Positions 1 through 64,000 of a stretch of DNA of 64,000 bases are shown here, one piece after another. Within the stretch, counting starts at the first letter, position 1. Each line of letters starts with the position of its first letter. A program made the position numbers and the translations under genes. The stretch is from Candidatus Moraniibacteriota bacterium (GTDB lineage Bacteria > Patescibacteriota > Minisyncoccia > Moranbacterales > UBA1568), in contig CAVURJ010000001.1 of assembly GCA_963743885.1 (NCBI GenBank), positions 140,949 to 204,948 of the forward strand. The letters run 5' to 3'. The notes beneath the pieces are model-generated. The model was given only the letters and a program-made list of their open reading frames with translations. It made no database searches and had not been told where the DNA came from.

Positions 1-1644
1 GAGCAGGGTGGGCTCAAAGTGACAACGACGCTTGATTGGGATAAGCAACAGATCGCTGAGCAGGCGGTGCGCGAGGGTGCTGAGAAAAATAAGAAATGGA
101 AGGCGGCGAACGCAGCGCTGGTCGCGGCCGACCCAAAGACAGGACAGATCCTCGCGATGGTCGGGTCTAAGGATTATTTCGGGGCGCTTGAGCCGGCGGG
201 CTGCGTCGCGGGGAAGTCCTGCGCCTTCGAGCCGAATGTTAATGTCGCGGTCTCAGACCAGCAGCCGGGGTCATCCTTCAAGCCGTATGTCTACCTGACG
301 GCGTTTACAAAGGGGTATCTGCCGGAGACGATGCTCTATGATACCGAGACTGACTTCGAGACGGCGGAAGGGAAGAGCTACCGCCCGAATAATTATGATG
401 GCAAGTTCCATGGGCCGATCCCAATGATGAAGGCGCTTGGTGGATCGCTCAACGTGCCAGCAGTGAAGACGTTGTATCTGGTCGGTGTGAACGATGCGGT
501 CGAGGTAGCGCATAGCCTCGGCATCACGGGGATCAGGGATCCTGATCGCGTGGGCCTCTCGCTCGTTTTGGGTGGCGGCGAGGTGAAATTGACGGACCAT
601 GTGAATGCCTACGGGACGCTCGCTCAGGGTGGTATACGGCATGATCAAGTGGTGATTCTCAGGATTGAGGACCCGAAGGGGAATGTGCTTGAGGAGTACA
701 AACCATCCGCGGGCGAGCGCGTCATCGAAGAGAAGTATGTTGCGATGCTCGACTCTGTCATGTCGAACAATGAGAACCGAGCCTGGGTCTTCGGTGAACA
801 GAATCCACTCCGTTTCGATAGCCGGCAGGTGGCGGCTAAGACTGGTACGACGAATGAATTCCGCGATGGGTGGACGATTGGTTATACGCCATCCTTGGCG
901 GTTGGTGTCTGGGCCGGCAATAATGATAATACGCCGATGGCACCTGGTGCGGACGGTGTGAATGTCGCGGCTCCGATTTGGCGCACGTTCCTTGATAAGG
1001 CACTCGCAAATTATGCGGTGGAAGAATTTCCGAAGTATGATCCGGAAAGCGAGATCGGTGACGATGAGGGCAAGACAGATAAGCCGATGCTTGCCGGAAA
1101 GCTCGAGGAGAAGGAGGATGTGAAGGTCTGTGAGATCCCGGGTAAGGATGATAAGTATTGCTTAGCGAACAAGTATTGCCGTGATAAGGACGTCGACAAG
1201 AAGGACTTCGTCAGCCCACATGATATCCTCTATTACGTGAACCGTGAAGATCCTCGCGGACCAGTGCCGGATAAGCCGGACAAGGATGCCCAGTATAAGA
1301 ATTGGGAAGAGGGAGTGAAGGGCTGGTATAAGAAGCAGAAGGGAGTTGTTGTCGCTGAGCCGCCCAAGGATGAATGCGATAAGGATGATTTCGAGGGGTA
1401 TCTTCCGAAAGTGAGCCTGACGGTTCCGGGGAGCACAGGGGCATCACTATCCCTGAGTGCCGACATCGATGCGCCGTACGGTACCAAGAGTGTGAAGTAT
1501 ACCGTTGATGGCAGTGATGCTGGTTCTGGCGGATCATACGACGTGTCAGGAAAGAATGGCTCGTCGGTTACAGTGAAAGTGGAGGTGGAGGATGAGAATG
1601 GCAACAAGGCCTCCGACCAGAAATCCGTCAGCGTGAGCTTCTAA
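1..1644 (+). CDS. Penicillin-binding protein 1A-type transpeptidase, C-terminal part (5' end outside window) with acidic/Lys-rich C-terminal extension
   Basis: ORF open to position 1; KTGTTNEFRDGWTIGYTPSLAVGVWAGNNDN (KTG box) typical of class A PBP transpeptidase domain. Confidence 0.8.
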   Translation, partial: EQGGLKVTTTLDWDKQQIAEQAVREGAEKNKKWKAANAALVAADPKTGQILAMVGSKDYFGALEPAGCVAGKSCAFEPNVNVAVSDQQPGSSFKPYVYLTAFTKGYLPETMLYDTETDFETAEGKSYRPNNYDGKFHGPIPMMKALGGSLNVPAVKTLYLVGVNDAVEVAHSLGITGIRDPDRVGLSLVLGGGEVKLTDHVNAYGTLAQGGIRHDQVVILRIEDPKGNVLEEYKPSAGERVIEEKYVAMLDSVMSNNENRAWVFGEQNPLRFDSRQVAAKTGTTNEFRDGWTIGYTPSLAVGVWAGNNDNTPMAPGADGVNVAAPIWRTFLDKALANYAVEEFPKYDPESEIGDDEGKTDKPMLAGKLEEKEDVKVCEIPGKDDKYCLANKYCRDKDVDKKDFVSPHDILYYVNREDPRGPVPDKPDKDAQYKNWEEGVKGWYKKQKGVVVAEPPKDECDKDDFEGYLPKVSLTVPGSTGASLSLSADIDAPYGTKSVKYTVDGSDAGSGGSYDVSGKNGSSVTVKVEVEDENGNKASDQKSVSVSF

Positions 1645-1684
1645 GAAAGCCAATTAAAAACCCGCCTTAATCAGGAGGGTTTTT

Positions 1685-3574
1685 TTAGTGTTCATTGCCA
1701 GCGGGGTCGCTTTTCGTATATTCTTCTCGCATACGTTTCCATATTTCTAATGACTGGTATTTCGGTTGCTGTATATCAGAAGGATTAAGAAACCCTGATT
1801 TCATAAGGAAGACAAGGGTATTGAGATCAGCCCCGAGGACGAAAGCATATTTTTCCAATCCGTGTCCTTTCAGTTTTTGGAAAAGCCTGACCTGCTCGAG
1901 ATAGACGGTATCTTTACTGTTTGAGAGAGAGGCCTCTTGAGAAGAGAAGTCAGCTCCCTCGCGGAAGAGCCTTTTTGTTCGATTGATTGCTAATTTGAGA
2001 TTCTTCTCAGCTTGTTTTTTGAAATCTTCATCTGAGAGGCTGCCGATGGCCCGCTGCAGACGCGGCCCTTTCAGCGTGCTCTCATAGAAGGCCTCGAGAC
2101 ATTCGGCGTAGTTCCCACCTTCGAGCTTTTTCACCATGGCCCGGATGTAATGAGGATGGGTGGGGGAAGAATACCCGAAGGCTTGGCGAGAAACAGCATC
2201 TTGGTTGCTCATGGCGCCACATTCAGCGAAGATGTCTGTGCGGCCACTCCCAAGCTTCTTGAATAGCCGGAGAGGGATTTTCGATTTGTTTTCGTGTTGG
2301 AGGACATGTCCCTCAATTTCGTGTGCGAGAGTCACTGGTATGAGGGTAGCTGCGGATTGATTTTTTTTACTACAATGAACCACCTTTTGTTTACCGTTGA
2401 CGGACATGGTCTTAGATGTATCGCTTGCGATGAATTGCCATTTGCCGTCAGGTGCTGATCCAGTTCTGTCTGGGGAATAACTTTCAGCGGAGTGCTCGCT
2501 GAGCAATCCGTATGAGTTGAGGACTTCCTGAGCGAGACTCTCCACTTGCGCTATGGGGGTGGTTTCTGAGAAGAGTTTTTCCTGATCTAGTCCGGCAGCC
2601 TCTATCTGCTCGCGCCGCAGCACGAGGCTGGACACGTATTCGCCCTCAAATTCTTCGGCGAATCGGATCAGGTCAGTATCGACTTGCTTTCTCTGTTGAT
2701 CAGGCCCGTAGCCCGGGGCGGCACCGTTGATGAATTTGTCGTAGCGAGAAAGGTTTTTTTCGGGGGCTTCGGTGCCGGAAACGAGTTTGAGTATCGAGAC
2801 TTCATCTTCGGAGAGGGAGGTACCCCCGAGGCTTTTCCGTTTCTGTTCAATCGCGAAAGCGGCAGAGGCATTGTCGGCGAGCATATGGTTTACCCGGACG
2901 CGGTATATGCCGATGATGCCGGAGAGTACGGTTCTGAACGACGCGCTTTTCTTTGCAAGCTCCGATTCAAGTGATTCTTCGTAGTTGCGAAGTTGCGTTT
3001 TGAATTGCCTCAATGCGGAGAGTTTGGCAAGCGTTTTTTCCGGCGTCAATTGGATCTTGGCGATGACCGGGTTGTCCGAGGTCTCCGTTCGGATACTGCC
3101 GTCGGCGAGCATGGATGCAGAGATCTTCTCGAATAGCCTCTGTTCGCTCCAATCACGGGAGCGCCCACAAAGATCACTTCGTTTTTTGGAATCGATCTCC
3201 GCGAGAACTGGCGTCGCGGTGTAGAGGGCACGCAGAACATTTTCTGTGGAGGAGCCGTCTGATTCGAATGACCTCCCGACGACCGCTTCGAAGTCGGCAC
3301 GACCTTCATCACTAGAAAGATAATCGACGTAGAGCGAGGCTGTTTTGTGGGTGATTTCGAAGACCTTTTCAAGCGTTGATCCGAGAGCATCCTCGAGCGC
3401 GCTGATTTCCTTGCGCTCTTCGGGCGAAAGAGGGATTTTTTCAGCTTTGCCGGATTCAAAATCAGCGAGCTGTCGGAGCTTGCTTTCTATGTCGGATGAC
3501 GGACGCTCAGGGTAGAGCGGCCGACGGATGGGCTCGTGATCGGCGGTACCGGTGGTTTTTTCGATGATTTCCAT
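1685..3574 (-). CDS. Large conserved hypothetical protein (629 aa) with HEIEGH motif; possible metallopeptidase-like partner of ATP-grasp ligases
   Basis: Long ORF with GC3-rich codon usage, co-directional with upstream ATP-grasp genes; LAHEIEGHVLQHEN motif; no canonical HExxH. Confidence 0.55.
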   Translation of the reverse strand: MEIIEKTTGTADHEPIRRPLYPERPSSDIESKLRQLADFESGKAEKIPLSPEERKEISALEDALGSTLEKVFEITHKTASLYVDYLSSDEGRADFEAVVGRSFESDGSSTENVLRALYTATPVLAEIDSKKRSDLCGRSRDWSEQRLFEKISASMLADGSIRTETSDNPVIAKIQLTPEKTLAKLSALRQFKTQLRNYEESLESELAKKSASFRTVLSGIIGIYRVRVNHMLADNASAAFAIEQKRKSLGGTSLSEDEVSILKLVSGTEAPEKNLSRYDKFINGAAPGYGPDQQRKQVDTDLIRFAEEFEGEYVSSLVLRREQIEAAGLDQEKLFSETTPIAQVESLAQEVLNSYGLLSEHSAESYSPDRTGSAPDGKWQFIASDTSKTMSVNGKQKVVHCSKKNQSAATLIPVTLAHEIEGHVLQHENKSKIPLRLFKKLGSGRTDIFAECGAMSNQDAVSRQAFGYSSPTHPHYIRAMVKKLEGGNYAECLEAFYESTLKGPRLQRAIGSLSDEDFKKQAEKNLKLAINRTKRLFREGADFSSQEASLSNSKDTVYLEQVRLFQKLKGHGLEKYAFVLGADLNTLVFLMKSGFLNPSDIQQPKYQSLEIWKRMREEYTKSDPAGNEH

Positions 3575-3651
3575 AGGCTTCTTTCAGTATAGATGATAGA
3601 AACAAAAAGAGAAGCCGACGAGGCTTCTCTTTTCTAGCTATGGTCACGCGG

Positions 3652-4647
3652 CTAGCCTCTCTTCAACGACGGGAAAACGCTTTTCAAGAGGAGGAGTGAG
3701 ACGTCGGTGCCCCTGCCTTCCACGAGCGGTTTTTCGTTCATGTTGTAGAACGGATGAGGATTGATCTCGAGGATCACATAAGGAGCCTTCGGAGAAGCGA
3801 TGTTTTCAGCGAGGAAGTCGAGGCCGCCGTAGGTGAGGCCTACAGCCTCCATAGCTGCTACCGCCGCCTTCTTGAGAGATGGATGCATTTCTCTCGTCGT
3901 GTCGATTGCTCTGCCGCCATCGGACATGTTGAGATTGTTCCTGAATTTGAAGAAGTGACCTTTTTTAAGGATGGAGTCGAGCGTCAAGCCCGCCTCTTTA
4001 AGGGACGCATTCGCCGTATCGTCAAGCTTGATTTCGAATCCCTTGAGACGATTCTTATTGAAGGCCTTGATGAGCTTATTAATGGAGGTCTTCCCATCTC
4101 CAGTGACCCCAGCAGGAATCTTCTGCACGCAGGAGATGACTTTCCCACCAAATACGAGTACGCGGTATTCGTTCCCGACGAACATCTCTTCGACGATGAT
4201 GGATATATTCTTCCGTTTCCCGTAAGCGATGAGGGCGTGTTGGGTAGCCGCGCGGAGCTCTTTTTCAGAGCGGATGTTCCAAGTGACGCCTTTGGCGAGC
4301 GACCCATCAAGCGGCTTCGCGATGAGCGGGTAGCGGAGCTTGGCAGATCGGACTTCACGGATGGCTTCAGTATGCGACCGGGCAGTGATGCCGCGCGGTG
4401 TGCTGATGCCAATCTCTGTGAGGACAGCTTTTGTCAACGTCTTGCGTTTCGTGAAATTCCCCATATTCCTCTTGATGGGGAGGTTGTTCTTGTAGCAGAA
4501 AACAGTTTTCCCTTTGTAGGAGAGCTTGGTGAAGCGGATATCTCCATCGTGCATCACGGAGACGGAGATTCCGAGTTCGACGGCTTTTTTGAGGAAAGAG
4601 CGGAAGCCGCCGTGCTTGATCGCCTTGATGTATTCGTTCATGTCCAT
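3652..4647 (-). CDS. ATP-grasp family ligase (RimK/cyanophycin-synthetase-N-like)
   Basis: 331 aa; ATP-grasp hallmarks (IAKPLDGSLAKGV, EEMFVGNEYRVLVFGGKV, LDFLAENIASPKAPYVILEINPHP); 6-bp gap to next gene. Confidence 0.65.
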   Translation of the reverse strand: MDMNEYIKAIKHGGFRSFLKKAVELGISVSVMHDGDIRFTKLSYKGKTVFCYKNNLPIKRNMGNFTKRKTLTKAVLTEIGISTPRGITARSHTEAIREVRSAKLRYPLIAKPLDGSLAKGVTWNIRSEKELRAATQHALIAYGKRKNISIIVEEMFVGNEYRVLVFGGKVISCVQKIPAGVTGDGKTSINKLIKAFNKNRLKGFEIKLDDTANASLKEAGLTLDSILKKGHFFKFRNNLNMSDGGRAIDTTREMHPSLKKAAVAAMEAVGLTYGGLDFLAENIASPKAPYVILEINPHPFYNMNEKPLVEGRGTDVSLLLLKSVFPSLKRG

Positions 4648-4653
4648 ATGCGG

Positions 4654-6054
4654 CTAGATTGATTTATTAACGTCGATGAGGAACTTCCTGAGATGCTTTC
4701 GTCCGATGATAGCTCGGTATTCGAGGTGCGACCGATCGATGACGGAGACTTTGGCGGGAATAGCGAAGGTGTCGATGATGAGCGAAACGAGCACTTTTGG
4801 CCTATAGGATGTGCCGTGCGAGGATTTTACGGGGACGGTATCCGCAAGATCTGGAATGCCGGCAAAGAGTGATTCACGCTCTAACTTTGACATCTCAGTC
4901 ATGATGTCACGGCCGCCGATCTTTTCCTCGAATGTTCGTATTGCTTCTCCGAAACCGAGTTCGCGGGCGAGTTCGGTATCGATGGAAGTGGAGTCGGCGC
5001 CGGTGTCGATCTTGGCTTCAACTTCGATCTCTTTGCCGCCCTTGCCGATGAGCTTCACTTTCTCAACAGCACCGATGACGCGCTTGCCGGAGAGTTCCTC
5101 GACCGCCTCTTCGATCTCACCACCGAAGAGGTTTTGGCCGACGCGGATGCCACGATCAGTGGTCTTGATCTTGAGCCCGGCGACGCGATCGAGCCGGCCG
5201 CGGAGGCCGGAGAGGTTGGCCAGCTGGATGGAGAGGCCTGGGCGAGCGTTGAGCTCGAGGATGACCGGGCCACGCTCGCGGTCGATGGCGATGTCAGCAC
5301 CGAGGAAGCCAAGTCCTGAAAGATTCTGTGACTCGACGGACATGCGGAGGATCTCTTTCCAATAAGGGATGCGAATGCCGGAGAGGGCGAGGCGGGCGCC
5401 AGGGACGTACTCGATGATGTTGCCCTTGCCGAGGATGGCGGTCGTCGTCGTGCCGGTCGCGAGGTCGATGCCGACGCCGATAGCTCCCTGCTGGAGGTTG
5501 GCCTTGCCGTCGGAAGCGCGGGTCGGGAGGCGGAGCATCGCCATGACCGGGACGCGGTTGAAGACGATGACACGGATATCAGGAATGCCTTTGTAGGCGT
5601 AGGGCTTGAAGAGTTTGAGGAGCGTGAGCCGCTCTTCAAAGAAGGCAATATCAGGGATATTGGAAAGCGAGAAGGACCCGTCGAGGATGTTTTGGATATG
5701 CGTCTTCAAGTCCTCGATGGTGATGATGGAACCGTCGGCCTTGACCCAGGCGTCGGGTCGGTTCTTCTTCCTCGCGTAGACGACCAGGATGCCTTCGCCG
5801 CCAAAGCCGCGGTTCGGCTTGAGGGCGAAGCTTGCCGGCAGGGCGGTCCAGTCGAAATGCTCGAGCTCTTCGCGGGTGCTGATTTTAGCGATGAGACCAG
5901 GCACACCCAAGCCAGCCTTCTTCAGGGTGCGCTTGGAGAAGAGCTTGTTGTCGGCGAGCTCTCGGCTCCGTTTGCGATTGAGCGGGCGCACGTAGTCGAG
6001 GTTGCGCGCGTTCATGCCGAGCACCGAGCGGCTTTTTCGGAAGAAATCGAACAT
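4654..6054 (-). CDS. Alpha-L-glutamate ligase-like (RimK-related) ATP-grasp protein fused to C-terminal retropepsin-like (DUF785/RimB-like) domain
   Basis: N-term VLGMNARNLDYV...LADNKL resembles the alpha-L-glutamate-ligase-related family; C-term EVEAKIDTGADSTSID has the D-T/S-G-A aspartic-protease signature. Confidence 0.7.
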   Translation of the reverse strand: MFDFFRKSRSVLGMNARNLDYVRPLNRKRSRELADNKLFSKRTLKKAGLGVPGLIAKISTREELEHFDWTALPASFALKPNRGFGGEGILVVYARKKNRPDAWVKADGSIITIEDLKTHIQNILDGSFSLSNIPDIAFFEERLTLLKLFKPYAYKGIPDIRVIVFNRVPVMAMLRLPTRASDGKANLQQGAIGVGIDLATGTTTTAILGKGNIIEYVPGARLALSGIRIPYWKEILRMSVESQNLSGLGFLGADIAIDRERGPVILELNARPGLSIQLANLSGLRGRLDRVAGLKIKTTDRGIRVGQNLFGGEIEEAVEELSGKRVIGAVEKVKLIGKGGKEIEVEAKIDTGADSTSIDTELARELGFGEAIRTFEEKIGGRDIMTEMSKLERESLFAGIPDLADTVPVKSSHGTSYRPKVLVSLIIDTFAIPAKVSVIDRSHLEYRAIIGRKHLRKFLIDVNKSI

Positions 6055-6096
6055 ACGATGTGGGAGCTGAAAAGAATGGACTGTAGGAAGATGCAG

Positions 6097-6756
6097 TTAC
6101 TGCATGTTGCGGAAGACCTTGCGGAAGCGCAGGTATTCTGAGAGACGGAGGCCCGTCCATTTGCCGAGCGAAAAGTTGACTGCGAAGGTGAGGAGGACAG
6201 CCCACGGGTATTCGAGAATGAGCGCAGTGAGTGCGTCCCAGCTGATGAGGAAGTATCCTGCGACGGAGATGATGAGTGTTTCGAGTGCGAGGAGCGAGGC
6301 GACTTTGTTGCCCTTCTCGATCTGGGTCGCGACAAATTTTTCCGCGAGCGTAATCATGATGAGGAGCGGGAAGATGTCGATGCCGGCGAGGCCGGTGCGA
6401 TGAAATGATCCGCCAACGACCAGGATGCCGAGGATGGAAAGCGAAACGATAGAGAGCGTGATGGCAACGCGCGGAAGATAGAGCAACCGGAAGTATTTCA
6501 GGATGTAGCGCGAGATCATGCCGACCAGGATGACCGAGAGGAAGATCGCGATGCCGTACTTGAGTCCGTTCGGGTCGAAGGCGATGAGCGCAAAGGTGAT
6601 GATGGACGGTGTGTAGATGCCGAAGGCCTTGATGCCGACGACCTGGCGGAAGAAAGCGACGAGCGTCGCGACGATCGGCAGCATGAGAAGGAGCGCGACC
6701 GTTTCGAGCGGCACACCCTGTTCGACGAAATAGGCGATGAGAGGATGGTATTGCAT
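6097..6756 (-). CDS. Polytopic membrane protein (6-7 TM), 7TM partner of ATP-grasp ligase operon
   Basis: 219 aa, almost entirely hydrophobic helices; first gene of co-directional operon. Confidence 0.6.
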   Translation of the reverse strand: MQYHPLIAYFVEQGVPLETVALLLMLPIVATLVAFFRQVVGIKAFGIYTPSIITFALIAFDPNGLKYGIAIFLSVILVGMISRYILKYFRLLYLPRVAITLSIVSLSILGILVVGGSFHRTGLAGIDIFPLLIMITLAEKFVATQIEKGNKVASLLALETLIISVAGYFLISWDALTALILEYPWAVLLTFAVNFSLGKWTGLRLSEYLRFRKVFRNMQ

Positions 6757-6842
6757 ACTACGAGAAAGTTATTCCGTTAACGAGTTCACGAGTTAACGGG
6801 TTGGATGATAGTTTTGAACGCGTGAACGCGTTAACTGGTCAA

Positions 6843-7331
6843 CTATTTTTTTATCAGTTCCATTTTTCGGCGGCTGGCGTGGCAGACGGCGAGTGCGAGA
6901 GCGTCGGCAGCATCGTCCGGCTTCGGGATGCTCGTGAGCTTCAGGATATTCTTGACCATGAGCTGTACTTGGGCCTTGTCGGCGCGGCCGTAATTGGTGA
7001 GTGCTTGTTTGACTTCTAATGGAGTGTAACCAGCTATTCTAACACCAAAACGCTCCAAAGTCAAGAGTATGACGCCGCGGGATTGAGCCACGGAGATGAC
7101 GGTTTTCTGGTTGTTATAGAAGAAGAGCTCCTCAACTGCTGCTTCTTCTGGCGAAAATTGCTTAATAAGGGCCTCGATATCGTTGGCTATTTCAGCCAGG
7201 CGCTTCTCGGCGGGAAGGTCTTTGGAGGTGGAAATATGCCCGAAACTGACGGAAGAGACTTTCCCCCCGTCTGATTCGATGACGCCCCAGCCGACCGTCG
7301 CCGTGCCGGGATCGATACCAAGAATCCTCAT
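6843..7331 (-). CDS. ruvC: Holliday junction resolvase RuvC
   Basis: MRILGIDPGTATVGWGVIE N-terminus, 162 aa. Confidence 0.9.
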   Translation of the reverse strand: MRILGIDPGTATVGWGVIESDGGKVSSVSFGHISTSKDLPAEKRLAEIANDIEALIKQFSPEEAAVEELFFYNNQKTVISVAQSRGVILLTLERFGVRIAGYTPLEVKQALTNYGRADKAQVQLMVKNILKLTSIPKPDDAADALALAVCHASRRKMELIKK

Positions 7332-7371
7332 GTTTTTGCTAGCAATCTGATGAAGCGAGCGTAGCTATAAG

Positions 7372-8088
7372 CTAGGCGAGGTTGTCCCACACGGTCTGGA
7401 CGTCCTGGTGGTCTTCGAGGATTTCTTTGAGCTTCTCGTAGCTTTCGAGATCCTTGTCGTTCAGGGAGACCGTCTGTGTCGGCATATAGCCGAGCTCGGC
7501 GGATTCTGGAGCGATGTCTTTACCTTCGAAGTAAGCGCGGACAGCCTGGAGATCTTCCGGCTTGGTGATGACGAGGAAAACCTCTTCTTCGACGCGGAAG
7601 TCATCAGCCCCGGATTCGATCGTCTCCATCTCGAGCGTTTCGGCGGAGTGTTTGTCGAGCGAGAAGACGATGATGCCACATCGATGGAACATGAAAGAGA
7701 CAGACCCGGACGGAACGAACTTACCGTTGTTCTTCGTGAGAAGTGACTTCACTTCGCTGACGGTTCGGTTCTTGTTGTCGGTCAGTCCTTCGATAAGGAG
7801 TGCGACCTGGCCGGGGCCGTAAGCTTCGTAGACGACCTCTTCGAACTGTGCGCCATCTTTGCCCTCACCACTGCCGGCCTTGATGGCGCGCTCGATATTG
7901 TCTTTGGGCATGTTGTAGCTCCGGGCGTTGTCGATCGCGAGGCGAAGTTTGAAGTTCATCTCGGGGTCAGCCCCTTCGCGCGCGGCGATAGTGATGAGCC
8001 GGCCGAATTTGGTGAAGACGGCGGCGCGTTTGTTATCCTGTGCTTCTTTACGGTGCTTGATTCCGGACCACTTGTTATGTCCTGACAT
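7372..8088 (-). CDS. yebC: YebC/PmpR family DNA-binding regulator
   Basis: MSGHNKWSGIKHRKEAQDNKR...AIKAGSG signature; 238 aa. Confidence 0.9.
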   Translation of the reverse strand: MSGHNKWSGIKHRKEAQDNKRAAVFTKFGRLITIAAREGADPEMNFKLRLAIDNARSYNMPKDNIERAIKAGSGEGKDGAQFEEVVYEAYGPGQVALLIEGLTDNKNRTVSEVKSLLTKNNGKFVPSGSVSFMFHRCGIIVFSLDKHSAETLEMETIESGADDFRVEEEVFLVITKPEDLQAVRAYFEGKDIAPESAELGYMPTQTVSLNDKDLESYEKLKEILEDHQDVQTVWDNLA

Positions 8089-8310
8089 AGTATTATATCG
8101 TCTCGGCTGTCTGGCGCATTCCTTTGCCAGAACCTTACGGTGCGCGACACCGTATCCTACGGATACGCCTTACGGCGCTCCGCGGTTCTTTCGTGGACTG
8201 CATCCAGCCAACCAAGGCTCGGATTCCTGGAGATAATCGGTACTTTTTCGCTCTGTAACGAAGGAATTCTAGCCGGGAAAACAGAAAAAATCAACCCCTG
8301 CCAATAAGTA

Positions 8311-8877
8311 TCAAGCTTGATCTTTGATGGTGGCGACGGCGGCGCGTAGGTCGTGCTGACCGCGGTCGCGTGCGAGCTTGATCACCATGTCTTTGATGCT
8401 GTACGGATCGCCGACTTGTCGGAAGACGAAGCGTTCCGTCTCGGCGGCTGTCTGGATATAGACATCGCCGTAATTGAGTATGGTTGGGAGAATGCCTTTT
8501 ACCTCAGTTGTGACATCCTGTACCTGAGCGAGATTGAGCTCGCTCATGTGTCGGACGAAGAGGCCTTTCTGTTCGATATTGACGATGCGTTCGGTCGTGA
8601 CGACCCAGACGTCGAAGTAGTAATCGACCCAGATGAGGAAGGCATAGATCCAGACGAAGAGAAGGAGCGTGTTCTGCATGAACGAGAAGGCTCGGTAGTT
8701 ATTCGGATCGAGTGTTTCAGGAAAGATGACTGGAAGGGTGAGGAAACTTCCCGCGATGAGGAACGCGAAGGTGATGACGGCAAGGAAGTGTGAGAGCAGG
8801 TTGAACCAGTGGCGATGGATAATCCGGATCACCTCTTCGTCCTCATGCTGGCCGCGGAAATGGTAACTCTGGGACAT
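8311..8877 (-). CDS. Membrane protein with bacterial PH (bPH_2/YdbS-like) domain
   Basis: Two N-terminal TM helices followed by a PH-like region (GDVYIQTAAETERFVFRQVGDP). Confidence 0.5.
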   Translation of the reverse strand: MSQSYHFRGQHEDEEVIRIIHRHWFNLLSHFLAVITFAFLIAGSFLTLPVIFPETLDPNNYRAFSFMQNTLLLFVWIYAFLIWVDYYFDVWVVTTERIVNIEQKGLFVRHMSELNLAQVQDVTTEVKGILPTILNYGDVYIQTAAETERFVFRQVGDPYSIKDMVIKLARDRGQHDLRAAVATIKDQA

Positions 8878-8879
8878 AT

Positions 8880-9098
8880 TTAGAAATGCTTCGGGAGGAG
8901 CGAATCGAGCGGGAGCGAGAAGAAGAGCGCCATGTTCGAGAGGAGCAGTGTGATGAAGACTGAGAGGAAGAGTGTCAGCCCGAAGATCATCGCGGTCCGG
9001 CTCATGGAGTAGCGGACGATATGGAACGCGATGAAGAGCGCCGCCATGATGTAGCTGAAGAAGAGGATGAGGTAGAGCGATCCGAAGAGCGATTTCAT
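8880..9098 (-). CDS. Small 2-TM membrane protein
   Basis: 72 aa hydrophobic ORF ending 3 bp before next gene. Confidence 0.4.
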   Translation of the reverse strand: MKSLFGSLYLILFFSYIMAALFIAFHIVRYSMSRTAMIFGLTLFLSVFITLLLSNMALFFSLPLDSLLPKHF

Positions 9099-9160
9099 GT
9101 GTGTATGTGTTTCAGAGTGCCTTCATTCTACCATTTCGCGCACTTGATCCAAAGGCCCAG

Positions 9161-10174
9161 CTAGACCAGCTTGTCCTGGTGGTTCTCGGGGACATCGAGG
9201 CCGAGGTGCTGGTAGGCTTCCGGTGTGACGACGCGGCCGCGCGGGGTGCGGGCGAGGAAGCCGAGCTGGATGAGGTACGGCTCGTAGACGTCCTCGATCG
9301 TCTGGATCTCTTCACCGGCGACAGCGGCAATCGCCTGGATGCCAGCCGGTCCTCCGCGGAATTTCTTCATGATGCTTTCAAGGATATGCCTATCAGTCGG
9401 TTCGAGGCCGAGGCGGTCGATCTCATAGAGCGCGAGCGCTTCGCGAGCCGTCTCTTCATTGATGATGGCGATGTCCTTGATCTCCGCGTAGTCGCGGACG
9501 CGTTTGAGGATTCTATTGGCGACGCGCGGTGTCTGGCGGCTAGAATGAGCGATCGCGCTCGCTCCGGATGGGTCGATGCCGATGCCCAGGATGCGGGCGG
9601 AACGAGTGACGATCCTCTCGATTTCTTCTGGCGTGTAGAATTCGAGCCGGTGAGTGGAGCCGAAGCGGTTGCGGAGCGGGTTGGAGAGCGATCCGAGTCG
9701 GGTTGTGGCGCCGATTAGAGTGAAATGGGGCAGATCGAGCTGGATAGTGCGCGCGGCCGGGCCCTTTCCGATGATGATATCGAGCTTGTAGTCCTCCATG
9801 GCTGGGTAGAGGACCTCCTCAATCTGCTTGTTGAGGCGGTGGATCTCATCGATGAAGAGGACGTCACCGTCGTCGAGATTGGTGAGGATGGACCCGAGGT
9901 CTCCGACACGCTCGATGGCGGGGCCTGAGGTGACCTTGATGCTCACGCCCATCTCTTTAGCGATGATATTAGCGAGCGTGGTCTTACCGAGGCCAGCCGG
10001 CCCGTAGAGGAGGACATGATCAATGCTTTCCTCGCGCTTCTTGGCGGCGCGAATCACGATATCGAGGTTGCGCTTGATCTTTTCTTGGCCGACATAGTCG
10101 GTGAAGCACTGTGGCCGGAGCGTGATATCGAGCGTCTGCTCATCGAGTGGCGCTCCTTCGGCTGAATTTATCAT
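9161..10174 (-). CDS. ruvB: Holliday junction branch migration helicase RuvB
   Basis: [17 protein letters not shown] Walker A, RuvB-type AAA+ fold, 337 aa. Confidence 0.92.
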
Positions 10175-10403
10175 ACTAGTGGCTTGAATAAGGGAAGAAA
10201 TACTATGGCAGTCATCTTATTTTACCACCTCTTGACCCCGGTTACAAATTCAGAGAAAGATGTTTGTAATCGGGTATTTGAAGGCGAAGCCGTCTATCGG
10301 CTCAGCTGGGAGAATGTCTGGATTTCGGCCTAATTTGTAACGGGGTTGACAAAAAAACAAAGCCATGCTATCATCCAAAGTCGCTTTACAAAGAATTTAT
10401 GTT

Positions 10404-10446
10404 CCCGGCCCGCCCGCAACGCTTCGCGTAGCGATGCGGGCGGGGC
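10404..10446. repeat. GC-rich palindromic element copy A (CCCGCCCG-loop-GCGGGCGGG family)
   Basis: cccgcccgcaacgcttcgcgtagcgatgcgggcggg; homologous copies at 15398, 18216, 33190, 35541, 52163. Confidence 0.7.
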
Positions 10447-10636
10447 TGTCTCACATGTAGACAATTGGGGATTACTATCTTTTGTCCTCAATCATGGGGA
10501 TGGGCGGGCCTTCGGGTTCCCTAGTCAAGATCGGGTAGGGTGGTTCCGGCTGCGCTACACCTCGACACCATTCCTTTTCTCGGGCTCCTATGTCTGGGAT
10601 TTGTCTACAGCTGAGACAGTGACATAAGCGAACAAA

Positions 10637-10672
10637 AAGAGGCCCATCCGCCAGCCGGCGGAGGGCCTCTTT
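10637..10672. terminator. Bidirectional rho-independent terminator
   Basis: agaggccc-[ccgccagccggcgg]-gggcctct hairpin flanked by A/T runs; 3' of gspE-like gene. Confidence 0.6.
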
Positions 10673-10695
10673 TGCTTTGCCTGTGGAATGATTGG

Positions 10696-13600
10696 TCAGA
10701 GATTCGCGACGCGACGGACTTCGTCGAGTGACGTTTTGCCTTCGATGACCGAGAGTATGCCGTCCTGTGCGATGGTGATCATGCCGTTCTCGATGGCCTT
10801 CTCTTCAATCTCATGAGTGAGCGCTCCGCGGGCGATGAGGTCTTTGATGGTATTGTCGATAGGGATGGTTTCCGAAAGGACGAGCTGCCCCGCATGACCG
10901 GTTCCATTGCAATTCTGGCAACCGGCACCACTCCAGATTTTTAGTGCGTCCTTTGGTAGGGTATCAACGTGTTCCGGCGAGAGCGCAGAGAGGACTTTTG
11001 AGATGATGGCGTGTTCCTCATCGGTCGGTTTTCTCGGTTGTTTGCACTTCTCGCAGAGCCTACGGACGAGGCGCTGTGCGATGAGGAGACCACCGGCATT
11101 AGCGATATCATCACCGGAGATGCCCATTTTCATGAGGCGCGATATGGCTCCGGCAGCAGAATTGGCATGGAGTGTTGAGAGTACGAGGTGGCCGGTATTG
11201 GCGGCTTGTATAGCGATGCGCGCTGTATCATCGTCGCGGATTTCGCCTACCATGAGAACATCTGGGTTCTGACGGAGCAAGGCACTGAGAGCGGTTGAGA
11301 AAGTGTATCCTTCAGCTTCGTTTATCTGGGTCTGTAGAATGCCAGGCATCTGGTATTCGATCGGATCTTCGACGGTGATGATTTTCGTCTCTGGTTTATT
11401 AAGGAGTGCAAGCGTTCCGTAGAGCGTCGTTGTCTTTCCGGATCCTGTCGGTCCGGTATTGAGAATGATGCCGTTTGGAGCATGAATTGCGGAAAGAATC
11501 CTTTTCAAGTTTTGCGATCGGAGAGCGAGGTTTTCAAGGTTGAGCGCGGCATTTGATTGGTTCAGAAGGCGTATAACTGCGGTTTCGCCAAAACCTCCGA
11601 GTATGAGAGAAAGTCGAACATTGATTATTTTGTCCGGCGCGCCATCGGGTTGTTCAATAGCAATAGAGAAACGTTTATCGGTAATTCCGGCGCGCTCGCT
11701 TGTCTTGAGGCCCACTAGGTTCTTGATGTCATTGATAAAGCTCGGATATTCGTTGAGCGGGAAGCGTGCGATCGTTTGAAGCATGCCGTCTATGCGGAGC
11801 CTAATGGAAAAATCTTTGTCGGAGGGTTCGATATGGATGTCGCCAGCATGCATATGTATTGCCGCAGCGAAAACGATCTGTAATCTCGTTTTGGATTCTG
11901 AGTGCAAAACGTATTCCTCGAATACCTGGAAAGAAGAGAGGTGTCGCGCTGTTTCGGTGACGATATCGGATGGAATGAACGATGAGCGCGAAAGGTCGCT
12001 CGACATCAAATCGAGGTAGATATTTTTCAGCATATCAGATTGGTCGGTGACGCGGGAAATCTCCTCAAGTGTTGTGATTCCATCGAGCATCTTTAAGATG
12101 CCATCCTGAGTCATGGTGACCATGCCGTTTTCGAGAGCTGCACGAAAGAGCTCCTGTTCAGTTCCGAGATTTTCGATAATCTTGATGATATCCGGCGTCA
12201 TGGCGAAGACCTCAAAAATTCCGATGCGGCCTTTGTATCCCGTAAAATGACAATTTGGGCATCCAGATGCTTTCCAGAGAACCCGCACCTCTTTCGGAAG
12301 CACGATTTTTGCTTTGGGGGATATGATAGTGATGAGGCGGATGATGGAGTCGATAGTTCCTTTCGCTGGTTCGTATGATTGTTTGCATTGGTCGCAGAGT
12401 TTGCGGACGAGCCGTTGCGCGATAAGGACGTTGACTGAGGCAGCAAGGACCGAGGGCTTCACTCCGAGTTCGATAAATCTTGGGATGGCGCCAGGGGCAC
12501 TGTTGGCGTGGAGCGTCGACATGACGAGGTGGCCGGTGAGTGCGGCGTTGACAGCAATATCAGCCGTTTCGTCGTCTCGAATCTCGCCGATAAGAATGAT
12601 GTCCGGGTCTTGACGGACGATAGCTCGGAGCGCCGAAGCGAAAGTATAGGATTTGTCTTTTGAGACTTCAGTCTGTACGATGCCAGGAAGCGAATATTCG
12701 ATCGGATCTTCGACGGTGATGATCTTAGCCCCTGGCTGGTTGATGATATTGAGGAGAGTGTAGAGCGTCGTTGTCTTTCCGGATCCTGTCGGCCCGGTAT
12801 TGAGCACCATGCCGTTCGGCTTTTCAATCTGGCGGAGCACTTCCTCGCGGGCGAGCCCTCGCAGCCCGAGCGAGTCGATATCGACGATGACATCTTCGCC
12901 TGATAGAAGGCGCATATTTATGCTTTCCCCGTATTTTCCAGGGATGATGTTGACGCGGACATCGATGCGTTTTTGGTCGAGCGTGATGAAAAAGTGACCG
13001 TCTTGGGCTTTATCGCGGATATTGAGCCGCATTTTTCCGATCATTTTGATGCGGGAGATGAGTTGCCGGTAGACCGCCTGAGAAAGCGACCCGATATTTT
13101 GGAGTACGCCATCGACGCGATAACGGAGGCGTACAGTATCTTCTTCTGGCTCGAGGTGGATATCGCTTGCGTCGAGCTTTCTGGCGCCAGCAAGAACGAC
13201 CTCGATGGAATGCGAAGTGGTTGATGGCCGATTTTCTTTCAGGCTGATGAGTTCACCGAAATCCTTTTCGAATTGCTCAAGGTCATTGCCTTTGAGCGAG
13301 ACGCGGACGAGGTCAAGGCTATCGCTGACCGATTGTTTTGTATAAGCTTCCCAGGCGCTTTCAATGGATGGTTTTGAGACGACGTAGAGCTCTCGGCCGA
13401 ATCCTTTTTTCTCTACGAACGTATCGATATAGGAAAGCGCTTCTTGGTTTGCTGGGTCGGTAATCGCAAAGAGTGCCTGTAAGCCTTTCTTTTGGAAAAG
13501 GATAAAGCCGAGGCGTCGAGCGTCCGCCTCCGGGATAAGCAGGGCCTCTTCCGGTTCGACAGGAAAAAGACTGAGGTCTATATATGGGAGGCCGCATGAG

Positions 13601-13719
13601 GCGGCGAAACGAGCGGTAGTTTCCTCAATGGAGACCTCCTTCATCTTCTGTAGGAGCTCCTCTGTCTTCCCTGTTTTTTCATCAGGAAGCTGGCTGCTCT
13701 GATGGGTGACTTTCACCAT
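10696..13719 (-). CDS. Tandem-duplicated GspE/PilB-family secretion ATPase (two complete ATPase cores in one 1007-aa polypeptide)
   Basis: Two Walker A boxes (LNTGPTGSGKTTTLYTL and ILNTGPTGSGKTTTLYGTL), two tetracysteine motifs (CDQCKQ...GCPNCHFTG; CEKCKQ...GCQNCNGTG), N-terminal GSPII_E_N-like domain. Confidence 0.8.
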   Translation of the reverse strand: MVKVTHQSSQLPDEKTGKTEELLQKMKEVSIEETTARFAASCGLPYIDLSLFPVEPEEALLIPEADARRLGFILFQKKGLQALFAITDPANQEALSYIDTFVEKKGFGRELYVVSKPSIESAWEAYTKQSVSDSLDLVRVSLKGNDLEQFEKDFGELISLKENRPSTTSHSIEVVLAGARKLDASDIHLEPEEDTVRLRYRVDGVLQNIGSLSQAVYRQLISRIKMIGKMRLNIRDKAQDGHFFITLDQKRIDVRVNIIPGKYGESINMRLLSGEDVIVDIDSLGLRGLAREEVLRQIEKPNGMVLNTGPTGSGKTTTLYTLLNIINQPGAKIITVEDPIEYSLPGIVQTEVSKDKSYTFASALRAIVRQDPDIILIGEIRDDETADIAVNAALTGHLVMSTLHANSAPGAIPRFIELGVKPSVLAASVNVLIAQRLVRKLCDQCKQSYEPAKGTIDSIIRLITIISPKAKIVLPKEVRVLWKASGCPNCHFTGYKGRIGIFEVFAMTPDIIKIIENLGTEQELFRAALENGMVTMTQDGILKMLDGITTLEEISRVTDQSDMLKNIYLDLMSSDLSRSSFIPSDIVTETARHLSSFQVFEEYVLHSESKTRLQIVFAAAIHMHAGDIHIEPSDKDFSIRLRIDGMLQTIARFPLNEYPSFINDIKNLVGLKTSERAGITDKRFSIAIEQPDGAPDKIINVRLSLILGGFGETAVIRLLNQSNAALNLENLALRSQNLKRILSAIHAPNGIILNTGPTGSGKTTTLYGTLALLNKPETKIITVEDPIEYQMPGILQTQINEAEGYTFSTALSALLRQNPDVLMVGEIRDDDTARIAIQAANTGHLVLSTLHANSAAGAISRLMKMGISGDDIANAGGLLIAQRLVRRLCEKCKQPRKPTDEEHAIISKVLSALSPEHVDTLPKDALKIWSGAGCQNCNGTGHAGQLVLSETIPIDNTIKDLIARGALTHEIEEKAIENGMITIAQDGILSVIEGKTSLDEVRRVANL

Positions 13720-13785
13720 AGGTATTTGTGTTTCTTTCTTTTCTACACCTGGTATTGTACCTCAAATGCGCGCTCTTGGGAAAAC

Positions 13786-13815
13786 AGAAATCCCGCACCA
13801 TGTGGAGGTGCGGGA
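13786..13815 (-). terminator. Rho-independent terminator
   Basis: cccgcacc-atgtggag-gtgcggg hairpin with T-run on minus strand; 3' of DHH gene. Confidence 0.55.
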
Positions 13816-13847
13816 CGATAGCATCTGCTTGAGGATACGCTTCGCGA

Positions 13848-14984
13848 TCAGGCTTTCGGCTGGAGGGCGGCGATGACGATCTGCTCGGCCTCGTCGAGAC
13901 TCTGTGCGGTCTTGGTGAATCGGAAGATATCGCCTTGGATTTCGCCGTCGCCAATCTCGAGCGCAGCCTGGGAGAGGCCTTCTGGCGAAGCACTTTTGAT
14001 GATGCCAGTGATCGACCCAGGCGTTTCCGGAAAGAGAATCATGTAGTGGCTCGCGATGGAATAGTTACCGCGGATCTTTTCGAGGATGACGGGGAGGTCT
14101 TCGACACGGGCGCGTGACTGGACCAGGTCTTCGATGGATACGAGGGCCCAGATAAGCCTCAGTTGCTCATTCCAGCGGACGCCGGCCATGACGCGGCCCC
14201 AGAGCTTCAGGAGGTTGAGCGGCTGGGTCTTGTAGAGCGACCGGATAATCTTCTGCTGGTCGATACCGTGGTCCATGAGGCGTGAGGCGGTCTGGAGCGC
14301 CTTCGGTGTCGTGTTTTTCTTCTGGAAGCTTTCGGTCGCGGAGATGATGCCTGAGAGCAGGCTTTCGCCGACCTTTGTGTCGATGCGGTCCGGGAATGAT
14401 TGTTCGAGGATCTCCGCGAGGATCTCCGCGCTCGACGATGCGGTGATATCGACGAGGTTGATCTGGCCGAAGAGCTCGTTCTCTGGGTGGTTGTCGATGG
14501 TGATGACTGGCATCTCGTAGAAGATGTCCGGGTTGTTTTCGTAGACTCTGCCGAGGTGCTCCTTGTCCGGGCTGCCGATGACGATGGCGAGGTCAAATTT
14601 GAACTGCGCCGGGATAAACGAAAAGTCGCGCGGGTCGATGGAGCCGTGTTCGGGTGTGAGGTAGATGCGGAGCTCATCTCCGACCGTTTCTGACCGTACG
14701 TTGCTGATCTTGTTGTGCTCGGTATTGAAGGAGAGGACGAAGTCGCGAGCGCCGGTGATATCCGGAAGCAGCCGAGATGGCTCGCCGATGAAGGCGAGGA
14801 GCTCCTTGTCTTTCACGATGTTGTCGCCGGCAATATGAGGCTCCTGGCCGAGGCTTTCGAGCGCAAATGCAAGCGCAAATGCAGTAGCGACAGCATCGCG
14901 GCTCGGGTAGGCTGGTAGCAAAATGAGCGGCGTGCGGGATTTTTTGAGGAGTTCCTGGAATTGCTGGGCAGGAGAGAGGGACAT
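13848..14984 (-). CDS. DHH/DHHA1 family protein (NrnA-like; catalytic motifs appear partly substituted)
   Basis: 378 aa; GSPDKEHLG and ITIDNH (DNH instead of DHH) motifs. Confidence 0.5.
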   Translation of the reverse strand: MSLSPAQQFQELLKKSRTPLILLPAYPSRDAVATAFALAFALESLGQEPHIAGDNIVKDKELLAFIGEPSRLLPDITGARDFVLSFNTEHNKISNVRSETVGDELRIYLTPEHGSIDPRDFSFIPAQFKFDLAIVIGSPDKEHLGRVYENNPDIFYEMPVITIDNHPENELFGQINLVDITASSSAEILAEILEQSFPDRIDTKVGESLLSGIISATESFQKKNTTPKALQTASRLMDHGIDQQKIIRSLYKTQPLNLLKLWGRVMAGVRWNEQLRLIWALVSIEDLVQSRARVEDLPVILEKIRGNYSIASHYMILFPETPGSITGIIKSASPEGLSQAALEIGDGEIQGDIFRFTKTAQSLDEAEQIVIAALQPKA

Positions 14985-14995
14985 ACAGGGAAAAT

Positions 14996-15023
14996 ATCTA
15001 ATACCTAATATCTAATACCTAAT
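14996..15023. repeat. Tandem 14-bp direct repeat (atctaatacctaat x2) in promoter region of DHH gene
   Basis: Perfect tandem duplication directly upstream (minus strand) of start at 14984. Confidence 0.7.
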
Positions 15024-15184
15024 TTTTCGAGTCGCAAACGTGCTCAAAAAAGATGGATAGTCAAAGGTATCAGAGACTGGCAGCAGTGTCAAATATTCGG
15101 CTTTTCCTCGCCAAAAAACGGGTTTTACGCTAGGATGAATATGTTTTTCCTGTCATTCTGAGCGAAGCGAAGAATCTCGCATAT

Positions 15185-15664
15185 ATGATGCAAAATATCT
15201 TTACCACGCATTCGGCAGAGGAAACCAGGGGGCTGGCGAAGGAGCTGGCGCGGGAAATAGCGCCAGGGACGCTCCTGTGTCTCCGTGGTGATCTTGGTGC
15301 GGGCAAGACGACTTTTACACAAGGATTGCTTGAAGGCCTGGGTGCGGCGCGGCCATATGTCAGCCCAACTTTCGTCATCATGAAGCAATACGAGCTACCT
15401 GCCCGAAACACTTCGTATAGCGATGTGGGCGGGCCTGTGCCGACCGCGACTGGTATTGAGTGTATCTATCACGCCGATGCCTATCGCGTTGAAGCGAAGG
15501 ACTTCGAGGGGCTCGGATTTGCCGAGTGGTGCGCCGATCAGAGAGGCATCGTTATCCTTGAGTGGCCGGAGCGCATCGAGGCTATCCTGCCAGAAAAAAG
15601 GGTCGAGATCTCGCTCCAATCGCTTTCGGAAAATGAACGGGAAATCACGATAGAAAAAAAGTAG
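15185..15664 (+). CDS. tsaE: tRNA threonylcarbamoyladenosine biosynthesis protein TsaE, carrying an in-frame ~16-aa insertion from a GC-rich palindromic element
   Basis: LRGDLGAGKTTFTQGL P-loop, SPTFVIMKQY...YHADAYRVE; extra segment ARNTSYSDVGGPVPTATG encoded by element copy B. Confidence 0.8.
   Translation: MMQNIFTTHSAEETRGLAKELAREIAPGTLLCLRGDLGAGKTTFTQGLLEGLGAARPYVSPTFVIMKQYELPARNTSYSDVGGPVPTATGIECIYHADAYRVEAKDFEGLGFAEWCADQRGIVILEWPERIEAILPEKRVEISLQSLSENEREITIEKK
15398..15436. repeat. GC-rich palindromic element copy B, in-frame within tsaE
   Basis: cctgcccgaaacacttcgtatagcgatgtgggcgggcc, ~80% identical to copy A. Confidence 0.65.
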
Positions 15665-15690
15665 GCCGCCGAAAGGCGGTTTTTGCTTTT
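15663..15690 (+). terminator. Rho-independent terminator after tsaE
   Basis: ggccgccgaaaggcggttttt. Confidence 0.7.
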
Positions 15691-15717
15691 CTCTTGCTGC
15701 GGAAGTATACTGAAAAC

Positions 15718-18423
15718 ATGGAAAAGAAGCCGAAAATCCTGGTTTTATTGGATGGAAACGCGCTCATACATCGCGCGTATCATGCGTTGCCGCCGCTCAC
15801 GGATAAGGCGGGGCATCCGGTCAATGCGGTGTATGGGTTCGCCATGACGCTCCTCGCGGTGCTTGAGAAGTTCCATCCGGAATATATTGCGGCGTCTTTT
15901 GATCTTTCTGGCCCGACTTTCCGCGATGAGCTATACAAGGATTACAAAGCTACCCGGACGAAGGCGCCGGACGATCTATATGAGCAGATCCCGCGTGTGA
16001 AGGATGTGGTGCGCGCATTCAATATCCCAATCTATGAGAAGGAAGGGTACGAGGCGGATGATTGCGTGGGGACGATCGCACGGCAGGCAGAAAAAGAAGG
16101 TGTGCAGACGATTATCGTGACGGGGGACAATGATGCGCTTCAGTTGGTGACGCCGCTCGTCAACGTGTTTTCGATTCGCAAGGGCATCAAGGACCTCGTG
16201 CTCTATGATGAGGCGGCTGTGAGGGCGAAGTACGGCTTCAATCCGATGCAGCTCGTCGAATATAAGGGGTTGTGTGGGGATGCGTCGGACAATATCCCGG
16301 GCGTGAAGGGTATCGGCGCCAAGACAGCGACCGATCTCATCGCGGCGCACGGTACGCTCGAAGGCATCTATACGTCGCTTGAGACGCTCAAGCCAGCTGT
16401 GAAGGCCAAGCTTGAGGCGGACAAGGAGAATGCTTTCCTCTCGCGCACGCTTGGTACGATCGATACGTCGGCTCCGGTGACACTCGCGCTCACGGATGCA
16501 GTGACGCATGAGTATGACCGGGCGGCGGTCGTGGCGCTCTTTACTGAGCTTGGATTCTTCAGTTTGGTCAAAAGATTGCCGGGTGGCGAAGCCAAGAATC
16601 AAGAATCAAGAATCAAGAATCAAGAGGGGAAGAAGCCGAAAAAGACGAAAACGTTCAAGAATGCGGAAGAGCTTGAGGAGTGGCTTGAGGCGAACAAGGG
16701 GAAGGGTGTTGCGGTCTGGATCGAGAAGGGCGAGGCATCGCTCTTTGGCGGAGCTGGTATCGCAGAGGTGAGGCTTTCGATAGTGGAGGATGCGGAGGTG
16801 GTGGTTGTATGGAACAGCGAGACGAAGCCGGCTCTTAAGGGATTCTTCGAGGATGCGAAGCGCCCGAAGATTCTCTATGATTCGAAAGAAGCGATGCATC
16901 TTCTCGTGAATGAGTATATGGCGCTGGCTGGTGTGGCACGCGATGTGAAGCTCATCGCGTATCTCCTCGATGCCGGTGGTAATGTTGGTTTCGATGAACT
17001 ACTGCTCAAGGAGTTCGGTCTAGAGCATGCCGAAGCGAAGGCCGCTGCGCTCTACGCGCTCAATGCGCGGCTCGGCGAGCGGATCAAGGCAATTTCGGCG
17101 GAGCAGCCGGCGGGCCAGCCCGCAGGAGCTACGCCCACAGCGTTGCTGGCGGGAAAGTCGCTCCTTGATGTTTATGCGGATATCGAACTACCGCTCATCC
17201 CAGTGCTCTTCGAAGTAGAGGAGAATGGCATCTTTCTCAATACGGAAAAATTTAAGGTGCTGTCGGAGCAGCTCGCGGAGGAGCTCAAGACGCTCGAGCA
17301 GGATATCTATGCGTTCGCCGGTCGTGAGTTCAATATCAATTCTCCCAAGCAGCTCTCGGAGATTCTCTTTGAGGATCTTAAGATTCCGACGACGAATATC
17401 AAGAAGACGAAGACGGGTATCTCGACGGCTTCAGCTGAGCTTGCGAAGCTTGCTGAGTATCCGATCGTCGCGAAGATCGAGAGCTATCGCGAACTCTTCA
17501 AGCTGAAGACGACCTATCTTGATGCATTGCCGGCGCTCGTGGGAGCGGACGGGCGGTTGCACACGACCTTCCATCAGACGGTTGCGGCGACGGGGCGGCT
17601 CTCGTCATCTGATCCAAACTTGCAGAATATCCCCGCGAGGAACGCATGGAGCGAGCGTATCCGAGGAGCGTTCGAGGCGAAGCCTGGGTATCTCTTCGTC
17701 GGTGCGGACTATTCGCAGATCGAGCTTCGCGTCATGGCGCATCTTTCGGGAGATGAGTCGCTTGCCGAATCCTTCCGCAATGGTGAAGATGTCCATACGC
17801 GCACGGCTTCTGTGGTCTTCAAGGTGAAGCCGGAGGAGGTGACGGCCGATATGCGCCGGCAGGCCAAGGTCTTTAACTTCGGCATCATGTACGGTATGGG
17901 TAGCTTCGGCCTCGCACAGGCGGCTGGCATCAATCAGAAGACGGCAGCACAGTTTATCAAAGCATATTTCGAGAAATTCTCCGGCGTGACGCGATTTATT
18001 GAGGAGATGAAGGAAGGCGCGCGGAAGCATCACTTCGTTGAGACCGAGCTCGGACGTCGGCGCTATGTGCCGGAGATCGAGAGTGGCAATGTGCAGATAG
18101 CGCGTGCGGCCGAGCGCATGGCGATCAACATGCCGATTCAGGGATTGGCGGCTGATATCATGAAGCTCGCGATGCTCCGCGCGCAGAGAGTTGTCGATAG
18201 GTTTAATGATGCGAACCCGCCCCCGCCCGCATCCCGCTTGAAACGGGAAACGTGGCGGGCAAGGATGGTGCTCCAGGTGCATGATGAGCTCATCTTCGAA
18301 GTGAAGGCGGAGCTTGCGGAAACGTTCGCGAAGGAAGTGAAGGAAGCGATGGATGGAGCCTACCCGCTCCGCGTGCCGCTCATCGCTGCCGTCGAGATCG
18401 GGAAGAATTGGGGAGAGATCTAG
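15718..18423 (+). CDS. polA: DNA polymerase I
   Basis: N-terminus ILVLLDGNALIHRAYHA (5'-3' exo), Pol A motifs (RRQAKVFNFGIMYG, VHDELIFE); carries two in-frame repeat insertions (16594-16624 and 18216-18260). Confidence 0.9.
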   Translation: MEKKPKILVLLDGNALIHRAYHALPPLTDKAGHPVNAVYGFAMTLLAVLEKFHPEYIAASFDLSGPTFRDELYKDYKATRTKAPDDLYEQIPRVKDVVRAFNIPIYEKEGYEADDCVGTIARQAEKEGVQTIIVTGDNDALQLVTPLVNVFSIRKGIKDLVLYDEAAVRAKYGFNPMQLVEYKGLCGDASDNIPGVKGIGAKTATDLIAAHGTLEGIYTSLETLKPAVKAKLEADKENAFLSRTLGTIDTSAPVTLALTDAVTHEYDRAAVVALFTELGFFSLVKRLPGGEAKNQESRIKNQEGKKPKKTKTFKNAEELEEWLEANKGKGVAVWIEKGEASLFGGAGIAEVRLSIVEDAEVVVVWNSETKPALKGFFEDAKRPKILYDSKEAMHLLVNEYMALAGVARDVKLIAYLLDAGGNVGFDELLLKEFGLEHAEAKAAALYALNARLGERIKAISAEQPAGQPAGATPTALLAGKSLLDVYADIELPLIPVLFEVEENGIFLNTEKFKVLSEQLAEELKTLEQDIYAFAGREFNINSPKQLSEILFEDLKIPTTNIKKTKTGISTASAELAKLAEYPIVAKIESYRELFKLKTTYLDALPALVGADGRLHTTFHQTVAATGRLSSSDPNLQNIPARNAWSERIRGAFEAKPGYLFVGADYSQIELRVMAHLSGDESLAESFRNGEDVHTRTASVVFKVKPEEVTADMRRQAKVFNFGIMYGMGSFGLAQAAGINQKTAAQFIKAYFEKFSGVTRFIEEMKEGARKHHFVETELGRRRYVPEIESGNVQIARAAERMAINMPIQGLAADIMKLAMLRAQRVVDRFNDANPPPPASRLKRETWRARMVLQVHDELIFEVKAELAETFAKEVKEAMDGAYPLRVPLIAAVEIGKNWGEI
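16594..16624. repeat. (AAGAATC)4 heptanucleotide microsatellite in polA linker, encodes KNQESRIKNQE
   Basis: aagaatc x4 + aag; identical arrays at 26519 and 34554. Confidence 0.9.
18216..18260. repeat. GC-rich palindromic element copy within polA (in-frame)
   Basis: cccgcccccgcccgcatcccgcttgaaacgggaaacgtggcgggc; encodes ~NPPPPASRLKRETWRA inserted just before the VHDEL motif. Confidence 0.55.
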
Positions 18424-18488
18424 AGCGGCTTTTAGTTTGCAGCTTCGTTAGCTTTTAGGGGGGGGAATAATTCTTAGCGGATGATGGT

Positions 18489-19133
18489 ATGAGAATGGAA
18501 CTGATGCCAATGAAAAAGAACAACGAGTCCATGCGGCTCGCAGAGGCATTCAGGATTGCAAGAACGAATGAATTTATCAGCAAGGATTTGCTTTTGGATT
18601 TGGAGTTGGACCTTGAGAATGGGGGGTTTTTACTTGCGAAAACGAATGAGGTTTTCGAAAAAATGCACAATCAAGAATTGCTTTGTCGTAGTGAATCTTT
18701 CAGTGAAGTGATGAGCGCTGTTATTGATGGAAAGGATATTGAACTTAGGAATCCGGAAAATGATGCTAATATGTGTGTTGTAGCTGGCGGATCAGGTTTT
18801 CGTACGGCTATGATAGAGGGGTTTTCCGGTAAGGATGTCAGCGGAACAGTGAAAGCCGTTGTCACTTTCAGGAAGAATCATCTAGTATCTATTGATCCAA
18901 TAACGAGAGATTCTCGACTCTGGGAATTGAAGCCAGAAACAGCTCAGGTTTCATTGAGAGGAGAAGGAATAATATCTCCCGATGACATTGAGATGGTATC
19001 GTTGAGGTTTCCAGTAAGATTCTTTCCAGAAGAGATGCTGACGGAAGAGGAGGCTGATAGGCTGGGCGACGAACAGATACGGTTTATCGTGAGGCATTAC
19101 ATAAAAACAAAAAGCCGCCCCATACATCATTGA
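18489..19133 (+). CDS. Hypothetical protein (low-GC islet, ~42% GC)
   Basis: 214-aa ORF with markedly lower GC than flanks; G8 tract 23 bp upstream of ATG. Confidence 0.45.
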   Translation: MRMELMPMKKNNESMRLAEAFRIARTNEFISKDLLLDLELDLENGGFLLAKTNEVFEKMHNQELLCRSESFSEVMSAVIDGKDIELRNPENDANMCVVAGGSGFRTAMIEGFSGKDVSGTVKAVVTFRKNHLVSIDPITRDSRLWELKPETAQVSLRGEGIISPDDIEMVSLRFPVRFFPEEMLTEEEADRLGDEQIRFIVRHYIKTKSRPIHH

Positions 19134-19147
19134 TGATTGGTGCGGCC

Positions 19148-19417
19148 TTAATGTGTCTCGATGGATTTGGCGCATTTTGAGCAGAATGGCGTCTCAGGGA
19201 TGAGTTCCAATCGCTTTTCCTCAATTGGTGTTCCGCAGTTGGTGCAGAGGCCGTATTGTCCGTCTGCCAGGCGTCTGACAGCGAAGTCGATCCGCTTGAT
19301 ATCGTCGTAGGAATGCGACAGCGCTTGTTCTCCGCCTTTGTGCAAAATTCCAAGCTTTGATTTCCTGCGTATAGCGAGCCGCCTCCCTATTTGTACAAGG
19401 AACTCCTGCGTAAACAT
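19148..19417 (-). CDS. DksA/TraR-family C4-type zinc-finger protein
   Basis: 89 aa; YGLCTNCGTPI...PETPFCSKCA four-Cys zinc finger. Confidence 0.65.
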   Translation of the reverse strand: MFTQEFLVQIGRRLAIRRKSKLGILHKGGEQALSHSYDDIKRIDFAVRRLADGQYGLCTNCGTPIEEKRLELIPETPFCSKCAKSIETH

Positions 19418-19512
19418 GATAACTCCCGAGTTGTTAAGGAAAAAACAGGATAGTATATTTATAAAGCTTTGTCAACAGTGCTAATCATTTATTGTTTTAT
19501 ATAAGCCATAAT

Positions 19513-20364
19513 ATGCCGGAACTACCGGAAGCGCAGACAGTTGTATCGCAGCTTGGGAAGAAGGCTATCGGCAAGATGGTTTCTGGTTTTTCGAGTGAGT
19601 GGAAGAAGAATGTGCGGCCTTCTTTCGCTGCTTTTGTTCGTAGGGCGAAGAGTGGATCGGTCGTCGCAGTACGTCGTTTCGGCAAGCATATCGTCATCGA
19701 TCTCGATAATGGTTTCTCAATCGTCATCCATCTCAAGATGACCGGGCACCTGCTCTGGAAGACCGATGAGAATCGCGAGAGCAAAGCGTTCGTTGATGAT
19801 CCGTATAATGGTTTCATCCGACATACCCTTTCCTTCTCTGACGGGTCGACGCTTGAATTTTCTGATATGCGCAAGTTCGGCTGGCTCCATGTGATGCCGA
19901 CCAAGGAAGTGGAGGAGCTCCCGTCGATCAGTGGCCTTGGTATCGATGCGCTTTCGCCCGAGCTCACCACGAAGCGTTTCCGTGAGATCGTCTTGTCTCG
20001 GCCCAAGCGGACGATTGGTGAGGCACTGCTCGATCAGGACCGTATCGCTGGCATTGGCAATATCTACCGGAGCGAAGCGCTCTTCCTCGCGTGCGTGCGT
20101 CCAGATCGTATCGTCGCGAGTATTACTGATGAAGAATGGCAGCGGCTCCTGCCAGCAGTGAAACAAGTGCTCCGTCACGCAGCACGTCTTGGTGGACTCT
20201 CTGGTGGTGACTTCCGTGATACAGATGGCAGAGACGGGCGTTTCCAGCGTGCGGCGTATACGTATCAGCGCGACGGTGATCCGTGCAAGATATGTGGTAC
20301 AATTATAAAGCGTAAAAAACTCGGGCAGCGCAGTGTTTTCTATTGCGCGCATTGCCAAAAGTAA
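19513..20364 (+). CDS. mutM: Formamidopyrimidine-DNA glycosylase (Fpg/Nei family)
   Basis: MPELPEAQTV N-terminus (catalytic Pro2), C-terminal zinc finger CKICGTIIKRKKLGQRSVFYCAHCQK. Confidence 0.85.
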   Translation: MPELPEAQTVVSQLGKKAIGKMVSGFSSEWKKNVRPSFAAFVRRAKSGSVVAVRRFGKHIVIDLDNGFSIVIHLKMTGHLLWKTDENRESKAFVDDPYNGFIRHTLSFSDGSTLEFSDMRKFGWLHVMPTKEVEELPSISGLGIDALSPELTTKRFREIVLSRPKRTIGEALLDQDRIAGIGNIYRSEALFLACVRPDRIVASITDEEWQRLLPAVKQVLRHAARLGGLSGGDFRDTDGRDGRFQRAAYTYQRDGDPCKICGTIIKRKKLGQRSVFYCAHCQK

Positions 20365-20381
20365 CAGCTATCAAAAAACAT

Positions 20382-21515
20382 ATGGATGGAAGGAAGAAAG
20401 TCATCATCGCGGTCATCGCGATCGTTGTCGCTATCGCTGTGTGGTATTTTGCCTTCGGCAAGCAGGGCGCCCGCAAGCCGATCGAGCTCAATAACAAGCA
20501 GCAGTCGATGACAGAAGTGCAGACCTCCCCGGTGAATGAGGGCAATGTCAGCCCGCTCTCGGGTCTACCGTGCGACAACTGGAACCGTCGCCCGATCGCG
20601 GTCATGCAGCCTGGTGATGTGACGGCCCGTCCAGCTGCTGGTTTCTCTGAGGCAGACATGGTCTTCGAGATTCCGGTCATCACGTCGAGCATCACGCGGC
20701 TCATGGGCGTATACCTCTGCAACACGCCGGCGGAGACCGGATCAATGCGGAGTGCGCGCCATGACTTCATCAGCCTCGCCAAGGGTCTTGATGCCATCTT
20801 CGTCTCATGGGGACGCTCGGAGTCGCATGACGATTCTGATCCGGTCGGCCTCGCTAAGGGTATCCTCGATCGCGGTGAGGTTGAGAATATCAACTGCAAT
20901 GGCGATGCTGGCAAGTCGGCCAACGCCTGCCCGGAGAATCCTTGCTTCCGCAAGGACGGGATCGCCCGCGGTGTGGATAGCGGCTACGGCAAGCCGGCTG
21001 GGTTCTTCCAGTGCGCCAAGGATTTCGGGTACCGTCTTGAGAACAAGTTCGTTGGTTACAAGCATGTGGCTGAAGCGGCAGCTGATAGCCGGCCGAAGGG
21101 TGGACACTTGCGCGTAGCATTCGCTGGACCGTATGCGGCCGAGTATGACTATGACAAGGATACGAATAGCTATCTCCGTACCTGGGGCAATGTGCCGGAT
21201 ACCGATCGTAATACGAAGGCTCGTGTCGCTCCGAAGAACGTCGTGGTATTGATCGCACTTTCCGAGCAGATCGAGGGGCAGTACAACAATGTGCAGCTCG
21301 GTGATCCGTGGTACGACCGGACCGATAGCGGTGATGCTTTCTACTACGTGAACGGACAAGAGATCCGTGGTACTTGGAAGAAGGACAAGTCAAACATCTC
21401 GAGCAAGCTCTTCTTCTACGATCAGTCAGGTAAGGAAATGGAGTTTGTCCCAGGCCAGATCTGGGTCGAGGTGCTCGAGCCGGGCCAGACGCTCCGGTGG
21501 GAACCTGTGAACTAG
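20382..21515 (+). CDS. DUF3048-like (YerB-like) secreted/membrane-anchored protein
   Basis: N-terminal TM anchor; RPIAVMQPGDVTARPAAGFSEADMVFEIPV resembles the DUF3048 N-terminal motif. Confidence 0.5.
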   Translation: MDGRKKVIIAVIAIVVAIAVWYFAFGKQGARKPIELNNKQQSMTEVQTSPVNEGNVSPLSGLPCDNWNRRPIAVMQPGDVTARPAAGFSEADMVFEIPVITSSITRLMGVYLCNTPAETGSMRSARHDFISLAKGLDAIFVSWGRSESHDDSDPVGLAKGILDRGEVENINCNGDAGKSANACPENPCFRKDGIARGVDSGYGKPAGFFQCAKDFGYRLENKFVGYKHVAEAAADSRPKGGHLRVAFAGPYAAEYDYDKDTNSYLRTWGNVPDTDRNTKARVAPKNVVVLIALSEQIEGQYNNVQLGDPWYDRTDSGDAFYYVNGQEIRGTWKKDKSNISSKLFFYDQSGKEMEFVPGQIWVEVLEPGQTLRWEPVN

Positions 21516-21519
21516 CTTC

Positions 21520-21640
21520 TTAGCTTGTAGCTTCTTTAGCTTCGTTAGGGCAAAAACAGACCACAAGTCTGTTTTTTGCTATACTGAAGGGAGTTTTCTA
21601 GCTGAAAGCTAATGCAGCTAACGAAGCTAATGCAGCTACT
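21520..21640. repeat. Inverted pair of TAGCTTCGTTAGC-family repeats flanking a bidirectional terminator
   Basis: tagcttgtagcttctttagcttcgttag ... ctaatgcagctaacgaagctaatgcagcta around the acagac-cacaa-gtctgt-TTTTTT hairpin; a related copy lies at 18437-18458 after polA. Confidence 0.6.
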
Positions 21641-21643
21641 GTT

Positions 21644-22618
21644 ATGATTCTCTTCCTCCACGGTGATGATGATTTCTCGGTGAGCCGGCGCCGCCGGGAT
21701 TTGCAGAAAGCCTTTACGGAAAAATATCCACAGTCAGAAGTGTCCGTCTTCGATTTCGAAGATCAGTCCGGTCCGGAAGATCTGCGGCGGGCGTTTGGCG
21801 TCTGCGAGGGCGGCCTTTTCGCGACGCGCAAGATGATCGTCTTCCTCCATCCATGCGCGCTTGAGGACAAAGCGGAAGATATGCTCAAGGCCTTCCTCAA
21901 GGAGCAAGCGAAGAAGGAGGATGACGTCGTGCTCCTCTTCGTGGAGCCAGGAAAGATCAAGAAGACGCATCCGGTCGCGAGTTTTCTTCTCAAACATGCT
22001 GGCAAGGAAGAAGCGTTCCCGAAGCCGGATGCGAAGGACCAGTCCGCGCTCGCAAAGATCGCGGAGCGTGAGCTCGCGTCGGTCGCTTCTGGGGTGACCT
22101 TTTCGCGCGAGGCACTTCGTATGTTCGTTTCGATCATCGGGACTGATCGTGCCCGCATGGCTTCGGAATCGGAGAAGCTTGCGGCGTACAAGGGCGGAAA
22201 TGGGACTGTCGAGGCTGAAGATGTGGTACTCATGCTCGAGGGCGCGAAGGAGAGTGCTATCTTCGATGCGCTTGATGCGCTGGGGCAGGGTGATAGGGCG
22301 CGGGCACTTACGTTGCTTAGCCGTGAGACGGACGGTGGCGAAGGCGCGTATCCGGTGCTCGCCATGTGTGCGTGGCAGGTGCGGCGCATGCTCCTTGTGC
22401 GCGAGGCCTATGACCAAGGCATGCGGCGTGCGGGGGATATTGCTTCCGCTACCAAGCTCGCGCCGTTTGTCGTAGGGAAGGCACTCGGTACGATTGCGAA
22501 TTTTCCGCTCGTTCGGCTCAAGGCCGGGCTCGCGCTCCTTTCCGAATCCGACACCAAGCTCAAGACCGGCGCCATGGATCCGCAAGTAGCACTGAGTTTG
22601 TTCATTTGGAAATTTTGA
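21644..22618 (+). CDS. holA: DNA polymerase III delta subunit (HolA-like)
   Basis: 324 aa; MILFLHGDDDF N-terminus and overall delta-subunit architecture. Confidence 0.6.
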   Translation: MILFLHGDDDFSVSRRRRDLQKAFTEKYPQSEVSVFDFEDQSGPEDLRRAFGVCEGGLFATRKMIVFLHPCALEDKAEDMLKAFLKEQAKKEDDVVLLFVEPGKIKKTHPVASFLLKHAGKEEAFPKPDAKDQSALAKIAERELASVASGVTFSREALRMFVSIIGTDRARMASESEKLAAYKGGNGTVEAEDVVLMLEGAKESAIFDALDALGQGDRARALTLLSRETDGGEGAYPVLAMCAWQVRRMLLVREAYDQGMRRAGDIASATKLAPFVVGKALGTIANFPLVRLKAGLALLSESDTKLKTGAMDPQVALSLFIWKF

Positions 22619-22658
22619 GCTTTAGCTCATCCTGGTTTTTTGGTTGGTATTTTTGTTT

Positions 22659-22694
22659 TCCTCCTCCACTGCCAAGGGGAGGGTAGGGAGGGGT
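22659..22694. repeat. Hairpin repeat, left flank of DUF559 gene
   Basis: cctcctccactgccaaggggagggtagggagggg; inverted/near-identical partner at 23053-23087. Confidence 0.6.
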
Positions 22695-22700
22695 TATGAT

Positions 22701-23051
22701 ATGTACCGGATATTCAATAAAAAAGATACGACTGAATTCCGAAGGAAGCTTCGGAAAGAATCTACACCGCAAGAGATAATCCTCTGGTCGCGATTGCGGA
22801 GAAAAGCTCTTGGATATAAATTCCGTCGCCAGCAGGCTATAGACGGATATATCGTTGATTTTTTCTGCTCAGAAAGGAATCTCATCATAGAATTGGATGG
22901 GTGGCAGCACAAGGAATCGGTGAAGCATGATGAAAAGCGGACGGAGTATCTCAATGGTCTCGGTATGAGGGTTTTGCGTTTTTGGAATAATGAAGTCAAT
23001 GATGACTTGGAAGGGGTGGTGTTGAAGATTGAGGAGAGCCTGAAGAATTGA
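22701..23051 (+). CDS. DUF559 (Vsr-like endonuclease fold) domain protein, low-GC
   Basis: ESTPQEIILWSRLR...GYKFRRQQAIDGYIVDFFC...LIIELDGWQH; ~43% GC. Confidence 0.65.
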   Translation: MYRIFNKKDTTEFRRKLRKESTPQEIILWSRLRRKALGYKFRRQQAIDGYIVDFFCSERNLIIELDGWQHKESVKHDEKRTEYLNGLGMRVLRFWNNEVNDDLEGVVLKIEESLKN

Positions 23052-23052
23052 C

Positions 23053-23087
23053 CTCCCCTCAATCCCCTCCTTGGCAGGAGGGGAGGA
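23053..23087. repeat. Hairpin repeat, right flank of DUF559 gene
   Basis: cctcccctcaatcccctccttggcaggaggggagg. Confidence 0.6.
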
Positions 23088-23092
23088 AGAAC

Positions 23093-23122
23093 GAAAAAAC
23101 CTCCCGGAAGGGAGGTTTTGCT
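23093..23122. terminator. Bidirectional rho-independent terminator
   Basis: aaaaaacctcccggaagggaggttttg. Confidence 0.7.
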
Positions 23123-23148
23123 ATATACGGTATACGGTATACGATATA

Positions 23149-23418
23149 CTACTTTGTTGCTGCCTTCTTTACGAGGGCGTTCAAGCGGGACTTCTTGCGG
23201 GCAGCGGTGTTCTTCTTGATCACCTTCTTCTGCGCGGCCTTGTCGAGAGCCTTGATGGCCTTCTTGAGAGTCTCCTGCGCCTCGTCTACCTTGCCGGCAG
23301 CGATGGCTTCGCGAGTCTTCTTGACGGCGCTCTTCACGACACCGTTCACGACTTTGTTGCGGAGCGTGTTCTTGGCGGTGACGCGCATGTACTTCCTGGC
23401 GGCTTTCTTAATCGGCAT
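23149..23418 (-). CDS. rpsT: 30S ribosomal protein S20
   Basis: MPIKKAARKYMRVTAKNTLRNKV... Lys/Ala-rich 89 aa. Confidence 0.9.
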   Translation of the reverse strand: MPIKKAARKYMRVTAKNTLRNKVVNGVVKSAVKKTREAIAAGKVDEAQETLKKAIKALDKAAQKKVIKKNTAARKKSRLNALVKKAATK

Positions 23419-23563
23419 AGTAGCTATATCAAAATTAAAATATCAAAACGAAAAACTGATAAAACAAGGAACCTGAGACCTATTCTTTCTATCATGGTCC
23501 GAGTGTTTTGGCAAGAGTACGGCATTTTTTCGACTTTGTATATCAGGGGTATGTTATTGAAAT

Positions 23564-23612
23564 TACCGGGAATCCTGGTATATTTGACAAGTACCGGGAA
23601 TCCCGGTAAAAT
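23564..23612 (+). promoter_or_regulatory. Sigma70-type promoter (TTGACA-17-TAAAAT) with two copies of the 17-bp palindrome TACCGGGAATCCCGGTA; -10 abuts start codon
   Basis: taccgggaatcctggta (23564-23580), ttgaca (23584-23589), taccgggaatcccggta (23592-23608), taaaat (23607-23612). Confidence 0.6.
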
Positions 23613-23618
23613 ATGGTC

Positions 23619-24584
23619 ATGAAGATATCCATACCAAATAGCGCGTTTCTTGGCAATATTAACCCTTTTTTGAGGGGTTTTGACCCTAAGAATAAGGAAA
23701 TTTTTGAGATAGCAGCGAACGAGAAATGGATATCTGTCCATCCTGTCGCGCTGGCTATGATTGCCGCTATTGGGCTACCACTCAAGGCGAATGAGGTGTT
23801 CTTCGATAGGCTGACGGCGAAATCGGGGCACTATCTCGAAAGGATGGGATTATTCAAGTTTCTCGGGATCGATTCTGGGATAAAGATCAATGAGCATGAG
23901 CCGGCAGGAAGATTCATCCCGCTGACGCAGATAAACAATTCCGATGAGCTTTCAAAATTCGTAACGGACATCATCCCGTTGCTCCATCTCAATCCGCTCC
24001 AGACCGATGCACTCCGTTATGTCATCAGCGAACTCGTGAGGAATGTCATCGAGCATGCTGATTCCCCAATCGGAGCAATCGTCGCTGCTCAGTATTATCC
24101 GGATAACACTATACGGATCGGCATTGCCGATACCGGAGTAGGGATACGGTCTACCATCAGCAAGGCGCATCCGGCGAAAACCGATATTGATGCGATCAGG
24201 CTCGCTCTGACACCAGGGATAACCGGTACGACGAGCCGGGAAGGAGGCACGGAATCCAATGCCGGTGCCGGTCTGTTCTTTATAAAATCCATATCAAAGG
24301 TGAGTAGGGAATTCTTCATGATATACAGCGGCGACGCCATGTACAAGCTTCTCAAGGAGCCGCTCCGGGCGAAGAGACCAATAAGGCTTTTCGCGGATCC
24401 GTTCAATGATAGGTATACAGCCGAAGAAGGTTTGCCGGTCTGGCAAGGGACGGTTGTCGGGGTGGATATATCGCTTGATGACACGCAAGAATTCTCGGAC
24501 CTTTTAGATCTTATCAGGGACGTGTATGCGAAAACAGTGAGAGAACGGAGACGTGAAAAATATAAGAAACCGAAATTCATATGA
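23619..24584 (+). CDS. GHKL/histidine-kinase-like ATPase domain protein (low-GC), probable leaderless start
   Basis: ALRYVISELVRNVIEHADSP ... IGIADTGVGI ... GAGLFFIKSIS (N, G1, G2 boxes); alternative ATG at 23613. Confidence 0.6.
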   Translation: MKISIPNSAFLGNINPFLRGFDPKNKEIFEIAANEKWISVHPVALAMIAAIGLPLKANEVFFDRLTAKSGHYLERMGLFKFLGIDSGIKINEHEPAGRFIPLTQINNSDELSKFVTDIIPLLHLNPLQTDALRYVISELVRNVIEHADSPIGAIVAAQYYPDNTIRIGIADTGVGIRSTISKAHPAKTDIDAIRLALTPGITGTTSREGGTESNAGAGLFFIKSISKVSREFFMIYSGDAMYKLLKEPLRAKRPIRLFADPFNDRYTAEEGLPVWQGTVVGVDISLDDTQEFSDLLDLIRDVYAKTVRERRREKYKKPKFI

Positions 24585-24871
24585 TTATCGTAGAATTATT
24601 CGGGAAAACGGGAGCGTTCGCCGAAAACAAGGATATCGCGCGGGATATCCGGGTGCATACCATATTGCCGGCCCTCGATAAGGGTGAGGATATTATCCTT
24701 GACTTCAGTGGTGTCACCTCGGCGACACAATCGTTTGTCCATGCTATGATCAGTGATGCTCTTCGGAAACACGGAGACGTTGCTCTTGAGAGAATCTCGT
24801 TCAAATCCTGTAATGATGTTGTGCGGAAGATAATCGGCATAGTGGTTGATTATATGCAGGAGAGCAATTGA
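24581..24871 (+). CDS. STAS-like (DUF4325-like) small protein, translationally coupled to GHKL ATPase
   Basis: 96 aa; ATGA start/stop overlap with upstream gene. Confidence 0.5.
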   Translation: MIIVELFGKTGAFAENKDIARDIRVHTILPALDKGEDIILDFSGVTSATQSFVHAMISDALRKHGDVALERISFKSCNDVVRKIIGIVVDYMQESN

Positions 24872-24883
24872 TTAATATCGCTT

Positions 24884-25453
24884 ATGATAGGAAGATTGGA
24901 AGGAAAAATCGCCGGAATCCGCGGAAATGCCGCTATCGTCATGGTTGGAGGCGTGGGCTATCTCGTGGCTGCGTCTGCCTATACGCTCGGCAAGATCGCC
25001 GGAGAGAGCGAAGTGTCACTCCATATCCATACGCATGTACGAGAGGACCAGCTGGCGCTTTATGGCTTCTTGTCCGAGGAGGAGCTTTCTATGTTTGAGC
25101 TTCTCATCTCTATCTCCGGCATTGGGCCGAAGGTCGCGCTTTCTATTCTCTCTATCGCTGATCCCAAGACTATCCGCACTGCAATCGTGAACAAGGATCC
25201 GTCCATCCTGACGCGCGTGTCGGGGGTCGGCAAGAAGACGGCCGAGCGCGTCATCGTGGAGCTTCAGAACAAGGTGGATGCGATCGGCATCGAAGACCAG
25301 GGGACAGCACTGGCTGGCCAGGACGCTATCGAAGCGCTGGTCTCGCTCGGCTACTCTGTCACAGAGTCCCGCGAAGCGCTCAAGCAGGTGCCGGCCGATA
25401 TCACGGATGTCAGCACGCGTATCCGCCAGGCTTTGAAAAATCTGGGGAAGTAG
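24884..25453 (+). CDS. ruvA: Holliday junction DNA helicase RuvA
   Basis: MIGRLEGKIAGIRGNAAIVMVGGVGYLV ... HhH motifs GIGPKVAL / GVGKKTAERV. Confidence 0.9.
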   Translation: MIGRLEGKIAGIRGNAAIVMVGGVGYLVAASAYTLGKIAGESEVSLHIHTHVREDQLALYGFLSEEELSMFELLISISGIGPKVALSILSIADPKTIRTAIVNKDPSILTRVSGVGKKTAERVIVELQNKVDAIGIEDQGTALAGQDAIEALVSLGYSVTESREALKQVPADITDVSTRIRQALKNLGK

Positions 25454-25461
25454 GGCTGATA

Positions 25462-25486
25462 TTTCAGCTAAATAGCATAAAATATG
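25462..25486 (+). terminator. Rho-independent terminator after ruvA
   Basis: ggctc-tgat-gagcc + tattttt. Confidence 0.55.
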
Positions 25487-25633
25487 GCTCTGATGAGCCT
25501 ATTTTTGTTTATCACTCTCGACAGAATCGATAAAAAGTGCTATAATGGAACGTTACTGGGACTGTCGAAAGATTGTTTTGGAACCGCCATCTTCCCGGGC
25601 GCAATGGGAATGTACTTTGAGAAGGAGCGAACC

Positions 25634-26194
25634 ATGGCTAACGCCGTGAATCTGCCGGGCGATCGTCTGGCGGGCATGATGATGGATCTTTGCGCGAAGT
25701 TGCGTGCGGAAAACCTCACGCTTGACCAATTCGATCTCTTTTTGCAGCACAAGAATCCGTTCGAAAAGATGGGCGATGATATGTTCATCCGTCATGTCAC
25801 TGTGAGTCGTACCCGGACCCCGATGGAAGCGATTGATGCGACTGGTCGGAACAAGTATCTCACCAATGATGCCATCAAGACGATGCCGCGAGGTGAGGGC
25901 GACGAAGCATACGTGATCTTTTTTAAGCTCGGCCGCGAGGTGAGCGACGCCGATCTGGACAAGGAATACGAACTGCGCGACCTCAAGCCTGCCGACCCGT
26001 ATACGCTTGCTGCTGTCAACGAAGCCGACCCCGCCTTTGCTGACGAGCATCCCAATGGTACCCACTGGCAGGATGTGCATGGCAACTGGTGCTATGCGGC
26101 CTTCGGTCGGTGGCGCGACGAGCGTCACGTGGGCGTCTACCGGATCGACGACGGCTGGGGTGACCACTGGTGGTTCGCTGGCCTGCGCAAGTAG
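25634..26194 (+). CDS. Hypothetical protein
   Basis: 187-aa ORF with SD gagaaggagcg; promoter-like tcgaca-17-tataat at ~25521-25550. Confidence 0.45.
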   Translation: MANAVNLPGDRLAGMMMDLCAKLRAENLTLDQFDLFLQHKNPFEKMGDDMFIRHVTVSRTRTPMEAIDATGRNKYLTNDAIKTMPRGEGDEAYVIFFKLGREVSDADLDKEYELRDLKPADPYTLAAVNEADPAFADEHPNGTHWQDVHGNWCYAAFGRWRDERHVGVYRIDDGWGDHWWFAGLRK

Positions 26195-26257
26195 TCCTCT
26201 GGACTTCGGATTCTGCTCTGACCTTTGAGCTTGGTCCTTAGTCCTTTGACCCCGCAT

Positions 26258-26296
26258 TTTACCAACATGGTAGTGCGGGGTTTCATTTTTTCAATT
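26258..26296 (+). terminator. Rho-independent terminator
   Basis: ccccgca-(17-nt loop)-tgcgggg followed by tttcatttttt. Confidence 0.5.
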
Positions 26297-26361
26297 TCTT
26301 GCTTTTTTATATATCGCATCTTGGATTGCCTCAGTATGCGAATGACTATACACTAGGAAAT

Positions 26362-27375
26362 ATGAATACAAGCGAATTCCTCCAATCAGAAGCCTGGGCG
26401 AAGCTGCAGGTCGCGGCTGGACATGAAGCGGTGCGTATCGGGGACGATGCGTATGGTTTTGTGCATGTGTTGCCGCTGGTTGGGCGTTACCTCTATACGC
26501 CGAGATGGCCGGCAGATGGAATCAAGAATCAAGAATCAAGAATCAAGAATCTACTTGCGGAAGCGGAGAAAGTCGGAGCGAAATGGATACGGATTGAGCC
26601 GGAGACGGAGGGGATGAAAGAGATACTTCTCCGCCAGCTGGCGGATCAGAATGGTACTGTTTCGGTAGAAAAATCTCCACATGACATGCAGCCGCGGGAG
26701 ACTTTTGTCATTGATATCGCGAAGAGCGAGGATGAGTTGCTCGCAGCAATGAAGCCGAAGACTCGCTACAATATCCGACTGGCAGAGAAGAAGGGTGTTC
26801 GGGTCTTCGCGACACAGGAAAAGAAATATCAAGAAGCCTTTCTTGATCTCATTACCGCGACCGCTGAGCGCAAGGACATCGTGCCGCATCCAAGGAGCTA
26901 TTATGAGAAATTCTTTACCGAGCTACCGGAGGAGATGTGTCACCTCTTCGTCGCGGAATATGAGGGTGTCGTCGTTGCGGCCAATCTCGTGATGATCTAT
27001 GGTGATACGGCGACGTACCTTCATGGCGGGTCAGGCGACCGGTATCGCGAGGCGATGGCGCCGTTCCTCCTCCAGTGGGAGCAGATCAAGTTCGCGAAAA
27101 GCAAGGGTTGTGCGAAGTACGACTTCGGAGGAGTGAGGACAGTCAACAGTCAACAGTCAACAGTCAACGGAGAAACTACAAACTACAAACTACAAACTAC
27201 AAGCTCGTGGGGAGGAATCACGAGATTCAAAACGGGATTTTCGCCGAAGACCGAGCCGACCGTCTTTCCTGGATGCTATGATATCGTACTCGACAAGAAA
27301 GCGTACTGTCTCTATGGGAAGCTGCGGCTGATCCAGGGTGTTCTCGTGCGGATAAGGAGGCTTTTCGGTCTGTAG
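26362..27375 (+). CDS. FemAB-family peptidoglycan aminoacyltransferase, with three in-frame heptamer arrays
   Basis: FemAB-like architecture (FVAEYEGVVVAANLVMIYGDTATYLHGG); arrays at 26519-26551, 27141-27168, 27174-27201. Confidence 0.65.
   Translation: MNTSEFLQSEAWAKLQVAAGHEAVRIGDDAYGFVHVLPLVGRYLYTPRWPADGIKNQESRIKNLLAEAEKVGAKWIRIEPETEGMKEILLRQLADQNGTVSVEKSPHDMQPRETFVIDIAKSEDELLAAMKPKTRYNIRLAEKKGVRVFATQEKKYQEAFLDLITATAERKDIVPHPRSYYEKFFTELPEEMCHLFVAEYEGVVVAANLVMIYGDTATYLHGGSGDRYREAMAPFLLQWEQIKFAKSKGCAKYDFGGVRTVNSQQSTVNGETTNYKLQTTSSWGGITRFKTGFSPKTEPTVFPGCYDIVLDKKAYCLYGKLRLIQGVLVRIRRLFGL
26519..26551. repeat. (AAGAATC)4 heptanucleotide microsatellite in femAB, encodes IKNQESRIKN
   Basis: gaatcaagaatcaagaatcaagaatcaagaatc. 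Confidence 0.9.
27141..27201. repeat. Adjacent (AGTCAAC)4 and (AACTACA)4 heptanucleotide arrays in femAB
   Basis: agtcaac x4 (27141-27168), ggagaa spacer, aactaca x4 (27174-27201); encode TVNSQQSTVNGETTNYKLQTT. Confidence 0.9.
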
Positions 27376-27619
27376 AAGAAACTCAATCGAAAACGAGACT
27401 TTACACGGCCTCTTTTTGTATGTTTTTATCCGCGGTGCTTTACGGGAAGACAGAAGAGTACTATACTCAGCTGTTCGTTAAAAACTGAAGAGTTTTTGCA
27501 ACAGAGAGCATCGGTTGTTGTGCGCGGCAGATTTTGTAGCTAATGACCGGATAAGGGAGGGGAACCACAGCATGACGCCCCTTTCATTCAGGGGGGGGCA
27601 TCATTTTGAGGAGAATAAC

Positions 27620-28243
27620 ATGATAAATATCCATGATTTCCCCGAAGAGCTTGTGTGTCAATTCATAGAAGCGCTTGAGAAGATCGGGCGCGGGCCGAAA
27701 GATCTTGAGAATCTTGTTCATAATGAACGGCTGTTGCGAAGCGCTTTCACGAAAGGAGATGATGAGTCGGGTATAATCGCAACGGATTTTTTTCCGGAAT
27801 TCGATCCGGTCGAGTGTATGGGCAAGGGCTGGAAACATGGTCATCATTCAGCATTATGCAACGGCATATGGGAGGAGCGCCGTCGCGGACATCCGTTCGG
27901 GCATTCCTGCGTAGATATCTCCGCCATCCTTCTGGAGCATGCGCTGTCAGATGATGAATCAGAAATATCTGGTATAGAAATGAAGCGGCGTCTCAAAGGA
28001 AGCGGGCGTGTCTGTCTCGGGGCGAAGGTATGCATGATTTTTTGGAAGTTCAGGATCCTCATTCCACAGAGTTGGAAAAAGAACGGGTGGGTCATTTATT
28101 TCGATGGCTCGTACGTTATCGATCCGCTTGGTCATCCATACACACTGTATCTGTGGTGCGTGTGCAATAAGTGGCGTTTGGGGTGGCGTTCAGTGTTCGA
28201 TAATCGGGGAAGGGATCATCGTTCCGCCGTGCTTAAGATCTAA
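27620..28243 (+). CDS. Hypothetical Cys/His-rich protein (low-GC islet); alternative start 27572 would place a G8 tract inside the CDS
   Basis: 208 aa from ATG 27620 (SD gaggag); upstream ATG 27572 also has SD gggagg; G8 at 27591-27598. Confidence 0.45.
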   Translation: MINIHDFPEELVCQFIEALEKIGRGPKDLENLVHNERLLRSAFTKGDDESGIIATDFFPEFDPVECMGKGWKHGHHSALCNGIWEERRRGHPFGHSCVDISAILLEHALSDDESEISGIEMKRRLKGSGRVCLGAKVCMIFWKFRILIPQSWKKNGWVIYFDGSYVIDPLGHPYTLYLWCVCNKWRLGWRSVFDNRGRDHRSAVLKI

Positions 28244-28343
28244 TCTCTGAATCGAAGCGCCTTTTCGCATATTCCGTGTCTTGGTATCCGCCTCGGCACG
28301 GGATTTTCTTTTTTTAAGAAATATCTATACACTAGGAAGTACT

Positions 28344-29600
28344 ATGAAACGATTCATTTCGCGGCTTCTGCCGCAGCAGGCCAAGAATTGGTATCATTTC
28401 GCGCAGGCGGTCGTCGCATGCGTCTTCTTCGGCTTTCCTGGGAAGAAGCTTCGGGTGATCGGTGTGACTGGGACGAACGGTAAGACGACCACGACGCAGA
28501 TGATCGCGCGCATTCTCGACAAGGCCGGGAAAAAAATAGCGATGGCCTCGACAATCAATTTTCAGATTGGAGAGAGGAAGTGGACCAATGCCTCGAAGTT
28601 CACGACACTCTCGCCGTGGAAGCTGCAGAAGTTTCTTTCCGAGGCGGTGGCGGCTGGTTGCGAATATGCGATCGTCGAGACATCGTCGCATGCACTCGAT
28701 CAGGGCCGGGTATGGGGTATTCCGTACGCGATTGCTGTCATGACCAATGTGACGCGCGAGCATCTCGACTATCACAAAACGATGGAAGGATATCGTGCGG
28801 CCAAGCGGAAGCTTTTCGAGATGGCGGACAAAGCGGTCATCAATGCTGATATGGAGGAGCCGGAGTACTTCCGTATCCCTGGAAGAGAGTCTATCGCGTA
28901 TAGTGTAAAGGACGTGAGCGCACATCTCTTTGCCCAGCATGTCGAGCTCGATTTCAAGGGGACGGAGTTTGCAGTCGATGGGACAGAGTTCCGTTTGCAT
29001 CTTCCGGGACTTTTCAATATCGAGAATGCGCTCGCAGCACTCGGTGTCGCTCGGCTGCTCCAGATTGATTTCTCGGTCGCTCGGGAAGCGCTTGAGAGCA
29101 TCGCGGGTGTGTCGGGGCGCATGGAGCTTGTGCCGAACGCGGTCGAGGCGGATATCTTGATTGACTACGCGGTGACGCCAGACGCTTTCGAGAAGCTCTA
29201 TGCCTCTATCATTCCGCTCAAGATCCCGGGTTCGAAGATCATCCATGTTTTCGGTGTGTGTGGCGAGCGCGATCGGGGCAAGCGGCCGATGCTCGGCGAG
29301 ATCGCTTCGTCCAATGCGGATATCATCATCCTGACGAACGAGGACCCGTACTATGAGGATCCGGAACAGATCATTGATGATATAGAAAAAGGAGTGACGA
29401 AGAAAAAGGATAAGGACTATTTCCGTGTCTTCGACCGGCGCGAAGCGATCCGGAAGGCGCTTTCGATCATGGAGATCGGCGACATCGTGCTCATCACTGG
29501 CAAGGGCGCGGAGGAGACGATGGCGCTCGGTGGCAAGCGCATCCCGTGGAATGAACGCAGGGTGGTTGAGGAAGAACTCTCACAGTTATCAAGTTTGTAA
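28344..29600 (+). CDS. murE: Mur ligase family enzyme, MurE-like (UDP-MurNAc-tripeptide synthetase)
   Basis: GVTGTNGKTTTTQMIARIL P-loop, Mur ligase middle/C domains. Confidence 0.75.
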   Translation: MKRFISRLLPQQAKNWYHFAQAVVACVFFGFPGKKLRVIGVTGTNGKTTTTQMIARILDKAGKKIAMASTINFQIGERKWTNASKFTTLSPWKLQKFLSEAVAAGCEYAIVETSSHALDQGRVWGIPYAIAVMTNVTREHLDYHKTMEGYRAAKRKLFEMADKAVINADMEEPEYFRIPGRESIAYSVKDVSAHLFAQHVELDFKGTEFAVDGTEFRLHLPGLFNIENALAALGVARLLQIDFSVAREALESIAGVSGRMELVPNAVEADILIDYAVTPDAFEKLYASIIPLKIPGSKIIHVFGVCGERDRGKRPMLGEIASSNADIIILTNEDPYYEDPEQIIDDIEKGVTKKKDKDYFRVFDRREAIRKALSIMEIGDIVLITGKGAEETMALGGKRIPWNERRVVEEELSQLSSL

Positions 29601-29654
29601 AGTTTTTAAAGTCATAAAGTCTGCGAGTCTGAAAGACGGAGAAAAAAAAGAAAA

Positions 29655-29692
29655 GCCGCCCGACGATGAGTCGAAGGGCGGTTTTTGTTTGG
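29655..29692. terminator. Bidirectional rho-independent terminator
   Basis: aaagccgcccgacgatgagtcgaagggcggttttt. Confidence 0.7.
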
Positions 29693-29707
29693 CGCGTTGG
29701 CCGTGGA

Positions 29708-30100
29708 TCAGCCGGACGCGTTTTGAGCGAGCAACTGAGCCGCAAGAGTGGGAGGGCTTGTATCGCTGTCTTTTTCAGGATCAACGATGGCGGGCTGGGT
29801 CGGTCGGGAACTGAGTGTGATGGCGCCTTCCATGGCGCGGCACAGAAGGTCCCGAGTCGTACTGTCGGTCTGTTGTTTCGGAAGTCCATCGTAGAGCTTC
29901 TGGATCAGCATCGAGTAGACGAAGTCTTCTTCAAGAGAAGTAAGACTGTAGATTTCTTCGCCTGCGATTTTCAAGACCTCTTTCGGGGTCAGCTTTTGAC
30001 GATGCTTCATGCCCTCATCGGTTACTTGAGCGGCATAGAAGAAGTAAGACGGGTTGTCGTTACGATGCCGTTTGCCGAAGCAGTAGAAAATACGGATCAT
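29708..30100 (-). CDS. Hypothetical protein
   Basis: 130-aa ORF convergent on terminator; downstream of PAP2 gene on same strand; weak coding signal. Confidence 0.35.
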   Translation of the reverse strand: MIRIFYCFGKRHRNDNPSYFFYAAQVTDEGMKHRQKLTPKEVLKIAGEEIYSLTSLEEDFVYSMLIQKLYDGLPKQQTDSTTRDLLCRAMEGAITLSSRPTQPAIVDPEKDSDTSPPTLAAQLLAQNASG

Positions 30101-30219
30101 AGGGCCCTCCTTTCGGGCGTTTGGTTGTTAAGGAAGGGGTTCGCTTTGTGAGGCTTTGTGGACAAAAAAAACGATGAGAGCAGTATGCGCTCCCATCGTG
30201 GCTCTTGTCAAGATTGGCT

Positions 30220-30666
30220 CTAAGCGAGGACGGCGATGAAGAGAAGAGTGAGGAAGAAGCCGATGATGGCGCCGCCGATGACCTCGCTCGTGCGATGACC
30301 GACGCGCTCCTTGAGGCGGGGGAACTTCTCTTCGTCGATCTCGCCTTTCAGCTGGTCGATGAGCATATTGAGGTAGCGGCCCTGGTCGCCTAAGTGCATG
30401 CGGATGCGAGCGGCGTCATCGACGACGATGAAGGCGAGGACGGCCGCGAGGGCGAAGGTGCCGGAATGGATGCTTTCGTAATAGCCGACCGTCGTGAGGA
30501 GTGAGACGACGAGCGCGGTGTGGGCACTTGGCATGTGGCCGTGGGTGAAGACATATTCCGGCTGCCACCCGTGCTTCATGGTGAAGAGGATGAACTTGAT
30601 GATTTGGGCGATGACACCAACTGTGATCGGGATCGCGAAGAGGTAGTATGTCTGCACAGAATCCAT
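30220..30666 (-). CDS. Divergent PAP2-family (YuiD-like) membrane protein
   Basis: HGHMPSAHTALVVSL motif, 4 TM. Confidence 0.6.
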   Translation of the reverse strand: MDSVQTYYLFAIPITVGVIAQIIKFILFTMKHGWQPEYVFTHGHMPSAHTALVVSLLTTVGYYESIHSGTFALAAVLAFIVVDDAARIRMHLGDQGRYLNMLIDQLKGEIDEEKFPRLKERVGHRTSEVIGGAIIGFFLTLLFIAVLA

Positions 30667-30739
30667 AGCCTTTTTGGTTAATGTTTCGTTTTTAGTATAG
30701 CATTTTTGGTGTGGTATAATAAGGGTGTCTTAAATCGTA

Positions 30740-31306
30740 ATGTCAAATCATATGGGTATTGGATTGATCCTGCTGATAGTTCTGGCAGTCGTCGTGCTGT
30801 ACGTGGTCGGTGCATACAACGGCTTGGTTCGCCTCAAGAACCGTGCCGGGGAAGCCTGGAGCGATATTGATGTGCAGCTCAAGCGTCGTTATGATCTCAT
30901 CCCGAACCTCGTGAGTACGGTGAAGGGGTATGCCGCGCATGAGAGTGGTGTTTTCGAGAAGGTGACTGAGGCGCGTACTAAGGCTATGTCAGCGACCGGT
31001 GTCGCCGAGAAGGGTGAGGCGGAGAATATGCTTGCCGGCGCACTCAAGTCTGTCTTTGCGATCGCGGAAGCATATCCGGATCTCAAGGCGAACCAGAACT
31101 TCCTCGAGCTGCAGCGCGAGCTCTCCGATACGGAGAACAAGATCCAGGCGTCCCGCCGCTTCTACAATGGCAACGTCATGGAGCTCAACACTAAGATCGA
31201 GATGTTCCCGTCGAATATCATCGCGGGCATGTTCAACTTCGCGAAGCGCGAGTTCTTCGAACTGAACGAAGAGGCAGCCAAGGAGCCGGTCAAGGTCGAG
31301 TTCTAA
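30740..31306 (+). CDS. lemA: LemA family protein
   Basis: N-terminal TM + VVGAYNGLVRLKNRAGEAWSDIDVQLKRRYDLIPNLV; extended -10 (tggtataat) upstream. Confidence 0.85.
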   Translation: MSNHMGIGLILLIVLAVVVLYVVGAYNGLVRLKNRAGEAWSDIDVQLKRRYDLIPNLVSTVKGYAAHESGVFEKVTEARTKAMSATGVAEKGEAENMLAGALKSVFAIAEAYPDLKANQNFLELQRELSDTENKIQASRRFYNGNVMELNTKIEMFPSNIIAGMFNFAKREFFELNEEAAKEPVKVEF

Positions 31307-33035
31307 TTGCTGGCTATGAGCCTTCTCAATAAGGCATTAAAAGGGAGTCTTGGACTTATTGCCCTCGGCTTCCTTTTCTTTTGTGCGGAACCGGTGCGAG
31401 CCGAGGAAATCAGCCGTTTCTCTACCGATATCGTGGTAGGGAGCGATGCATCGATGGCTGTTGTTGAGACCATTGACTATGATTTTGGCGAGGAGATGCG
31501 TCATGGCATTTATCGTGATATCCCGACGGAGTACGTGACGAAGCTCGGGGCGGATCAGAGTATCGATATCAACGTAGAGGGCGTGGAAGACGCTTCTGGG
31601 AAGAGCTATACGTATGAGACGTCCTCTTCTGGTGGTGTCTTGAAGATCAAGATTGGCGATGCCGATACGCTGATCACTGGGCGGCATACGTATGTCATCC
31701 GTTACCGGGCCCGGTATGCATTCGGATATTTCGATGGCTTTGATGAGCTCTATTGGAATGCGACGGGCAATGGTTGGCAGGTGCCAATAGGTCGAGCCGA
31801 AGCGAGGCTGACGCTGCCCGAGAATGTGCCGTCGGACAAGATCCAGACGAGTTGTTATCTCGGCGCATACGGGAGCAGTGAATCCTGCGACGACGCCGCT
31901 CATTTCGATGGACGTGCCTACGTCGCTTCTGCTTCTCGGGTCCTCCAGCCGAGTGAAGGACTGACGATCGCGGTCGGTTTTCCAAAGGGGGTCATTCGTG
32001 AGGTCGGTACGCTTGAGCGGATCTGGAATTTCATCAAGGATAATCCGGTCTCGCTCCTGCCACTTCTCGTCTTCGGGTATATGTTCCGGCACTGGTATCG
32101 CTACGGGCGCGACCCGGAAGGTCGTGGGACGGTCATCCCAGAATACGATATGCCGGGAAGGACTGTCTGTTATCGAGGTGGCGGGACTGATGAAGAGCTC
32201 TGTCTCGGCTGAGCAGGTCTCGGCGGGTATCGTCGACCTTGCCGTGCGCGGCTATTTGAAGATTGCGAAGACTGAGAAAAAGGTCCTCGTTTTCTCAAGC
32301 GATGAGTATGTCTTTACCCGGACGGAGAAGCCAGCTGAGGATGCTATCGATCGAGCATTCCTTGAGGCACTTTTCGGCGAAGCGGACGGTTTTGGCAAGG
32401 CGGTCGAGCTCTCGTCGCTCAAGCAGAAGTTCTACAAGTCCATCCCGGAGATAGAGAAGCTCGCTATGGGGCGGCTCGTCGAGAAGGGATACTTCCCGAA
32501 GAACCCGAAGGATGTCATCGGTAAATACATCTTGTTCGGGGTCTTAGGTATCTTTGCGGCTGTTTTCGTTTTTCCGGGTGGTCCGGTGGCGGTCATCTCG
32601 GTCATTATCTCGTTCGTCGCCTATTTCGTTTTTGCTGCGCTCATGGGTACCGTGACGAAGGACGGGGCGATCGTGAAGGAGCACATCTTGGGTCTCAAGG
32701 ATTATCTTTCCATTGCGGAGAAGAATCGTATCGAGTTTCACAACGCTCCTGAGAAGCGGCCGGAGCTCTTTGAGAAGCTCCTGCCGGCTGCGATGATCCT
32801 CGGTGTGGAGAAGCTTTGGGCTAGGGAATTCGAGGATATGTATATGGCGGAGCCACAGTGGTATAGCGGTGCGCATGGGGCGGCGTTTTCGGCATCAGCG
32901 TTCGCATCGGATCTCGGCGGCTTCCAGACGGCAGCATCGCAGACGCTCGCTTCTGCTCCGGGCGGATCGAGCGGCTCTGGTGGCGGTGGATTCTCCGGCG
33001 GAGGTGGCGGCGGAGGTGGCGGTGGGAGCTGGTAA
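31307..33035 (+). pseudogene. DUF2207 (TPM-associated) membrane protein split by a frameshift near 32153-32157
   Basis: ORFs 31307-32212 and 31998-33035 are N and C halves (EYDMP | EGLSVIEVAGL...DLAVRGYLKI; Gly-rich tail); deleting one G in ccggg restores the frame. Confidence 0.55.
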
Positions 33036-33078
33036 TCCACTGGCGTTTCAGGTAAAATTTCTGTTTTTAGGGTATACT

Positions 33079-33118
33079 GGATGTCGCAGAGTATACCCTT
33101 TTCATTTTTTTATCTTGA
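33079..33118 (+). terminator. Rho-independent terminator
   Basis: gggtatact-ggatgtcgcag-agtataccc + ttttcattttttt. Confidence 0.6.
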
Positions 33119-33137
33119 ATTGTGAAACCTCTTTTTC

Positions 33138-33239
33138 TGTCATCCCGGGCTCGACCCGGGATCCAGAAATATGACTAAATAAAGAAGTCCTGGATTCCCG
33201 CCTGCGCCAGCCTCGACGTCTAGGCGGGCGGGAATGACA
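33138..33239. mobile_element. MITE-like ~100-bp element with terminal inverted repeats TGTCATCCCGG / CGGGAATGACA, containing GC-palindrome copy D
   Basis: tgtcatcccgggctcgacccgggatccagaaa ... cccgcctgcgccagcctcgacgtctaggcgggcgggaatgaca. Confidence 0.5.
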
Positions 33240-33278
33240 ACTGAAAGCGGAGCTTCATAATCCAAAGTTTTTACGCCT

Positions 33279-34172
33279 ATGGCAACTCTCTATACAAGTT
33301 ATGATCGGAACAGCCGGCTGACCTGGGTCTATCTGACCGGGTTCCTCGTCTTCGTGATCGGCGTTGGCTATGTCTTCGCTGGTGCGATGCAGTCGAGTGC
33401 GATTCTTTATGGCGCGGTGGCTTTTTCAATCATCATGAGCGTCTCGTCGTACTGGTATAGCGATCGGATCGTGCTCTCGATGAGCGACGCGAAGCTGGTT
33501 GAATTTGAAAGCAACAAAGAGCTGTACCGTCTCGTGGAGAATCTCGCCATCACAGCGGGCCTGCCGACGCCAAAGATCTATGTCATCGAGGATACGGCGA
33601 TGAACGCCTTCGCGACGGGGCGTGATCCGGAGCACGGCGTGATCTGTTTCACGACTGGCATCCTCTCGCGGCTCGATCGTGCGGAGCTTGAGGGTGTCGC
33701 CGCACACGAGCTCTCGCATATTGGCAACCGGGATACGCTTGTCGCGACTGTTGTCGTCATTCTGGTCGGCTTCGTGGCGCTCCTCGCTGATTGGTTCCGA
33801 CACTGGGCCTGGTATGGCAGTCGGGATAATGACAACCGTGATGGTCGGCTACAGCTGATCTTGTTCGTGGCGGCAATCATCCTTTCGCTCTTGGCGCCGC
33901 TCGCAGCGACCCTCATGCAACTTGCCATCTCGCGGAAGCGCGAATTCCTGGCAGATGCATCAGGAGCTCTCCTGACGCGTTATCCAGAAGGATTGGCCCG
34001 CGCTCTTGAGAAGATTTCGGGCGATACTGAACCGCTCGAAGCTGCCAACCGTGCCACCGCTTCGCTCTATATATCGAATCCTTTCAAGGGAAAGAAAGTG
34101 TCCAAGTTTTTCATGACCCATCCGCCGATGGAAGAACGTATTGCGGCGCTCCGGGGGATGAACCTTAAGTAG
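33279..34172 (+). CDS. htpX: Zinc metalloprotease HtpX (peptidase M48)
   Basis: HELSHIGNRD HExxH motif, 4 TM, 297 aa. Confidence 0.85.
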   Translation: MATLYTSYDRNSRLTWVYLTGFLVFVIGVGYVFAGAMQSSAILYGAVAFSIIMSVSSYWYSDRIVLSMSDAKLVEFESNKELYRLVENLAITAGLPTPKIYVIEDTAMNAFATGRDPEHGVICFTTGILSRLDRAELEGVAAHELSHIGNRDTLVATVVVILVGFVALLADWFRHWAWYGSRDNDNRDGRLQLILFVAAIILSLLAPLAATLMQLAISRKREFLADASGALLTRYPEGLARALEKISGDTEPLEAANRATASLYISNPFKGKKVSKFFMTHPPMEERIAALRGMNLK

Positions 34173-34262
34173 AATTATTATTCGGCTAACGGGTTTTGCG
34201 GGTTAACGAGTTCGTATTTAACCCGTTAACGCGTTAACTCGTGAACTGATCAATTTCTAATT

Positions 34263-34775
34263 ATGGCATCTCCATATCAAGATTTCGTCGCGAAGGCTCG
34301 GGAGCGTTTCGAGGCCAAGCGGCAGGCGAAAGCACAGAGTACTGGCCAGTATCGTTTCACGCTGCATGCGCAGTTCAAGATGCAGCAGTACGGGTTGTCG
34401 GATCAGAAGGTGCGGAGTGTCATCCGCAATCCGCGTCGCCGCGAGGAAGGCATTGTGAAAGACACGGTCGCGGTGATGCAGCCGGTTTCGGTGAAGCGGG
34501 GTGCTGATGGCAAGGATACCTGGAAGCAGGAAATCTGGGTGATGTTCGTTTTGAAGAATCAAGAATCAAGAATCAAGAATCAAGAACAAAAGAAGAAAAA
34601 GGCTGGAAGCGACCAATCGGAGTCTCATGATTCTCAATTCTCAATTCTTAATTCTGCGGGCCGACAGGTCCGCATTATAAGTGCCTGGCGGTATCCGGGA
34701 ATCAGCCCGAAAAGGAACCCTATACCAGAGGATATTCTTTTGGAGCTTGAGAGAGAAGATGTTCTGGAGGGCTGA
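34263..34775 (+). CDS. Hypothetical protein (DUF4258-like N-terminus) containing an (AAGAATC)4 array
   Basis: YRFTLHAQFKMQQYGLSDQKVRSVIRNP; array at 34554-34587 encodes KNQESRIKNQEQ. Confidence 0.45.
   Translation: MASPYQDFVAKARERFEAKRQAKAQSTGQYRFTLHAQFKMQQYGLSDQKVRSVIRNPRRREEGIVKDTVAVMQPVSVKRGADGKDTWKQEIWVMFVLKNQESRIKNQEQKKKKAGSDQSESHDSQFSILNSAGRQVRIISAWRYPGISPKRNPIPEDILLELEREDVLEG
34554..34587. repeat. (AAGAATC)4 heptanucleotide microsatellite, third copy
   Basis: aagaatc x4 + aagaac; inverted degenerate (GATTCTY)4 at 34629-34656. Confidence 0.9.
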
Positions 34776-35003
34776 CGGAAGCCTGTCTCTGCCTGCCCAC
34801 TTCGATTGATGTTTCATCGAGGCGAGCAGGTAGGCGCCTTTGACGGGATATTTTGCGGGAAATCGAAGAGGGGGATATAATAGAGGTAGGAGAATAGTGG
34901 GTGCTTCCCGCTCCGTCAGTAAGATAATTAATCGGTATCGCGCCGAATCCGTCTGTTATCCGCCAACTAGCGGAGGCGGAGGAGAGGTGGTGGACCAATA
35001 CGT

Positions 35004-35519
35004 ATGGAAAGTATAAATAATGAAGGACAGGCCGCTCCGGCTCCAGAGACACCAGCCGCTGCGCCGGTCAACAAGGAGCAGATGAAGTCGGATGTGAAGG
35101 GTATGCTTGGCCAGCTTGAGGCATGGCTCGAGGGTGTGATGGTCAAGAAAGCTCCGTTTCAGATCCCGATGGGCGGCAAGAATTTCCTGGCGATGGTCGC
35201 TCCGTATCTCGTGATCATCGGCATTGTGCTCGCCATTCCGGCGACGCTCTTCGTGCTGGTAACTTCACCGATTCTCATATTGGGTGGTGGGGGCATGGCT
35301 ATTGTGAGCTTCCTGTTTTCCATTGCTGCACTCGTCATCGAGGCAATCGCGCTTCCAGGACTCTTCAAGCGCACCCAAGCGTCGTGGCGGTTGCTCTTCT
35401 ATGCGTCTGTCGTCAGTGTCCTCGGCAGCATCGTCAGCTTTCAGATCGTCAGCGCCCTTATCGGTGCTATCGTCGGCTGGTACATCATCTTCCAGGTCAA
35501 GGAAGTGTACAAGAACTGA
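35004..35519 (+). CDS. Hypothetical membrane protein (3-4 TM)
   Basis: 171-aa ORF with hydrophobic core; TATAAT at ~34872. Confidence 0.5.
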   Translation: MESINNEGQAAPAPETPAAAPVNKEQMKSDVKGMLGQLEAWLEGVMVKKAPFQIPMGGKNFLAMVAPYLVIIGIVLAIPATLFVLVTSPILILGGGGMAIVSFLFSIAALVIEAIALPGLFKRTQASWRLLFYASVVSVLGSIVSFQIVSALIGAIVGWYIIFQVKEVYKN

Positions 35520-35531
35520 CACTTTCCAAAA

Positions 35532-35622
35532 TGTCATCCCGGACTCCTGCCCGAATCGCTACGCGAAGCGTTGCGGGCGGGTGATCCGGGATCCAGAAAC
35601 GGGCCTTTAGCCCGTTTTTTGG
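35532..35622. repeat. TGTCATCCCGG-type element carrying GC-palindrome copy C, fused to a terminator hairpin
   Basis: tgtcatcccggactcctgcccgaatcgctacgcgaagcgttgcgggcgggtgatccgggatccagaaa + gggcctttagcccgtttttt. Confidence 0.6.
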
Positions 35623-35666
35623 TTTCAAATAATGCTTTGTTTAAGCAATAAACACGATAATATGCT

Positions 35667-35698
35667 TGACTTTTTTTATTTTTGGGTGTATAATGTTT
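35667..35698 (+). promoter_or_regulatory. Strong sigma70 promoter TTGACT-17-TATAAT
   Basis: gcttgactttttttatttttgggtgtataatg upstream of 35773 CDS. Confidence 0.6.
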
Positions 35699-35772
35699 AG
35701 TCAAGTAGTTTTTTGACAACCCATTCGATTTCGGCACTGCTTGTGCCATCCACTTTGTCCAAGGAGGACATT

Positions 35773-36189
35773 ATGAACGGTTCAATTCGCCGTATTTCCA
35801 CCGCTGTCATCATCGGTTTCACGTTGGTCATGATCGGCACTATCGGTCTTCCGACCAGGTCGTACGCCGCACAGGACCTCGAGACCTTGGTAGCGATCTC
35901 TGCTGTTGCCGGTGTAGAGGGTGCTTCGTGCGCCATCGAAGCCAATATCAATCGGATTGGTCGTGGCAATTATGTCGGCAGTCGCTCCATGCGCGCCGCT
36001 GACTACGATCGTTGCAAGTGGCAAGCTGAAGCTCGTCGCCAGCAAGCGTACCACCAGCAGCAAGCAGAACTGCGGCAGGCGCGGTACGAAGCCCGGCAGA
36101 ATGCTCCGCGTTGCCGGTACTATGAGCAGAATGGTCAGCAGTATCGCACGTGCACCGAAACGGTGTATGGTCAGTGGCGGCAGCGATAA
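35773..36189 (+). CDS. Small secreted Gln/Arg-rich hypothetical protein
   Basis: Signal peptide-like N-terminus; SD ccaaggagg; 138 aa. Confidence 0.5.
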   Translation: MNGSIRRISTAVIIGFTLVMIGTIGLPTRSYAAQDLETLVAISAVAGVEGASCAIEANINRIGRGNYVGSRSMRAADYDRCKWQAEARRQQAYHQQQAELRQARYEARQNAPRCRYYEQNGQQYRTCTETVYGQWRQR

Positions 36190-36376
36190 CATCACGACTC
36201 GTCGAACGATCGGTCGGTTTCAAAGAAGATAACTCTTCTGCGAGACCGGCCGCTTTTCTTTTTCCGAAACTTCTTTTGCGGTATACTTGTATGTGTCATC
36301 CTGAGCTCGTTGGGGGATGACAAAAAAAGTTGTATCTTTTCTATACCCTATTCCCTAAACCCTAATCCCTACAAAA

Positions 36377-37807
36377 ATGAAGCAGACAAAAATCGTCGCG
36401 ACTATCGGGCCGGCATCGGAATCGAAGGAGATGCTCAGGAAGCTCGTCGAGGCCGGCATGAACGTCGTGCGGCTCAATTTTTCCCATGGCGAGCATGCGT
36501 GGCACAAGGAAGTGATCAACCGCGTGCGCGAATTGTCGCATGAGATGGGCTTGCCGATTGGTATCTTGGCCGACCTCCAGGGTCCGCGTATCCGTACCGA
36601 GGTGAAGGAAGCGTTCGACGTGAAGAAGGGCGATAAGATACGCGTGAGCGATATCTTTGAGAAGGACCGGTTGCCGTCTGATGAGAGCTTGCCGACGATT
36701 CTTCTCGATATGTCCGGCATCTCCCGCGGCCTCGAGCCGGGGCACGCTATCCTTATCGAGGACGGCCTCATCGAGCTCACGACCGTGGAGCGCAAGGAGA
36801 ACTATGTCATCGCCGAGGCCAAGAACGACGGCACGATCAAGGGCCGCAAGGGTGTGATCCTGCCGGACTCCAAGCTTGATCTGGCTATCCTTTCGGAGAA
36901 GGACCGCAAGGATCTACGCTTCGTGCTTGAGGAGGGTGTCGACTTTGTCGGCCTCTCGTTCGTTGGTTCCGTGGATGATATCAAGGATGCCCGGGCGGAG
37001 ATGCGTTCGGTGCTCGGCGAGGATGCTCGGCTGCCGCAGATCGTCTCAAAGATTGAGCGCAAGGAAGCAATCAAGAACCTTGAGTCCCTCGTGAAGGAAA
37101 GCGATGCTGTGATGGTGGCGCGCGGCGATCTCGGTATCGAGATGCCGGAGAGCGAAGTGGCCATCCTGCAGAAGCGCATCATCGCGGAGAGTCTGCGCTC
37201 GGCCAAGCCGGTGATCGTGGCGACGCAGATGATGAAGAGTATGATGGATAATCCGCGCCCGACCCGCGCCGAGGTTAGCGATGTCTCGAATGCGGTCATC
37301 GACCATGCCGATGCCGTGATGCTCTCAGAAGAGTCTGCGATGGGCAAGTATCCGGTGGAGACGGTCGCTATGATGGCGGAGATTATCGGCAAGACGGAAG
37401 AGTCCCCATTCGATGACCTCTACAAGGCGCTCGACCTCAATTTCAGCAATGACTACGCCACGATGATCCGGAGCGTCTACGAGCTCGCGCAGAGCTTCGG
37501 TACCAAGGCGATCCTCCTCCTCTCGATGAGCGGGCTGACCGCACGGCTCATCTCGCATTTCCGTCCGGAGAGCAAGATCCTCGTCGCGACCAATAGTCGG
37601 GAGACCTGGAACGGGCTCGCGCTCGTCTGGGGCGTCGTGCCGTACCTCTATGAGGATGACAAAAATCTCGAGGGTTTCATCGGTCGGATGATCGATGATG
37701 CCAAGAAGGGTGGTCGGCTCGCTGCGGGGGAGAAAGCGGTTGTCTTCCATGGCCGCACTCCGGACCATGATACCTTGAAGCTTGTCGGAATCCGGGAAAT
37801 CAGGTAG
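36377..37807 (+). CDS. pyk: Pyruvate kinase
   Basis: MKQTKIVATIGPASESKEMLRKLVEAGMNVVRLNFSHG. Confidence 0.92.
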   Translation: MKQTKIVATIGPASESKEMLRKLVEAGMNVVRLNFSHGEHAWHKEVINRVRELSHEMGLPIGILADLQGPRIRTEVKEAFDVKKGDKIRVSDIFEKDRLPSDESLPTILLDMSGISRGLEPGHAILIEDGLIELTTVERKENYVIAEAKNDGTIKGRKGVILPDSKLDLAILSEKDRKDLRFVLEEGVDFVGLSFVGSVDDIKDARAEMRSVLGEDARLPQIVSKIERKEAIKNLESLVKESDAVMVARGDLGIEMPESEVAILQKRIIAESLRSAKPVIVATQMMKSMMDNPRPTRAEVSDVSNAVIDHADAVMLSEESAMGKYPVETVAMMAEIIGKTEESPFDDLYKALDLNFSNDYATMIRSVYELAQSFGTKAILLLSMSGLTARLISHFRPESKILVATNSRETWNGLALVWGVVPYLYEDDKNLEGFIGRMIDDAKKGGRLAAGEKAVVFHGRTPDHDTLKLVGIREIR

Positions 37808-38048
37808 AATCATTTCTCAGTGAACAGCTAGCAGTTAACGGGGATAAGGAATTTCCTGATTCGTTTCTTGTTGATTGCTGATTGTTGACTGATAAAGGAA
37901 AGGTGGCCCCAGCCCAAGGCTGGTCCGCCTCGGGCGGAGAGTCCCGCCAGGGGCGGGCAGGGGTTTAAGGCAAGCGTAGGGAGAAACTTTACCTGTCGGC
38001 GGCAGGCCTACCGAGGAGATGTAAAAACAATTGATTTCTGGTCAGAGC

Positions 38049-38135
38049 GGAAAGGTGGCCGAGTGGTTGAAGGTACTTGCTTGGAAAGCAAGCGTAGGGG
38101 AAACCCTACCGAGGGTTCGAATCCCTCCCTTTCCG
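38049..38135 (+). tRNA. tRNA-Ser (anticodon GGA), long variable arm, no encoded CCA
   Basis: GGAAAGG/CCTTTCC acceptor, GCCGAGTGGTTGAAGG D-arm, anticodon loop ttGGAaa, GAGGGTTCGAATCCCTC T-arm. Confidence 0.85.
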
Positions 38136-38171
38136 CTCTGTTCAGAAAATTTTCAAAAAACCTTGCTTTCT

Positions 38172-38618
38172 ATGGCGAGGTTTTTGGTTTATAGTGAGGG
38201 GAAAGAGAGGTTAATATTGGTTTTTAGAAAAAAGAAATTATCAAGGATGTCTATTAAATTTGATAAATTAAGAAAGGACTGGAAGGAGGCTGGATATACC
38301 GGGTACTTGATGCTTCCGATTAAAATAGATGATAATCAGGAAGAAATTAGAAAAGAGATGCTGAACGTTTCACTGGGCTTAGGCGATTACCATAAATTTA
38401 TGGATTTCTATCAGAAAAGCGGAAAGCAAAGAGTGGGCGAGTATCTGAATCGGATATGTAGAGATGCAGTTGCTCATGGTAAGCTTTCTTCGAAAACAAT
38501 TAAGTCGCAAGAAAACTTTAAGGATTATTTTGAAATGTATTTTGCAAATCAATTCATCAAATCAGCAGCGTTTTTGGCTATAATGGAGCATCTTAATACA
38601 GAGATTACTGTTGAATAG
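38172..38618 (+). CDS. Hypothetical protein in low-GC islet adjacent to tRNA-Ser
   Basis: AT-rich ORF (~38% GC) immediately 3' of tRNA; alternative start 38247. Confidence 0.4.
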   Translation: MARFLVYSEGKERLILVFRKKKLSRMSIKFDKLRKDWKEAGYTGYLMLPIKIDDNQEEIRKEMLNVSLGLGDYHKFMDFYQKSGKQRVGEYLNRICRDAVAHGKLSSKTIKSQENFKDYFEMYFANQFIKSAAFLAIMEHLNTEITVE

Positions 38619-38641
38619 CGTTCATAATAAATTGTTTTTTT

Positions 38642-38959
38642 ATGAAAAAATATTTTTCTTTCACCTTGGCGTTTATGATTGTTGTAGGTATTACTGGGTA
38701 CTATTTGTTTTTTGCAAAACCATCCGTAGCGCCGGTAGCGGCACCTGAGGGTGTGACCAATAATGACGGCCAGCCCGCAGCAACCACTCCTGCTCAGACC
38801 GGGCTCGCCAATCCTGCGTCGGTCAATTGTGTGAAGACCAAGGGTGGGACGCTTGAGATAGTTGATATGCTGGAGGGTCAGCAGGGCATATGCCATCTGC
38901 CGGACGGCACGACGTGCGAAGAATGGGCGCTCATGCGTGGCACGTGCGGTAGCAAATAG
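38642..38959 (+). CDS. DUF333-like small secreted protein
   Basis: Signal peptide; NPASVNCVKTKGGTLEI...CHLPDGTTCEEWALMRGTCG. Confidence 0.55.
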   Translation: MKKYFSFTLAFMIVVGITGYYLFFAKPSVAPVAAPEGVTNNDGQPAATTPAQTGLANPASVNCVKTKGGTLEIVDMLEGQQGICHLPDGTTCEEWALMRGTCGSK

Positions 38960-38973
38960 TTTTTACAGAAGAT

Positions 38974-39975
38974 ATGCACCTACGCTTCCTTTTCCTGCTG
39001 ATGATAATCGTGGCCTTGGCCGGATTTTTTTTCGCGTTTCGCCACATGCATCGGGTGGCCGCGAATGAGGACTCTTCTTCTATTGTTGCTCATAGTAGTA
39101 GTCAGGTCACTCCGACTCAGGCGATCAAACCCGTAATCGCTCCGGGTGAACATAGGATCGACATGCCGGATGGGCGGAAATACATCCTCTTCGTACCTCG
39201 GACCTACGATCCATCTCTGCCGGCACCGCTCGTGCTCTTTTTCCATGGTGGTATGGGAGATATGGAACAGGCGGCTGCCGAGTATGGCTGGGAAGAAAAA
39301 GCGGAACAGGCAGGATTCATCCTGGCCTTTCCCAATGGCTCGAGCCCGCTGCCGCGTCAGCATCTCGCGACGTGGAATGCGGGCAATTGCTGCGGGTATG
39401 CCATGGATAAGGCTATCGATGATGTCGCTTTTGCCCGGTCGGTCGTGAAGGATATACAGGAGCGCGCGAATATCGATGCCGGAAAGGTCTATGCAGCCGG
39501 GATGTCGAACGGCGGAATGATGGTGCATCGGCTGGCGTGCGAGATGGCGGATACATTCCGTGCGGTGGCATCGGTCGCGGGAACCGATAATACGATAGCC
39601 TGTTCTCCGTCGAAACCGATATCGGTCATGCATATCCATGCGAAGGATGATACGCACGTGCTCTTCAATGGTGGGGCCGGCAAGGATGCTTTCAGGGACA
39701 ATACGAAGGTGACTGATTTCACATCGGTCGCTGAGACGGCGGATCGCTGGATCAGGCGTGATCGTCTCAATCCGAGCCCGAAGAGGGTACTCGAGGTGCC
39801 TGGCGCCTATGCCGATCTCTATATTTCCTCTCAGAATGAGTCGCGCTTCGAACTAGTCGTGACGGAAACGGGCGGGCATTCTTGGCCCGGGAAGAAGACA
39901 GTCAATGGCAAGTCTTCATCCCAGGCTGTTGTCGCGAACGATTTCATCTGGGATTTTTTCGTGTCTGCGAAGTGA
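38974..39975 (+). CDS. Secreted alpha/beta-hydrolase esterase (PHB-depolymerase/LpqC-like)
   Basis: Signal anchor; HGGMGDMEQ and GMSNGGMMVHRLA (GxSxG) motifs. Confidence 0.55.
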   Translation: MHLRFLFLLMIIVALAGFFFAFRHMHRVAANEDSSSIVAHSSSQVTPTQAIKPVIAPGEHRIDMPDGRKYILFVPRTYDPSLPAPLVLFFHGGMGDMEQAAAEYGWEEKAEQAGFILAFPNGSSPLPRQHLATWNAGNCCGYAMDKAIDDVAFARSVVKDIQERANIDAGKVYAAGMSNGGMMVHRLACEMADTFRAVASVAGTDNTIACSPSKPISVMHIHAKDDTHVLFNGGAGKDAFRDNTKVTDFTSVAETADRWIRRDRLNPSPKRVLEVPGAYADLYISSQNESRFELVVTETGGHSWPGKKTVNGKSSSQAVVANDFIWDFFVSAK

Positions 39976-40239
39976 GTGACAGGAACATGGGGTTGAATAC
40001 CCCACGGCTTACTTGCCTCGATTCGAGTCGAAGCGGGCCCGCCTAGTTGTCGAGGCCGGCCGCGGTAAATACCCGTTATTTCGTCTTTTCGATAGCCATC
40101 GCTATATGTGTTATTGATACCCGCTTAGCGCGGTTATTTGTCTAAAATTACGCATTTGTCTGTTGAAACGCGTATTGGGCCATTTTTTATAGTATGGTAG
40201 ACTAGGAAGGCAATAAAGCCATTAATTAGACAAGTTCGT

Positions 40240-40935
40240 ATGGAAATCATAGAAGAGGGGACATTGAAGGAAGCAGTGACAGAAAGTAAAGCGGAGGCTG
40301 TGGTTGAGGAGAAGTCGAAGTGGTCGAGGTTTCCGATGCCCAATCTCAAGCGGAAGACGTTGATTGTCATTGCTCTTATCGTGGCAGTCGTTGCCGGGGC
40401 GTCGTACGTCGCGTACGCGAAGCGTGGCTGGTTCGTAGCGGCGACAGTGAACGGCGGATCAATCAGTCGTCTCGCGGTCATAAAGGATCTTGAGAAACAG
40501 GCTGGCAAGCAGGCGCTCGATGCGCTCATCACCAAGAAGCTGATTATCGATGAAGTGAAGAAGCTTGGAATATCTGTGAAGACCGAGGATGTCGATGCTG
40601 AGATAAAGAAGGCTGGGGAGCAGGTGTCGGCGCAGGGCGGTACACTTGAGGAAGTGCTCGCGCAGCAGGGCATGACGGAGGCCGATCTTCGTGAACAGAT
40701 CATGATTAAGAAAGAGCTTGAGCAGATCCTAGCTGACAAGGTTTCGGTGAGCGATGCAGATGTCGATCAGTACATCAAGGACAACAAGATGGTGCCGGCC
40801 AAGGGTGCGGTCTCGGAAACGCTCAAGGCCCAGGTCCGCGAACAGCTCCAGTCTCAGCAGTTCAATGCCGCGGCACAGGGGTATATCGCTGATCTTCGGG
40901 CGCAGGCATTGATCGTCAAGTACGTCGAGTACTAG
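40240..40935 (+). CDS. SurA N-terminal-domain-like periplasmic chaperone-like protein
   Basis: TM anchor then helical domain resembling SurA_N/PpiD N-terminal region; no PPIase domain evident. Confidence 0.45.
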   Translation: MEIIEEGTLKEAVTESKAEAVVEEKSKWSRFPMPNLKRKTLIVIALIVAVVAGASYVAYAKRGWFVAATVNGGSISRLAVIKDLEKQAGKQALDALITKKLIIDEVKKLGISVKTEDVDAEIKKAGEQVSAQGGTLEEVLAQQGMTEADLREQIMIKKELEQILADKVSVSDADVDQYIKDNKMVPAKGAVSETLKAQVREQLQSQQFNAAAQGYIADLRAQALIVKYVEY

Positions 40936-41141
40936 CATCAAGGTGTACCGAGGAGGATTTTTCGGAAATACCAACAAAAACCAGCTTCGAAGGCTCGAGG
41001 CTGGTTTTTTTGCACGCAAAATCTGGAGCCGAAGTATCTTTTGGGGCCGTATCGTGGTAGGATGCCTTACTTGGGAAGACGGAGAGGCCTTTGAAAACAC
41101 CGGAAGATAAAGAGCGATTCTTGCATAATATAGAGCGGAGT

Positions 41142-42687
41142 ATGGCGAAGAATCATCACGCCGCATCCGAATGGCATATCGCGCACATCGCGTCAGAAGT
41201 GGATCCGTTTTCGAAAACGGGCGGACTGGCGAGCGTGCTCGGTTCTTTGCCGCGTGCGCAGCAGGTGCTCGGGACGGATACGATCATCATCACGCCGTAT
41301 TATGGTAAACATATCGATGCCGAGGCGTATGGGCTCGAGAGCATCGGTAAGTCGGAGAGGATAGAGGTGGAGCCAGGAGTCTTCGAGCGAGTCGCTTTCC
41401 GCAAAGGATTTCTCGGGGACGAGAAGATTCCAGTGTATTTTATAGAGAACAAAAAGTTTTTCGGATCACGCAAGAAATTTTACGGAGCGGACAATGATAA
41501 CGCGCGGTTTCTCTTTTTTGATAGGGCCGCGCTTTTTCTTTTGAAAAAGATCGATTTTAGGCCAACGGTCATTCACTGTCATGATTGGCATGCTGGTCTC
41601 GTGCCTTTTCTCCTCAAGACCCGGTATGCGGAGGATTCATTTTTCGAGCAAGACAGCGACGCTCTTTACGATTCACAATCTGTCTTTCCAGCTCGGTCAT
41701 GATTGGCGCGATATTCCGGAGAGAGAACATGATGACGGATATTCCGAGTTGCCTCTGGTTTCGGATACACGAAGGATAGAGCGGCTCAACTTTGCGAAGC
41801 GAGCCATCCTTTTCGCCGACGCCATCAATACCGTCTCGGAGACGTATCGTGAGGAGATACTGACCAAAGCTTTCGGGGAGGAATTGCATCGCCTACTCAA
41901 GGAGCGCAAACGCAGCGTTTTCGGTATCGTCAACGGCATTGATTATCATGATTTCAATCCACTCACGGACCCAGGTCTCGTGCGGCACTACAGCAATCGG
42001 TCCGTTCAGCTCCGCAAGTACAACAGGAAAGCGCTGCAGAGGCGCTATGGGTTGGCCGAGGATGCGTATGCTCCGATCCTTTGTACGACGTCTCGTATTA
42101 GCGAGCAGAAGGGGTTCAAACTCATACTGCAGGTCATCCGTCCGGTGCTCGAGCGGGGCGCACAGTTCATCATCATGGGCGACGGCGATGGGCAGACCAT
42201 CCGCGCACTTCAGGTGCTCGAGCGGGAGTTTCCTGGGCAGTTTGTCTATACGCCTTTTGATCACGAGCAAGAGACGCTGCTGTATGCCGGAGCGGAGATA
42301 TTCCTCCTGCCTTCGCGTTTCGAGCCGTGCGGCATCAACCAGATGATTGCGCTTCGTTATGGCTGCATCCCTATCGTCCGTCATATCGGCGGCCTGGCGG
42401 ATACTATCGAGGACTACGATCCTCGGACCAAGACTGGCAACGGATTTGTCTTCAAACAATACGACTCGACGAGTCTGTTTATCGCTATCATCCGGGCGCT
42501 CGAAAATTTCAAGCATGCGCGTGCCTGGCGTGATCTGTGCGTTATGGGTCTTAATGAGGCACATTCATGGAAGATACCGGCTCAGAAATATATCGACCTC
42601 TACGGCGTGACGCTTCGCCTCAAGCAGCGTCATGGGCGTGAGTGGTCGAGGCGCTCTGTCGCATCGCAGCATCCATCACCCGTATGA
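41142..42687 (+). pseudogene. glgA: Glycogen synthase GlgA interrupted by a frameshift in a T5 run (41640-41644)
   Basis: ORF1 ...EVDPFSKTGGLASVLGSLP...HCHDWHAGLVPFLLK; ORF2 (+1 frame) KTATLFTIHNL... through C-terminus; removing one T joins LK..SSKTATLFTIHNL. Confidence 0.6.
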
Positions 42688-43847
42688 TCACCTGGATCAA
42701 TTTTTTGCATTTGTATCAGCCGCCGACCCAGACGAGGGGGTCGGTGGATCGGATTGTCCGTGAGTCCTATGCTCTCATCCCGGAGCTTCTCAAGCGGTAT
42801 TCGAAGCTCCGGCTCACGCTCAATATCTCAGGGTCGCTTCTCGAGCTTCTTGAAGACTACGGGTATCAGTCTTTGCTCGTGGAGTATCGCGAGCTTGCGG
42901 TAGCTGGGAGGATCGAGTTCGTCGGCAGTGCTATGTATCATCCGATCCTCGCGCTGCTTCCCGAGGCGGAGGTGCGTCGGCAGATGGCGCTTCATACAGA
43001 GATCAGTCAGAGAATCTTCGGTTCGGTGTATCAGCCGAAGGGATTTTTCATTCCCGAGATGGCCTATGGCCGGGCAGTGGCGGATACCGTACGATCTCTC
43101 GGCTTCCAGTGGATCATATTGGATGACGTACATTTCCCATCAGGAAAGCCGGATCCATCCATCCACTACCAGATCGGCGATAGCGGATTGACCGCGCTCT
43201 TTCGGAATCGCGCCCTCTCGAAGACGTTCCCGCCGGAATATGTTTATGAGCACCGTCGAGACTTGGATGGCCAGATAGTCATCACGGCCCACGATGGTGA
43301 GCTCTACGGACATTGGCATTCGGATGATCGCGGATATTATGAGCGGGCCTTTGCTCATCCGGATATCGCATTCCTCACAGTATCGGAATACCTTGGTATG
43401 CTTGGGAAGACGGAAAGCATCGAGCCGCGGCATGCGAGCTGGGAGTCGAGCGAGGAAGAGATTGCTCAGCATGAGCCGTATGCGCTCTGGGATGCTCGTG
43501 GCAATGCAATCCATCGGGAGCTTTGGCAGTTTGTTCGCTATGTGCTCGATGCTGTGAACGCTCGTGCGGAGGATGACAATTTTGTATCGGCGCGCCGGCA
43601 TGCGGATCGCGGGCTGGCTAGCTGTGCATGGTGGTGGGCGACGGGCGCGAAGCTTGGAGCGTTCGGACCGGTCTCTTGGAATCCGACTGAGATAGAGAAG
43701 GGGGCTCGGGAGCTGCTTTTGTCGCTTCGTTCAATCGAGGTGATGCCTCTTGAAACAAGATTGGCAGCGGAAGCGATGTACGCGCGGCTCAGCCGGCGGA
43801 TCTGGGAGACGCATTGGAAAACAGGGGCCTCCGTATCTTCTCCATAG
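42684..43847 (+). CDS. GH57-like glycoside hydrolase (glycogen metabolism)
   Basis: MITWINFLHLYQPP N-terminus and AHDGELYGHWH motif; ATGA overlap with glgA stop. Confidence 0.5.
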   Translation: MITWINFLHLYQPPTQTRGSVDRIVRESYALIPELLKRYSKLRLTLNISGSLLELLEDYGYQSLLVEYRELAVAGRIEFVGSAMYHPILALLPEAEVRRQMALHTEISQRIFGSVYQPKGFFIPEMAYGRAVADTVRSLGFQWIILDDVHFPSGKPDPSIHYQIGDSGLTALFRNRALSKTFPPEYVYEHRRDLDGQIVITAHDGELYGHWHSDDRGYYERAFAHPDIAFLTVSEYLGMLGKTESIEPRHASWESSEEEIAQHEPYALWDARGNAIHRELWQFVRYVLDAVNARAEDDNFVSARRHADRGLASCAWWWATGAKLGAFGPVSWNPTEIEKGARELLLSLRSIEVMPLETRLAAEAMYARLSRRIWETHWKTGASVSSP

Positions 43848-43860
43848 AGCTGGCTTTTTG

Positions 43861-44070
43861 TGATAAACTGTTTTAGTAACTGTTCAGTCTCTCATCGCCT
43901 GTATAAAAACAAAAAAGTTGCTTGTCTGATAAACTGTTTGGATTTCGGCTGGAAACCCCTCAAAGCTCGTCGGGTTATCTCGATAGCCCTTCTCACTTTT
44001 CACGGTTTCTATCACGAAATCCAAACAGTTTCTCAAGACATGAGATACTGAACAGTTACTTGGAAACAAA
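43861..44070. repeat. ~200-bp AT-rich nested imperfect palindrome
   Basis: Outer arms agtaactgttcagtctctcat (43875-43895) / atgagatactgaacagttact (44040-44060); inner arms tgataaactgtttggatttc (43927-43946) / gaaatccaaacagtttctca (44016-44035); direct repeat tgataaactgttt at 43861 and 43927. Confidence 0.65.
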
Positions 44071-44080
44071 AAGGAAACGT

Positions 44081-44164
44081 ATGAAATACATTATCATTAC
44101 TCTAGCGCTCGCGATTGTTGGGAGCATCACTGGTTATGGGTATTTCCTGTTGACCGAGTGGTAG
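44081..44164 (+). CDS. Candidate 27-aa hydrophobic peptide ORF upstream of mscL
   Basis: SD aaaaaggaaacgt; MKYIIITLALAIVGSITGYGYFLLTEW. Confidence 0.25.
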   Translation: MKYIIITLALAIVGSITGYGYFLLTEW

Positions 44165-44203
44165 AGGTGGTATACTAGAAAGCGTAAGAGTAGTTTTTAT
44201 CCT

Positions 44204-44518
44204 ATGAAAAAGCATATTACGGGGTTTTTGGAGTTTGTGAGGAAGCAGGGCGTGGTCGGCCTCGCGGTCGGCTTTCTGCTTGGTGGTGCGGTGTCAAAGG
44301 TAGTGACAGCGCTCGTGACCGATATCATCAACCCGCTCGTCGGGATGGTGCTCGGTTCGGCGGAGGGTCTCAAGGCTGCCAGCTGGACCGTCGGCGATGC
44401 GACCATCATGTGGGGTGATTTCGCGGCCGTTTTGGTTGACTTCATCATCATCGCTGCCGTGGTGTATTTCGGTGTGAAAGGTCTGGGTCTGGATAAGCTG
44501 GATAAGGCCAAAGATTAA
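44204..44518 (+). CDS. mscL: Large-conductance mechanosensitive channel MscL
   Basis: GFLEFVRKQGVVGLAVGFLLGGA...IINPLVG. Confidence 0.9.
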   Translation: MKKHITGFLEFVRKQGVVGLAVGFLLGGAVSKVVTALVTDIINPLVGMVLGSAEGLKAASWTVGDATIMWGDFAAVLVDFIIIAAVVYFGVKGLGLDKLDKAKD

Positions 44519-44577
44519 GGGGAAGGATAAGTGATGTAGGATAAGAGATAAAAGATAGGGGACTGAAGCGATAGGAG

Positions 44578-44612
44578 AGAGCCCCGCACTTTCAGAAAGT
44601 GCGGGGTTTTGA
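44578..44612 (+). terminator. Rho-independent terminator after mscL
   Basis: agccccgcacttt-cag-aaagtgcggggtttt. Confidence 0.75.
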
Positions 44613-44661
44613 TTGTCTGTCTTCGGCGGGGTATACTATGGAGGTCTCATCTGTTAATGAT

Positions 44662-45810
44662 ATGGCTATGAAAAAGGTTGATTATGGGAAGAAAGCGCTT
44701 GCAATCCACAAGAAGCTCCGCGGCAAAGTCGAGGTGACACCGAAGGCGAAAGTGAGGAACAAAGCGGATCTTTCCGTCTATTATACGCCTGGCGTCGGCG
44801 CCGTCTCGACGTATCTTGCGGAACACAAGGACAAGACGCGTGACTATACGATGAAGCGCAATATGGTAGCAGTCGTCTCAGATGGATCGGCTGTTCTCGG
44901 TCTCGGCAATATCGGCCCGGAGGGGGCGCTGCCGGTCATGGAAGGCAAGGCGATGCTCTTCAAGGCGCTCGCGGGGGTGGATGCGTTTCCGATCGTACTC
45001 TCGACGCAGGATACGGAAGAGATTATCCGGACGGTGAAGCATATCGCTCCTGGCTTTGGTGGCATCAACCTTGAGGATATCGCTGCGCCGCGCTGTTTTG
45101 AGATTGAAGAACGGCTGCGTGACGAGCTGGATATTCCGGTTATGCATGACGATCAGCACGGGACGGCCATGGTGGTGCTTGCGGGGCTTATCAATGCTTT
45201 CAAAGTAGTCGGTAAGAATCCAAAGAAGGCGAAGGTAGTCATCGCCGGAGCAGGGGCGGCTGGCAATGCGATTGCGGAGTTGCTCATCCTGTTTGGGGTA
45301 GGGGACCTGCTTATGGTGGACAGCCAAGGCATCATCTGCGGAGAACGCGCGGATCTGAGTGGATACAAGCGCGATATCCTGAAACGGACCAACAAACAGG
45401 GTATCTGTGGGACTTTAGCTGGTGCACTTCAGGGCGCGGATGTCTTTATTGGCGTTTCGAAGGGAAATACAGTGACGGCGGAGCATGTAGGGAGCATGGC
45501 GTCTGGTGCTATCGTCTTCGCGCTGGCTAATCCGGTGCCAGAAATCATGCCGGACATCGCCCTTTCGGCTGGGGCGGCGGTTGTCGCGACTGGGCGGTCT
45601 GATTTTGCCAACCAAATCAACAACTCGCTCGGTTTCCCGGGTATCTTCCGTGGAGCGCTCGATCGCCAGGTGCGGCGGATCACTGATGAGATGCTTATCC
45701 GGGCCGCCAAGAATCTTGCAGCGCTCGTGAAACAGCCGAAAGCTGATGCGATTATTCCGGATACTTTTGACAAGCGTGTCGTCATAGCCGTCTCGAAGGC
45801 GATTCGATAG
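44662..45810 (+). CDS. NAD(P)-dependent malic enzyme (short form)
   Basis: VRNKADLSVYYTPGVGAV..., Rossmann GAGAAGNAIA; start uncertain (44638-44668). Confidence 0.8.
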   Translation: MAMKKVDYGKKALAIHKKLRGKVEVTPKAKVRNKADLSVYYTPGVGAVSTYLAEHKDKTRDYTMKRNMVAVVSDGSAVLGLGNIGPEGALPVMEGKAMLFKALAGVDAFPIVLSTQDTEEIIRTVKHIAPGFGGINLEDIAAPRCFEIEERLRDELDIPVMHDDQHGTAMVVLAGLINAFKVVGKNPKKAKVVIAGAGAAGNAIAELLILFGVGDLLMVDSQGIICGERADLSGYKRDILKRTNKQGICGTLAGALQGADVFIGVSKGNTVTAEHVGSMASGAIVFALANPVPEIMPDIALSAGAAVVATGRSDFANQINNSLGFPGIFRGALDRQVRRITDEMLIRAAKNLAALVKQPKADAIIPDTFDKRVVIAVSKAIR

Positions 45811-45882
45811 CATATCGTAAGTTGAAGCATAGTCGCAAGTACAGATCGTGTGATATAATCTGAGTATTGTTAACGCGATCGT

Positions 45883-47064
45883 ATGAGCTTGCGTCTTAAG
45901 GCGTTTCTCGTTCTTGGTGTCGTCATGACGGCGCTCTTTTTCATCGCCAACCAGGCGCTCTCACGTCTCATGGTGAGTGAGTTTGTTGTCCTTGAGCGCC
46001 AAGAGATGGAAACCGATGTTGCGCGCGCGGCTGAGATGATGCGTTTCCGTATGGACGATCTTTCAGTCAAGCTTACCGATTGGGCACAGTGGGATGATAC
46101 ATATCAGTATGTTTCTGACCAGAACGAGGAATATCGAGGAGAATATGTCGAATCCAATCTTACGGATGAGACATTCGGAACGCTTCGGGTCGATCTGATT
46201 GTGATTGGTGACCGTTCCGGCGCACCGATCTATGCGAGACAGATGATAAATGGCGAAGAGAAGCCATTTCCTGAGAGTTTCAAGGAACATCTAGCCGAAG
46301 ATGTCCCGGAATTGTTCGATGATCGGAGAGAGCGTTTTGAGGAAGTTATCAGTCTACCCGAAGGACTACTCGTCTACGCTGTCCGGCCGGTGACGTCGAG
46401 CGATGGCAAGGCCGAGACGAACGGTTTTATGGTGTTCGGCTATTTCTTCGATCAGGCTGATGCTGATGTGCTCGGAAGCATGGCACACCTCCGTGTGCGG
46501 TATGCGCCGCTTTCGTTTGACCAGCCGCTTCCAGATGATTTTGCTAGCGCTAATGAACACCTTTCTCGCGAGCATCCGGTCTATGTGCCAGACCCAGGGG
46601 AGGCCGACAAAGTGTCCGGATACATGCTTGTCGAGGGCGGGCATGGCAAGCCAGTGATGCTCTTCCGTGTCGAGAAGACCCGCGATATCTATGATAAGGG
46701 CCAGGAAAGCATCGCGCTGTTTGCGAAGTTTCTCGCGGCATCTTCAGCAGTTCTCGTTTTGGCGTTGTTTTTCATCTCCGATTGGTTGGTGCTACGAAAA
46801 ATTGCTCGTCTTGCTATCCAGGTGAAGAAGGTTCGGGAGAGCGGCGATCTTGAGGCATCGGTGCGTCTGCCAGGCAAAGATGAGTTCGCAAAGCTGGCTC
46901 AGGAAGTGGACGGTATGCTCGAGTCGATGCGTGAGACTGAGGCACGGAGGCAGCAACAGATGGACGAGGTAGAGAAGCTCAACCGGCTCATGGTGAACCG
47001 CGAGCTCAAGATGATTGAACTCAAGCAGCAGATCCGCGAGATGAACAAGAAAAAAGATGAATAG
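45883..47064 (+). CDS. Sensor histidine kinase N-terminal part: TM-periplasmic sensor-TM-HAMP
   Basis: Two TM segments flanking ~270-aa extracytoplasmic region, then HAMP-like LRKIARLAIQVKKV...; ends at A6 run. Confidence 0.6.
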   Translation: MSLRLKAFLVLGVVMTALFFIANQALSRLMVSEFVVLERQEMETDVARAAEMMRFRMDDLSVKLTDWAQWDDTYQYVSDQNEEYRGEYVESNLTDETFGTLRVDLIVIGDRSGAPIYARQMINGEEKPFPESFKEHLAEDVPELFDDRRERFEEVISLPEGLLVYAVRPVTSSDGKAETNGFMVFGYFFDQADADVLGSMAHLRVRYAPLSFDQPLPDDFASANEHLSREHPVYVPDPGEADKVSGYMLVEGGHGKPVMLFRVEKTRDIYDKGQESIALFAKFLAASSAVLVLALFFISDWLVLRKIARLAIQVKKVRESGDLEASVRLPGKDEFAKLAQEVDGMLESMRETEARRQQQMDEVEKLNRLMVNRELKMIELKQQIREMNKKKDE

Positions 47065-48739
47065 CACCGAAGAAGAAAAGAAGGCGCTGGACGGAGCAGC
47101 TGCTCGTCCGGCCGCAGCGGATATCGATCGGCTCAAGGAGCAGAATCGATTCCTTGAGGATGCTCGCCAGGCAATCGGCAATATTCTTGAGGATATCGCC
47201 GAATCCGAGGCAAATCTCCGCAAGCAGACGGAAGAACTTAAGAAATTCCAGGAAATTGCTGATTCCAGCTTCGACCAGATCATCATTACGGATCCAGATG
47301 CGGTTATTCTCTATGCCAATCATGCGACAGAAATATTGACTGGTTATTCGAAGGAAGAGCTTGTTGGGAAGAAGCCGTCTATTTGGGGCGGAAAGATGCC
47401 GCAAGAGGTGTATCAGAAGCTTTGGAAGACGATCAAGGAGGAGAAACTGCCGTACGCGGGAGAATTCACGAATCAACGCAAGAATGGTGAGAAGTACCTG
47501 GCGAGCACGCGTATCTCTCCGCTTTTGGATAAGAATGGCGATGTGAAGTTTTTCGTGGCGGTGCAGCGCGATATCACTGAGGAGCGCAAGTCGCAGGCGA
47601 GAATTGTCAGGCACGCTGCAGAGCTCGAAAGCGCCAATGCTAGGATTGAGGCTGAGAAGGAACGTGCTGAGAGTATCCTTGGCTTCCTCAAATCGATTGG
47701 CGAGGGCGTCTTCGCGACTGATCTTGAAGGCAAGGTCATATTCATGAACGAGGCGGCGGAGCTTCTGACGGGCACGACGTTCGCCGAGGCGGAGCACAAG
47801 CTTTCCAAGGAAGTATTTCGTTTCGTTGAGGAGACCGGGGCGGAAGGTCACCCGTTCTATTTGGTCGACAACGTCCTCGGCAAGCGCCGAGCGAAGAACC
47901 TCTCGAGCAAGGTATTCATCATCCGTGGTGAGAAGAAGATTCCGGTTTCTGGTACGTGCTCTCTCATCCGTGATGCGCAGGATCAGATCATTGGTGCGAT
48001 TGCCGTCTTCCAGGATATCACCAAGAAGCATGAGCTTGATCAGATGAAGGACAGCTTCCTTTCGGTGGCGGCGCATCAGCTGCGGACACCGCTCGGCAGC
48101 ATGCGCTGGAGCATGGAACTCCTGCTCAATGGCGATCTCGGGGAGCTGCCGCCGGATGCCAAGGAAGCCGTGACGCAGCTGTATGACAACAGCCAGCGCA
48201 TGGTGATGCTCGTGAATGACCTCTTGGATGTGTCGCGCATCGATCAGAACAAGGGCAAGGAGGAGAAAAAGACAGTCGATGTCATCTCAGTCATCCGGGA
48301 TGCTGTGGCATCACTTGCAGCCGAGGCAGAGAAACGGTCGGTCACAGTACATCTTTCCGTACCGGAGGCATCTGTTCCGGGAATCATGGCTCCGCCCAAG
48401 CGGCTCTATGAGGCCTTCGAGAATCTTATCTCGAACGGTATCAAGTACAACCGGAAGGATGGCCGGTTGGATATCGCTGTCACGCAGGATGATAAGGGCA
48501 TCGAAGTGATGATCAAGGATACTGGCATCGGTATCCCGAAGGACGACCAGTCAAAGATTTTTTCGAAGTTCTTCCGCGCCTCGAACGCCGTCCTCAAGGA
48601 GACGGAAGGTAGCGGATTGGGGCTTTCGGTGGTAAAATCCTATCTGGAAGAGGCGGATGCACGTATCTTTTTTGAGAGCGTCGAAGAAGTCGGGACGACA
48701 TTCATGATTCGGTTCCCGTTCAATCCGCTGGATACCTAA
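47057..48739 (+). CDS. Histidine kinase cytoplasmic part: coiled coil-PAS-PAS-HisKA-HATPase_c
   Basis: DSFLSVAAHQLRTPL (H-box), DTGIGIP / GSGLGLSVV (G-boxes); start overlaps upstream stop (ATGAATAG). Confidence 0.8.
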   Translation: MNSTEEEKKALDGAAARPAAADIDRLKEQNRFLEDARQAIGNILEDIAESEANLRKQTEELKKFQEIADSSFDQIIITDPDAVILYANHATEILTGYSKEELVGKKPSIWGGKMPQEVYQKLWKTIKEEKLPYAGEFTNQRKNGEKYLASTRISPLLDKNGDVKFFVAVQRDITEERKSQARIVRHAAELESANARIEAEKERAESILGFLKSIGEGVFATDLEGKVIFMNEAAELLTGTTFAEAEHKLSKEVFRFVEETGAEGHPFYLVDNVLGKRRAKNLSSKVFIIRGEKKIPVSGTCSLIRDAQDQIIGAIAVFQDITKKHELDQMKDSFLSVAAHQLRTPLGSMRWSMELLLNGDLGELPPDAKEAVTQLYDNSQRMVMLVNDLLDVSRIDQNKGKEEKKTVDVISVIRDAVASLAAEAEKRSVTVHLSVPEASVPGIMAPPKRLYEAFENLISNGIKYNRKDGRLDIAVTQDDKGIEVMIKDTGIGIPKDDQSKIFSKFFRASNAVLKETEGSGLGLSVVKSYLEEADARIFFESVEEVGTTFMIRFPFNPLDT

Positions 48740-48781
48740 TATATTTCTTCTCGAGGTGATTATCTTTTAATACATAAGACT

Positions 48782-49159
48782 ATGAGCCAGGAAAAATTTG
48801 TTCTCGTCGTCGAAGACGATCCGTTCTATTCCAAGATTTATAAGACGAAGCTTGCGAAGGAGAATATCCATGCCGAGATCGTGAGCAATGGCAATGAGGC
48901 CATCAAGCTGTCGCGTGAGAAGCAGCCGGCGCTCGTGTTGCTCGATCTCATCATGCCGGGCAAGGACGGTTTCGAGACACTGGCCGAGCTCAAGGCTGAC
49001 CCGGTGCTCAAGAACATCCCGGTCATTATCCTCTCCAACCTGAGCCAGGAGGAGGATATCAAGAAGGTCATGGACCTCGGAGCTGCCGAGTATCTCATCA
49101 AGGCCAACGTCCCGATCAGCCAGGTCGTCGAGAAGGTGAAGAACGCTCTCGGAGCCTAG
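48782..49159 (+). CDS. Stand-alone response regulator receiver (CheY-like)
   Basis: VLVVEDDPF...LLDLIMPGKDGFE...KA; 125 aa. Confidence 0.85.
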   Translation: MSQEKFVLVVEDDPFYSKIYKTKLAKENIHAEIVSNGNEAIKLSREKQPALVLLDLIMPGKDGFETLAELKADPVLKNIPVIILSNLSQEEDIKKVMDLGAAEYLIKANVPISQVVEKVKNALGA

Positions 49160-49229
49160 CCTATTTCACCTAGGCGGTGATTTTAACGGTTATTTGGGCG
49201 CCCGGACGTCTTTTTTGCATAATTCCAGC

Positions 49230-50942
49230 ATGTATATCAGGGATATGGAGGATGTCCTCGGACATGATGAACTCAAGGCGCTCCTGCTTGATGCAGGGCT
49301 CGTAGAGGAGAAGGACCTCGAGATGGCCGAGGAGCATTTCCGCACGAGCGGTGGGACGTTCGCGCAGGCTATTCTTTGGTATAGTCTCGTCTCGGATGAA
49401 GAGCTCGGCCGCCTTATGGCGGATGCGCTTGGTGTGCCGTTCGCCGATCTTTCGCAGAAGTCGATATCGGACGAGGTGCTTCGTATTGTTCCTGAGGCGA
49501 TCGCGAAGCATCGCCATGTGATCGCCTTTTCCGTCGATAGTGATGGTCTTCATGTGGCCATGGCTGATCCTCGCGACCTTGAGATGCGAGGGTTCCTCGA
49601 GAAGAAATCAGGGATGCCTGTCATCGTCTCGTACGCATCCGAACGCGGATTGGAGAATGCGCTTTCGCTCTATCAAAAGGGAGTGACCCAGGCGTTCGAT
49701 GATCTCATCGCTTCCGATCTCGAGGCGGCCGGCAAAGCTGGCAAGGAGACTGATCCTCCGATCATCCGCATCGTCGATACGCTCATCGCCTATGCGTACC
49801 AGAATCGTGCATCCGATATCCATCTCGAGCCGCGCGAGCGCGATATGCTGGTGCGTTTCCGCATCGACGGCATGCTCGTCGATATTGTGAAGCTGCCGCC
49901 GGAGCTCCATCCACAGATCCTTTCGCGCATCAAGGTGCTCGGTGGGTTGCGCACCGATGAGCATAAGGTGCCGCAGGACGGCAAGGTAGAATTTCCGATT
50001 GAAGGCCGCGAGCATCTCGATGTCCGCGTCTCCATCATCCCGACGACCGAAGGGGAAAAGGCAGTGCTCCGGTTGCTGTCCGACCGATCGCGTCAGTTCT
50101 CGCTCGCCAATCTTGGTTTTTCCCAGGATACGCTCGAGATACTCAAGACGGCCTACCGCAAGCCGTATGGCATGGTGCTGGTCACTGGTCCGACCGGCTG
50201 CGGCAAGACGACGACGCTGTATTCCGTGCTCAAGCTACTCAACCGCCGCGATGTGAATATCGTGACGATCGAGGATCCGGTGGAGTACGACATGGAAGGC
50301 GTGAGCCAGATCCAGGTCAACCCGGAGGTGAATCTTACGTTCGCTACGGGTCTCCGGAGTATCCTGCGCCAGGACCCGAATATTATTCTGGTCGGCGAGA
50401 TCCGCGACAAGGAGACTGCCGGCATCGCCGTGAATCTCGCGATGACGGGCCATCTCGTCCTCTCGACGCTCCATACGAACGACGCCGCGACGTCCATCCC
50501 GCGCCTGATCGATATGGGCATCGAGCCGTTCCTTATCGCATCGACCGTCAATATCATCATCGCACAGCGACTTGTGCGCAAGATTCATGAGCCGTGCCGC
50601 GTGAGCGAGGAGGCTGACAGTGAGGAGATCCGGAAGCGGATCGGTGACGAATCGTTCAGGGCGATCTTCGGCTCGGATTGCCAGAGCAAGACGGTGCGCG
50701 TCTATCGTGGTAAGGGTTGTGACGCCTGTCATGGTACTGGTTATGAGGGTCGCTCCGGCATCTTTGAGGCGCTCGTACTCGATGATGCTTTGCGTGAAGC
50801 GGTAGCGGATTCCAAGGATGCTGGCATTATCCGCGACCTCGCGGTGCGCGCCGGGATGCTGACGATGTTCGAAGATGGCTTGCTCAAGGCATTCCAGGGT
50901 CTGACGACGCTCGATGAAGTCATGCGCGCCACTAAAGAGTAA
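49230..50942 (+). CDS. pilB: Type IV pilus assembly ATPase PilB (GspE family)
   Basis: GSPII_E_N-like N-terminus, LVTGPTGCGKTTTLYSVL Walker A, CRVSEE...GCDACHGTG tetracysteine; start could be 49194. Confidence 0.85.
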   Translation: MYIRDMEDVLGHDELKALLLDAGLVEEKDLEMAEEHFRTSGGTFAQAILWYSLVSDEELGRLMADALGVPFADLSQKSISDEVLRIVPEAIAKHRHVIAFSVDSDGLHVAMADPRDLEMRGFLEKKSGMPVIVSYASERGLENALSLYQKGVTQAFDDLIASDLEAAGKAGKETDPPIIRIVDTLIAYAYQNRASDIHLEPRERDMLVRFRIDGMLVDIVKLPPELHPQILSRIKVLGGLRTDEHKVPQDGKVEFPIEGREHLDVRVSIIPTTEGEKAVLRLLSDRSRQFSLANLGFSQDTLEILKTAYRKPYGMVLVTGPTGCGKTTTLYSVLKLLNRRDVNIVTIEDPVEYDMEGVSQIQVNPEVNLTFATGLRSILRQDPNIILVGEIRDKETAGIAVNLAMTGHLVLSTLHTNDAATSIPRLIDMGIEPFLIASTVNIIIAQRLVRKIHEPCRVSEEADSEEIRKRIGDESFRAIFGSDCQSKTVRVYRGKGCDACHGTGYEGRSGIFEALVLDDALREAVADSKDAGIIRDLAVRAGMLTMFEDGLLKAFQGLTTLDEVMRATKE

Positions 50943-51066
50943 TTTCCAATGATCAATTCGCAATTTACATTGAATTTCCAATGAGACAATGATCAATTTT
51001 TGAAAATCACAACATTGGAATTTGAAAATTGATTGAAAATTGGAAATTGAAAATTTCTTAAAATAT
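50943..51066. repeat. AT-rich direct-repeat region (ttccaatga / caatttt / tgaaaat units) between pilB and pilC
   Basis: tttccaatgatcaattcgcaatttacattgaatttccaatgagacaatgatcaatttttgaaaatc...gaaaattgattgaaaattggaaattgaaaatttc. Confidence 0.55.
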
Positions 51067-52119
51067 ATGTTCTCTTCCGTATCTCATATCGACAAGCTGC
51101 TCTTCACCCGCGAGCTCTCGGTCATGCTCCGAAGCGGCGTGCCGATCGGCGAGGCGCTCGCGTCATTTTCTTCGCAGGCGAAGCGCGGACCGATGAAGCG
51201 ACTCGTCCTCTCGCTCCTCTCTGACATCGAGAACGGACAGCTTTTTTCAGCTGCGCTCACCAAATTTCCGAAGGCGTTCGATGCGCTTTATATCAACCTC
51301 GTGCGTATCGGCGAGACATCCGGGACATTACCAGAAAATCTCGCTTTCCTCTCGCGCGAGATGGATAGCTCGTACGCATTTCGGAGGAAGATCCAGGGCA
51401 TCATTCTGTATCCGGCGCTCGTCCTTTCGATGGCGCTCGTCCTTGGTGCTGCTATCAGCATCTTCATCCTGCCGAGGCTCATTCGGCTCTTTGATTCGTT
51501 CGATATTGTGCTGCCGCTCTCGACGCGCATCCTGCTTTCCATCGCATCCGTCATGGATCGGTACGGCATCATCGTTTTCGCGCTGCTTTTTGCTGCCATC
51601 ATGCTTTGGCGCATCATCATCGCACTGCCGGCCGTGAAGCCATTCTGGCATCGGCTGCTCCTGTCACTCCCTGTATTCGGTAGTTTTTCCCGCGATGTCG
51701 CGCTCGCGCATTTCTGTCGCGATATGGGGGTGATGCTCCGGAGCGGCTTGCCGCTTTTCGAAGCGCTTACTACCGAGTCGGCAGCCATGGAGAATAGGGC
51801 GTTCGCCCGTCTCGCTCAGTCGCTTGCACTCGCTGTCTCACAGGGGCGTTCGCTCGCTCTAGAGCTTGTGCGTCCTCAGTATGCTGTCATTCCGCCAATC
51901 GTCGTCCGGATGATCACGGCCGGTGAGAAGACGGGGCGTCTCGCAGAGACATTTGCCTATCTCGAGGAATTTTATGAGGCAGAGACTGATCGCCGCATCA
52001 AGGGGATGACAGTGATCTTCGAGCCGCTGCTCCTGGTTGTCATTGGTCTCATCGTCGCGTTCCTCGCCACGGCTATCATGACGCCTATCTATTCCCTTAC
52101 AGGCTCCATCCACCGGTAG
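51040..52119 (+). CDS. pilC: Type IV pilus inner-membrane platform protein PilC (GspF family), N-terminally short
   Basis: Two T2SSF repeats; alternative start 51067 (MFSSVSHIDKLLF). Confidence 0.75.
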   Translation: MEIENFLKYMFSSVSHIDKLLFTRELSVMLRSGVPIGEALASFSSQAKRGPMKRLVLSLLSDIENGQLFSAALTKFPKAFDALYINLVRIGETSGTLPENLAFLSREMDSSYAFRRKIQGIILYPALVLSMALVLGAAISIFILPRLIRLFDSFDIVLPLSTRILLSIASVMDRYGIIVFALLFAAIMLWRIIIALPAVKPFWHRLLLSLPVFGSFSRDVALAHFCRDMGVMLRSGLPLFEALTTESAAMENRAFARLAQSLALAVSQGRSLALELVRPQYAVIPPIVVRMITAGEKTGRLAETFAYLEEFYEAETDRRIKGMTVIFEPLLLVVIGLIVAFLATAIMTPIYSLTGSIHR

Positions 52120-52162
52120 GACTCGGAGATTCGGCGCGCTTCTTCGTTGCAAGCTCTGGTAC

Positions 52163-52197
52163 CCCGCCCGAAGCGTACCGCTCCGGTGCGGGCGGGT
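52163..52197. repeat. GC-rich palindromic element copy E
   Basis: ccccgcccgaagcgtaccgctccggtgcgggcggg. Confidence 0.65.
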
Positions 52198-52229
52198 CGC
52201 CGCGGTGTTGAGTTGATAAGTATGGAAAA

Positions 52230-52658
52230 ATGAAAGGATTTACACTTATTGAAGTCATACTTGTCGTCGGGCTCGCCATAGCGATCGCGGCGGTTGCTCT
52301 GCCATCGCCGGCGCGTTTTGTCTTTTCGCAGCAGGCAGCAGTCGTCGCGGATGAGCTTTCGGGGAGCCTACGTAAGGCCCAAGGCTATGCCATGTCTGGC
52401 AAGGGCGGGGCGTCATGGGGAGTCGCTGTCCGGGATGGTTACATCGTGCTGTTTCAGGGCGGCTCGTACGATAGCCGGGATGTGTCCTTTGATGAAACGT
52501 ATACTATACCCGATCGGATCAATGTTTCCGGTATTGATGAAGTGATTTTTGTGGGGCCATCCAGCCATCCGTCGGCGACACCAGAGGTAACGATAACTTG
52601 GAGGGATGACAGCTGGTCATATGTGCTGAATGCCGAAGGCGTCTTGGAGGAACGTTGA
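52230..52658 (+). CDS. Type IV pilin-like (pseudopilin) protein
   Basis: MKG/FTLIEVILVVGLAIAIAAVAL class III signal peptide. Confidence 0.75.
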   Translation: MKGFTLIEVILVVGLAIAIAAVALPSPARFVFSQQAAVVADELSGSLRKAQGYAMSGKGGASWGVAVRDGYIVLFQGGSYDSRDVSFDETYTIPDRINVSGIDEVIFVGPSSHPSATPEVTITWRDDSWSYVLNAEGVLEER

Positions 52659-52662
52659 ACTT

Positions 52663-53124
52663 ATGCGGACCGTACAAAAAGGATTTTCGCTGATTGAGCT
52701 GCTCCTGGCGGGAGCGATTTTTTCCGTGTCCGCCTGGGGGATGGCGGAGGTGCTTATGTCGGCGCTCACGACTGATCGGCTGAGTGAGGAGACAGCGATT
52801 GCGTCTTTGTACGCCGAAGAGGGGATTGAGGCGGTCCGGTCGATCCGGGCAGGGAGCTTCGATGCGCTCGTTGAGACGGGGTCTTCGGGAGTCGCCGTTT
52901 CGGGTGATCATTGGGAATTCGCTGGCTCTGAAGATACGTATGGGAAATACAGGCGCGTCATTGGGGTCGCCGAAGTGCGCCGCGATGCCAGTGGGAATAT
53001 TGTGGAGAGCGGTGGCGATGCGGATCCTGATACTCGCAAGGTGACAGCGACGGTCACATGGAATGTCACGTCATCCAGAGAGGATTCGGTGGTGTTGGAA
53101 ACATATCTCACACGCTGGAAGTAA
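52663..53124 (+). CDS. Type IV pilin-like (minor pilin) protein
   Basis: MRTVQKG/FSLIELLLAGAIFSV. Confidence 0.7.
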   Translation: MRTVQKGFSLIELLLAGAIFSVSAWGMAEVLMSALTTDRLSEETAIASLYAEEGIEAVRSIRAGSFDALVETGSSGVAVSGDHWEFAGSEDTYGKYRRVIGVAEVRRDASGNIVESGGDADPDTRKVTATVTWNVTSSREDSVVLETYLTRWK

Positions 53125-53160
53125 TATACAATCGGTGTATCATCACACCTGAGAAACTTT

Positions 53161-53697
53161 ATGGACTTGAGGGGCTTTACGAACTTGCGTGGCTTTACTC
53201 TCTTCGAAGTGCTGCTCTACCTGGGCATCTTTTCGATTATGTCCCTCGGGCTGCTTATGTTTAATTGGAATATTTCTGATCTCGGCGTGAAGGAGAATGT
53301 GAGCCGGCAGACCGCATCCGATGCGCGTTTCGTCGCCATGAGGCTGGAGACACTCATCCGCGAGGCGGCTTCCGTTGATGAGGGAGCATCGGTCTTCGAT
53401 GATGCGGACGGACGGCTCGTGCTCGGGCAGCCTGGATCGTCCGATACAGTGACTATAAGCGTCGCAGGCGGCCGCGTGACGCTCATGGGGACAAACATCG
53501 ATCCGGTGGCGTTCCATTCTTCTGCAGCAGCTGTTTCTGAACTCCGATTCGAGCATCACGGAGCAGCCTCGGATGGATCCGAATACGTCGGTTTTGTCCT
53601 GACGCTCGGTTCTGTCCAGTCCGGCCATACCCGCGCATCGTATGATGCCGCTACGACCGTACGTTCGGGAGCTTTTCTAAGGAATCAGGACCTATGA
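53161..53697 (+). CDS. Type IV pilin-like (minor pilin) protein
   Basis: ...LRG/FTLFEVLLYLGIFSIMSL. Confidence 0.65.
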   Translation: MDLRGFTNLRGFTLFEVLLYLGIFSIMSLGLLMFNWNISDLGVKENVSRQTASDARFVAMRLETLIREAASVDEGASVFDDADGRLVLGQPGSSDTVTISVAGGRVTLMGTNIDPVAFHSSAAAVSELRFEHHGAASDGSEYVGFVLTLGSVQSGHTRASYDAATTVRSGAFLRNQDL

Positions 53698-54182
53698 GTC
53701 CCGTTAGAAAAAAACAGATACTACCGATTACAGCAGTGACGCCCCGTGATTCCGGCGAGGGGGGCGCTTCTTTTGGTCGAGCGTTTTTTTCTAACGGGAT
53801 GAGACAACAGGGATTTGTCGCCATGATTGTTGTGCTTTCCATGCTCGTCTTTTCGGCGGTGCTCATCTTGGGCGCGACGTATCTTTCCATTGGTGAGGCA
53901 CAGGTCTCGCTCGCTCTTGTGGAGGGGGAGGCGGCATTCACTGCTGCCGAAGGATGTGCGGAGAATGCACTCCTCCTCTCGCTCCGCGATGAAGCCTATG
54001 ACGGCGGGACATATGATTTGCTCGGCGCTACCTGTACGGTGGATGTCGCGATTGACGGTGTGCGGTATACGTTTTCCGTGGCGGCTGAAAAGGACGGCTT
54101 TGCGCGTTCTGTCGAGATAGCGGCCGATCGTGAGGTGGGGCCACCGGCTGCCTTTTCCGCTGTGCGCTGGCTCGAGCGGTAA
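53694..54182 (+). CDS. PilX-like minor pilin / pilus-associated protein
   Basis: MRQQG/FVAMIVVLSMLVFSAVLILG hydrophobic segment (alternative start ~53799). Confidence 0.5.
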   Translation: MSPVRKKQILPITAVTPRDSGEGGASFGRAFFSNGMRQQGFVAMIVVLSMLVFSAVLILGATYLSIGEAQVSLALVEGEAAFTAAEGCAENALLLSLRDEAYDGGTYDLLGATCTVDVAIDGVRYTFSVAAEKDGFARSVEIAADREVGPPAAFSAVRWLER

Positions 54183-54205
54183 AAACGCGCTAGAATGGGA
54201 TATAT

Positions 54206-55051
54206 ATGCTGTTCCCCAAGAAACGATACACACTATTCATCGGGAAGGATCGCATCGATCCTGGACTCGTCGTACTTCGTGACGAGCCTGTTTTTTATGC
54301 TGATGAAGCGTTCGCGTATACCGAAGAAACGTTCGCCTCGGTGCTTGCGGATGTCGGCCGGCTGGCGAAGGGCAGGAAGGCCCGCATCGTCCTCTCCGAG
54401 AGCCTGGTCTATGTGACGACGCTCCGGTTGCCGGCAGGGACAGCTCTCACTCGCGAACGTATCAGACAGGAGGCTGAAACATCGATACCGGAGGATTTGC
54501 AGGTGACAGACTGGGATTTCCAGGCGATCCGTTATGCATCCAAGCCGGGAGCGGATGGCGATGTGACGGTCCAGATAGCGGTTGTCCAGTCCGCATTCTC
54601 GCGGATGCTTCGGGAGGCATTGCCTGGAAGCGGCCTTTCCGTCGAGAGTATCGTGCCGGAATCATACGCACTCGCTCTCCTCGAGCCATCTCTCGCAGAG
54701 CTCTCAGTCATCATCGCGCAAAACGGTCCGGCGACGCTTCTGGCTGCTGTTCATGATGGATTTGTCGTCGCTTCCGAAACGAAGCGTGCTCTCATACCTG
54801 GAGATATCGAAGTATTTATCGCATTCGCTGAGCGGAAATCCGGTTTGTCTGTCGCGCGTCTTATGTGTTCTGGTGCCGATCTGCCGCTTCCGACCGCGTA
54901 TGCTCGCGAAAGCCGTGATCTGAATCCGCTCATCGGGGCGGCATCCGAGGAAAAAGTCTCAGGTGATGACGAAGCCGTGCTCAACCTCGCTTCAGCGGGA
55001 TCATTCCGCCGTACAGCACTCGGTTTCATCTCTTGGAATTCACGCCCCTAG
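54206..55051 (+). CDS. Hypothetical protein in pilus cluster (possible divergent PilM-like)
   Basis: 281-aa ORF between minor pilins and major pilin; no clear motif. Confidence 0.35.
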   Translation: MLFPKKRYTLFIGKDRIDPGLVVLRDEPVFYADEAFAYTEETFASVLADVGRLAKGRKARIVLSESLVYVTTLRLPAGTALTRERIRQEAETSIPEDLQVTDWDFQAIRYASKPGADGDVTVQIAVVQSAFSRMLREALPGSGLSVESIVPESYALALLEPSLAELSVIIAQNGPATLLAAVHDGFVVASETKRALIPGDIEVFIAFAERKSGLSVARLMCSGADLPLPTAYARESRDLNPLIGAASEEKVSGDDEAVLNLASAGSFRRTALGFISWNSRP

Positions 55052-55086
55052 CTGGTATCATGGACTCATGTAACCGATCGGACTAT

Positions 55087-55551
55087 ATGCAGCAGAAACA
55101 GAAAGGCTTTACTCTCATCGAGATCCTCCTCGTTATTGGCATCATCGCGGTTTTGGCGACGGTTGTTATCGTCGCACTCGATCCGGCTAAACGTTTTGCA
55201 GATGCTCGTGATGCGCGGAGACTGTCCGATATCCAGAGTATTCTTAATGCCACCCAGCAGTACATTATCGATAACAAGGGAGTGCTGCCATCGGGGCTTG
55301 ATACGACAGAGCGGCAGCTCGGTACGGCGAGTTCTGGCTGCAGCATCAGTGGTAACTGCGGTGTTTCTGGTGATGGGGATTGCCTCGATCTTTCGGGAGG
55401 ACTCGCCAAGTATTTGAAAGAGATGCCGTATGATCCACAGAATGGATCTTCTAGCACTACGCATTACTCCATCGTCGCTGATAGCAATGGTATCGTGACT
55501 GTGACCGCATGCGATTCTGTTGATACGACCATCGCATCGGTTTCCCGCTGA
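55087..55551 (+). CDS. pilA: Type IVa major pilin (PilA-like)
   Basis: MQQKQKG/FTLIEILLVIGIIAVLATVVIVAL; C-terminal Cys pair. Confidence 0.8.
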   Translation: MQQKQKGFTLIEILLVIGIIAVLATVVIVALDPAKRFADARDARRLSDIQSILNATQQYIIDNKGVLPSGLDTTERQLGTASSGCSISGNCGVSGDGDCLDLSGGLAKYLKEMPYDPQNGSSSTTHYSIVADSNGIVTVTACDSVDTTIASVSR

Positions 55552-55561
55552 TATCCTTTTT

Positions 55562-56131
55562 ATGCCAGAAAACGAATCAATCGAACAACCAGCAGTCTCC
55601 GATATCCCGGCCTCGAGGCCGTCCCGCGAGCCGCTTCTTGGGGCACTTCTTTTCGGCGTACTTATCATTGTGACGCTTGCTGCGGTGGCTGGCGCTGGAT
55701 ATGCCGCATACTCCGGATGGAAATCAGGCAAAGAACGCTCCGCCCGCCCGTCGATTGCTGAGCTTGCCGTGAAAGAGCGAGAGGCTGATCCGGCTCCGCA
55801 GGCCGCCGCACCAGCTGTCGAGACACCTGCTCAGCCCGCAGCCGATGCCAAGAGCAAGGAGATAAGTGTCATGAACGGCGGTGCAGCGAAGGGAACAGCT
55901 GGCACAGTCGCTGAGATGCTCAAGCAAGCAGGCTATACCAAGGTGACGCCCGGCAATACGGTGAAGGACTATTCCGGCACGGTCATCTATCATGCCGCCG
56001 GTCTCGAGCAAGAAGCCGCCGCGCTCAAGGAAGCGCTTATCAAGAAATATCCCACCGTCTCGATAAGCCCAGCTGTCGCCGGTAACAAGGAGACGAGCAT
56101 GGCACCGCTTACAGTCATCATCGGGAAATAG
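55562..56131 (+). CDS. LytR_C (LytR cell-envelope-related C-terminal) domain membrane protein
   Basis: TM + KEISVMNGGAAKGTAGTVAEMLKQAGYTKV...TVIYHAAGLEQEAAALKEAL. Confidence 0.6.
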   Translation: MPENESIEQPAVSDIPASRPSREPLLGALLFGVLIIVTLAAVAGAGYAAYSGWKSGKERSARPSIAELAVKEREADPAPQAAAPAVETPAQPAADAKSKEISVMNGGAAKGTAGTVAEMLKQAGYTKVTPGNTVKDYSGTVIYHAAGLEQEAAALKEALIKKYPTVSISPAVAGNKETSMAPLTVIIGK

Positions 56132-56177
56132 CGCCGGTCCTCGGGAGGGGCCGGCTTTTGTCTTGTATCAAGAGAGT

Positions 56178-57692
56178 ATGTCCGCACGAGCATATTCCGC
56201 CGCGACCATTGGCCTCGAGAGCGTTCTTGTTGAAGTGGAAGCCGATGTGCTTCCGCAGGGGCTGCATCATTTCAATCTGGTCGGTTTGCCGGATACGGCG
56301 ATCAAGGAATCGCGCGACCGCGTGGGAGCGGCGCTCAAGAACAGTGGCTTCCGTCCGCTCCATCAGTCCGGCCGCGTCACGGTCAACCTGGCGCCGGCGG
56401 ACCTGCCGAAGAATACGCCGATCTATGATCTGCCGATGGCGCTCTGTCTGCTCCTTGCGACCGAACAACTCTCGTTCGATCCTAGGCAGAAGCTTTTCAT
56501 CGGCGAGCTGGCGCTCGACGGAACGCTCCGACGCGTCCAGGGTGCGCTACCGATCGCGCTCTTCGCTCGGGAGAAGGGGTTTGCTGAAATCTATGTGCCA
56601 GAGGAGAATGCCAAGGAAGCAGCACTTGTTTCTGGCGTCGATGTCATACCAGTGAAAAGCCTGTTTGAGACGGTCCGGCATCTGAAAGGAGAGGCTCAAG
56701 TAAAGCCTTTTATCCGGGAAGACCGGACAGCAGCGCGCGCGGATGCTATGCTGGATATGGCCTATGTGCGCGGTCAGGAGCACGCCAAGCGAGCGCTTGA
56801 GATCGCCGCCGCTGGCGGACACAATGTGCTTTTCGTCGGACCGCCTGGGAGCGGCAAGACACTTCTTGCCAAGACACTTCCGACTATTCTGCCGGATCTC
56901 GATTTTGAAGAGAGTCTTGAGGTGACGAAGATCTTTTCGGTTGCGGGCCGTCTACCGAAAGACGCGCCGCTTGTCTCGACCCGGCCGTTCCGCGCGCCGC
57001 ACCATACAGCGAGCGCCGTCTCGCTCATCGGCGGCGGAGCCTTCCCCAAGCCCGGCGAGATCAGTCTCGCTCACAGGGGCGTACTGTTCCTCGACGAGTT
57101 TGCTGAGTTCTCGCGTCCTGTGCTCGAGAACCTGCGGCAGCCACTCGAAGACGGCACCGTGACGGTCTCACGTGTTCGGGGTTCGCTCGATTTTCCGGCG
57201 CGATTTATGCTCATTGCGGCGATGAATCCCTGTCCGTGCGGATACGCCGGCGACCCGGAGCGCATGTGCTCGTGCGCACCGCACCAAGCTGCCCGGTACA
57301 AGCAGAAGATTTCGGGGCCGATCATGGATCGTATCGATCTCCATGTCGAGGTGCCGCGGCTCAAGGTGGAGAAACTCCATGATGCGACGGAATCAGGTGA
57401 ACGGAGTGAAAGTATTCGGGAGCGCGTCGAGCGGGCGAGAGCCTTCCAGAAGCGGCGGTTCGAGAGTCCTCGCACCAATGCCGAGATGTCTTCGCAGATG
57501 GTGAAGGAACACTGTTCCCTCGATCCGGCTGCGAGCGATCTTCTCCGGAATGCCGTCTCACAGATGAAGCTGTCCGCCCGCGGCTATATGCGTGTGCTCA
57601 AGGTAGCGCGGACCATCGCGGATATCGAGGAGACGGAACGGATCAGCCAGTCGCATATCGCTGAGGCGTTGCAATACAGATTCAAAGAATGA
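56178..57692 (+). CDS. comM: YifB/ComM family Mg-chelatase-like AAA+ ATPase
   Basis: ARAYSAATIGLESVLVEVEADV..., VLFVGPPGSGKTLLAK Walker A. Confidence 0.85.
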   Translation: MSARAYSAATIGLESVLVEVEADVLPQGLHHFNLVGLPDTAIKESRDRVGAALKNSGFRPLHQSGRVTVNLAPADLPKNTPIYDLPMALCLLLATEQLSFDPRQKLFIGELALDGTLRRVQGALPIALFAREKGFAEIYVPEENAKEAALVSGVDVIPVKSLFETVRHLKGEAQVKPFIREDRTAARADAMLDMAYVRGQEHAKRALEIAAAGGHNVLFVGPPGSGKTLLAKTLPTILPDLDFEESLEVTKIFSVAGRLPKDAPLVSTRPFRAPHHTASAVSLIGGGAFPKPGEISLAHRGVLFLDEFAEFSRPVLENLRQPLEDGTVTVSRVRGSLDFPARFMLIAAMNPCPCGYAGDPERMCSCAPHQAARYKQKISGPIMDRIDLHVEVPRLKVEKLHDATESGERSESIRERVERARAFQKRRFESPRTNAEMSSQMVKEHCSLDPAASDLLRNAVSQMKLSARGYMRVLKVARTIADIEETERISQSHIAEALQYRFKE

Positions 57693-58663
57693 CGATGTAC
57701 GGAAGAACTACAAAAGCAGAGCTCTGGAAAAAAAGAGGGATGTATTCTCTCTTTTTCATCCTGCTCGTATCTGTGATTTTCTTTTTCATGCACGATAATC
57801 AGACAGTATGGGATACTGATGTGGTGAAGCAGGCGGTCATCGTCGATGACGGGTCGGCGTACCGAGTCTCTTTTTCCGGGACACCGAACATCAGTGATCT
57901 GCTCGCGTCTTCTGGTGTGCCAGCGGGCGAGCATGATGATGTGTTCCCGGCTCGGGATGCGAGGGCTTTGCCGGGCATGGTGGTGTCTGTAAAGCGCGCG
58001 AAGCCGCTCTTGGCATCCGTCGACGGTGGGACGAAGGAGTGGGAGACGCTTTTTGGTACTGTGGAAGAGGCACTGGCCGATGCCGGGATCGCGCTCGATG
58101 AGGACGATATCGTGAAGCCTGGCCGAGACGAAGCGGTGCATGACGGCATGAATATCACGATCATCCGGGTCGAGGTGCGCGAGGAATCCGTCGAGAAAGC
58201 GGTTGCCTTCGACAAGAAGGCGAATGAGGATGACAAGCTCTCCTGGAGGAAGACGGTAGTGACACAGAAAGGGGAGAAAGGCGTTGATCGTCTCACGTAT
58301 AGGGTGAGTTCACATGACGGCAAGGAGGTGGCGCGCAAACTTATCAAAACGGAGCGGATTAAGGAGCCGGTGACGGAGATCACGACCCAGGGGACGTATG
58401 TGAAGACAGGTAAGAGTCACACAGGCGCGGCTTCGTGGTATGCTTGGACTGGGACGATGGCCGCCGCCAACCCATGGCTTCCTATGGGGAGCTATGTGCG
58501 GGTGACCAACGTCGATAACGGCAAGTCGGTCATCGTGAAGATCAATGATCGTGGGCCATTCGTACCGGGACGCATCATCGACCTCGACAAGGTGGCTTTC
58601 CAGAAGATCGCTTCTATCGGCGCTGGTGTCATCAATGTGAAGATGGAAGAGATAGTCAATTAA
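57689..58663 (+). CDS. G5 + RlpA-like double-psi beta-barrel (3D/YabE-like) cell-wall protein
   Basis: TM anchor; C-terminal GAASWYAW...MAAANPWLPMGSYVRVTNVDNGKSVIVKINDRGPF. Confidence 0.55.
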   Translation: MTMYGRTTKAELWKKRGMYSLFFILLVSVIFFFMHDNQTVWDTDVVKQAVIVDDGSAYRVSFSGTPNISDLLASSGVPAGEHDDVFPARDARALPGMVVSVKRAKPLLASVDGGTKEWETLFGTVEEALADAGIALDEDDIVKPGRDEAVHDGMNITIIRVEVREESVEKAVAFDKKANEDDKLSWRKTVVTQKGEKGVDRLTYRVSSHDGKEVARKLIKTERIKEPVTEITTQGTYVKTGKSHTGAASWYAWTGTMAAANPWLPMGSYVRVTNVDNGKSVIVKINDRGPFVPGRIIDLDKVAFQKIASIGAGVINVKMEEIVN

Positions 58664-58679
58664 CAGTGAACAGCGAACA

Positions 58680-59486
58680 ATGAACATGGAACAAATGCCA
58701 GTACGGGCGAAGAAATCATTAGGGCAGAATTTTCTCAACGATGCCGAAGTCATCGAGCAGATCTTCGAGGCGGCCGGGCTCGTGAAGACTGACCACGTGC
58801 TTGAGATCGGCCCCGGGACGGGCGCGATGACCTTTCGCCTTTCTGATCGGGTAGAGAAGTTGGTCGCGATCGAGCTCGACCATCAGCTGGTGGAGCGTTT
58901 GCAGCAGCACTTCATCGATTCGAAGAGCGTCTCTATTCTCGAGGGAAATATTCTCGACGTGCATCTCGAAGAACTGCTCCATAGTGTCGGCTTTGCTGAC
59001 CATCCATACAAGATCGTCGCCAATATCCCGTACTACATCACGGCGCCGATCATCCGGACGCTCCTTTCGCTCGAGCATCAGCCACTCTCGATGACGCTCA
59101 TGGTTCAGAATGAAGTCGCTGACCGGCTCTCGGCCAAGCCGGGGGATATGAGCCTGCTCTCGATGATGGCGCAGTACTATGCTGAGGTCGAGAAGAAATT
59201 CGTCGTTCCGAAGGAAGCATTCGATCCGATACCGAAAGTGGATAGCGCTATCGTGCATATCACTCCAAGGCGGCCATATGATCCCGAAGAGGATCGCAAG
59301 GTGTTCAGATTGGCGCGGGCCGGCTTCGCAGCGCGGCGCAAGACCTTGGCCAATAATCTCGCCACGAGCCTTTCTGTGCCGCGCGAGGAGATCGAGCGCG
59401 GGCTTGAGTCAGTGGGACTACGGAAGGATATCCGCGCTCAAGCGCTTTCAGTGGCTGATTGGGAGGCTCTAAGGAAGATATGGTAA
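58680..59486 (+). CDS. rsmA: 16S rRNA (adenine1518/1519-N6)-dimethyltransferase RsmA/KsgA
   Basis: KSLGQNFLND...VLEIGPGTGAMT...IVANIPYYIT. Confidence 0.9.
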   Translation: MNMEQMPVRAKKSLGQNFLNDAEVIEQIFEAAGLVKTDHVLEIGPGTGAMTFRLSDRVEKLVAIELDHQLVERLQQHFIDSKSVSILEGNILDVHLEELLHSVGFADHPYKIVANIPYYITAPIIRTLLSLEHQPLSMTLMVQNEVADRLSAKPGDMSLLSMMAQYYAEVEKKFVVPKEAFDPIPKVDSAIVHITPRRPYDPEEDRKVFRLARAGFAARRKTLANNLATSLSVPREEIERGLESVGLRKDIRAQALSVADWEALRKIW

Positions 59487-59521
59487 GATAGGATACCAAG
59501 AGAGTCAGAGAGCTTCTGCTT

Positions 59522-60055
59522 ATGCGCTCCCAAGCGACCGAACAACTTTTTCTCGAGGTCTATGATGAGCATGCTGATGCTATCTATCGTTTTTGCTATT
59601 TCAAGCTGTTCGACAAGGAGAAGGCGGAAGAGCTGACACAGGAGGCTTTCATGCGGACGTGGGAGTACCTCGCTTCCGGCAAGGAGGTAGATAACCTCCG
59701 CGCGTTCGTCTACCGCGTGGCGCGCAACAGCATCGTCGATTATTTCCGCAAGAAGAAAGAGCTCTCGCTTGATGAGCTTCATGAGCAGGGCTTCGATGCT
59801 TCGATTGAAGATGCATCCCGCTGGGAGAATATCATCGATGGCGCCGACGCCATCCAGGCAATCCGGCTTCTGGATGAGAAGTACCGTGAGGCGCTCCTTC
59901 TGCGGCATGTCGACGGGATGGCGGTCAAGGAGATCGCTCTCCTGTGCGGAGAGACGGAAAACGCCATCTCGGTGCGGCTGCACCGGGGGCTCAAGCAGCT
60001 CAAGGAGGTCCTGCGGCCGGTACCCCGTAAGGAAAGCCGTCCCGGAACGTTGTAA
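59522..60055 (+). CDS. ECF-type sigma-70 family RNA polymerase sigma factor
   Basis: Region 2 (FMRTWEYL, VYRVARNSIVDYFRKK) and region 4 (AVKEIALLCGETENAISVRLHRGLKQLK). Confidence 0.8.
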   Translation: MRSQATEQLFLEVYDEHADAIYRFCYFKLFDKEKAEELTQEAFMRTWEYLASGKEVDNLRAFVYRVARNSIVDYFRKKKELSLDELHEQGFDASIEDASRWENIIDGADAIQAIRLLDEKYREALLLRHVDGMAVKEIALLCGETENAISVRLHRGLKQLKEVLRPVPRKESRPGTL

Positions 60056-60057
60056 CT

Positions 60058-61047
60058 GTGTTGTTATCAGGCCGTATTACTATGGATGAGGGATTTTTTA
60101 TACAAATCGTGAAGAAGGCTGGTGAAATGAGGCTTTCTCCCGAGAAGAAGGCCGCGTTCCGCCAGGAGCTCGAGCTAGCGATGGCGGTGCAGCCGCTGCC
60201 TCGCCGCGAATCAGTTGTCTTTGCTGTGCCGGATTGGCTTCGCGCCCATGGGTTGGCCTTCGCCTGCTCGATGGCTGGTGTCGTCGTCATCGTTTCCGGG
60301 ACAGGTGTCAGCTTGGCGGCCGAGCAGTCGCTTCCGGGTGATCGGCTCTATCCAGTGAAGACAGAAGTGAATGAGCGGTTGAAAGGAGCCTTTTTGCTAA
60401 CGCCTGAAGCGAAGATCACTTGGGAGATGGAGCGGGTGGAACGTCGCCTCACTGAAGCGGATGAGCTTTCTTCTGAGGGCCGGCTAGCTGACGATGTCCG
60501 CTCCATGATCGAGGATGATGCGACTGAACATGCTGACCGGGCCGAAGAGCTCGCTTCGGATGATGAGAAGGGGCATGTCGAAGAGCAGATCAAGGAGATG
60601 CTTGAGAGCCGGACGCGGGTCAAAGCGTCCTTCGAGAAGCGCAAGATAATCATCTCGGAGCGCGAGGAGGGCGAGCACGATGAGGAGAGCGAGCCATATG
60701 ATGACGAGGAGAATGATGAACGCGAACATCGCGGGTCTGAGGAAGAGAGCGATGATCAGCGGACCGCCTCTGTGAAGAGATCAGTGACAGGCGCCTCAGG
60801 GGTGACTGTCAGATCGGCCAGCGATAAGCGTGACGATAAGCATGATGAGGAGAAGCCGCCTACGAATGAGTCGTCTTTCGGTACGGCGGAGAAGAGTGGT
60901 GAGATTGAGAGCCATGCGTCATCAGGCGATTCTGATAAGGATGGAGGAGGAGATTCTGCGGATAGTGGAGATAAGGATGGGCATGGCGATGAGGATCAGG
61001 GGAACGAGAGTTCTGATGGATCCGGCAGCGATACGAGGAACGAGTAA
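60058..61047 (+). CDS. Putative anti-sigma factor-like membrane protein with acidic low-complexity C-terminus
   Basis: Immediately follows ECF sigma gene; single TM (LAFACSMAGVVVIVSG); alternative start 60082. Confidence 0.45.
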   Translation: MLLSGRITMDEGFFIQIVKKAGEMRLSPEKKAAFRQELELAMAVQPLPRRESVVFAVPDWLRAHGLAFACSMAGVVVIVSGTGVSLAAEQSLPGDRLYPVKTEVNERLKGAFLLTPEAKITWEMERVERRLTEADELSSEGRLADDVRSMIEDDATEHADRAEELASDDEKGHVEEQIKEMLESRTRVKASFEKRKIIISEREEGEHDEESEPYDDEENDEREHRGSEEESDDQRTASVKRSVTGASGVTVRSASDKRDDKHDEEKPPTNESSFGTAEKSGEIESHASSGDSDKDGGGDSADSGDKDGHGDEDQGNESSDGSGSDTRNE

Positions 61048-61055
61048 AGAAAAAA

Positions 61056-61090
61056 ATCAGCTCCAGCGAAGGAGCTGATTTTTTTTGAGA
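61056..61090. terminator. Bidirectional rho-independent terminator
   Basis: aaaaaaatcagctcc-agcgaa-ggagctgattttttttg. Confidence 0.75.
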
Positions 61091-61096
61091 CAGTGG

Positions 61097-62734
61097 TCAT
61101 TTGAAGAGCATCACCGCGATGATAGTGCCATAGCAGGTGATGAGTCCGAGGACGATACCAGGAAGCCGGCGGAATGTGAAGAAAGATTGCTCATCAGCGT
61201 TTCCTTGCTGGAGCGCCCAGAAGACAAGCGTACCGAAGAGGAAGGCGAAGAGGAAGAGCGATCGAGCGCTTAGGATGATCGGACTGGCCATGAAGAGGAT
61301 GAAGAACAGGCTGCCGATTAGGAGCTTGGCGATCGGTGCACCGAGTAGCACGGGAAGCGTATAGACATGGTCGAGTGCATCGCCCGCGATGTCTTTGAAA
61401 TCCTTGAGCGGGATGCAGAGCGCGTAGCCGATGAAGAGAAAGGAAAGAATCGGCAGGGGCAGCGTGTGGAGGCTATGTTCCGGTGAGACCGTGAGGAATC
61501 CCGTGATGAGCACGAGGAGTCCGGCGAAGGCGGCGAGGAGCGTGGCGATGCCGGGGAGGCGTTTGAGACGGAAGGGTGGAGCCGAATAGAGCCAGGCAAG
61601 CGCCTGATAGGCGAGCATGATGAGGAGCGCCGTGAAGCTCATGATGCCGGCGAAGAGGAGCGAAGCGATGAAGAAGAGGACCCCGAACGCCTTATAATGG
61701 TCGAGCGGGATAGTGTCTTTGATGAGCGGTCGCGTCGCGTTGGTCTTTTCGTCTATGCGTATGTCGTAGATGTCATTAGCGATCACCGAGGCGAGCCAGG
61801 CGCTTTCGACGGCCGCGAGGAGGACGAGGGCTCCTGTGATATGGAAGAAATCGATTTTAAAATCGGCGCCGGCGAAGACGGAAGCGAATCCCATGCCGAG
61901 AAAGAGTAATCCGCCATGCCAGATCATCTGCGGGAGCCTCGCGTTCTTCCAGAGAGCGATGAAATACCCGCGACATCCGCTCCAGAGAAGCTGGCCGACG
62001 AGCAGGACGGAGAGGGCGGCATAGATGATGCTCATCTTGGTGTTCAGGACACTGCGGAAATCGGAGAGGTCCCTCGCGAAGATATGTTCCGGTGTGAGGA
62101 AGAGTGCGGCGACGTCGGTTGCACTGATAGCGAGAAGACTCTTTTGGAAGACGAGGATACCGAGCGTAATCCATGACGGAAAGGTACCGAGTACGAAAAG
62201 TATGGCATAGGCCAAGAGAGCGACCAGGAGCGCCTTGCCGGGCTTCTCTGATTTGATGTAGGCATAAAGACCGAGGAGGATGGTCACGATGACGACTTCG
62301 ACGCGCACGCCATAGGTGATGCCGATGTCCGGCGTGTCGCCGAAGAGCGTGAAGAATCGGAGGATGAGCCCGCGGAGCCCATCGAATTCATAGAAGCTCC
62401 AAAAGTAGGATCCTTGGAAGATGAGGGTATCGATGATGGGTGGCGTGAGGATGATGAGGAAACCGAAGAGGAGGACATTTGCAGCTTTCCGGAAGTCGAC
62501 ACGGCCGGCGAAGCGGACGAGCGGCAGGATGAGAAGGAACGAGCAGAGGAAGAAGAGGAAGGTATGGGTGAACTCGAAGAAGTAGAAGAAGAACGAACGC
62601 GCTTCGAAGAGTCCGAGCGTATTCTCGACGGTGAGCCGGGCGATGATGAGCGCGAAAAACGCCGCGACGAACGTCGGTAGCGTGAGGGGTGTGTCTTCGA
62701 TGTTTTTGATGACGGAATCGACGAATCGACGCAT
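61097..62734 (-). CDS. Polytopic membrane protein with C-terminal UbiA-family prenyltransferase domain
   Basis: NDIYDIRIDEKTNATRPL matches UbiA NDxxDxxxD...RPL signature; start re-assigned to Met148 of the 61097-63175 ORF (MRRFVDSV), the N-terminal 147 aa being non-coding-like and overlapping a divergent gene. Confidence 0.6.
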   Translation of the reverse strand: MRRFVDSVIKNIEDTPLTLPTFVAAFFALIIARLTVENTLGLFEARSFFFYFFEFTHTFLFFLCSFLLILPLVRFAGRVDFRKAANVLLFGFLIILTPPIIDTLIFQGSYFWSFYEFDGLRGLILRFFTLFGDTPDIGITYGVRVEVVIVTILLGLYAYIKSEKPGKALLVALLAYAILFVLGTFPSWITLGILVFQKSLLAISATDVAALFLTPEHIFARDLSDFRSVLNTKMSIIYAALSVLLVGQLLWSGCRGYFIALWKNARLPQMIWHGGLLFLGMGFASVFAGADFKIDFFHITGALVLLAAVESAWLASVIANDIYDIRIDEKTNATRPLIKDTIPLDHYKAFGVLFFIASLLFAGIMSFTALLIMLAYQALAWLYSAPPFRLKRLPGIATLLAAFAGLLVLITGFLTVSPEHSLHTLPLPILSFLFIGYALCIPLKDFKDIAGDALDHVYTLPVLLGAPIAKLLIGSLFFILFMASPIILSARSLFLFAFLFGTLVFWALQQGNADEQSFFTFRRLPGIVLGLITCYGTIIAVMLFK

Positions 62735-62911
62735 ATGTATGGCTATAATCCATTGAATATATGCTCTTATAGTAGCATCGCTTGGCGGTCTGGACAAAAT
62801 CGTTATTTTCTGGTATAAAGGACAGTTCGCATCAGATAGGGGAAATCCCTGAAAATGCGATATGGGTAGTTCGTGAACAATTTCTTTTGCAGTTTTTTCG
62901 AGGAGAAGACC

Positions 62912-64000
62912 ATGGCCGGAAAAACGAAGTATTCTGAGCACGTTCTCATGTTTGCTGTACAGCAGTTGCGTATGTTGGGAATCTCGATTTCTATCATCGC
63001 AGAGTTGCTTGATGTTGCGATCGGGACGGTCCAGAAGCGCGTCAAGGATATCGTGCCGCAGACAGGCAGTGTATTCGCGGCCGCATGGGAACGGTTCTGC
63101 AAGCTCGAGGAGGAGGCTATTTCGCATAGGGAGCCTTCTACACAGGAATTGACTCTCTATACTGCGCTCCGCCAATACCTGGATATCGATTCATGTCTAG
63201 TGGTAGTGGATCAGGTACTGCTTACGATGCGGGAGCTTATGCTGCCGCATGTACCGGAGAGCGAGATGGGCTATTTCGACCTTCTGGATAAAGCGTTCGA
63301 GTTGTCGGAAGAAAAAATCTCACTGCCCAAGGTGGGTGATCGACAGGTCAGCGAGCCTATCGATTACCTGATTCTCTATGCTCCGAAGCAGCCGGTGTCG
63401 ATGAAGGACATCATGGCGGCATTCCGGACCGGTATCGCGGATTTGCGCCGTGTCCAGGTAGCTGTGCCGTGGCCGGAGAATGCTAGGCAGGTCGTGGAAG
63501 ACACTCTCCTCACGCTCCCTTTGCGTGAGAGCAAGGTGCTAGCCGATCGTTTCGGGCTTTACGGCGGACGCAAGAAGACGTTTCGGGAAATAGGCCAGGA
63601 CTTCGGCCTGACGTCCGAGAGCATCCACCGGATCGAGTCTATCGCGATTCGGAAACTGCTGCGTTCGCCTTGCTGGGAATTATTGGCGCCATTGGTTGCG
63701 GATTTCAGCGTGGTACTCGAGGAGCGTGATTCCTTGAAGCAGAAGAATGGCGAGCTCGAAAGCGCGATGATGAGCTGCCGCTCCCTGATTGCGAAGCTGA
63801 CCCGGGGAATGAGCGAGGCGGGCATGTCCGTGGACAAGTCGGTCAAGGTCGACCCGGTCCTTCTCCGATCGATAGACAGTCTCGATCTCACGATCCGTTC
63901 GTCGAACTGCCTTGTGGCTGAGAACATCCGTTGCATCGGTCAATTAGTGCAGCGCAGCGAATTCCAGCTTCTCAGGTTGCCGAATCTCGGACGCAAGAGT
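62912..64000 (+). CDS. Protein combining sigma-70 region-4-like HTH and RNA polymerase alpha C-terminal domain (alpha-CTD), 3' end outside window
   Basis: SD aggag; [42 protein letters not shown] (sigma r4.2-like) and [50 protein letters not shown] (near-identical in pattern to E. coli alpha-CTD); open to window end. Confidence 0.6.

Follow-up and report, generated by a model that had tools for sequence, protein, structure and literature searches.

The window, the whole 64-kb stretch of DNA analyzed here, contains three arrays of the heptanucleotide AAGAATC, each embedded in a different protein-coding gene: polA, femAB, and a gene for a 170-amino-acid (aa) DUF4258-like protein, referred to here as ORF3 (Table 1). 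An exact search of the window for (AAGAATC)2 returned nine overlapping matches, which resolve into these three arrays, compared with none in 100 dinucleotide shuffles. Each array is a perfect period-7 run of 33 nt, corresponding to four full units plus 5 nt (4.7 copies). The PolA open reading frame (ORF) matches the Pfam families PF02739, PF01367, and PF00476, and its array covers aa 301 to 311, between the 5′ nuclease and the exo-like domain. The FemAB ORF matches PF02388; ORF3 has no Pfam match, and it is its homologues that carry the label DUF4258. The arrays have no common flanks and share nothing outside the repeat. The presence of identical arrays in three genes, as stated in the original prediction, was borne out, and the three loci given there were right, with end positions off by 1 to 2 nt. 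Two further heptamer arrays in femAB and an inverted partner array in ORF3 had gone unremarked. The host genome is gene dense, has a GC content of ∼54%, and belongs to the Moranbacteria (CPR).

Table 1. Heptamer arrays and associated features in the 64-kb window
Feature	Position	Strand	Context	Encoded peptide
(AATATCT AATACCT)2.2	14993..15023		Intergenic, ~10 nt ahead of where the minus-strand gene 13848-14984 starts	
(AAGAATC)4.7	16593..16625	+	PolA interdomain linker, ORF 15694-18423	KNQESRIKNQE
(TATACGG)3.7	23124..23149		Probably intergenic; directly past a terminator-like hairpin	
(GAATCAA)4.7	26519..26551	+	FemAB ORF 26299-27375, site 50	IKNQESRIKN
(ACAGTCA)4.3	27139..27168	+	FemAB, site 258	TVNSQQSTVN
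(AAACTAC)4.3	27173..27202	+	FemAB, 4 nt past the (ACAGTCA)4.3 array	TTNYKLQTT
(AAGAATC)4.7	34554..34586	+	ORF3 (170 aa, DUF4258-like), 34263-34775	KNQESRIKNQE
Imperfect inverted partner array (GATTCTC/AATTCTC)n	34625..34655	+	ORF3, 39 nt downstream of its AAGAATC array	DSQFSILNS
(CCCTAWW)4.4	36341..36371	+	Ends 5 nt ahead of the pyruvate kinase ATG (36377)	
GC-rich hairpin CCCGCCAGGGGCGGGCAGG, CCYGCC...GGCRGG family	37943..37961		55 nt past (TTGTTGA)3 at 37868-37888	
(ATTGRAA)n	51014..51055	+	Immediately ahead of a start codon; AATTTCCAAT copies in inverted orientation at 50941-50983	
(NNGAACA)5	58657..58694	+	At a gene junction	

The shared reading frame of the arrays had been taken as a sign of selection on frame. 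Since 7 and 3 are coprime, all frames of an array of at least three units give one cyclic peptide, K-N-Q-E-S-R-I, and a common frame, with AAG as a codon in all three arrays, is uninformative. The reverse strand contains TGA, so it is the orientation of the array that is constrained and not its frame. Because the peptide is identical in three frames, selection can act only on whether the orientation is free of stops and on whether the total length is a multiple of 3. The same-frame observation is a tempting false signal, which is now removed; that a slip of one unit shifts the frame was correctly noted.

The repeats of this region are specific to period 7. When the window was scanned for perfect arrays with periods of 5 to 15 and a minimum length of 18 nt, period 7 accounted for 7/7 arrays, which comprise five distinct units, and a lag scan gave a signal at lag 7 only, in the window and in the relatives L120 and L121. 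The arrays map to low-confidence loops in protein models that are otherwise confident. In the AF2 model of FemAB, the site 50 array occupies a loop and the start of a helix and the site 258 region a disordered loop (pLDDT <50 at residues 266 to 279), and the ORF3 array lies within an insertion separating two conserved strands. The ORF3 array and its inverted partner form 31-nt arms that are 81% complementary, with a predicted fold of −40.4 kcal/mol (z −4.4) on the minus strand and a z of −1.2 on the plus strand. The window also holds period-14 duplications of the form (u1u2)2.

At the corresponding loop positions, orthologues from across the Moranbacteria possess heptamer arrays at the DNA level; these are built from many different units but are similar in length. 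The translation signature of a perfect heptamer array, scored in 9-aa windows, was present in 55/120 FemAB, 35/120 ORF3, and 14/120 PolA orthologues, compared with ∼0 for periods 4, 5, and 8 and for shuffles. The orthologous PolA linkers carry perfect or degenerate heptamer arrays, and many ORF3 orthologues have AAGAATC or AGGAATC at the corresponding site. At FemAB site 50, the arrays of orthologues are ∼33 nt long and consist of other units: (GAATCAA)4.7 in the window is matched by (CCAATTT)4.6 in L120, (GGAATCA)4.7 in L121, and (AAGTATC)4.9 in L177, whose close relative L178 has an (AAGTATC) array with three substitutions. An in-register core, ATY...A, is kept among these units, and the remaining positions vary. 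The unit at site 50 does not track phylogeny, the nearest neighbor having the same unit in 4/41 cases (permutation mean, 3.1), and a few units recur often. FemAB site 258 is likewise array bearing and is hypervariable in orthologues. The AAACTAC unit of the adjacent FemAB array recurs at the matching site in P0143, P0152, and P0179. Two sites within one protein usually have different units. In most orthologues the sites are occupied by arrays of other units; in some close relatives the array is decayed, absent, or replaced and the host gene is kept. Between related genomes the number or sequence of the units differs, and proteins that are ≥90% identical differ by 7 aa (21 nt) at the array (317/324/331 aa).

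These comparisons bear on whether KNQESRIKNQE is a peptide motif under selection that was recruited independently, or whether the arrays are an artefact of assembly. Similar peptides do recur, in orthologues and in unrelated proteins, but the sites are also filled by other units, whose peptides are unrelated, and a perfect 7-nt DNA repeat with identical codons is beyond what selection on a peptide can produce. The original prediction had pointed to orthologues with the same peptide in different codons as evidence against its own reading. Orthologues of the KNQESRI type encode the peptide with the same heptamer DNA, and none with nonperiodic codons was seen among them, so a DNA-level origin is not refuted. 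The arrays are present, always in frame, in independent NCBI, JGI, ENA, and Logan assemblies, which argues against the artefact that had also been raised. Both explanations are hardly credible.

Outside the Moranbacteria, AAGAATC arrays are located in frame in TrmD, LeuRS, ArgRS, AlaRS, Mur ligase, GatA, and glycosyltransferases of other CPR classes. Exactly four units are present in 21/25 CPR arrays, and 21/25 are genic; the genic arrays are enriched at 28 to 34 nt (p = 0.005), and four full units are the rule in CPR genes. All 21 genic arrays, and all orthologues, are read through in frame. The same unit occupies the same site across very distant CPR classes in LeuRS (Moranbacteria/Levybacteria), in TrmD pairs, and in GT4 pairs. 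In 822 kb of sequence around other AAGAATC arrays, 78 nonascertained period-7 arrays were found, compared with 14 for periods 5, 6, 8, and 10 combined. Among 126 AAGAATC arrays, 52 were within long sense-open spans and 1 was antisense. The three arrays of the window belong to a lineage-wide, period-7-specific repeat phenomenon.

A precedent for heptanucleotide repeats within an ORF is neuO of the Escherichia coli K1 prophage CUS-3, in which (AAGACTC)n is phase variable and comprises 3 to 53 units (PMC13001214). Its unit differs by one base from AAGAATC, contains GANTC, and encodes a heptad peptide, and one-unit slips in the window arrays would shift the frame as in a contingency locus that is switched on and off. 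In neuO, however, variation by single units switches a non-essential gene, whereas arrays of the type in the window sit in housekeeping genes, with the unit number fixed at four. Their hosts (PolA, FemAB, and the enzymes from TrmD to GatA named above) are not dispensable surface or modification functions, the arrays are short and in frame in every assembly, and lengths change in steps of 21 nt rather than single units. We agree with the earlier view that this is not ordinary phase variation, which is very unlikely here.

The arrays might instead be functional cis-elements that are under selection at the DNA or RNA level and tolerated in coding loops, acting as tandem sites, in a 7-nt register, for a protein that binds nucleic acid or as clustered GANTC methylation sites. 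Patterns of a core plus spacer are consistent with this reading (GAATCNN in many phyla, NNGAACA and CCCTAWW in the window), as are intergenic arrays directly upstream of start codons, the capacity of inverted pairs to form hairpins, and the preference for four units that is also found in intergenic GGGAATC arrays (PMC4692102). Each AAGAATC unit does contain GAATC, a GANTC-type motif, as had been pointed out. However, GANTC shows no avoidance or enrichment in the rest of the window (observed/expected = 0.91) and is absent from many, indeed most, sister arrays; many unrelated units occur per genome and even per gene; arrays decay or disappear in close relatives that keep the gene; and no binding protein or methyltransferase was identified. 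We consider a cis-acting role improbable.

We favor, with a probability of about 50%, the reading that the three arrays are STRR-like heptanucleotide simple repeats in permissive loops. We infer that they are homogenized by slippage and filtered by selection on frame. Arrays would lodge where the protein tolerates any peptide, in an interdomain linker or in surface loops, and slipped-strand events would gain, lose, and homogenize units, the 7-nt loop-outs possibly being too large for MutS-type repair. Selection would retain only arrays that are free of stops as oriented, alter the net length by a multiple of 3, and leave the loop at an acceptable length, with the KNQESRI peptide as a presumed by-product. 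Thereafter, a unit may mutate and be rehomogenized, the array may decay, or the whole loop segment may be replaced. If an array grows from one ancestral unit by net changes divisible by 3, it has 1+3k units, hence the observed four; the result thus offers the rule that arrays in ORFs should have 1+3k units. Several observations count against this account. Slippage alone predicts no sharp preference for 7 over 6 or 8, and homogenization at constant length in essential genes requires triple-unit steps or paired compensating slips, neither of which was directly observed. Three identical perfect arrays in one genome would be somewhat unlikely if sites evolve independently, and the phylogeny-independent units at site 50 and the same unit at the same site in distant CPR classes also count against it. 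The account does not extend to the reason for a 7-nt period or to the role of a hairpin borne by the arrays of relatives.

This hairpin, CCYGCC-N9-GGCRGG, is a conserved and previously undescribed 21-nt insert (7+7+7) with no stop codon in any of the six frames, and it is tied to the heptamer array sites. In relatives, it lies within the array at 4/5 array sites of the window's genes. In the PolA linker of L299, it is central in the same array as in the window (AAGAATC AAGAATC, CCTGCCCGTTCGGCAGGCGGG, AAGAATC AAGAATC), and it lies inside the array at FemAB site 50 in L300 and in ORF3 in L120. At FemAB site 258, it is present in L174 and absent from the 96.4%-identical L173, a precise difference of 21 nt; the number of units is equal in the two, and no target duplication from that event is visible. 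The exact 21-mer was found at ≥120 metagenome loci. Among the matches listed, direct repeats flanked the hairpin at k = 7 (22/119, against ∼0.16 expected) and at k = 14 (10/119) but at no other k, 25/30 host arrays had four to five units in total and mostly bore the hairpin at their center, and 65/99 copies were inside long open frames. For comparison, the palindromes of REP/RAYT systems are extragenic, bear a conserved 5′ tetranucleotide, and go with a RAYT transposase gene. Some hairpins are nested in each other's loops. A conserved element sequence with defined ends is a feature of the 21-nt hairpin and not of the arrays.

The original prediction had argued that a short sequence is actively spreading. 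For the array itself, mobility is unproven: the arrays share no flanks, orthologous sites hold other units, and (AAGAATC)3 is no commoner in viral contigs than composition-matched controls. Something active may nonetheless act on the arrays, given the hairpin inserted precisely inside them. In its strongest form, the idea of active spread holds that an enzyme-driven system makes or maintains the arrays, which would be landing pads or footprints of the hairpin; an enzyme acting in trans would insert and excise the hairpin with precision, its stagger of 7 (or 14) nt setting the period. The hairpin's recurrence within arrays and across metagenomes, its flanking repeats at k = 7 and k = 14, its four- to five-unit hosts, and its nesting point in this direction, as do the period-14 duplications of the window and the one dominant unit in recurrent inverted-array hairpins of some genomes. 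On the other hand, no enzyme was identified, L173 and L174 show no visible target duplication, and a hairpin inserted together with a 7-nt duplication would add 28 nt and put essential genes out of frame. Moreover, most arrays, including the window's three AAGAATC arrays, have no hairpin, ∼80% of hairpin copies among the matches listed have no flanking array, and hairpin differences may reflect either gain or loss. The enzyme-driven reading is possible though doubtful. Its full version, an undescribed repeat system of the CPR and some other phyla in which an enzyme moves the hairpin through arrays of four to five units, sets the 7-nt period, and creates arrays, with the (AAGAATC)4 arrays as empty pads or footprints, seems rather unlikely. 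Inverted array pairs, with partners also adjoining ∼30/126 AAGAATC arrays elsewhere, and the array-specific hairpin suggest an additional, possibly enzymatic, process. If an enzyme is behind it, the hairpin would represent mobile or templated DNA of a new kind, would generate variation in the protein loops of reduced genomes, and would offer a way to approach period 7; such a system would be smaller than any ORF-compatible mobile DNA known and would account mechanistically for the long-standing heptamer excess in bacteria.

That excess has been noted since 1990 and 2007 (for heptameric simple sequence repeats [SSRs], Mrazek et al. 2007, as cited in PMC4692102); frame-independent translation has also been noted in the literature (PMC4692102; PMC4679880). 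Heptamer repeats of other bacteria include GGGAATC in Xanthomonas and GGGGAYT in Nostoc (Rehm et al. 2015, PMC4692102), from which AAGAATC differs in being free of G-tracts and mostly genic in CPR. A G-quadruplex repeat of the GGGNATC type was ruled out, as at least four G-tracts are required and the unit AAGAATC contains just one G. In Beggiatoaceae, cyanobacteria, and Bacteroidetes, TAACTGA direct repeats form arrays of two to six copies, often directly upstream of start codons, and show frame-independent translation, an orientation dictated by stop codons, and occasional in-ORF copies at protein peripheries (MacGregor 2015, PMC4679880). Unlike the arrays of the window, these repeats are mainly intergenic, with a single dominant unit in each genome, and neither conservation at orthologous sites nor an associated hairpin insert was reported for them (PMC4679880). 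Here, the heptamer phenomenon occurs in an ultra-small CPR genome with repeats inside essential genes, so comparison of orthologues can serve to clock how repeats are born, homogenized, degraded, and replaced.

Another comparison is with Rickettsia palindromic elements (RPEs), which have a conserved unique sequence of 100 to 150 bp and which Ogata et al. reportedly described in 2000 as selfish DNA inserted in frame in protein-coding genes. As with RPEs, essential proteins of a reduced genome accommodate repeated DNA in frame at their surface, and the hairpin is RPE-like in its presence or absence between 96%-identical genes (L173/L174). The arrays differ in having no unique sequence and the hairpin in being merely 21 nt. 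The arrays were rejected as an in-frame mobile palindromic element (RPE-like or MITE) on shared sequence, nothing being common beyond the repeat.

There is also a close likeness to cyanobacterial STRRs. The arrays of the window consist of at least three head-to-tail 7-nt copies, show an excess of period 7 with several units, and vary between relatives; tandem 7-nt units of several types per genome in short dispersed arrays are common to both. STRRs are described as mostly intergenic and from large genomes, whereas the arrays reported here are from a CPR genome, mostly intragenic, and at conserved loop sites. The ACAGTCA unit of FemAB site 258 is a rotation of CAACAGT, the presumed unit of STRR3.

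A pattern search of the window for (AAGAATC)2 returned nine plus-strand matches, which resolve into three arrays; none was found in 100 shuffles. Three perfect period-7 runs, each 33 nt long (4.7 copies), were delimited by Tandem Repeats Finder and by a scan for exact runs, and the pattern search, repeat finder, and Pfam together bore out the presence of arrays in polA, femAB, and a DUF4258-like gene (see table) of a 652,564-bp Candidatus Moranbacteria contig (candidate phyla radiation, CPR, or Patescibacteria). ORF3, the 170-aa ORF hosting the third array, had no Pfam match itself, and the DUF4258 labels are those of its homologues. The window held seven perfect arrays of ≥18 nt, and in a test of periods 5 to 15 every one of them had period 7. 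The unit is AAGAATC in three cases and ACAGTCA, AAACTAC, TATACGG, and ATTCTCA in one each, the ACAGTCA and AAACTAC arrays also lying within femAB. The 822 kb surrounding AAGAATC arrays elsewhere contained 78 additional perfect period-7 arrays with many units, compared to 14 for periods 5, 6, 8, and 10 combined. The window arrays are one case of a period-7 phenomenon that has no single sequence. They matched no known RNA family, and there was no GANTC restriction-modification signature, GANTC being unbiased in the window outside the arrays.

Coordinates of heptamer arrays, hairpins, and associated features in the window and in compared loci (L handles)
Feature	Locus	Position	Strand	Context
AAGAATC array	window	16593-16625	+	DNA polymerase I ORF 15694-18423, linker between 5'-nuclease and exo-like domains
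AAGAATC array	window	26519-26551	+	FemAB-family transferase ORF 26299-27375
AAGAATC array	window	34554-34586	+	170-aa ORF3, 34263-34775
ACAGTCA array	window	27139-27168		femAB
Intergenic arrays	window	14993-15023, 36341-36371, 51014-51055, 58657-58694		upstream of start codons
Repeats scored better at period 14 than 7	window	14993-15023, 36341-36371, 58662-58694, 23426-23454, 19217-19244
Hairpin	L299	6892-6912		PolA linker
Hairpin	L300	1055-1075		FemAB site 50
Hairpin	L174	1707-1727		FemAB site 258
Hairpin	L120	18094-18114		ORF3
Hairpin copies	L179-L298			metagenome loci
Hairpin variant	window	37943-37961
Inverted-array element	L004, L014, L022, L027, L064, L080, L082, L088, L119			Vicinamibacterales

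The original prediction that the three arrays share a reading frame is void, since frames 1, 2, and 3 of (AAGAATC)n encode KNQESRI, RIKNQES, and ESRIKNQ, which form one cycle. Because 7 and 3 are coprime, a heptamer array passes through all three codon phases every 21 nt, so that AAG is read as a codon at some point whichever frame is used. The point of frame independence was made previously for TAACTGA repeats (MacGregor 2015, PMC4679880). The features that can be selected are a net length divisible by 3 and array orientation, the latter because the complement, GATTCTT, yields TGA. Among the matches listed from public genomes, long open spans contain 52 of 126 AAGAATC arrays in the sense direction and one in the antisense direction, consistent with selection on orientation. 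Array length modulo 3 in other phyla was discarded as uninformative, because the length of a perfect run is not that of the indel.

Homologues of the three proteins were scanned for 9-aa windows that match, with at most one mismatch, what a perfect heptamer repeat of any unit would encode. In total, 55/120 FemAB, 35/120 ORF3, and 14/120 PolA homologues were positive, against essentially zero with periods 4, 5, or 8 or with shuffled proteins. The heptamer segments of orthologues align with the positions of the window arrays, yet their units are diverse (AAGAATC, AGGAATC, AAGTATC, AAATATC, AATTTCC, AATTTTC, AAAAATC, AACAGTC, AAACTAC, and others). In AlphaFold2 models, FemAB (mean pLDDT of 90.6) has a sole disordered loop, residues 266 to 279, which is formed by its second and third arrays (site 258), and its first array (site 50) spans a loop and the beginning of a helix; in ORF3, two conserved strands bracket a low-confidence excursion that holds both arrays. 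Together with the interdomain position in PolA, these models place the arrays in regions predicted to be tolerant.

At FemAB site 50, the DNA of the window reads (GAATCAA)4.7 and that of its closest, syntenic relative (L120) reads (CCAATTT)4.6; two other loci carry (GGAATCA)4.7 (L121) and (AAGTATC)4.9 (L177). A further locus, L178, carries the AAGTATC array of L177 with three substitutions, the rest of the gene being 93 to 98% identical. The unit was common to the nearest neighbour in 4 of 41 cases (permutation mean, 3.1), and every unit has the core ATY...A (Ile-x-Asn) in register. Unit identity does not follow phylogeny, and slow vertical drift was rejected on that ground; saturation within a constrained set of units appears to be the better fit to these sequences. 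Homogenisation between sites within a genome was likewise rejected as a general rule, because the units at sites 50 and 258 of one FemAB protein usually differ. The site-258 loop is hypervariable among proteins of ≥90% identity (317, 324, or 331 aa), and the array there ranges from present through interrupted or replaced to absent. The FemAB genes of L173 to L178 are 90 to 96% identical overall and 52 to 77% identical over ∼200 nt around this site (gene positions ∼720 to 900), which could reflect a recombination mosaic or repeat-associated hypermutation. The ACAGTCA unit, a rotation of CAACAGT, the unit of the cyanobacterial heptanucleotide repeat STRR3, differs from AACAATC and AAGAATC by one or two bases; the three units interchange at one FemAB site among close relatives.

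The window arrays are best read as STRR-like heptanucleotide repeats that a CPR genome carries in permissive loops of its proteins. Starting from a single ancestral unit, arrays would lengthen 7 nt at a time while selection preserves the frame, and the originally reported constancy of four units could be understood because such growth permits 1+3k units. Ordinary phase variation, which the original prediction had already argued against, is rejected or very unlikely, as are selection on the peptide and artefact. For the array itself, the active spread originally proposed is hypothetical. Heptamer repeats of this kind are already known; the interest of the present ones lies in the 7-nt specificity and in an array-associated hairpin.

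A scan of species-level genomes located (AAGAATC)3 at at least 119 loci in many phyla. Among the matches listed, 21/25 arrays in CPR classes were genic compared to 31/101 elsewhere, and exactly four full units were present in 21/25 CPR arrays, the mode elsewhere being three. CPR hosts identified by Pfam are ArgRS, AlaRS, Mur ligase, and GatA, together with two TrmD proteins that share the loop concerned and two GT4 glycosyltransferases that share an interdomain site; two LeuRS-like ORFs identified by inspection, from Moranbacteria and Levybacteria loci, carry the array at an identical site. In the Levybacteria ORF (L090), heptamers encode no fewer than four separate inserts (KIKNQRSKIK, KIQNSKFKI, ESRIKNQESRI, and KSKIKNQKSKM). 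No description of in-frame heptamer arrays in CPR was found in the literature. That AAGAATC is a globally special unit was rejected, viral contigs having 19 loci with (AAGAATC)3 versus 20 and 12 for two composition-matched control patterns. In Allomuricauda sp. (L087), a long non-coding region (1800 to 2400 and 4380 to 5250) is dense with arrays of numerous distinct 7- and 8-nt units, includes repeated hairpins CCCGCCTGCGGCGGGCAGG flanked by (CGACTTC)n, and has several paralogous copies.

A GC-rich hairpin, CCYGCC-N9-GGCRGG (7+7+7 nt), occurs in relatives, where it lies exactly inside the heptamer arrays at the studied sites. The PolA linker of L299 reads AAGAATC AAGAATC, CCTGCCCGTTCGGCAGGCGGG, AAGAATC AAGAATC and so corresponds to the array of the window with the hairpin added. 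The exact 21-mer, CCTGCCTCGCCGGCAGGCAGG, is stop-free in all six frames and occurs at at least 120 metagenome loci, on contigs whose similarity to the window proteins, used for taxonomic assignment, is just 35 to 56% identity. Hairpin loci matched no Rfam family, and no paper bearing the 21-mer was found. Among the matches listed, 65/99 copies lie within long open frames, and 25/30 hosting arrays have four or five units, the hairpin usually being near the middle; copies can also nest within one another's loops. Direct repeats flanking the hairpin, among the matches listed, are only 7 nt (22/119; ∼0.16 expected) or 14 nt (10/119) long. A model of 7-bp target duplication was rejected: L173, 96.4% identical to L174, lacks exactly the 21 nt at FemAB site 258, and the pair shows no extra unit, an observation that is neutral on a footprint model. 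Either the hairpin targets heptamer arrays or hairpin traffic helps to create them.

Arrays also occur as inverted pairs. In ORF3, the array is followed after 39 nt by an imperfect inverted partner. Elsewhere, among the matches listed, a (GATTCNT)n partner lies no more than 200 nt from ∼30 of 126 AAGAATC arrays. The two departures from perfect complementarity in the ORF3 pair are those that abolish a TGA stop. Folding was not significant for the plus-strand mRNA hairpin (z = -1.2) and gave z = -4.4 on the minus strand, a value resting on only two independent unit differences; because these are also needed to avoid TGA, the strand asymmetry was given no weight. In one Vicinamibacterales metagenome-assembled genome, an intergenic hairpin recurs in which a short loop separates (GATTCRT)3-4 from a following (AAGAATC)4, with one mismatch per unit and copies that often adjoin gene starts or ends.

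Weaker heptamer arrays lie between window genes, several of them directly upstream of start codons, where they occupy the expected Shine-Dalgarno position; some consist of a 5-nt core and two variable bases (e.g., NNGAACA and CCCTAWW). The repeats that score better at period 14 are two unlike heptamers duplicated (u1u2u1u2), and this scoring suggests duplication in 14-nt steps. Period-8 repeats with GTTAAC, GTTAACGA and TTAACTCG, are intergenic (34170-34250 and 6776-6835), one region being just upstream of the DUF4258-like ORF, and may be an operator-like element. Two GC-rich stem-loops follow the DUF559 gene (23050-23125), the second succeeded by a terminator-like TTTT immediately before the (TATACGG) array; the 5′ end of ORF 23071-23622 is therefore doubtful.

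What the first reader, a model, noticed from the sequence alone, without database searches (positions are those of the whole stretch)
23564..24871. Low-GC two-gene module of GHKL ATPase and STAS-like protein behind a promoter with two copies of a 17-bp palindrome
The perfect palindrome TACCGGGAATCCCGGTA fills the 17-bp spacer between TTGACA and TAAAAT. A one-mismatch copy lies immediately upstream of -35, which is a classic repressor-operator layout. The -10 box abuts the ATG, suggesting a leaderless transcript. The two ORFs overlap at ATGA and are about 45% GC in a 57% GC context, consistent with horizontal acquisition. A GHKL ATPase paired with a STAS/anti-sigma-antagonist-like partner of unknown function is a plausible stress or defence module.
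Basis: partly seen in the sequence, partly recalled or inferred. Interest (0 to 1): 0.6.

Follow-up and report, generated by a model that had tools for sequence, protein, structure and literature searches.

The report
Self-regulating kinase–STAS gene cassette
A mobile two-gene switch (a GHKL kinase and its small STAS partner) carries its own operator, which is conserved in bacteria and archaea while the core promoter differs by domain, and the kinase itself appears to read that operator.

Summary
Two copies of TACCGGGAWTCCCGGTA bracket the -35 and run into the -10 of a near-consensus promoter. Behind it lie a GHKL protein (K; true start ATG 23619, leaderless) and a 96-aa DUF4325/STAS protein (S) that overlap at ATGA.

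K is a full-length homolog of CapK and VapK (hhalign 98%). These are the ssDNA-activated kinases described in 2026. S carries an invariant Ser51 at the position of the CapS phospho-serine. The module lacks the CapS wHTH, the VapS tail and the VapC toxin. No third gene is conserved in 80 loci.

The same palindrome lies upstream of homologs (61-83% identical) in CPR bacteria, Elusimicrobiota, DPANN archaea and Thermoplasmatota. There are 81 sites in promoters against 3 elsewhere in 573 kb. Bacterial copies use -35/-10 hexamers. Archaeal copies use a TATA box, 27 of 27.

In a sister subfamily the operator arms vary in concert. A tripeptide in a basic loop of K tracks the arm class through 7-8 independent switches. 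K is therefore probably the autorepressor.

The trigger (ssDNA?) and the output remain inferred. I rate this a new variant of a known kind.

The parts
23564..23580 (+). Operator site O1 (TACCGGGAATCCTGGTA, one mismatch), immediately upstream of the -35
   Evidence: The same position is occupied in bacterial homologs.
23584..23589 (+). -35 hexamer TTGACA, lying in the 11-bp spacer between the two operator arms
   Evidence: TTGACA-like hexamers are found in 29 of 35 bacterial loci by a strict pattern.
23592..23608 (+). Operator site O2 (perfect palindrome TACCGGGAATCCCGGTA), in the promoter spacer and overlapping the -10 by 2 nt
   Evidence: The ..CCCGGTAWAAT junction is conserved in bacterial loci.
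23607..23612 (+). -10 hexamer TAAAAT
23557..23584 (+). Second, weaker promoter-like site (TTGAAA / 16 nt / TATATT, TG-extended) with O1 in its spacer. It may be chance.
   Evidence: It was not seen in relatives such as L001.
23619..24584 (+). Gene K. It encodes a 321-aa CapK/VapK-like protein with an N-terminal alpha/beta domain, a GHKL kinase domain, an inserted basic loop, and a C-terminal helix with a basic tail. The start codon is the probable transcription start (leaderless).
24030..24044 (+). N-box of the GHKL fold (E140-x-x-x-N144 in the 323-aa numbering). The motif SELVRNVIEH is shared with CapK (SELIGNVRDH).
24129..24143 (+). G1 box, D173-T-G-V-G177
   Evidence: invariant D173, G175, G177.
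24354..24386 (+). Basic loop K248-R258 (KEPLRAKRPIR). It is a 10-17-residue insertion relative to CapK and VapK. In subfamily B its first three residues track the operator class. It is the candidate DNA-reading element.
   Evidence: (pLDDT below 50).
24486..24581 (+). C-terminal helix and basic tail (…VRERRREKYKKPKFI). It is absent from CapK and conserved across the wider family.
24581..24871 (+). Gene S. It encodes a 96-aa single-domain STAS-like protein (DUF4325) that is translationally coupled to K through the ATGA overlap.
   Evidence: (62 of 68 loci have the 4-nt overlap).
24725..24733 (+). Codons T49-Q50-S51 at the N-terminus of STAS helix alpha2. S51-F52 aligns with the CapS phospho-acceptor S54-F55.
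   Evidence: (invariant T49, Q50, S51, F52).
24884..25453 (+). ruvA, 12 nt downstream on the same strand, with no terminator-like site between. It is context only, but it is possibly co-transcribed with the module in this genome.

Best explanation
This is a self-contained, horizontally mobile, autoregulated kinase-STAS switch. It is the minimal stand-alone form of the CapK/CapS and VapK/VapS superfamily.

Shown by sequence analysis:
- A strong promoter drives a leaderless bicistronic mRNA for K (GHKL kinase) and S (STAS).
- The promoter is covered by operator sites that belong to the cassette.
- These sites are kept across bacteria and archaea, while the core promoter elements are those of the host domain.

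Inferred from co-variation:
- The operator is read by K itself, through a basic loop inserted in its GHKL domain. The C-terminal basic helix may assist.
- A K oligomer sitting over the -35/-10 (or over BRE/TATA and the transcription start in archaea) would shut off its own synthesis.

Inferred by homology to CapK/CapS and SpoIIAB/SpoIIAA:
- K binds S and phosphorylates it on Ser51.
- The K-S interaction and the K-DNA interaction are coupled, so a signal that changes kinase activity de-represses the cassette. In CapK and VapK that signal is single-stranded DNA from DNA damage or infection.
- Here de-repression would also drive read-through into ruvA.

The physiological output beyond self-regulation is not established. 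K acting on a universal target, or on DNA, is the most likely candidate. That would make the pair behave like a defence or toxin-antitoxin-type module.
For: Family membership:
- A 68-sequence K profile aligns to VapK with probability 98.7% and E 2.2e-16, over residues 3-284.
- The same profile aligns to CapK with probability 98.0% and E 1.8e-13, over residues 25-289.
- S matches DUF4325 at 4e-13 and the VapS structure 9z7o at E 0.0099.
- The S model has pLDDT 96 and STAS-type fold matches.
- T49, Q50, S51 and F52 are invariant, and S51-F52 aligns with CapS S54-F55.

A closed cassette:
- Only K and S are conserved among 80 loci.
- S is adjacent to K in 68 of 71 loci, and 62 of those have the ATGA overlap.

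An operator that belongs to the module:
- There are 81 sites within 200 bp upstream, against 3 in the other 573 kb.
- Bacterial loci have -35/-10 hexamers in 29 of 35 cases and never a TATA box. Archaeal loci have a TATA box in 27 of 27 cases.
- Archaeal loci keep a full palindrome (26 of 27) plus a proximal half-site (19 of 27).
- Other subfamilies have other operators at the same positions.

- In 38 non-identical subfamily-B loci, residue 249 is D in 17 of 17, K in 10 of 11 and R in 10 of 10 loci of the three inner-arm classes.
- The adjusted mutual information (AMI) is 0.96 for residue 249 and 0.69 and 0.53 for residues 251 and 250. The next best column scores 0.47, and the best S column 0.37.
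- The classes are polyphyletic, with 7-8 independent switches matched by residue 249. Permutation gave 0 of 5000.
- The loop is basic (pI 10.9), while S is acidic (pI 5.5).
- The loop is an insertion relative to CapK and VapK, which rely on other output domains.

The biology of the relatives is taken from PMC13373217.
Against: - No biochemical data exist for this subfamily. DNA binding by K rests on co-variation in the sister subfamily B.
- In the window's own subfamily A the loop varies in length and sequence while the operator is nearly invariant. The loop may therefore not read bases there.
- The K model is only moderately confident (pLDDT 70.5) and the loop is below 50.
- The S-to-CapS alignment is not significant on its own (E 0.19).
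- The column aligned with VapK F54, the ssDNA-stacking residue, is not aromatic in K. An invariant Trp lies two residues away. The ssDNA trigger is therefore unproven.
- A circuit whose only known target is itself has no evident benefit, so part of the system is missing from the model.
- Downstream genes are heterogeneous and 30% are convergent. K-S is therefore not a general controller of the adjacent gene.
Confidence: 0.6

Rival explanations
1. The DNA-binding repressor is S, or only the K-S complex, rather than K alone. This would parallel CapS, the repressor in the CapK/CapS system.
For: - In the characterised relative, the STAS protein is the repressor.
- S is as strongly conserved as K, with 70% mean column identity.
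- Many type II toxin-antitoxin operators are bound by the complex.
Against: - S is a bare 96-aa STAS domain without the CapS wHTH.
- S is acidic, with pI 5.5.
- No S column tracks the operator class (best AMI 0.37, against 0.96 for K residue 249).
Confidence: 0.15
2. The inverted repeat works as a DNA structure, not as a protein-read sequence. It would form a 17-18-bp hairpin or cruciform with the -35 in its loop, and would respond for example to supercoiling or to strand exposure.
For: - The arms at 23563-23580 and 23592-23609 can fold at -15.2 kcal/mol, z -5.3.
- In subfamily B the arms co-vary. 87.7% of cells are paired, against 31-48% when the partner is slid. There are 64 double-change cells, against 29.7 +/- 5.1 in shuffles.
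- The related kinases sense ssDNA.
Against: - Archaeal loci keep the sequence but not the second arm. 19 of 27 have a proximal half-site only, and 1 of 27 has a proximal full palindrome.
- The outer 9 bp are conserved in sequence, not merely in pairing.
- A protein tripeptide tracks the inner-arm sequence. A pure structure would not require that.
Confidence: 0.08
3. The pair is a toxin-antitoxin or abortive-infection module. K is the toxin, for example a kinase or ATPase acting on a universal target. S is its pseudo-substrate antitoxin. Autorepression serves only to set their levels. This is compatible with the best explanation and would supply its missing output.
For: - The pair is small, overlapping, autoregulated, patchily distributed and mobile.
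- VapKSC, a relative, is a toxin-antitoxin defence system.
- Subfamily B copies sit next to Type I HsdR, N6/N4 methylase, AbiEii, Fic and integrase genes. One sits as a moron between the head and tail genes of a Saccharimonas phage.
- A PADLOC DrmA model carries K and S as an N-terminal fusion.
Against: - No effector domain is recognisable, and there is no direct PADLOC system hit.
- 61-83% identity across domains is unusually high for toxin-antitoxin or defence genes.
- The window copy sits between rpsT and ruvA, not in a defence island.
Confidence: 0.3
4. A host-encoded regulator binds the palindrome as part of a wider regulon.
For: The layout is that of a classic operator.
Against: - There is no other copy in the 64-kb window.
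- Only 3 stray sites occur in 573 kb of flanks. Two of them look like orphan copies of the same promoter.
- The operator is conserved in bacteria and archaea, which share no such regulator.
- No conserved neighbouring gene exists.
Confidence: 0.04
5. K is not a protein kinase. It would be an ATP-driven DNA clamp or ATPase of the MORC or Topo VI-B type, with S as a regulator rather than a substrate.
For: - The best Foldseek PDB match is Topo VI-B, at E 6.4e-4.
- K seems to bind DNA.
- The E-x-x-x-N motif is present.
Against: - Full-length homology to CapK, which is experimentally a Ser kinase.
- SpoIIAB matches with Foldseek probability 1.00 and target TM-score 0.64.
- S keeps an invariant Ser at the acceptor position.
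Confidence: 0.08

Closest known systems
CapK/CapS (Chambers et al., EMBO J 2026, PMC13373217)
   Same: - K is homologous to CapK over both the 'STAS' middle domain and the GHKL kinase domain (98.0%, E 1.8e-13). Shared motifs include HYLERMGLF / NYLNRLGFF and SELVRNVIEH / SELIGNVRDH.
- The gene order is K then S.
- S has an invariant Ser-Phe at the CapS S54-F55 position.
- A palindromic operator sits at its own promoter and overlaps the -10.
   Different: - K has no N-terminal HTH.
- S has no wHTH, so S cannot be the repressor in the same way.
- The operator is upstream of K rather than between K and S. Its sequence is TACCGGGAWTCCCGGTA, not TTAA half-sites.
- K has an inserted basic loop and a C-terminal basic helix that CapK lacks.
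- No immune operon lies downstream.
- The module is also present in archaea.
VapK/VapS/VapC toxin-antitoxin defence system (same paper)
   Same: - K has the same two-domain architecture as VapK (98.7%, E 2.2e-16, residues 3-284 to 13-286).
- S resembles the VapS STAS domain (PDB 9z7o, E 0.0099).
- Both are stand-alone operons not tied to a downstream pathway.
   Different: - There is no VapC PIN toxin and no third conserved gene.
- S lacks the C-terminal inhibitory helix of VapS (96 aa against 116 aa).
- K carries the loop insertion (17 residues relative to VapK) and the C-terminal helix.
SpoIIAB/SpoIIAA and RsbW/RsbV partner-switching pairs
   Same: - A GHKL Ser kinase is paired with a single-domain STAS substrate, encoded by adjacent, translationally coupled genes.
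- There are weak sequence and fold matches to SpoIIAB.
   Different: - The target cannot be a sigma factor, because the same cassette lives in archaea.
- The gene order is reversed.
- K is twice as long.
- No PP2C phosphatase is linked.
- DNA appears to take the place of the sigma factor as K's other partner (inference).
Type II toxin-antitoxin modules
   Same: - Two small overlapping genes.
- Autorepression through palindromic operators over the promoter.
- Patchy distribution across bacteria and archaea, and carriage on phages and plasmids.
   Different: - No known toxin fold.
- The larger, putatively active protein is encoded first.
- Sequence conservation is far higher than usual.
- Toxicity is untested.
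Long DrmA variant of DISARM (PADLOC model PDLC02567)
   Same: Positions 47-249 of the model match K (3.6e-20) and positions 311-390 match S (4e-5). In those proteins K and S are fused, in the same order, to a defence helicase.
   Different: The window proteins cover only that N-terminal region. No helicase and no other DISARM gene is present.

Membership tests
CapK/CapS regulators | K protein with a CapK-type middle ('STAS') domain plus a GHKL kinase domain | tested here: met
   hhalign of the 68-sequence K profile against CapK gives 98.0%, E 1.8e-13, residues 25-289 to 86-366.
CapK/CapS regulators | N-terminal HTH domain on K | tested here: not met
   K starts at the domain that aligns with CapK residue 86 onward. 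No HTH family was found by Pfam.
CapK/CapS regulators | S protein is a STAS domain with a conserved phospho-acceptor Ser on helix alpha2 | tested here: met
   DUF4325 at 4e-13. The model is STAS-like with pLDDT 96. T49, Q50, S51 and F52 are invariant. S51-F52 lies opposite CapS S54-F55.
CapK/CapS regulators | C-terminal wHTH on S that binds the operator | tested here: not met
   S is 96 aa and ends with the last STAS helix.
CapK/CapS regulators | Sits directly upstream of an immune operon that it controls | tested here: not met
   ruvA lies downstream in the window. Across 142 loci, 30% of downstream genes are convergent. The co-directional ones are heterogeneous and include RuvA, LigA, FtsK, HisRS, HsdR and a methylase.
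CapK/CapS regulators | Kinase activated by single-stranded DNA | not testable with these tools
   This needs biochemistry or a complex prediction. The column aligned with VapK F54 is Ser in K, and an invariant Trp39 lies two residues away.
VapKSC toxin-antitoxin system | VapK-like STAS-GHKL protein | tested here: met
   hhalign gives 98.7%, E 2.2e-16 over 253 columns.
VapKSC toxin-antitoxin system | VapC (PIN) toxin as the third gene | tested here: not met
   No third gene family is shared by the 80 loci. The window has ruvA after S.
VapKSC toxin-antitoxin system | VapS C-terminal helix that blocks the toxin | tested here: not met
   S has no extension beyond the STAS fold.
SpoIIAB/SpoIIAA-type partner switching | GHKL anti-sigma kinase fold | tested here: inconclusive
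   HATPase_c_2 scores 26.4 bits against a 27.4 cut-off. SpoIIAB 1l0o gives E 0.059 by sequence. Foldseek gives probability 1.00 and target TM-score 0.64 at E 5e-3.
SpoIIAB/SpoIIAA-type partner switching | A sigma factor as the sequestered target | tested here: not met
   The same cassette, 61-68% identical, is resident behind TATA-box promoters in 27 archaeal loci, and archaea have no sigma factors. No sigma gene is linked.
Type II toxin-antitoxin modules | Two co-transcribed genes under a palindromic operator at their own promoter | tested here: met
Type II toxin-antitoxin modules | One product is toxic and is neutralised by the other | not testable with these tools
   This needs expression experiments.
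DISARM (DrmA) | DrmA helicase core and partner genes drmB, drmC and a methylase | tested here: not met
   Only positions 47-390 of the 1750-position PADLOC model are matched. No such neighbours are present.

The most novel reading that the evidence does not exclude
A GHKL protein kinase has become a sequence-specific transcriptional repressor. It reads its own operator with a short basic loop whose first three residues form a simple recognition code: D-K/R-R, K-K-R or R-S/T-D for three operator classes. Together with its STAS substrate it forms a portable sensor-switch. The operator works with both bacterial sigma-70 promoters and archaeal TATA/BRE promoters, so the same cassette self-regulates in both domains of life.
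Probability: 0.45. Interest if true: 0.85.

Novelty: new variant of a known kind. Interest (0 to 1): 0.72.

Why it matters
The CapK/CapS and VapKSC systems were described only in 2026, and only in bacteria with an attached output (a wHTH or a PIN toxin).

This cassette is the bare core of that family. It is widespread: 430 of 185,579 species genomes carry it, there are about 115 clusters at 50% identity (E at or below 1e-30), and thousands of metagenomic copies. It is concentrated in CPR bacteria and DPANN archaea, whose regulation and defence are poorly known.

- It offers a natural experiment in cross-domain transfer of a complete regulatory unit. The operator is kept, and the core promoter is re-fitted to the host transcription machinery.
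- The loop-operator code is directly testable. If confirmed, it would add a new DNA-reading mode to the GHKL superfamily and provide a small, orthogonal set of repressor-operator pairs.
- It raises a concrete open question: what does a kinase-substrate pair that seems to control only itself do for its host?

Tried and rejected
- **Host regulon.** I searched the window and 573 kb of flanks around homologs for further palindromes and found only 3. Two of these are orphan promoter copies. Rejected.
- **Third conserved gene.** All-against-all clustering of 1566 neighbouring ORFs found none. The other recurrent clusters were antisense shadow ORFs.
- **Controller of the adjacent gene.** Orientation, gap and Pfam content of the downstream genes are heterogeneous, and 30% are convergent. 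Rejected as a general rule. It remains possible locally for ruvA, and for restriction-modification genes in subfamily B.
- **Known defence system.** PADLOC gave only the N-terminal part of one DrmA model.
- **Known RNA.** Rfam gave only a spurious miRNA hairpin at E 0.44.
- **K N-domain related to S.** hhalign of A1 against A2 gave nothing.
- **Loop code in subfamily A.** The loop varies while the operator does not, so no code is visible there.
- **Distant subfamilies.** L175 and L176 and the plasmid homologs L091-L093 showed no comparable operator.
- **Source record.** The cluster look-up gave no name for the source organism.
Full report
**What is in the sequence**

Between rpsT (minus strand, 23149-23418) and ruvA (24884-25453) lies a compact unit.
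- TACCGGGAATCCTGGTA lies at 23564-23580, TTGACA at 23584-23589, the perfect palindrome TACCGGGAATCCCGGTA at 23592-23608, and TAAAAT at 23607-23612.
- The promoter matches 11 of 12 consensus positions with a 17-nt spacer.
- The palindrome has no further copy in the 64-kb window at up to 3 mismatches. Chance expectation is 0.09.
- Two ORFs follow and overlap at ATGA. The first is 323 aa from ATG 23613. The second is 96 aa, at 24581-24871.
- All homologs begin MKIxxPNSAF, so the true start is ATG 23619. It lies 6 nt after the -10, which is the modal spacing in bacterial relatives. The mRNA is therefore most likely leaderless.
- Module GC is 48.2% against 53.8% for the window (3.8th percentile).

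**What the proteins are**

The first protein (K) gives sub-threshold HATPase_c_2 and HATPase_c matches. The second (S) is DUF4325, a STAS-like domain, at 4e-13.

The AlphaFold model of K (pLDDT 70.5, pTM 0.81) has four parts:
- an N-terminal alpha/beta domain, residues 1-120;
- a Bergerat-fold domain;
- a low-confidence basic loop, residues 249-262, between two long strands;
- a long C-terminal helix with a basic tail.

Foldseek finds Topo VI-B, SpoIIAB (probability 1.00) and histidine kinases. The S model (pLDDT 96) resembles RsbS and the SLC26 STAS domains.

A profile of S hits the solved structure 9z7o, 'Escherichia VapS' (E 0.0099). That hit led to Chambers et al. 2026 (PMC13373217). They describe two related systems:
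- CapK (HTH-STAS-GHKL) is a kinase activated by ssDNA. It phosphorylates the repressor CapS (STAS-wHTH) on Ser54.
- VapK, VapS and VapC form a system in which phosphorylation of the STAS antitoxin frees a PIN toxin.

I recovered the CapK, CapS and VapK sequences from that paper's supplementary files.
- A 68-sequence K profile aligns to VapK at 98.7% probability (E 2.2e-16, residues 3-284 to 13-286).
- The same profile aligns to CapK at 98.0% (E 1.8e-13, residues 25-289 to 86-366).
- K is therefore a full-length CapK/VapK homolog without the CapK HTH.
- Relative to both relatives, K has a 10-17-residue insertion exactly at the basic loop.
- Relative to CapK, K has an extra C-terminal helix.
- S has invariant T49, Q50, S51 and F52 at the start of helix alpha2. 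S51-F52 falls opposite the CapS phospho-acceptor S54-F55. That pairwise alignment is not significant on its own.
- S has no wHTH and no VapS tail.

**Distribution and autonomy**

K has 3085 hits in the 90%-clustered collection. The best 120 are 63-83% identical and are labelled Patescibacteria, Moranbacteria, Woesearchaeota, Nanoarchaeota, Actinomycetota and Elusimicrobiota.
- 430 of 185,579 species genomes carry a copy.
- At 50% clustering there are 115 clusters at E at or below 1e-30, and 1135 at or below 1e-10.
- Clustering all ORFs from 80 loci shows that only K and S are shared.
- S follows K in 68 of 71 loci, and 62 of those have the 4-nt overlap.
- Downstream genes are co-directional in 99 of 142 loci and convergent in 43. 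The co-directional ones range from RuvA, LigA, FtsK and HisRS to Type I HsdR and N6/N4 methylases.

The cassette is thus self-contained and lands in unrelated places. In this window and its closest relative it sits 12 nt upstream of ruvA with no terminator-like site between. ruvA may be co-transcribed here.

**The operator travels with the cassette, across domains**

In 62 loci with a defined start, the palindrome (at most 2 mismatches) occurs 81 times within 200 bp upstream of K. It occurs 3 times in the remaining 573 kb. Two of the three strays are orphan copies of the same promoter region.

Bacterial loci place one site just upstream of the -35 and one in the spacer running into the -10.

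Archaeal loci have a different layout:
- a full palindrome in 26 of 27 loci;
- a TATA box about 10 nt downstream of it;
- a proximal half-site ATTCCCGGTA next to the ATG in 19 of 27 loci;
- a TATA-to-ATG distance of 29-32 nt in 21 loci.

Promoter type splits perfectly by the domain named in the record title. Bacterial loci are -35/-10 type in 29 of 35 cases by a strict pattern, and none has a TATA box. Archaeal loci are TATA type in 27 of 27 cases.

A regulator supplied by the host cannot explain an operator shared by bacteria and archaea. The binding protein must be encoded by the cassette.

**Which product binds DNA**

A sister subfamily (B) is 46% identical to K. It was found first in three viral contigs, where it sits as a moron between the head genes (portal, protease/major head) and the tape-measure gene of a Saccharimonas-type phage.

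Subfamily B has the same geometry but a different repeat. Two 17-bp inverted arms flank the -35, for example ACACCCGTAGAGTGCTT-ATTGACAACA-AAGCACTCTACGGGTAAGAT.
- The outer 9 bp are conserved.
- The inner 7 bp vary between loci but stay complementary. 87.7% of cells are paired, against 31-48% when the partner is slid. There are 64 double-change cells, against 29.7 +/- 5.1 in shuffles.

I grouped 38 non-identical loci by inner-arm class (CGT, TGC, TAC) and scored every K and S column against the class.

| Arm class | Residue 249 | Tripeptide 249-251 |
|---|---|---|
| CGT | D in 17 of 17 | D-K/R-R |
| TGC | K in 10 of 11 | K-K-R |
| TAC | R in 10 of 10 | R-S/T-D |

- The single exception in the TGC class has a variant arm.
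- The adjusted mutual information (AMI) is 0.96, 0.69 and 0.53 for residues 249, 251 and 250. The next best K column scores 0.47, and the best S column 0.37.
- Residue 249 is the first residue of the loop after the conserved 'TLLK[HY]' motif.
- On a K tree built without the loop, the classes are polyphyletic. For example, L100 and L152 are nearest neighbours at 87% identity but differ in both class and tripeptide.
- Parsimony needs 7-8 class switches, and residue 249 switches the same number of times. Permutation gave 0 of 5000.
- The operator and the loop codons lie about 750 bp apart, and the residues between them do not track the class. Block recombination is therefore unlikely.

This is the signature of a protein-DNA specificity determinant. 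It points to K, not S, as the operator reader. The loop is basic (pI 10.9 in the window protein), whereas S is acidic (pI 5.5).

Further subfamilies carry further operators:
- TACCTGGATTCCAGGTA, with matching half-sites, in L179;
- GCGAGCCTA-N21-TAGGCTCGC in L178.

Caveat: in the window's own subfamily the loop varies in length while the operator is nearly invariant. There the loop may contribute only backbone contacts, and the base reading may lie elsewhere in K.

**The hairpin alternative**

The two sites in the window can fold into an 18-bp hairpin with the -35 in the loop (-15.2 kcal/mol, z -5.3). Arm co-variation in subfamily B would also fit a structure. Three observations argue against it:
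- archaeal loci lack the second full arm;
- the outer half-sites are conserved in sequence;
- a protein tripeptide co-varies with the inner arm.

I therefore rank the hairpin low, though it is not excluded.

**Model**

- *Shown:* a private operator over a strong, leaderless promoter; a CapK/VapK-type kinase with an intact N-box and G-boxes; and a STAS partner with an invariant Ser at the acceptor position.
- *Inferred from co-variation:* K is the autorepressor.
- *Inferred from homology:* K phosphorylates S on Ser51. K switches between binding S and binding DNA, so DNA takes the place that the sigma factor holds for SpoIIAB. A signal that alters kinase activity de-represses the cassette. In the relatives that signal is ssDNA.
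- *Unknown:* the benefit to the host. The options are a toxin-antitoxin or abortive-infection role for K, local control of whatever lies downstream, or a function on DNA.
- *Hints of a conflict-related role:* K-S fusions exist (P0503 and P0510). A PADLOC DrmA model carries K and S as an N-terminal module. Subfamily B sits beside HsdR, methylase, AbiEii, Fic and integrase genes.

**Comparison and novelty**

The pair belongs to the CapK/CapS-VapK/VapS superfamily but fails defining features of each described system. It has no HTH on K, no wHTH on S, no immune operon, no VapC and no VapS tail. It cannot be a sigma-factor partner switch, because it lives in archaea.

I found no description of the stand-alone form, its cross-domain operator or a DNA-reading kinase loop in the searchable literature. 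I class it as a new variant of a known kind.

Noticed in passing
window 23557-23584: A second promoter-like site (TTGAAA / 16 nt / TATATT with a TG extension) has operator copy 1 in its spacer. Together with the main promoter it reads as a roughly 28-bp tandem duplication of promoter plus operator. It was not seen in the closest relatives.
   Followed up: partly
window 24872-24884: ruvA starts 12 nt after the stop codon of S, on the same strand, with no terminator-like site between. The same arrangement occurs in L002. A DNA-repair gene directly behind a homolog of a DNA-damage-sensing kinase pair may be regulated by it.
   Followed up: partly
window 22644-23051: A 135-aa ORF matches DUF559 / MTES_1575 (a Vsr-like endonuclease domain, according to the precomputed Pfam hits). 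It lies two genes upstream of the module.
   Followed up: no
window 18250-19500: This is another low-GC stretch (42-47% against about 55% around it) with strong positive GC skew in the composition profile. Its content was not examined.
   Followed up: no
L007 5640-5720; L020 6900-6990: Orphan copies of the whole operator/promoter region occur without a K gene behind them. One lies 339 bp upstream of the real promoter in L007, and one lies 2.6 kb downstream of the module in L020. They may be remnants of duplication or of lost cassettes.
   Followed up: partly
L081 6001-7250 (IMGVR_UViG_3300008474_000007); also L082, L083: A subfamily-B K-S cassette with its own promoter sits between the head genes (portal, protease/major head) and the tape-measure gene of a phage. 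The cluster representative is labelled Candidatus Saccharimonas. This is a classic moron position. PHROG 3364 (unknown function) is this K family.
   Followed up: partly
L084-L086, L113, L118, L124-L134: In subfamily B the gene immediately downstream of S, overlapping it or within 13 nt, is repeatedly a Type I restriction R subunit or an N6/N4 DNA methylase. This echoes the restriction-modification association reported for capK/capS.
   Followed up: partly
proteins P0503 and P0510 (400-417 aa); PADLOC model PDLC02567: Single polypeptides fuse K and S in the same order, with a 'SSSF' motif at the acceptor position. One PADLOC DrmA model carries K and S as an N-terminal extension of the helicase.
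   Followed up: no
L092 79-1748 (Alicyclobacillus acidocaldarius plasmid pAACI02): A distant K-S pair (25% identity) is preceded by a small 'sigma factor-like HTH' gene. This three-gene variant may use a separate DNA-binding protein.
   Followed up: no
L103, L108, L114, L119 (about 90 nt upstream of K): Several subfamily-B loci have a third arm, or a tandem duplicate of the right arm plus the -10, directly upstream of the left arm. This gives alternating arm orientations.
   Followed up: no

Follow-up and report, generated by a model that had tools for sequence, protein, structure and literature searches.

In-frame heptanucleotide arrays in two loops of a FemX-type gene of Candidatus Moraniibacteriota, probably frame-filtered microsatellites

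Introduction

How does a single intact gene come to carry three different tandem arrays of a seven-nucleotide unit, all of them in frame? The gene in question, femAB, lies in a stretch of 64,000 nt from Candidatus Moraniibacteriota (assembly GCA_963743885.1, contig CAVURJ010000001.1), referred to here as the window. The original prediction, made from this stretch of DNA, regarded the gene as a hotspot of the repeat-generating process or as a surface-exposed cell-wall enzyme under diversifying selection. Dispersed heptamer families have been described since 1990, and the dominance of period 7 among long microsatellites of many prokaryotes has been a puzzle since 2007. A search of the literature yielded no relevant work on heptamer repeats in CPR/Patescibacteria. 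The arrays of the window were compared with those of 80 species-level related loci from Moranbacteria.

Results

Arrays in femAB and elsewhere in the window

The features are collected in Table 1. Sequence inspection and TRF confirmed the two adjacent arrays first described as (AGTCAAC)4 and (AACTACA)4, which are rotations of the ACAGTCA and AAACTAC units. The three arrays span 684 bp and are all in frame in the open reading frame (26299/26362..27375), in agreement with the three 7-nt arrays within about 700 bp predicted originally. Array 1 encodes G53-L64 (IKNQESRIKN), residues which in the AF2 model close loop 50-56 and form the initial turns of helix 57-70. Array 2 encodes T260-N269 (TVNSQQSTVN) and array 3 approximately E271-S281 (TTNYKLQTT), and the peptide from both is TVNSQQSTVNGETTNYKLQTT (residues 260-280). 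At a minimum length of 21 nt, the window has five perfect runs with period 7 but none with periods of 5, 6 or 8-15, and no such period-7 runs appeared in second-order Markov simulations (n = 200). The femAB arrays are real, in frame and beyond chance.

Table 1. Coordinates of the arrays and associated features in the window.
Feature	Position (strand)	Description	Basis or remark
femAB host gene	26362..27375 (+)	intact, 337 aa, FemX-type (FemAB family), without coiled-coil arm	Pfam, fold, AF2
Array 1 (site 1)	26519..26551 (+)	GAATCAA x4.7, 33 nt, perfect	sequence and TRF
Array 2 (site 2)	27139..27168 (+)	ACAGTCA x4.3, 30 nt, 100% match	sequence and TRF
Spacer GGAG	27169..27172 (+)	4 nt, separates array 2 from array 3	sequence
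Array 3 (site 2, second half)	27173..27202 (+)	AAACTAC x4.3, 30 nt, 100% match	sequence and TRF
Codons TTC AAA (F289-K290)	27226..27231 (+)	counterparts of FemX_Wv catalytic Phe304-Lys305	helix 284-291
AAGAATC x4.7	16593..16625 (+)	33 nt, DNA polymerase I, in frame	KNQESRIKNQE, residue 300
AAGAATC x4.7	34554..34586 (+)	33 nt, 170-aa protein, in frame	weak DUF4258 match
ATTCTCA x3.7	34630..34655 (+)	imperfect, same 170-aa ORF as the 34554..34586 array	TRF

The AAGAATC unit forms a 33-nt array in each of three genes of the window, and neither the genes nor the flanks of the arrays are related. The array in DNA polymerase I (PolA) lies in the linker joining the 5'-3' exonuclease and exo-like domains, and relics of the KNQESRI heptad were found in the PolA of four related loci. 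DUF4258-like orthologues of the 170-aa protein in four other relatives carry arrays of other units at the same site.

Host gene and array-bearing loops

The femAB product matched Pfam PF02388 (E = 1.4e-35; 123 bits, cutoff 24) and also PF13480. It has more than 6000 homologues, the closest named ones being FemA/FemB of Candidatus Moraniibacteriota and the nearest of all 70% identical. The AF2 model (pLDDT 92.1, low only at residues 261-280) showed, together with Foldseek, the two GNAT-like subdomains of the Fem fold. The top Foldseek matches were the FemX proteins of Weissella viridescens (FemX_Wv) and S. aureus (TM 0.70-0.71, E = 1e-20 to 1e-22), with FemX_Wv as the best match at a TM of 0.71. 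Lys305 and Phe304 of FemX_Wv have a catalytic role (PMC9723616). Their counterparts F289-K290 are invariant across 119 homologues and lie 8 residues downstream of the site-2 insert, and the WAFK of S. aureus FemX aligns with the ITRFK motif to which they belong. From these matches and the model, the protein is predicted to be an aminoacyl-tRNA-dependent peptidoglycan branch transferase. The conserved neighbourhood ruvA-femAB-Mur ligase appears consistent with a cell-wall role. An Rfam scan of positions 25000-29000 gave no match at E≤1.

Both array sites are native loops which align with loops of solved FemX structures. Site 1 follows the conserved PRxP strand and aligns with the FemX_Wv loop VMDVTDVD, before the helix starting with LLDRL. 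Site 2 lies between YDFGG and the helix with the catalytic Phe-Lys. Mean pLDDT was 54 at residues 261-270 and below 50 at residues 271-278 (AF2), and the site-2 loop is predicted to be disordered. An array in the catalytic core had been taken as a possible sign of a pseudogene. Given the high pLDDT of the model (92) and the conservation of F289-K290, the inserts are placed outside the core and femAB is not a pseudogene. Fem ligases are active at the cytoplasmic side of the membrane (PMC8280954), and the enzyme is consequently cytoplasmic and not surface-exposed as first supposed.

Period-7 arrays were found at site 1, with other units, in 19 of the 81 orthologues, and at site 2 in 15 of the 81. 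The AAACTAC unit occurs at site 2 in this genome only among the 81 orthologues compared. At one orthologous site, units differ between genomes by single-base steps. Decayed TVNSQQ-type relics were present at site 2 in many relatives of 53-70% identity, and relics of both TVNSQQS and KNQESRI were seen at this distance. The femAB array sites are old.

Period, length and orientation of the arrays in related loci

Perfect arrays in the 80 relatives numbered 48 for period 7 and 0-5 for periods 5, 6 and 8-15. With mismatches allowed, these numbers were 63 at period 7 and 0-5 at periods 5, 6 and 8-11. The distribution of period-7 run lengths dipped between 22 and 29 nt and peaked at 30-33 nt (four units plus 2-5 nt), and the run-length histograms of periods 5, 6, 8 and 9 had no tail at 30-33 nt. 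Array borders were sharp, with 0-3 of 7 flanking bases matching the unit. At period 4, 22 short perfect runs were counted in the relatives.

Open frames of at least 450 nt contained 51 of the 53 perfect arrays, all in sense orientation. Only about 5 of 63 arrays were intergenic, though non-coding DNA makes up about 13% of the sequence, so that the intergenic preference of the STRR, TAACTGA and GGGNATC repeats was not observed here. Units were stop-free on the sense strand, with a 21-nt run in one related locus as the single exception, and the reverse complement held a stop for 30 of the 51 units, including all three of femAB. Every coding array is on the same strand as femAB, and so is 85.6% of the coding DNA of the loci. 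Because of this share and of the stops in the reverse-complement units, no separate effect of replication or transcription strand is claimed.

The units consist of 48% A, 26% T, 19.5% C and 7% G, with TCAA enriched, and AnTmC-type units account for about 40% of the arrays. Pairs of arrays shared the same unit in 11% of cases within genomes and in 2.3% between genomes (permutation p = 0.004). Relics of KNQESRI were found at at least four sites across the clade. In long ORFs, no array exceeded 35 nt. A metagenome scan with the pattern (AAGAATC)3 gave no array above 34 nt among 32 in long ORFs, against 16 of 51 elsewhere, at 36-104 nt. The contigs concerned had a GC content of 27-71%, with in-frame ORF copies even at 64-71% GC, and contained many other heptamer arrays with GC-matched units.

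In the window and the 80 related loci, femAB makes up 6.15% of the DNA but contains 23 of the 63 period-7 arrays, an 8.8-fold enrichment (binomial p = 1e-12; p = 1e-10 without the window). The proposed hotspot is borne out, but it is not confined to femAB, as recurrent orthologous array sites were also found in the PolA linker, in Fpg/MutM, in the Mur ligase and in the small DUF4258-like protein. What is shown is that the arrays exist, favour one period, cluster at set lengths, keep one orientation and sit in loops.

Variation among femAB alleles

No frameshifted femAB was detected in the 80 loci, a single-frame match being obtained in each by tblastn. One orthologue contains an in-frame TAG, away from any array. 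Four cluster members of 239 aa seemed truncated but have an intact upstream frame, and their length results from start-codon calls at M80. Two clusters, of 12 and 55 members, had one uniform length among the full-length members listed.

Near-identical alleles differing by +21 nt were found (318 versus 325 aa, and 317 versus 324 versus 331 aa). With few close genome pairs to compare, the only length differences seen were of 21 nt (7 aa), and they coincided with replacement of the loop, the whole loop being swapped and not simply expanded. An 'empty site' with a single unit and its partial repeat was not found among the alleles compared. Three 90%-identity clusters combine near-identical FemAB backgrounds with alternative site-2 loops. 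In two of them, the array-less VHTGSTSSSW alternates with IQSHSEIKNQKSKINSW, and in the third a TVNSQQ-type loop alternates with a KNQESRI-type loop. An array-bearing cassette was 97% identical between two lineages with flanks of about 70% identity, and femAB is mosaic along the whole gene, not in the loop alone. One array contains a 21-nt GC hairpin in frame.

Two other length differences were rejected as array changes, 329 versus 336 aa being C-terminal and 328 versus 346 aa due to the N-terminal start. Indels in the only six genome pairs sharing at least 85% identity showed no clear excess of 7 or 21 nt. A reading as slippery sites was dropped: AAATTTC, found in relatives, fits X XXY YYZ, but the units of the window do not. 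Diversifying selection, suggested at the outset, was not demonstrated. Mosaic recombination swaps whole loop cassettes between lineages, a pattern compatible with selection or with relaxed constraint.

Discussion

The arrays are probably in-frame heptanucleotide microsatellites, a coding form of the 'long SSR' class, produced by slippage, filtered by the reading frame and tolerated in loops. We infer slippage, a birth of one plus three units and near-neutrality as follows. Where an AT-rich 7-nt unit has a partial repeat of 2-5 nt next to it, misalignment during replication would add copies. Within ORFs, the survivors would be those with a multiple of three units added (3 x 7 = 21 nt = 7 codons), an intact array corresponding to one ancestral unit plus three, the smallest expansion that keeps the frame. 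As a second filter, the unit would have to be stop-free in all three sense frames. Together, the two filters would account for the modal four units plus 2-5 nt, the sense orientation, the A-rich, G-poor 'TCAA' units and the ceiling of 34 nt in genes. The outcome would be a low-complexity loop extension of 7-11 residues, kept only where the fold tolerates it. Arrays may be re-homogenised by further slippage, which would explain perfect arrays at old sites, and may also move between lineages as loop cassettes by homologous recombination. Re-homogenisation, cassette transfer and the presence of two or three permissive loops would then make femAB a hotspot.

Some observations fit slippage less well. 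A single jump from one to four copies is unlike simple slippage. Since states of two or three copies are frameshifts in genes such as polA, either multi-slip events ('stuttering') or tolerated intermediates are needed. The replacement of whole loops between near-identical alleles, and the lack of an empty site among those compared, also count against this reading. Purely local birth would not predict AAGAATC at three loci of the window or the sharing of units by unrelated sites, a recurrence which may stem partly from genome GC content and from the limited number of AT-rich units that contain no stop. Slippage accounts neither for the preference for period 7 nor for the scarcity of intergenic arrays.

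Diversifying or balancing selection on the Phe-Lys-adjacent loop and on the site-1 loop, with arrays as raw material for aminoacyl-tRNA or precursor preference or for escape from inhibitors, seems rather unlikely. It would suit the 8.8-fold enrichment, the alternative site-2 loops on near-identical backgrounds in three clusters, the 97% identical cassette between flanks of about 70% identity and the place of the site-2 loop, 8 residues before the Lys305/Phe304 counterpart and near the tRNA CCA end. However, the enzyme is cytoplasmic and thus not exposed to what usually drives surface loops to diversify, and similar arrays in PolA, Fpg, the Mur ligase and others argue for a general process plus tolerance. 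The predicted disorder of the site-2 insert and the mosaicism across the entire gene likewise count against it.

We consider it distinctly unlikely that ready-made blocks of 21-33 nt were copied into permissive sites, as in dispersed families such as the cyanobacterial STRR and TAACTGA, be it by template switching to another array, by ectopic gene conversion or by an enzyme or RNA preferring a heptamer. The three 33-nt AAGAATC arrays in unrelated genes with unrelated flanks point in this direction, as do the excess of unit sharing within genomes (p = 0.004) and the (AAGAATC)n arrays on contigs of 27-71% GC. KNQESRI-type arrays are found at femAB sites 1 and 2, in the PolA linker and in the small protein, in different lineages. 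Loops differ by replacement and not by expansion, and the 21-nt GC hairpin within an array demonstrates that small insertions of another kind also arise in frame. Against such copying, no donor, template or linked enzyme was identified, and the single-base unit steps at one orthologous site are what evolution in situ predicts. Among AT-rich heptamers, only the few AnTmC-type units pass the stop filter, and some recurrence of units is therefore to be expected. The contigs with AAGAATC are rich in other, GC-matched heptamer arrays, which argues for a general period-7 process and not for one special sequence.

A phase-variation switch, in which slippage by one unit turns FemX, PolA, Fpg and others off and on, is improbable. 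As 7 nt is not a whole number of codons, a change of one unit within the ORF shifts the frame. Site 1 is close to the 5' end (codon 53), perfect arrays persist at old sites, ligases of the MurM/MurN type are dispensable in some bacteria (PMC8280954), and the 7-bp repeats that drive phase variation of the HMW adhesins of H. influenzae offer a precedent. But out-of-frame femAB alleles are absent from the 80 species-level loci, the seemingly truncated alleles are start-codon calling artefacts, and core housekeeping genes are among the hosts. Copy numbers cluster at the value that keeps the frame, and 4.3-4.7 copies, far fewer than in known switches, do not make the long tract that a high slippage rate would require. 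Finally, although the exact femAB protein is recorded from a single contig, an assembly or sequencing artefact is very unlikely, as arrays of 30-33 nt are shorter than any read, the reading frame of a conserved gene is kept and equivalent arrays recur at the corresponding loops in dozens of MAGs that were assembled independently, in various projects and with various assemblers.

Frame-filtered microsatellites of this kind share features with several known systems. Heptanucleotide repeats are the most abundant class of long SSRs, with the polymerase footprint as proposed cause (Mrazek et al. 2007, as summarised in PMC4679880 and PMC4692102). As in the long heptanucleotide SSRs of Mrazek, Guo & Shah (2007), 7-nt units stand head to tail, exceed neighbouring periods, occur genome-wide and are lineage-specific. 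According to the same two papers, however, long heptanucleotide SSRs are mainly intergenic and belong to large genomes, non-triplet units reportedly being rare in genes, whereas here about 90% are in ORFs, in sense orientation and with four copies, in a CPR genome of roughly 0.65 Mb and its relatives.

Dispersed heptamer families include the cyanobacterial STRR (Calothrix/Nostoc) and TAACTGA of Beggiatoaceae, cyanobacteria and Bacteroidetes (PMC4679880), and in the GGGNATC repeats of Xanthomonas/Nostoc four units are preferred, as here (PMC4692102). Short arrays, few preferred heptamers at many loci and the exclusion of one orientation from ORFs by stops are common to these families and to the present arrays. 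The families lie mainly between genes, in many cases directly ahead of a start codon, with one or few fixed units and proposed regulatory, G-quadruplex or binding-site roles; the few intragenic copies of TAACTGA lie in variable surface regions (PMC4679880). The present arrays differ in their many units, coding sites, lack of G-tracts and an explanation of four copies through the reading frame. One of the femAB units, ACAGTCA, is what we take to be a rotation of the cyanobacterial STRR3 unit CAACAGT.

Also comparable are the genic repeats of Borgs (aaTRs), which are perfect, A-biased, flanked by partial repeats and located within ORFs that stay intact, give rise to disordered segments of low complexity, evolve rapidly and may occur several per ORF (PMC9879509). 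The arrays studied here are likewise perfect and A-biased (A 48%), with a partial unit of 2-5 nt and, over the insert, a pLDDT of 48-54. In Borg aaTRs the unit length is a multiple of three and the repeats cover 50 nt or more (PMC9879509), whereas the present arrays have a 7-nt unit, keep the frame only through three added units, reach about 34 nt at most and reside in cytoplasmic housekeeping enzymes. With contingency loci (the 7-bp repeats of H. influenzae hmw, the tetranucleotides of LPS genes) they share gene-linked non-triplet SSRs, including in a cell-envelope pathway, but they have about 4 copies instead of about 10-30, and out-of-frame alleles were not found. Fem ligases tolerate large surface insertions, such as the coiled-coil arm of FemA and S. 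aureus FemX, and mosaic murM alleles are known. Like murM, femAB is mosaic between lineages; unlike the arm, its inserts are repeat-encoded loops of 7-23 residues without a structured domain. Despite unusual details, the arrays are one case of lineage-wide 7-base microsatellite growth in protein loops and not a new type of system.

Since nearly all arrays lie in conserved genes, the reading frame and stop codons form a visible filter. This filter (four copies, one strand, a small unit family) allows raw mutation to be separated from selection and provides a clean natural experiment. For annotation, low-complexity inserts in CPR proteins need not indicate pseudogenes. If the arrays are merely tolerated by-products, they are an ordinary but tidy example. 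A more speculative and doubtful idea is that a dedicated or sequence-preferring process writes in-frame blocks of 21 nt (3 x 7) into loops and linkers of Moranbacteria and other heptamer-rich lineages, candidates being 'stuttering' at the replisome or primase footprint and templated copying between dispersed arrays. If true, this would be a mechanism of evolvability in tiny genomes, with the tRNA-proximal FemX loop and the PolA and Fpg linkers repeatedly remodelled and cassettes traded by recombination. For the streamlined proteomes of the CPR, the arrays represent a route to disordered loop insertions, one of which adjoins the active site of an enzyme of peptidoglycan cross-bridges.

Heptanucleotide arrays in femAB

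Two adjacent heptamer arrays had been noticed in femAB, and both were recovered with TRF. Together with a third array upstream they are contained in a single uninterrupted ORF. Across arrays 2 and 3 the window sequence reads GGAGTGAGG - (ACAGTCA)x4 - AC - GGAG - (AAACTAC)x4 - AA - GCTCGTGG, and the peptide of the original prediction, GGVRTVNSQQSTVNGETTNYKLQTTSSWGG, is present without change in the translation. An exhaustive scan of the window revealed five perfect runs of at least three units with period 7 and none with periods 5, 6 or 8–15, while 200 second-order Markov simulations gave zero perfect runs of this kind. On the basis of the TRF arrays, the shared ORF, the period scan and the simulations, the observation is confirmed and lies far beyond chance.

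Features of the femAB region and period-7 or period-14 arrays in the window
Feature	Position	Strand	Description
femAB ORF	26299/26362..27375	+	holds arrays 1, 2 and 3
Array 1 (femAB, AAGAATC)	26519-26551	+	TRF: GAATCAA x4.7; 33 nt, perfect, in frame
Array 2 (femAB)	27139-27168	+	TRF: period 7, 4.3 copies, 100% match
Array 3 (femAB)	27173-27202	+	TRF: period 7, 4.3 copies, 100% match
AAGAATC array in PolA	16593-16625		33 nt, perfect, in frame; DNA polymerase I linker
AAGAATC array in 170-aa protein	34554-34586		33 nt, perfect, in frame
Other array, mostly imperfect class	14993-15023		between divergent ORFs
Other array, mostly imperfect class	23124-23149		TATACGG x3.7, directly after terminator-like hairpin
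Intergenic imperfect period-7 array	36341-36371		CTATACC CTATTCC CTAAACC CTAATCC CTA; stops 5 nt upstream of ATG at 36377
Other array, mostly imperfect class	37868-37888		
Other array, mostly imperfect class	51014-51055		ATTGAAA-like, close to ORF start
Other array, mostly imperfect class	58657-58694		
13-mer TATACACTAGGAA, first copy	26347-26359		
13-mer TATACACTAGGAA, second copy	28326-28338		identical to first copy
ORF flanking femAB	25484-26194		236 aa
ORF flanking femAB	27620-28243		207 aa, Cys/His-rich

The placement of the intergenic array at 36341-36371 recalls the TAACTGA repeats found directly upstream of start codons in Beggiatoaceae.

Host enzyme and position of the arrays

The femAB product (337 aa) matched Pfam FemAB with an E-value of 1.4e-35. 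Among its homologues, over 6000 in number, the nearest with a name are FemA/FemB-family members from Candidatus Moraniibacteriota (Patescibacteria/CPR); the identical protein is recorded from a contig of 652,564 bp. An AlphaFold2 model built with 119 homologues reached a pLDDT of 92.1 and a pTM of 0.88, with the exception of residues 261-280 (means of 54 and 48 over blocks of ten residues). Its top structural matches were FemX of Weissella viridescens (FemX_Wv) and of S. aureus, at TM 0.70-0.71, and the protein has no coiled-coil arm like that of staphylococcal Fem proteins. Residues F289-K290, invariant across the 119 aligned homologues, are the counterpart of Phe304-Lys305 of FemX_Wv, where Lys305 participates in the chemistry of the reaction and Phe304 makes contact with tRNA nucleotide C75 (PMC9723616). 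The gene is predicted to encode an intact enzyme and is not a pseudogene. Since Fem ligases act at the cytoplasmic face of the membrane (PMC8280954), its earlier description as a surface-exposed cell-wall enzyme is inaccurate.

Alignment to the FemX structures placed both inserts in native loops and not in the catalytic core. Array 1 encodes G53-L64 (site 1), residues that complete the loop following the conserved LYxPRxP strand and form the opening turns of helix 57-70; at this place FemX_Wv has the loop VMDVTDVD. Arrays 2 and 3 encode T260-S281 (site 2), which is preceded by strand 252-257 (YDFGG) and followed by the helix bearing F289-K290 (284-291); the equivalents are the acidic loop ESESTDD in FemX_Wv and TDNDPDKDSEHY in S. 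aureus FemX. By model and alignment, both sites are native surface loops of variable length, and site 2 is close in sequence to the predicted active site.

Lineage-wide pattern of period-7 arrays

The comparison set consisted of 80 femAB loci (1.25 Mb), with each species represented by a single genome; almost all of them carry the label Moranbacteria, Parcubacteria or Patescibacteria. Counts of perfect runs with three or more units were 48 for period 7, 22 for period 4, five for period 6, one for period 5 and about zero for periods 8-15. When mismatches were allowed, the counts were 63 for period 7, one for period 5, five for period 6 and none for periods 8-11.

With the window included, 51 of 53 perfect arrays were located within open frames 450 nt or longer, all in sense orientation. 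The sense-strand unit is free of stops in all three frames with a single exception, and the reverse-complement unit contains a stop in 30 of 51, among them all three femAB units. No more than about 5 of the 63 arrays lie between genes, for a non-coding share of some 13% of the DNA; known dispersed heptamer families are, on the contrary, mostly intergenic. The base composition of the sense-strand units is 48% A, 26% T, 19.5% C and 7% G. The tetramer TCAA was counted in 27 of the 63 units, where 9.5 would be expected, and roughly 40% of units fall into the AnTmC(C) family. In an AT-rich cyclic heptamer, each passage from a T-run to an A-run would create TAA, TAG or TGA unless a C intervenes. From the genetic code, AnTmC units would be the simplest AT-rich heptamers readable in all three frames, on one strand only. 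Such a stop-codon filter on unit composition would explain the orientation bias and part of the unit recurrence.

femAB and other recurrent sites

The proposal that femAB is a hotspot held as far as enrichment is concerned: 23 of the 63 arrays fall in femAB, which makes up 6.15% of the DNA (0.28 versus 0.032 arrays per kb elsewhere; binomial p = 1e-12, or 1e-10 without the window). It is not unique, as recurrent orthologous sites were also found in the PolA inter-domain linker, in Fpg/MutM (directly after GHLLVK, in five genomes), in the adjacent Mur ligase, in a protein of ~490 aa and in the 170-aa DUF4258-like protein, whose array density per kb is, by rough estimate, about that of femAB.

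At a lower detection threshold, period-7 structure was seen at site 1 in 19 and at site 2 in 15 of 81 orthologues; other periods from 4 to 12 were absent from site 2, and at site 1 they were limited to a single weak case of period 6. Three loci (L036, L046 and L074) have arrays at a third femAB site, which follows EKRGV.V. Site-1 units are joined by single-base steps (ATCAAGA in the window, ATCAAGT, ATCAAAT; ATTTCAA, ATTTCCA, ATATCCA, ATTTTCA). Relatives at 53-70% identity carry decayed peptides of the TVNSQQ type at site 2 and of the KNQESRI type at site 1. By these relics, window arrays 1 and 2 are perfect versions of old residents, and their perfection at old sites implies recent re-homogenisation. 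The AAACTAC array (array 3) is unique to the window genome among the 81 orthologues.

Array size and reading frame

The run-length histogram of period 7 showed a geometric decay like that of other periods, a trough at 22-29 nt and a separate peak at 30-33 nt, a tail that was absent for periods 5, 6, 8 and 9. Arrays of 30-33 nt have sharp borders (0-3 of 7 flanking bases match the unit) and shorter runs are mostly, and visibly, decayed 4-copy arrays; an intact array therefore consists of four units plus a partial unit of 2-5 nt. A proto-repeat of one unit with 2-5 nt of microhomology would gain three units, i.e. 21 nt or seven codons, the smallest gain that keeps the frame because 7 is not divisible by three. 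Near-identical alleles differ by exactly seven residues (318 versus 325 aa; 317 versus 324 versus 331 aa). The step from one to four units is inferred and was not observed, since neither intermediates with two or three copies nor empty sites were seen. A metagenome scan with (AAGAATC)3 gave 32 arrays within long ORFs, all of 34 nt or less, and 51 outside long ORFs, 16 of which were 36-104 nt long.

As regards phase variation, no frameshift at the arrays was found in consensus-level data of the 80 loci. The arrays have few copies, fixed at the number that keeps the frame, and length is uniform in large protein clusters. Apparently truncated femAB alleles proved to be start-calling artefacts. 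One MAG (L009) has an in-frame TAG, at about position 1700 of the locus, in an otherwise intact femAB (KLIE*TAKRK), where other members of cluster P0048 have Ala; recoding, a recent nonsense mutation or an error of sequencing could each account for it.

Observations against a purely local, neutral origin

The three 33-nt AAGAATC arrays of the window, in three genes unrelated to one another (PolA, femAB and the small protein), have unrelated flanks and do not fit a local neutral model. Same-unit pairs made up 7 of 62 within genomes versus 2.3% between genomes (permutation p = 0.004), and KNQESRI-type relics occur at no fewer than four different sites of the clade, including femAB site 2 of one cluster. 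Decayed relics of this type are also present in relatives at all three window AAGAATC sites.

Near-identical alleles that differ have the loop replaced, not expanded. The gene is mosaic: the loop cassette of locus L083 is 97% identical to that of L016, versus 70% in the next 60 nt. In pneumococci murM is mosaic as well. Within 90%-identity clusters (P0057, P0105 and P0036; loci L016, L081, L082 and L083) the site-2 loop is dimorphic, the two pairs of alternatives being array-less versus AAAAATC array and TVNSQQ type versus KNQESRI type; lineages only 81-83% identical overall have the same cassette.

Metagenome contigs with (AAGAATC)n arrays (L086-L165) range from 27 to 71% GC, with in-frame copies in ORFs even at 64-71% GC. 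These contigs bear another 43 perfect heptamer arrays over 492 kb, their units matched in GC, which shows heptamer-rich genomes to be widespread and the process to be general, not tied to one sequence. The additional arrays are often adjacent compound arrays with units one base apart.

Neighbourhood of femAB

Both femAB and the Mur ligase gene have the 13-mer TATACACTAGGAA 2-5 nt ahead of their ATG. These are its only matches in the window at up to two mismatches (0.34 expected), and it is possibly an RBS or promoter-proximal motif common to the two genes. Neither of the two ORFs flanking femAB matched a Pfam family or had a homologue among the 80 related loci; they look like lineage-specific insertions, because three related contigs (L081, L083 and L084) have a compact ruvA-femAB-Mur ligase order.

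GC-rich hairpin mini-inserts (CCCGCC...GGCGGG) were observed in frame in femAB of L081 (1707-1727; 21 nt, within a heptamer array) and L002 (10598-10642; 45 nt, GPASTREDSASTRGG, where staphylococcal Fem proteins have the coiled-coil). They possibly represent a second type of selfish or palindromic element inserted in frame, comparable to the Rickettsia palindromic elements. Other recurrent low-complexity inserts in non-sister homologues are RQAQGD and QNPSSILPLERGG.

Comparison with known systems

According to the summaries in PMC4679880 and PMC4692102, in many prokaryotes heptanucleotide long SSRs outnumber the other classes with 5-11-nt units, and a DNA-polymerase footprint has been proposed as the explanation. 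The femAB arrays belong to this class. No paper on heptamer arrays in CPR genomes was found in the literature. The STRR, TAACTGA and GGGNATC families are likewise short dispersed heptamer arrays, and GGGNATC arrays also favour four units; the Moranbacteria arrays differ in being coding, multi-unit and without G-tracts. Borg genic repeats are likewise perfect and A-biased, have partial repeats at their flanks and encode disordered segments, but their units are divisible by three, unlike the 7-nt units described here.

The finding is real: a pair of in-frame heptanucleotide microsatellites and one further array occupy permissive loops of an intact enzyme of the FemX type. It is explained as one instance of a Moranbacteria-wide pattern, the shape of which is set by reading-frame and stop-codon filters.
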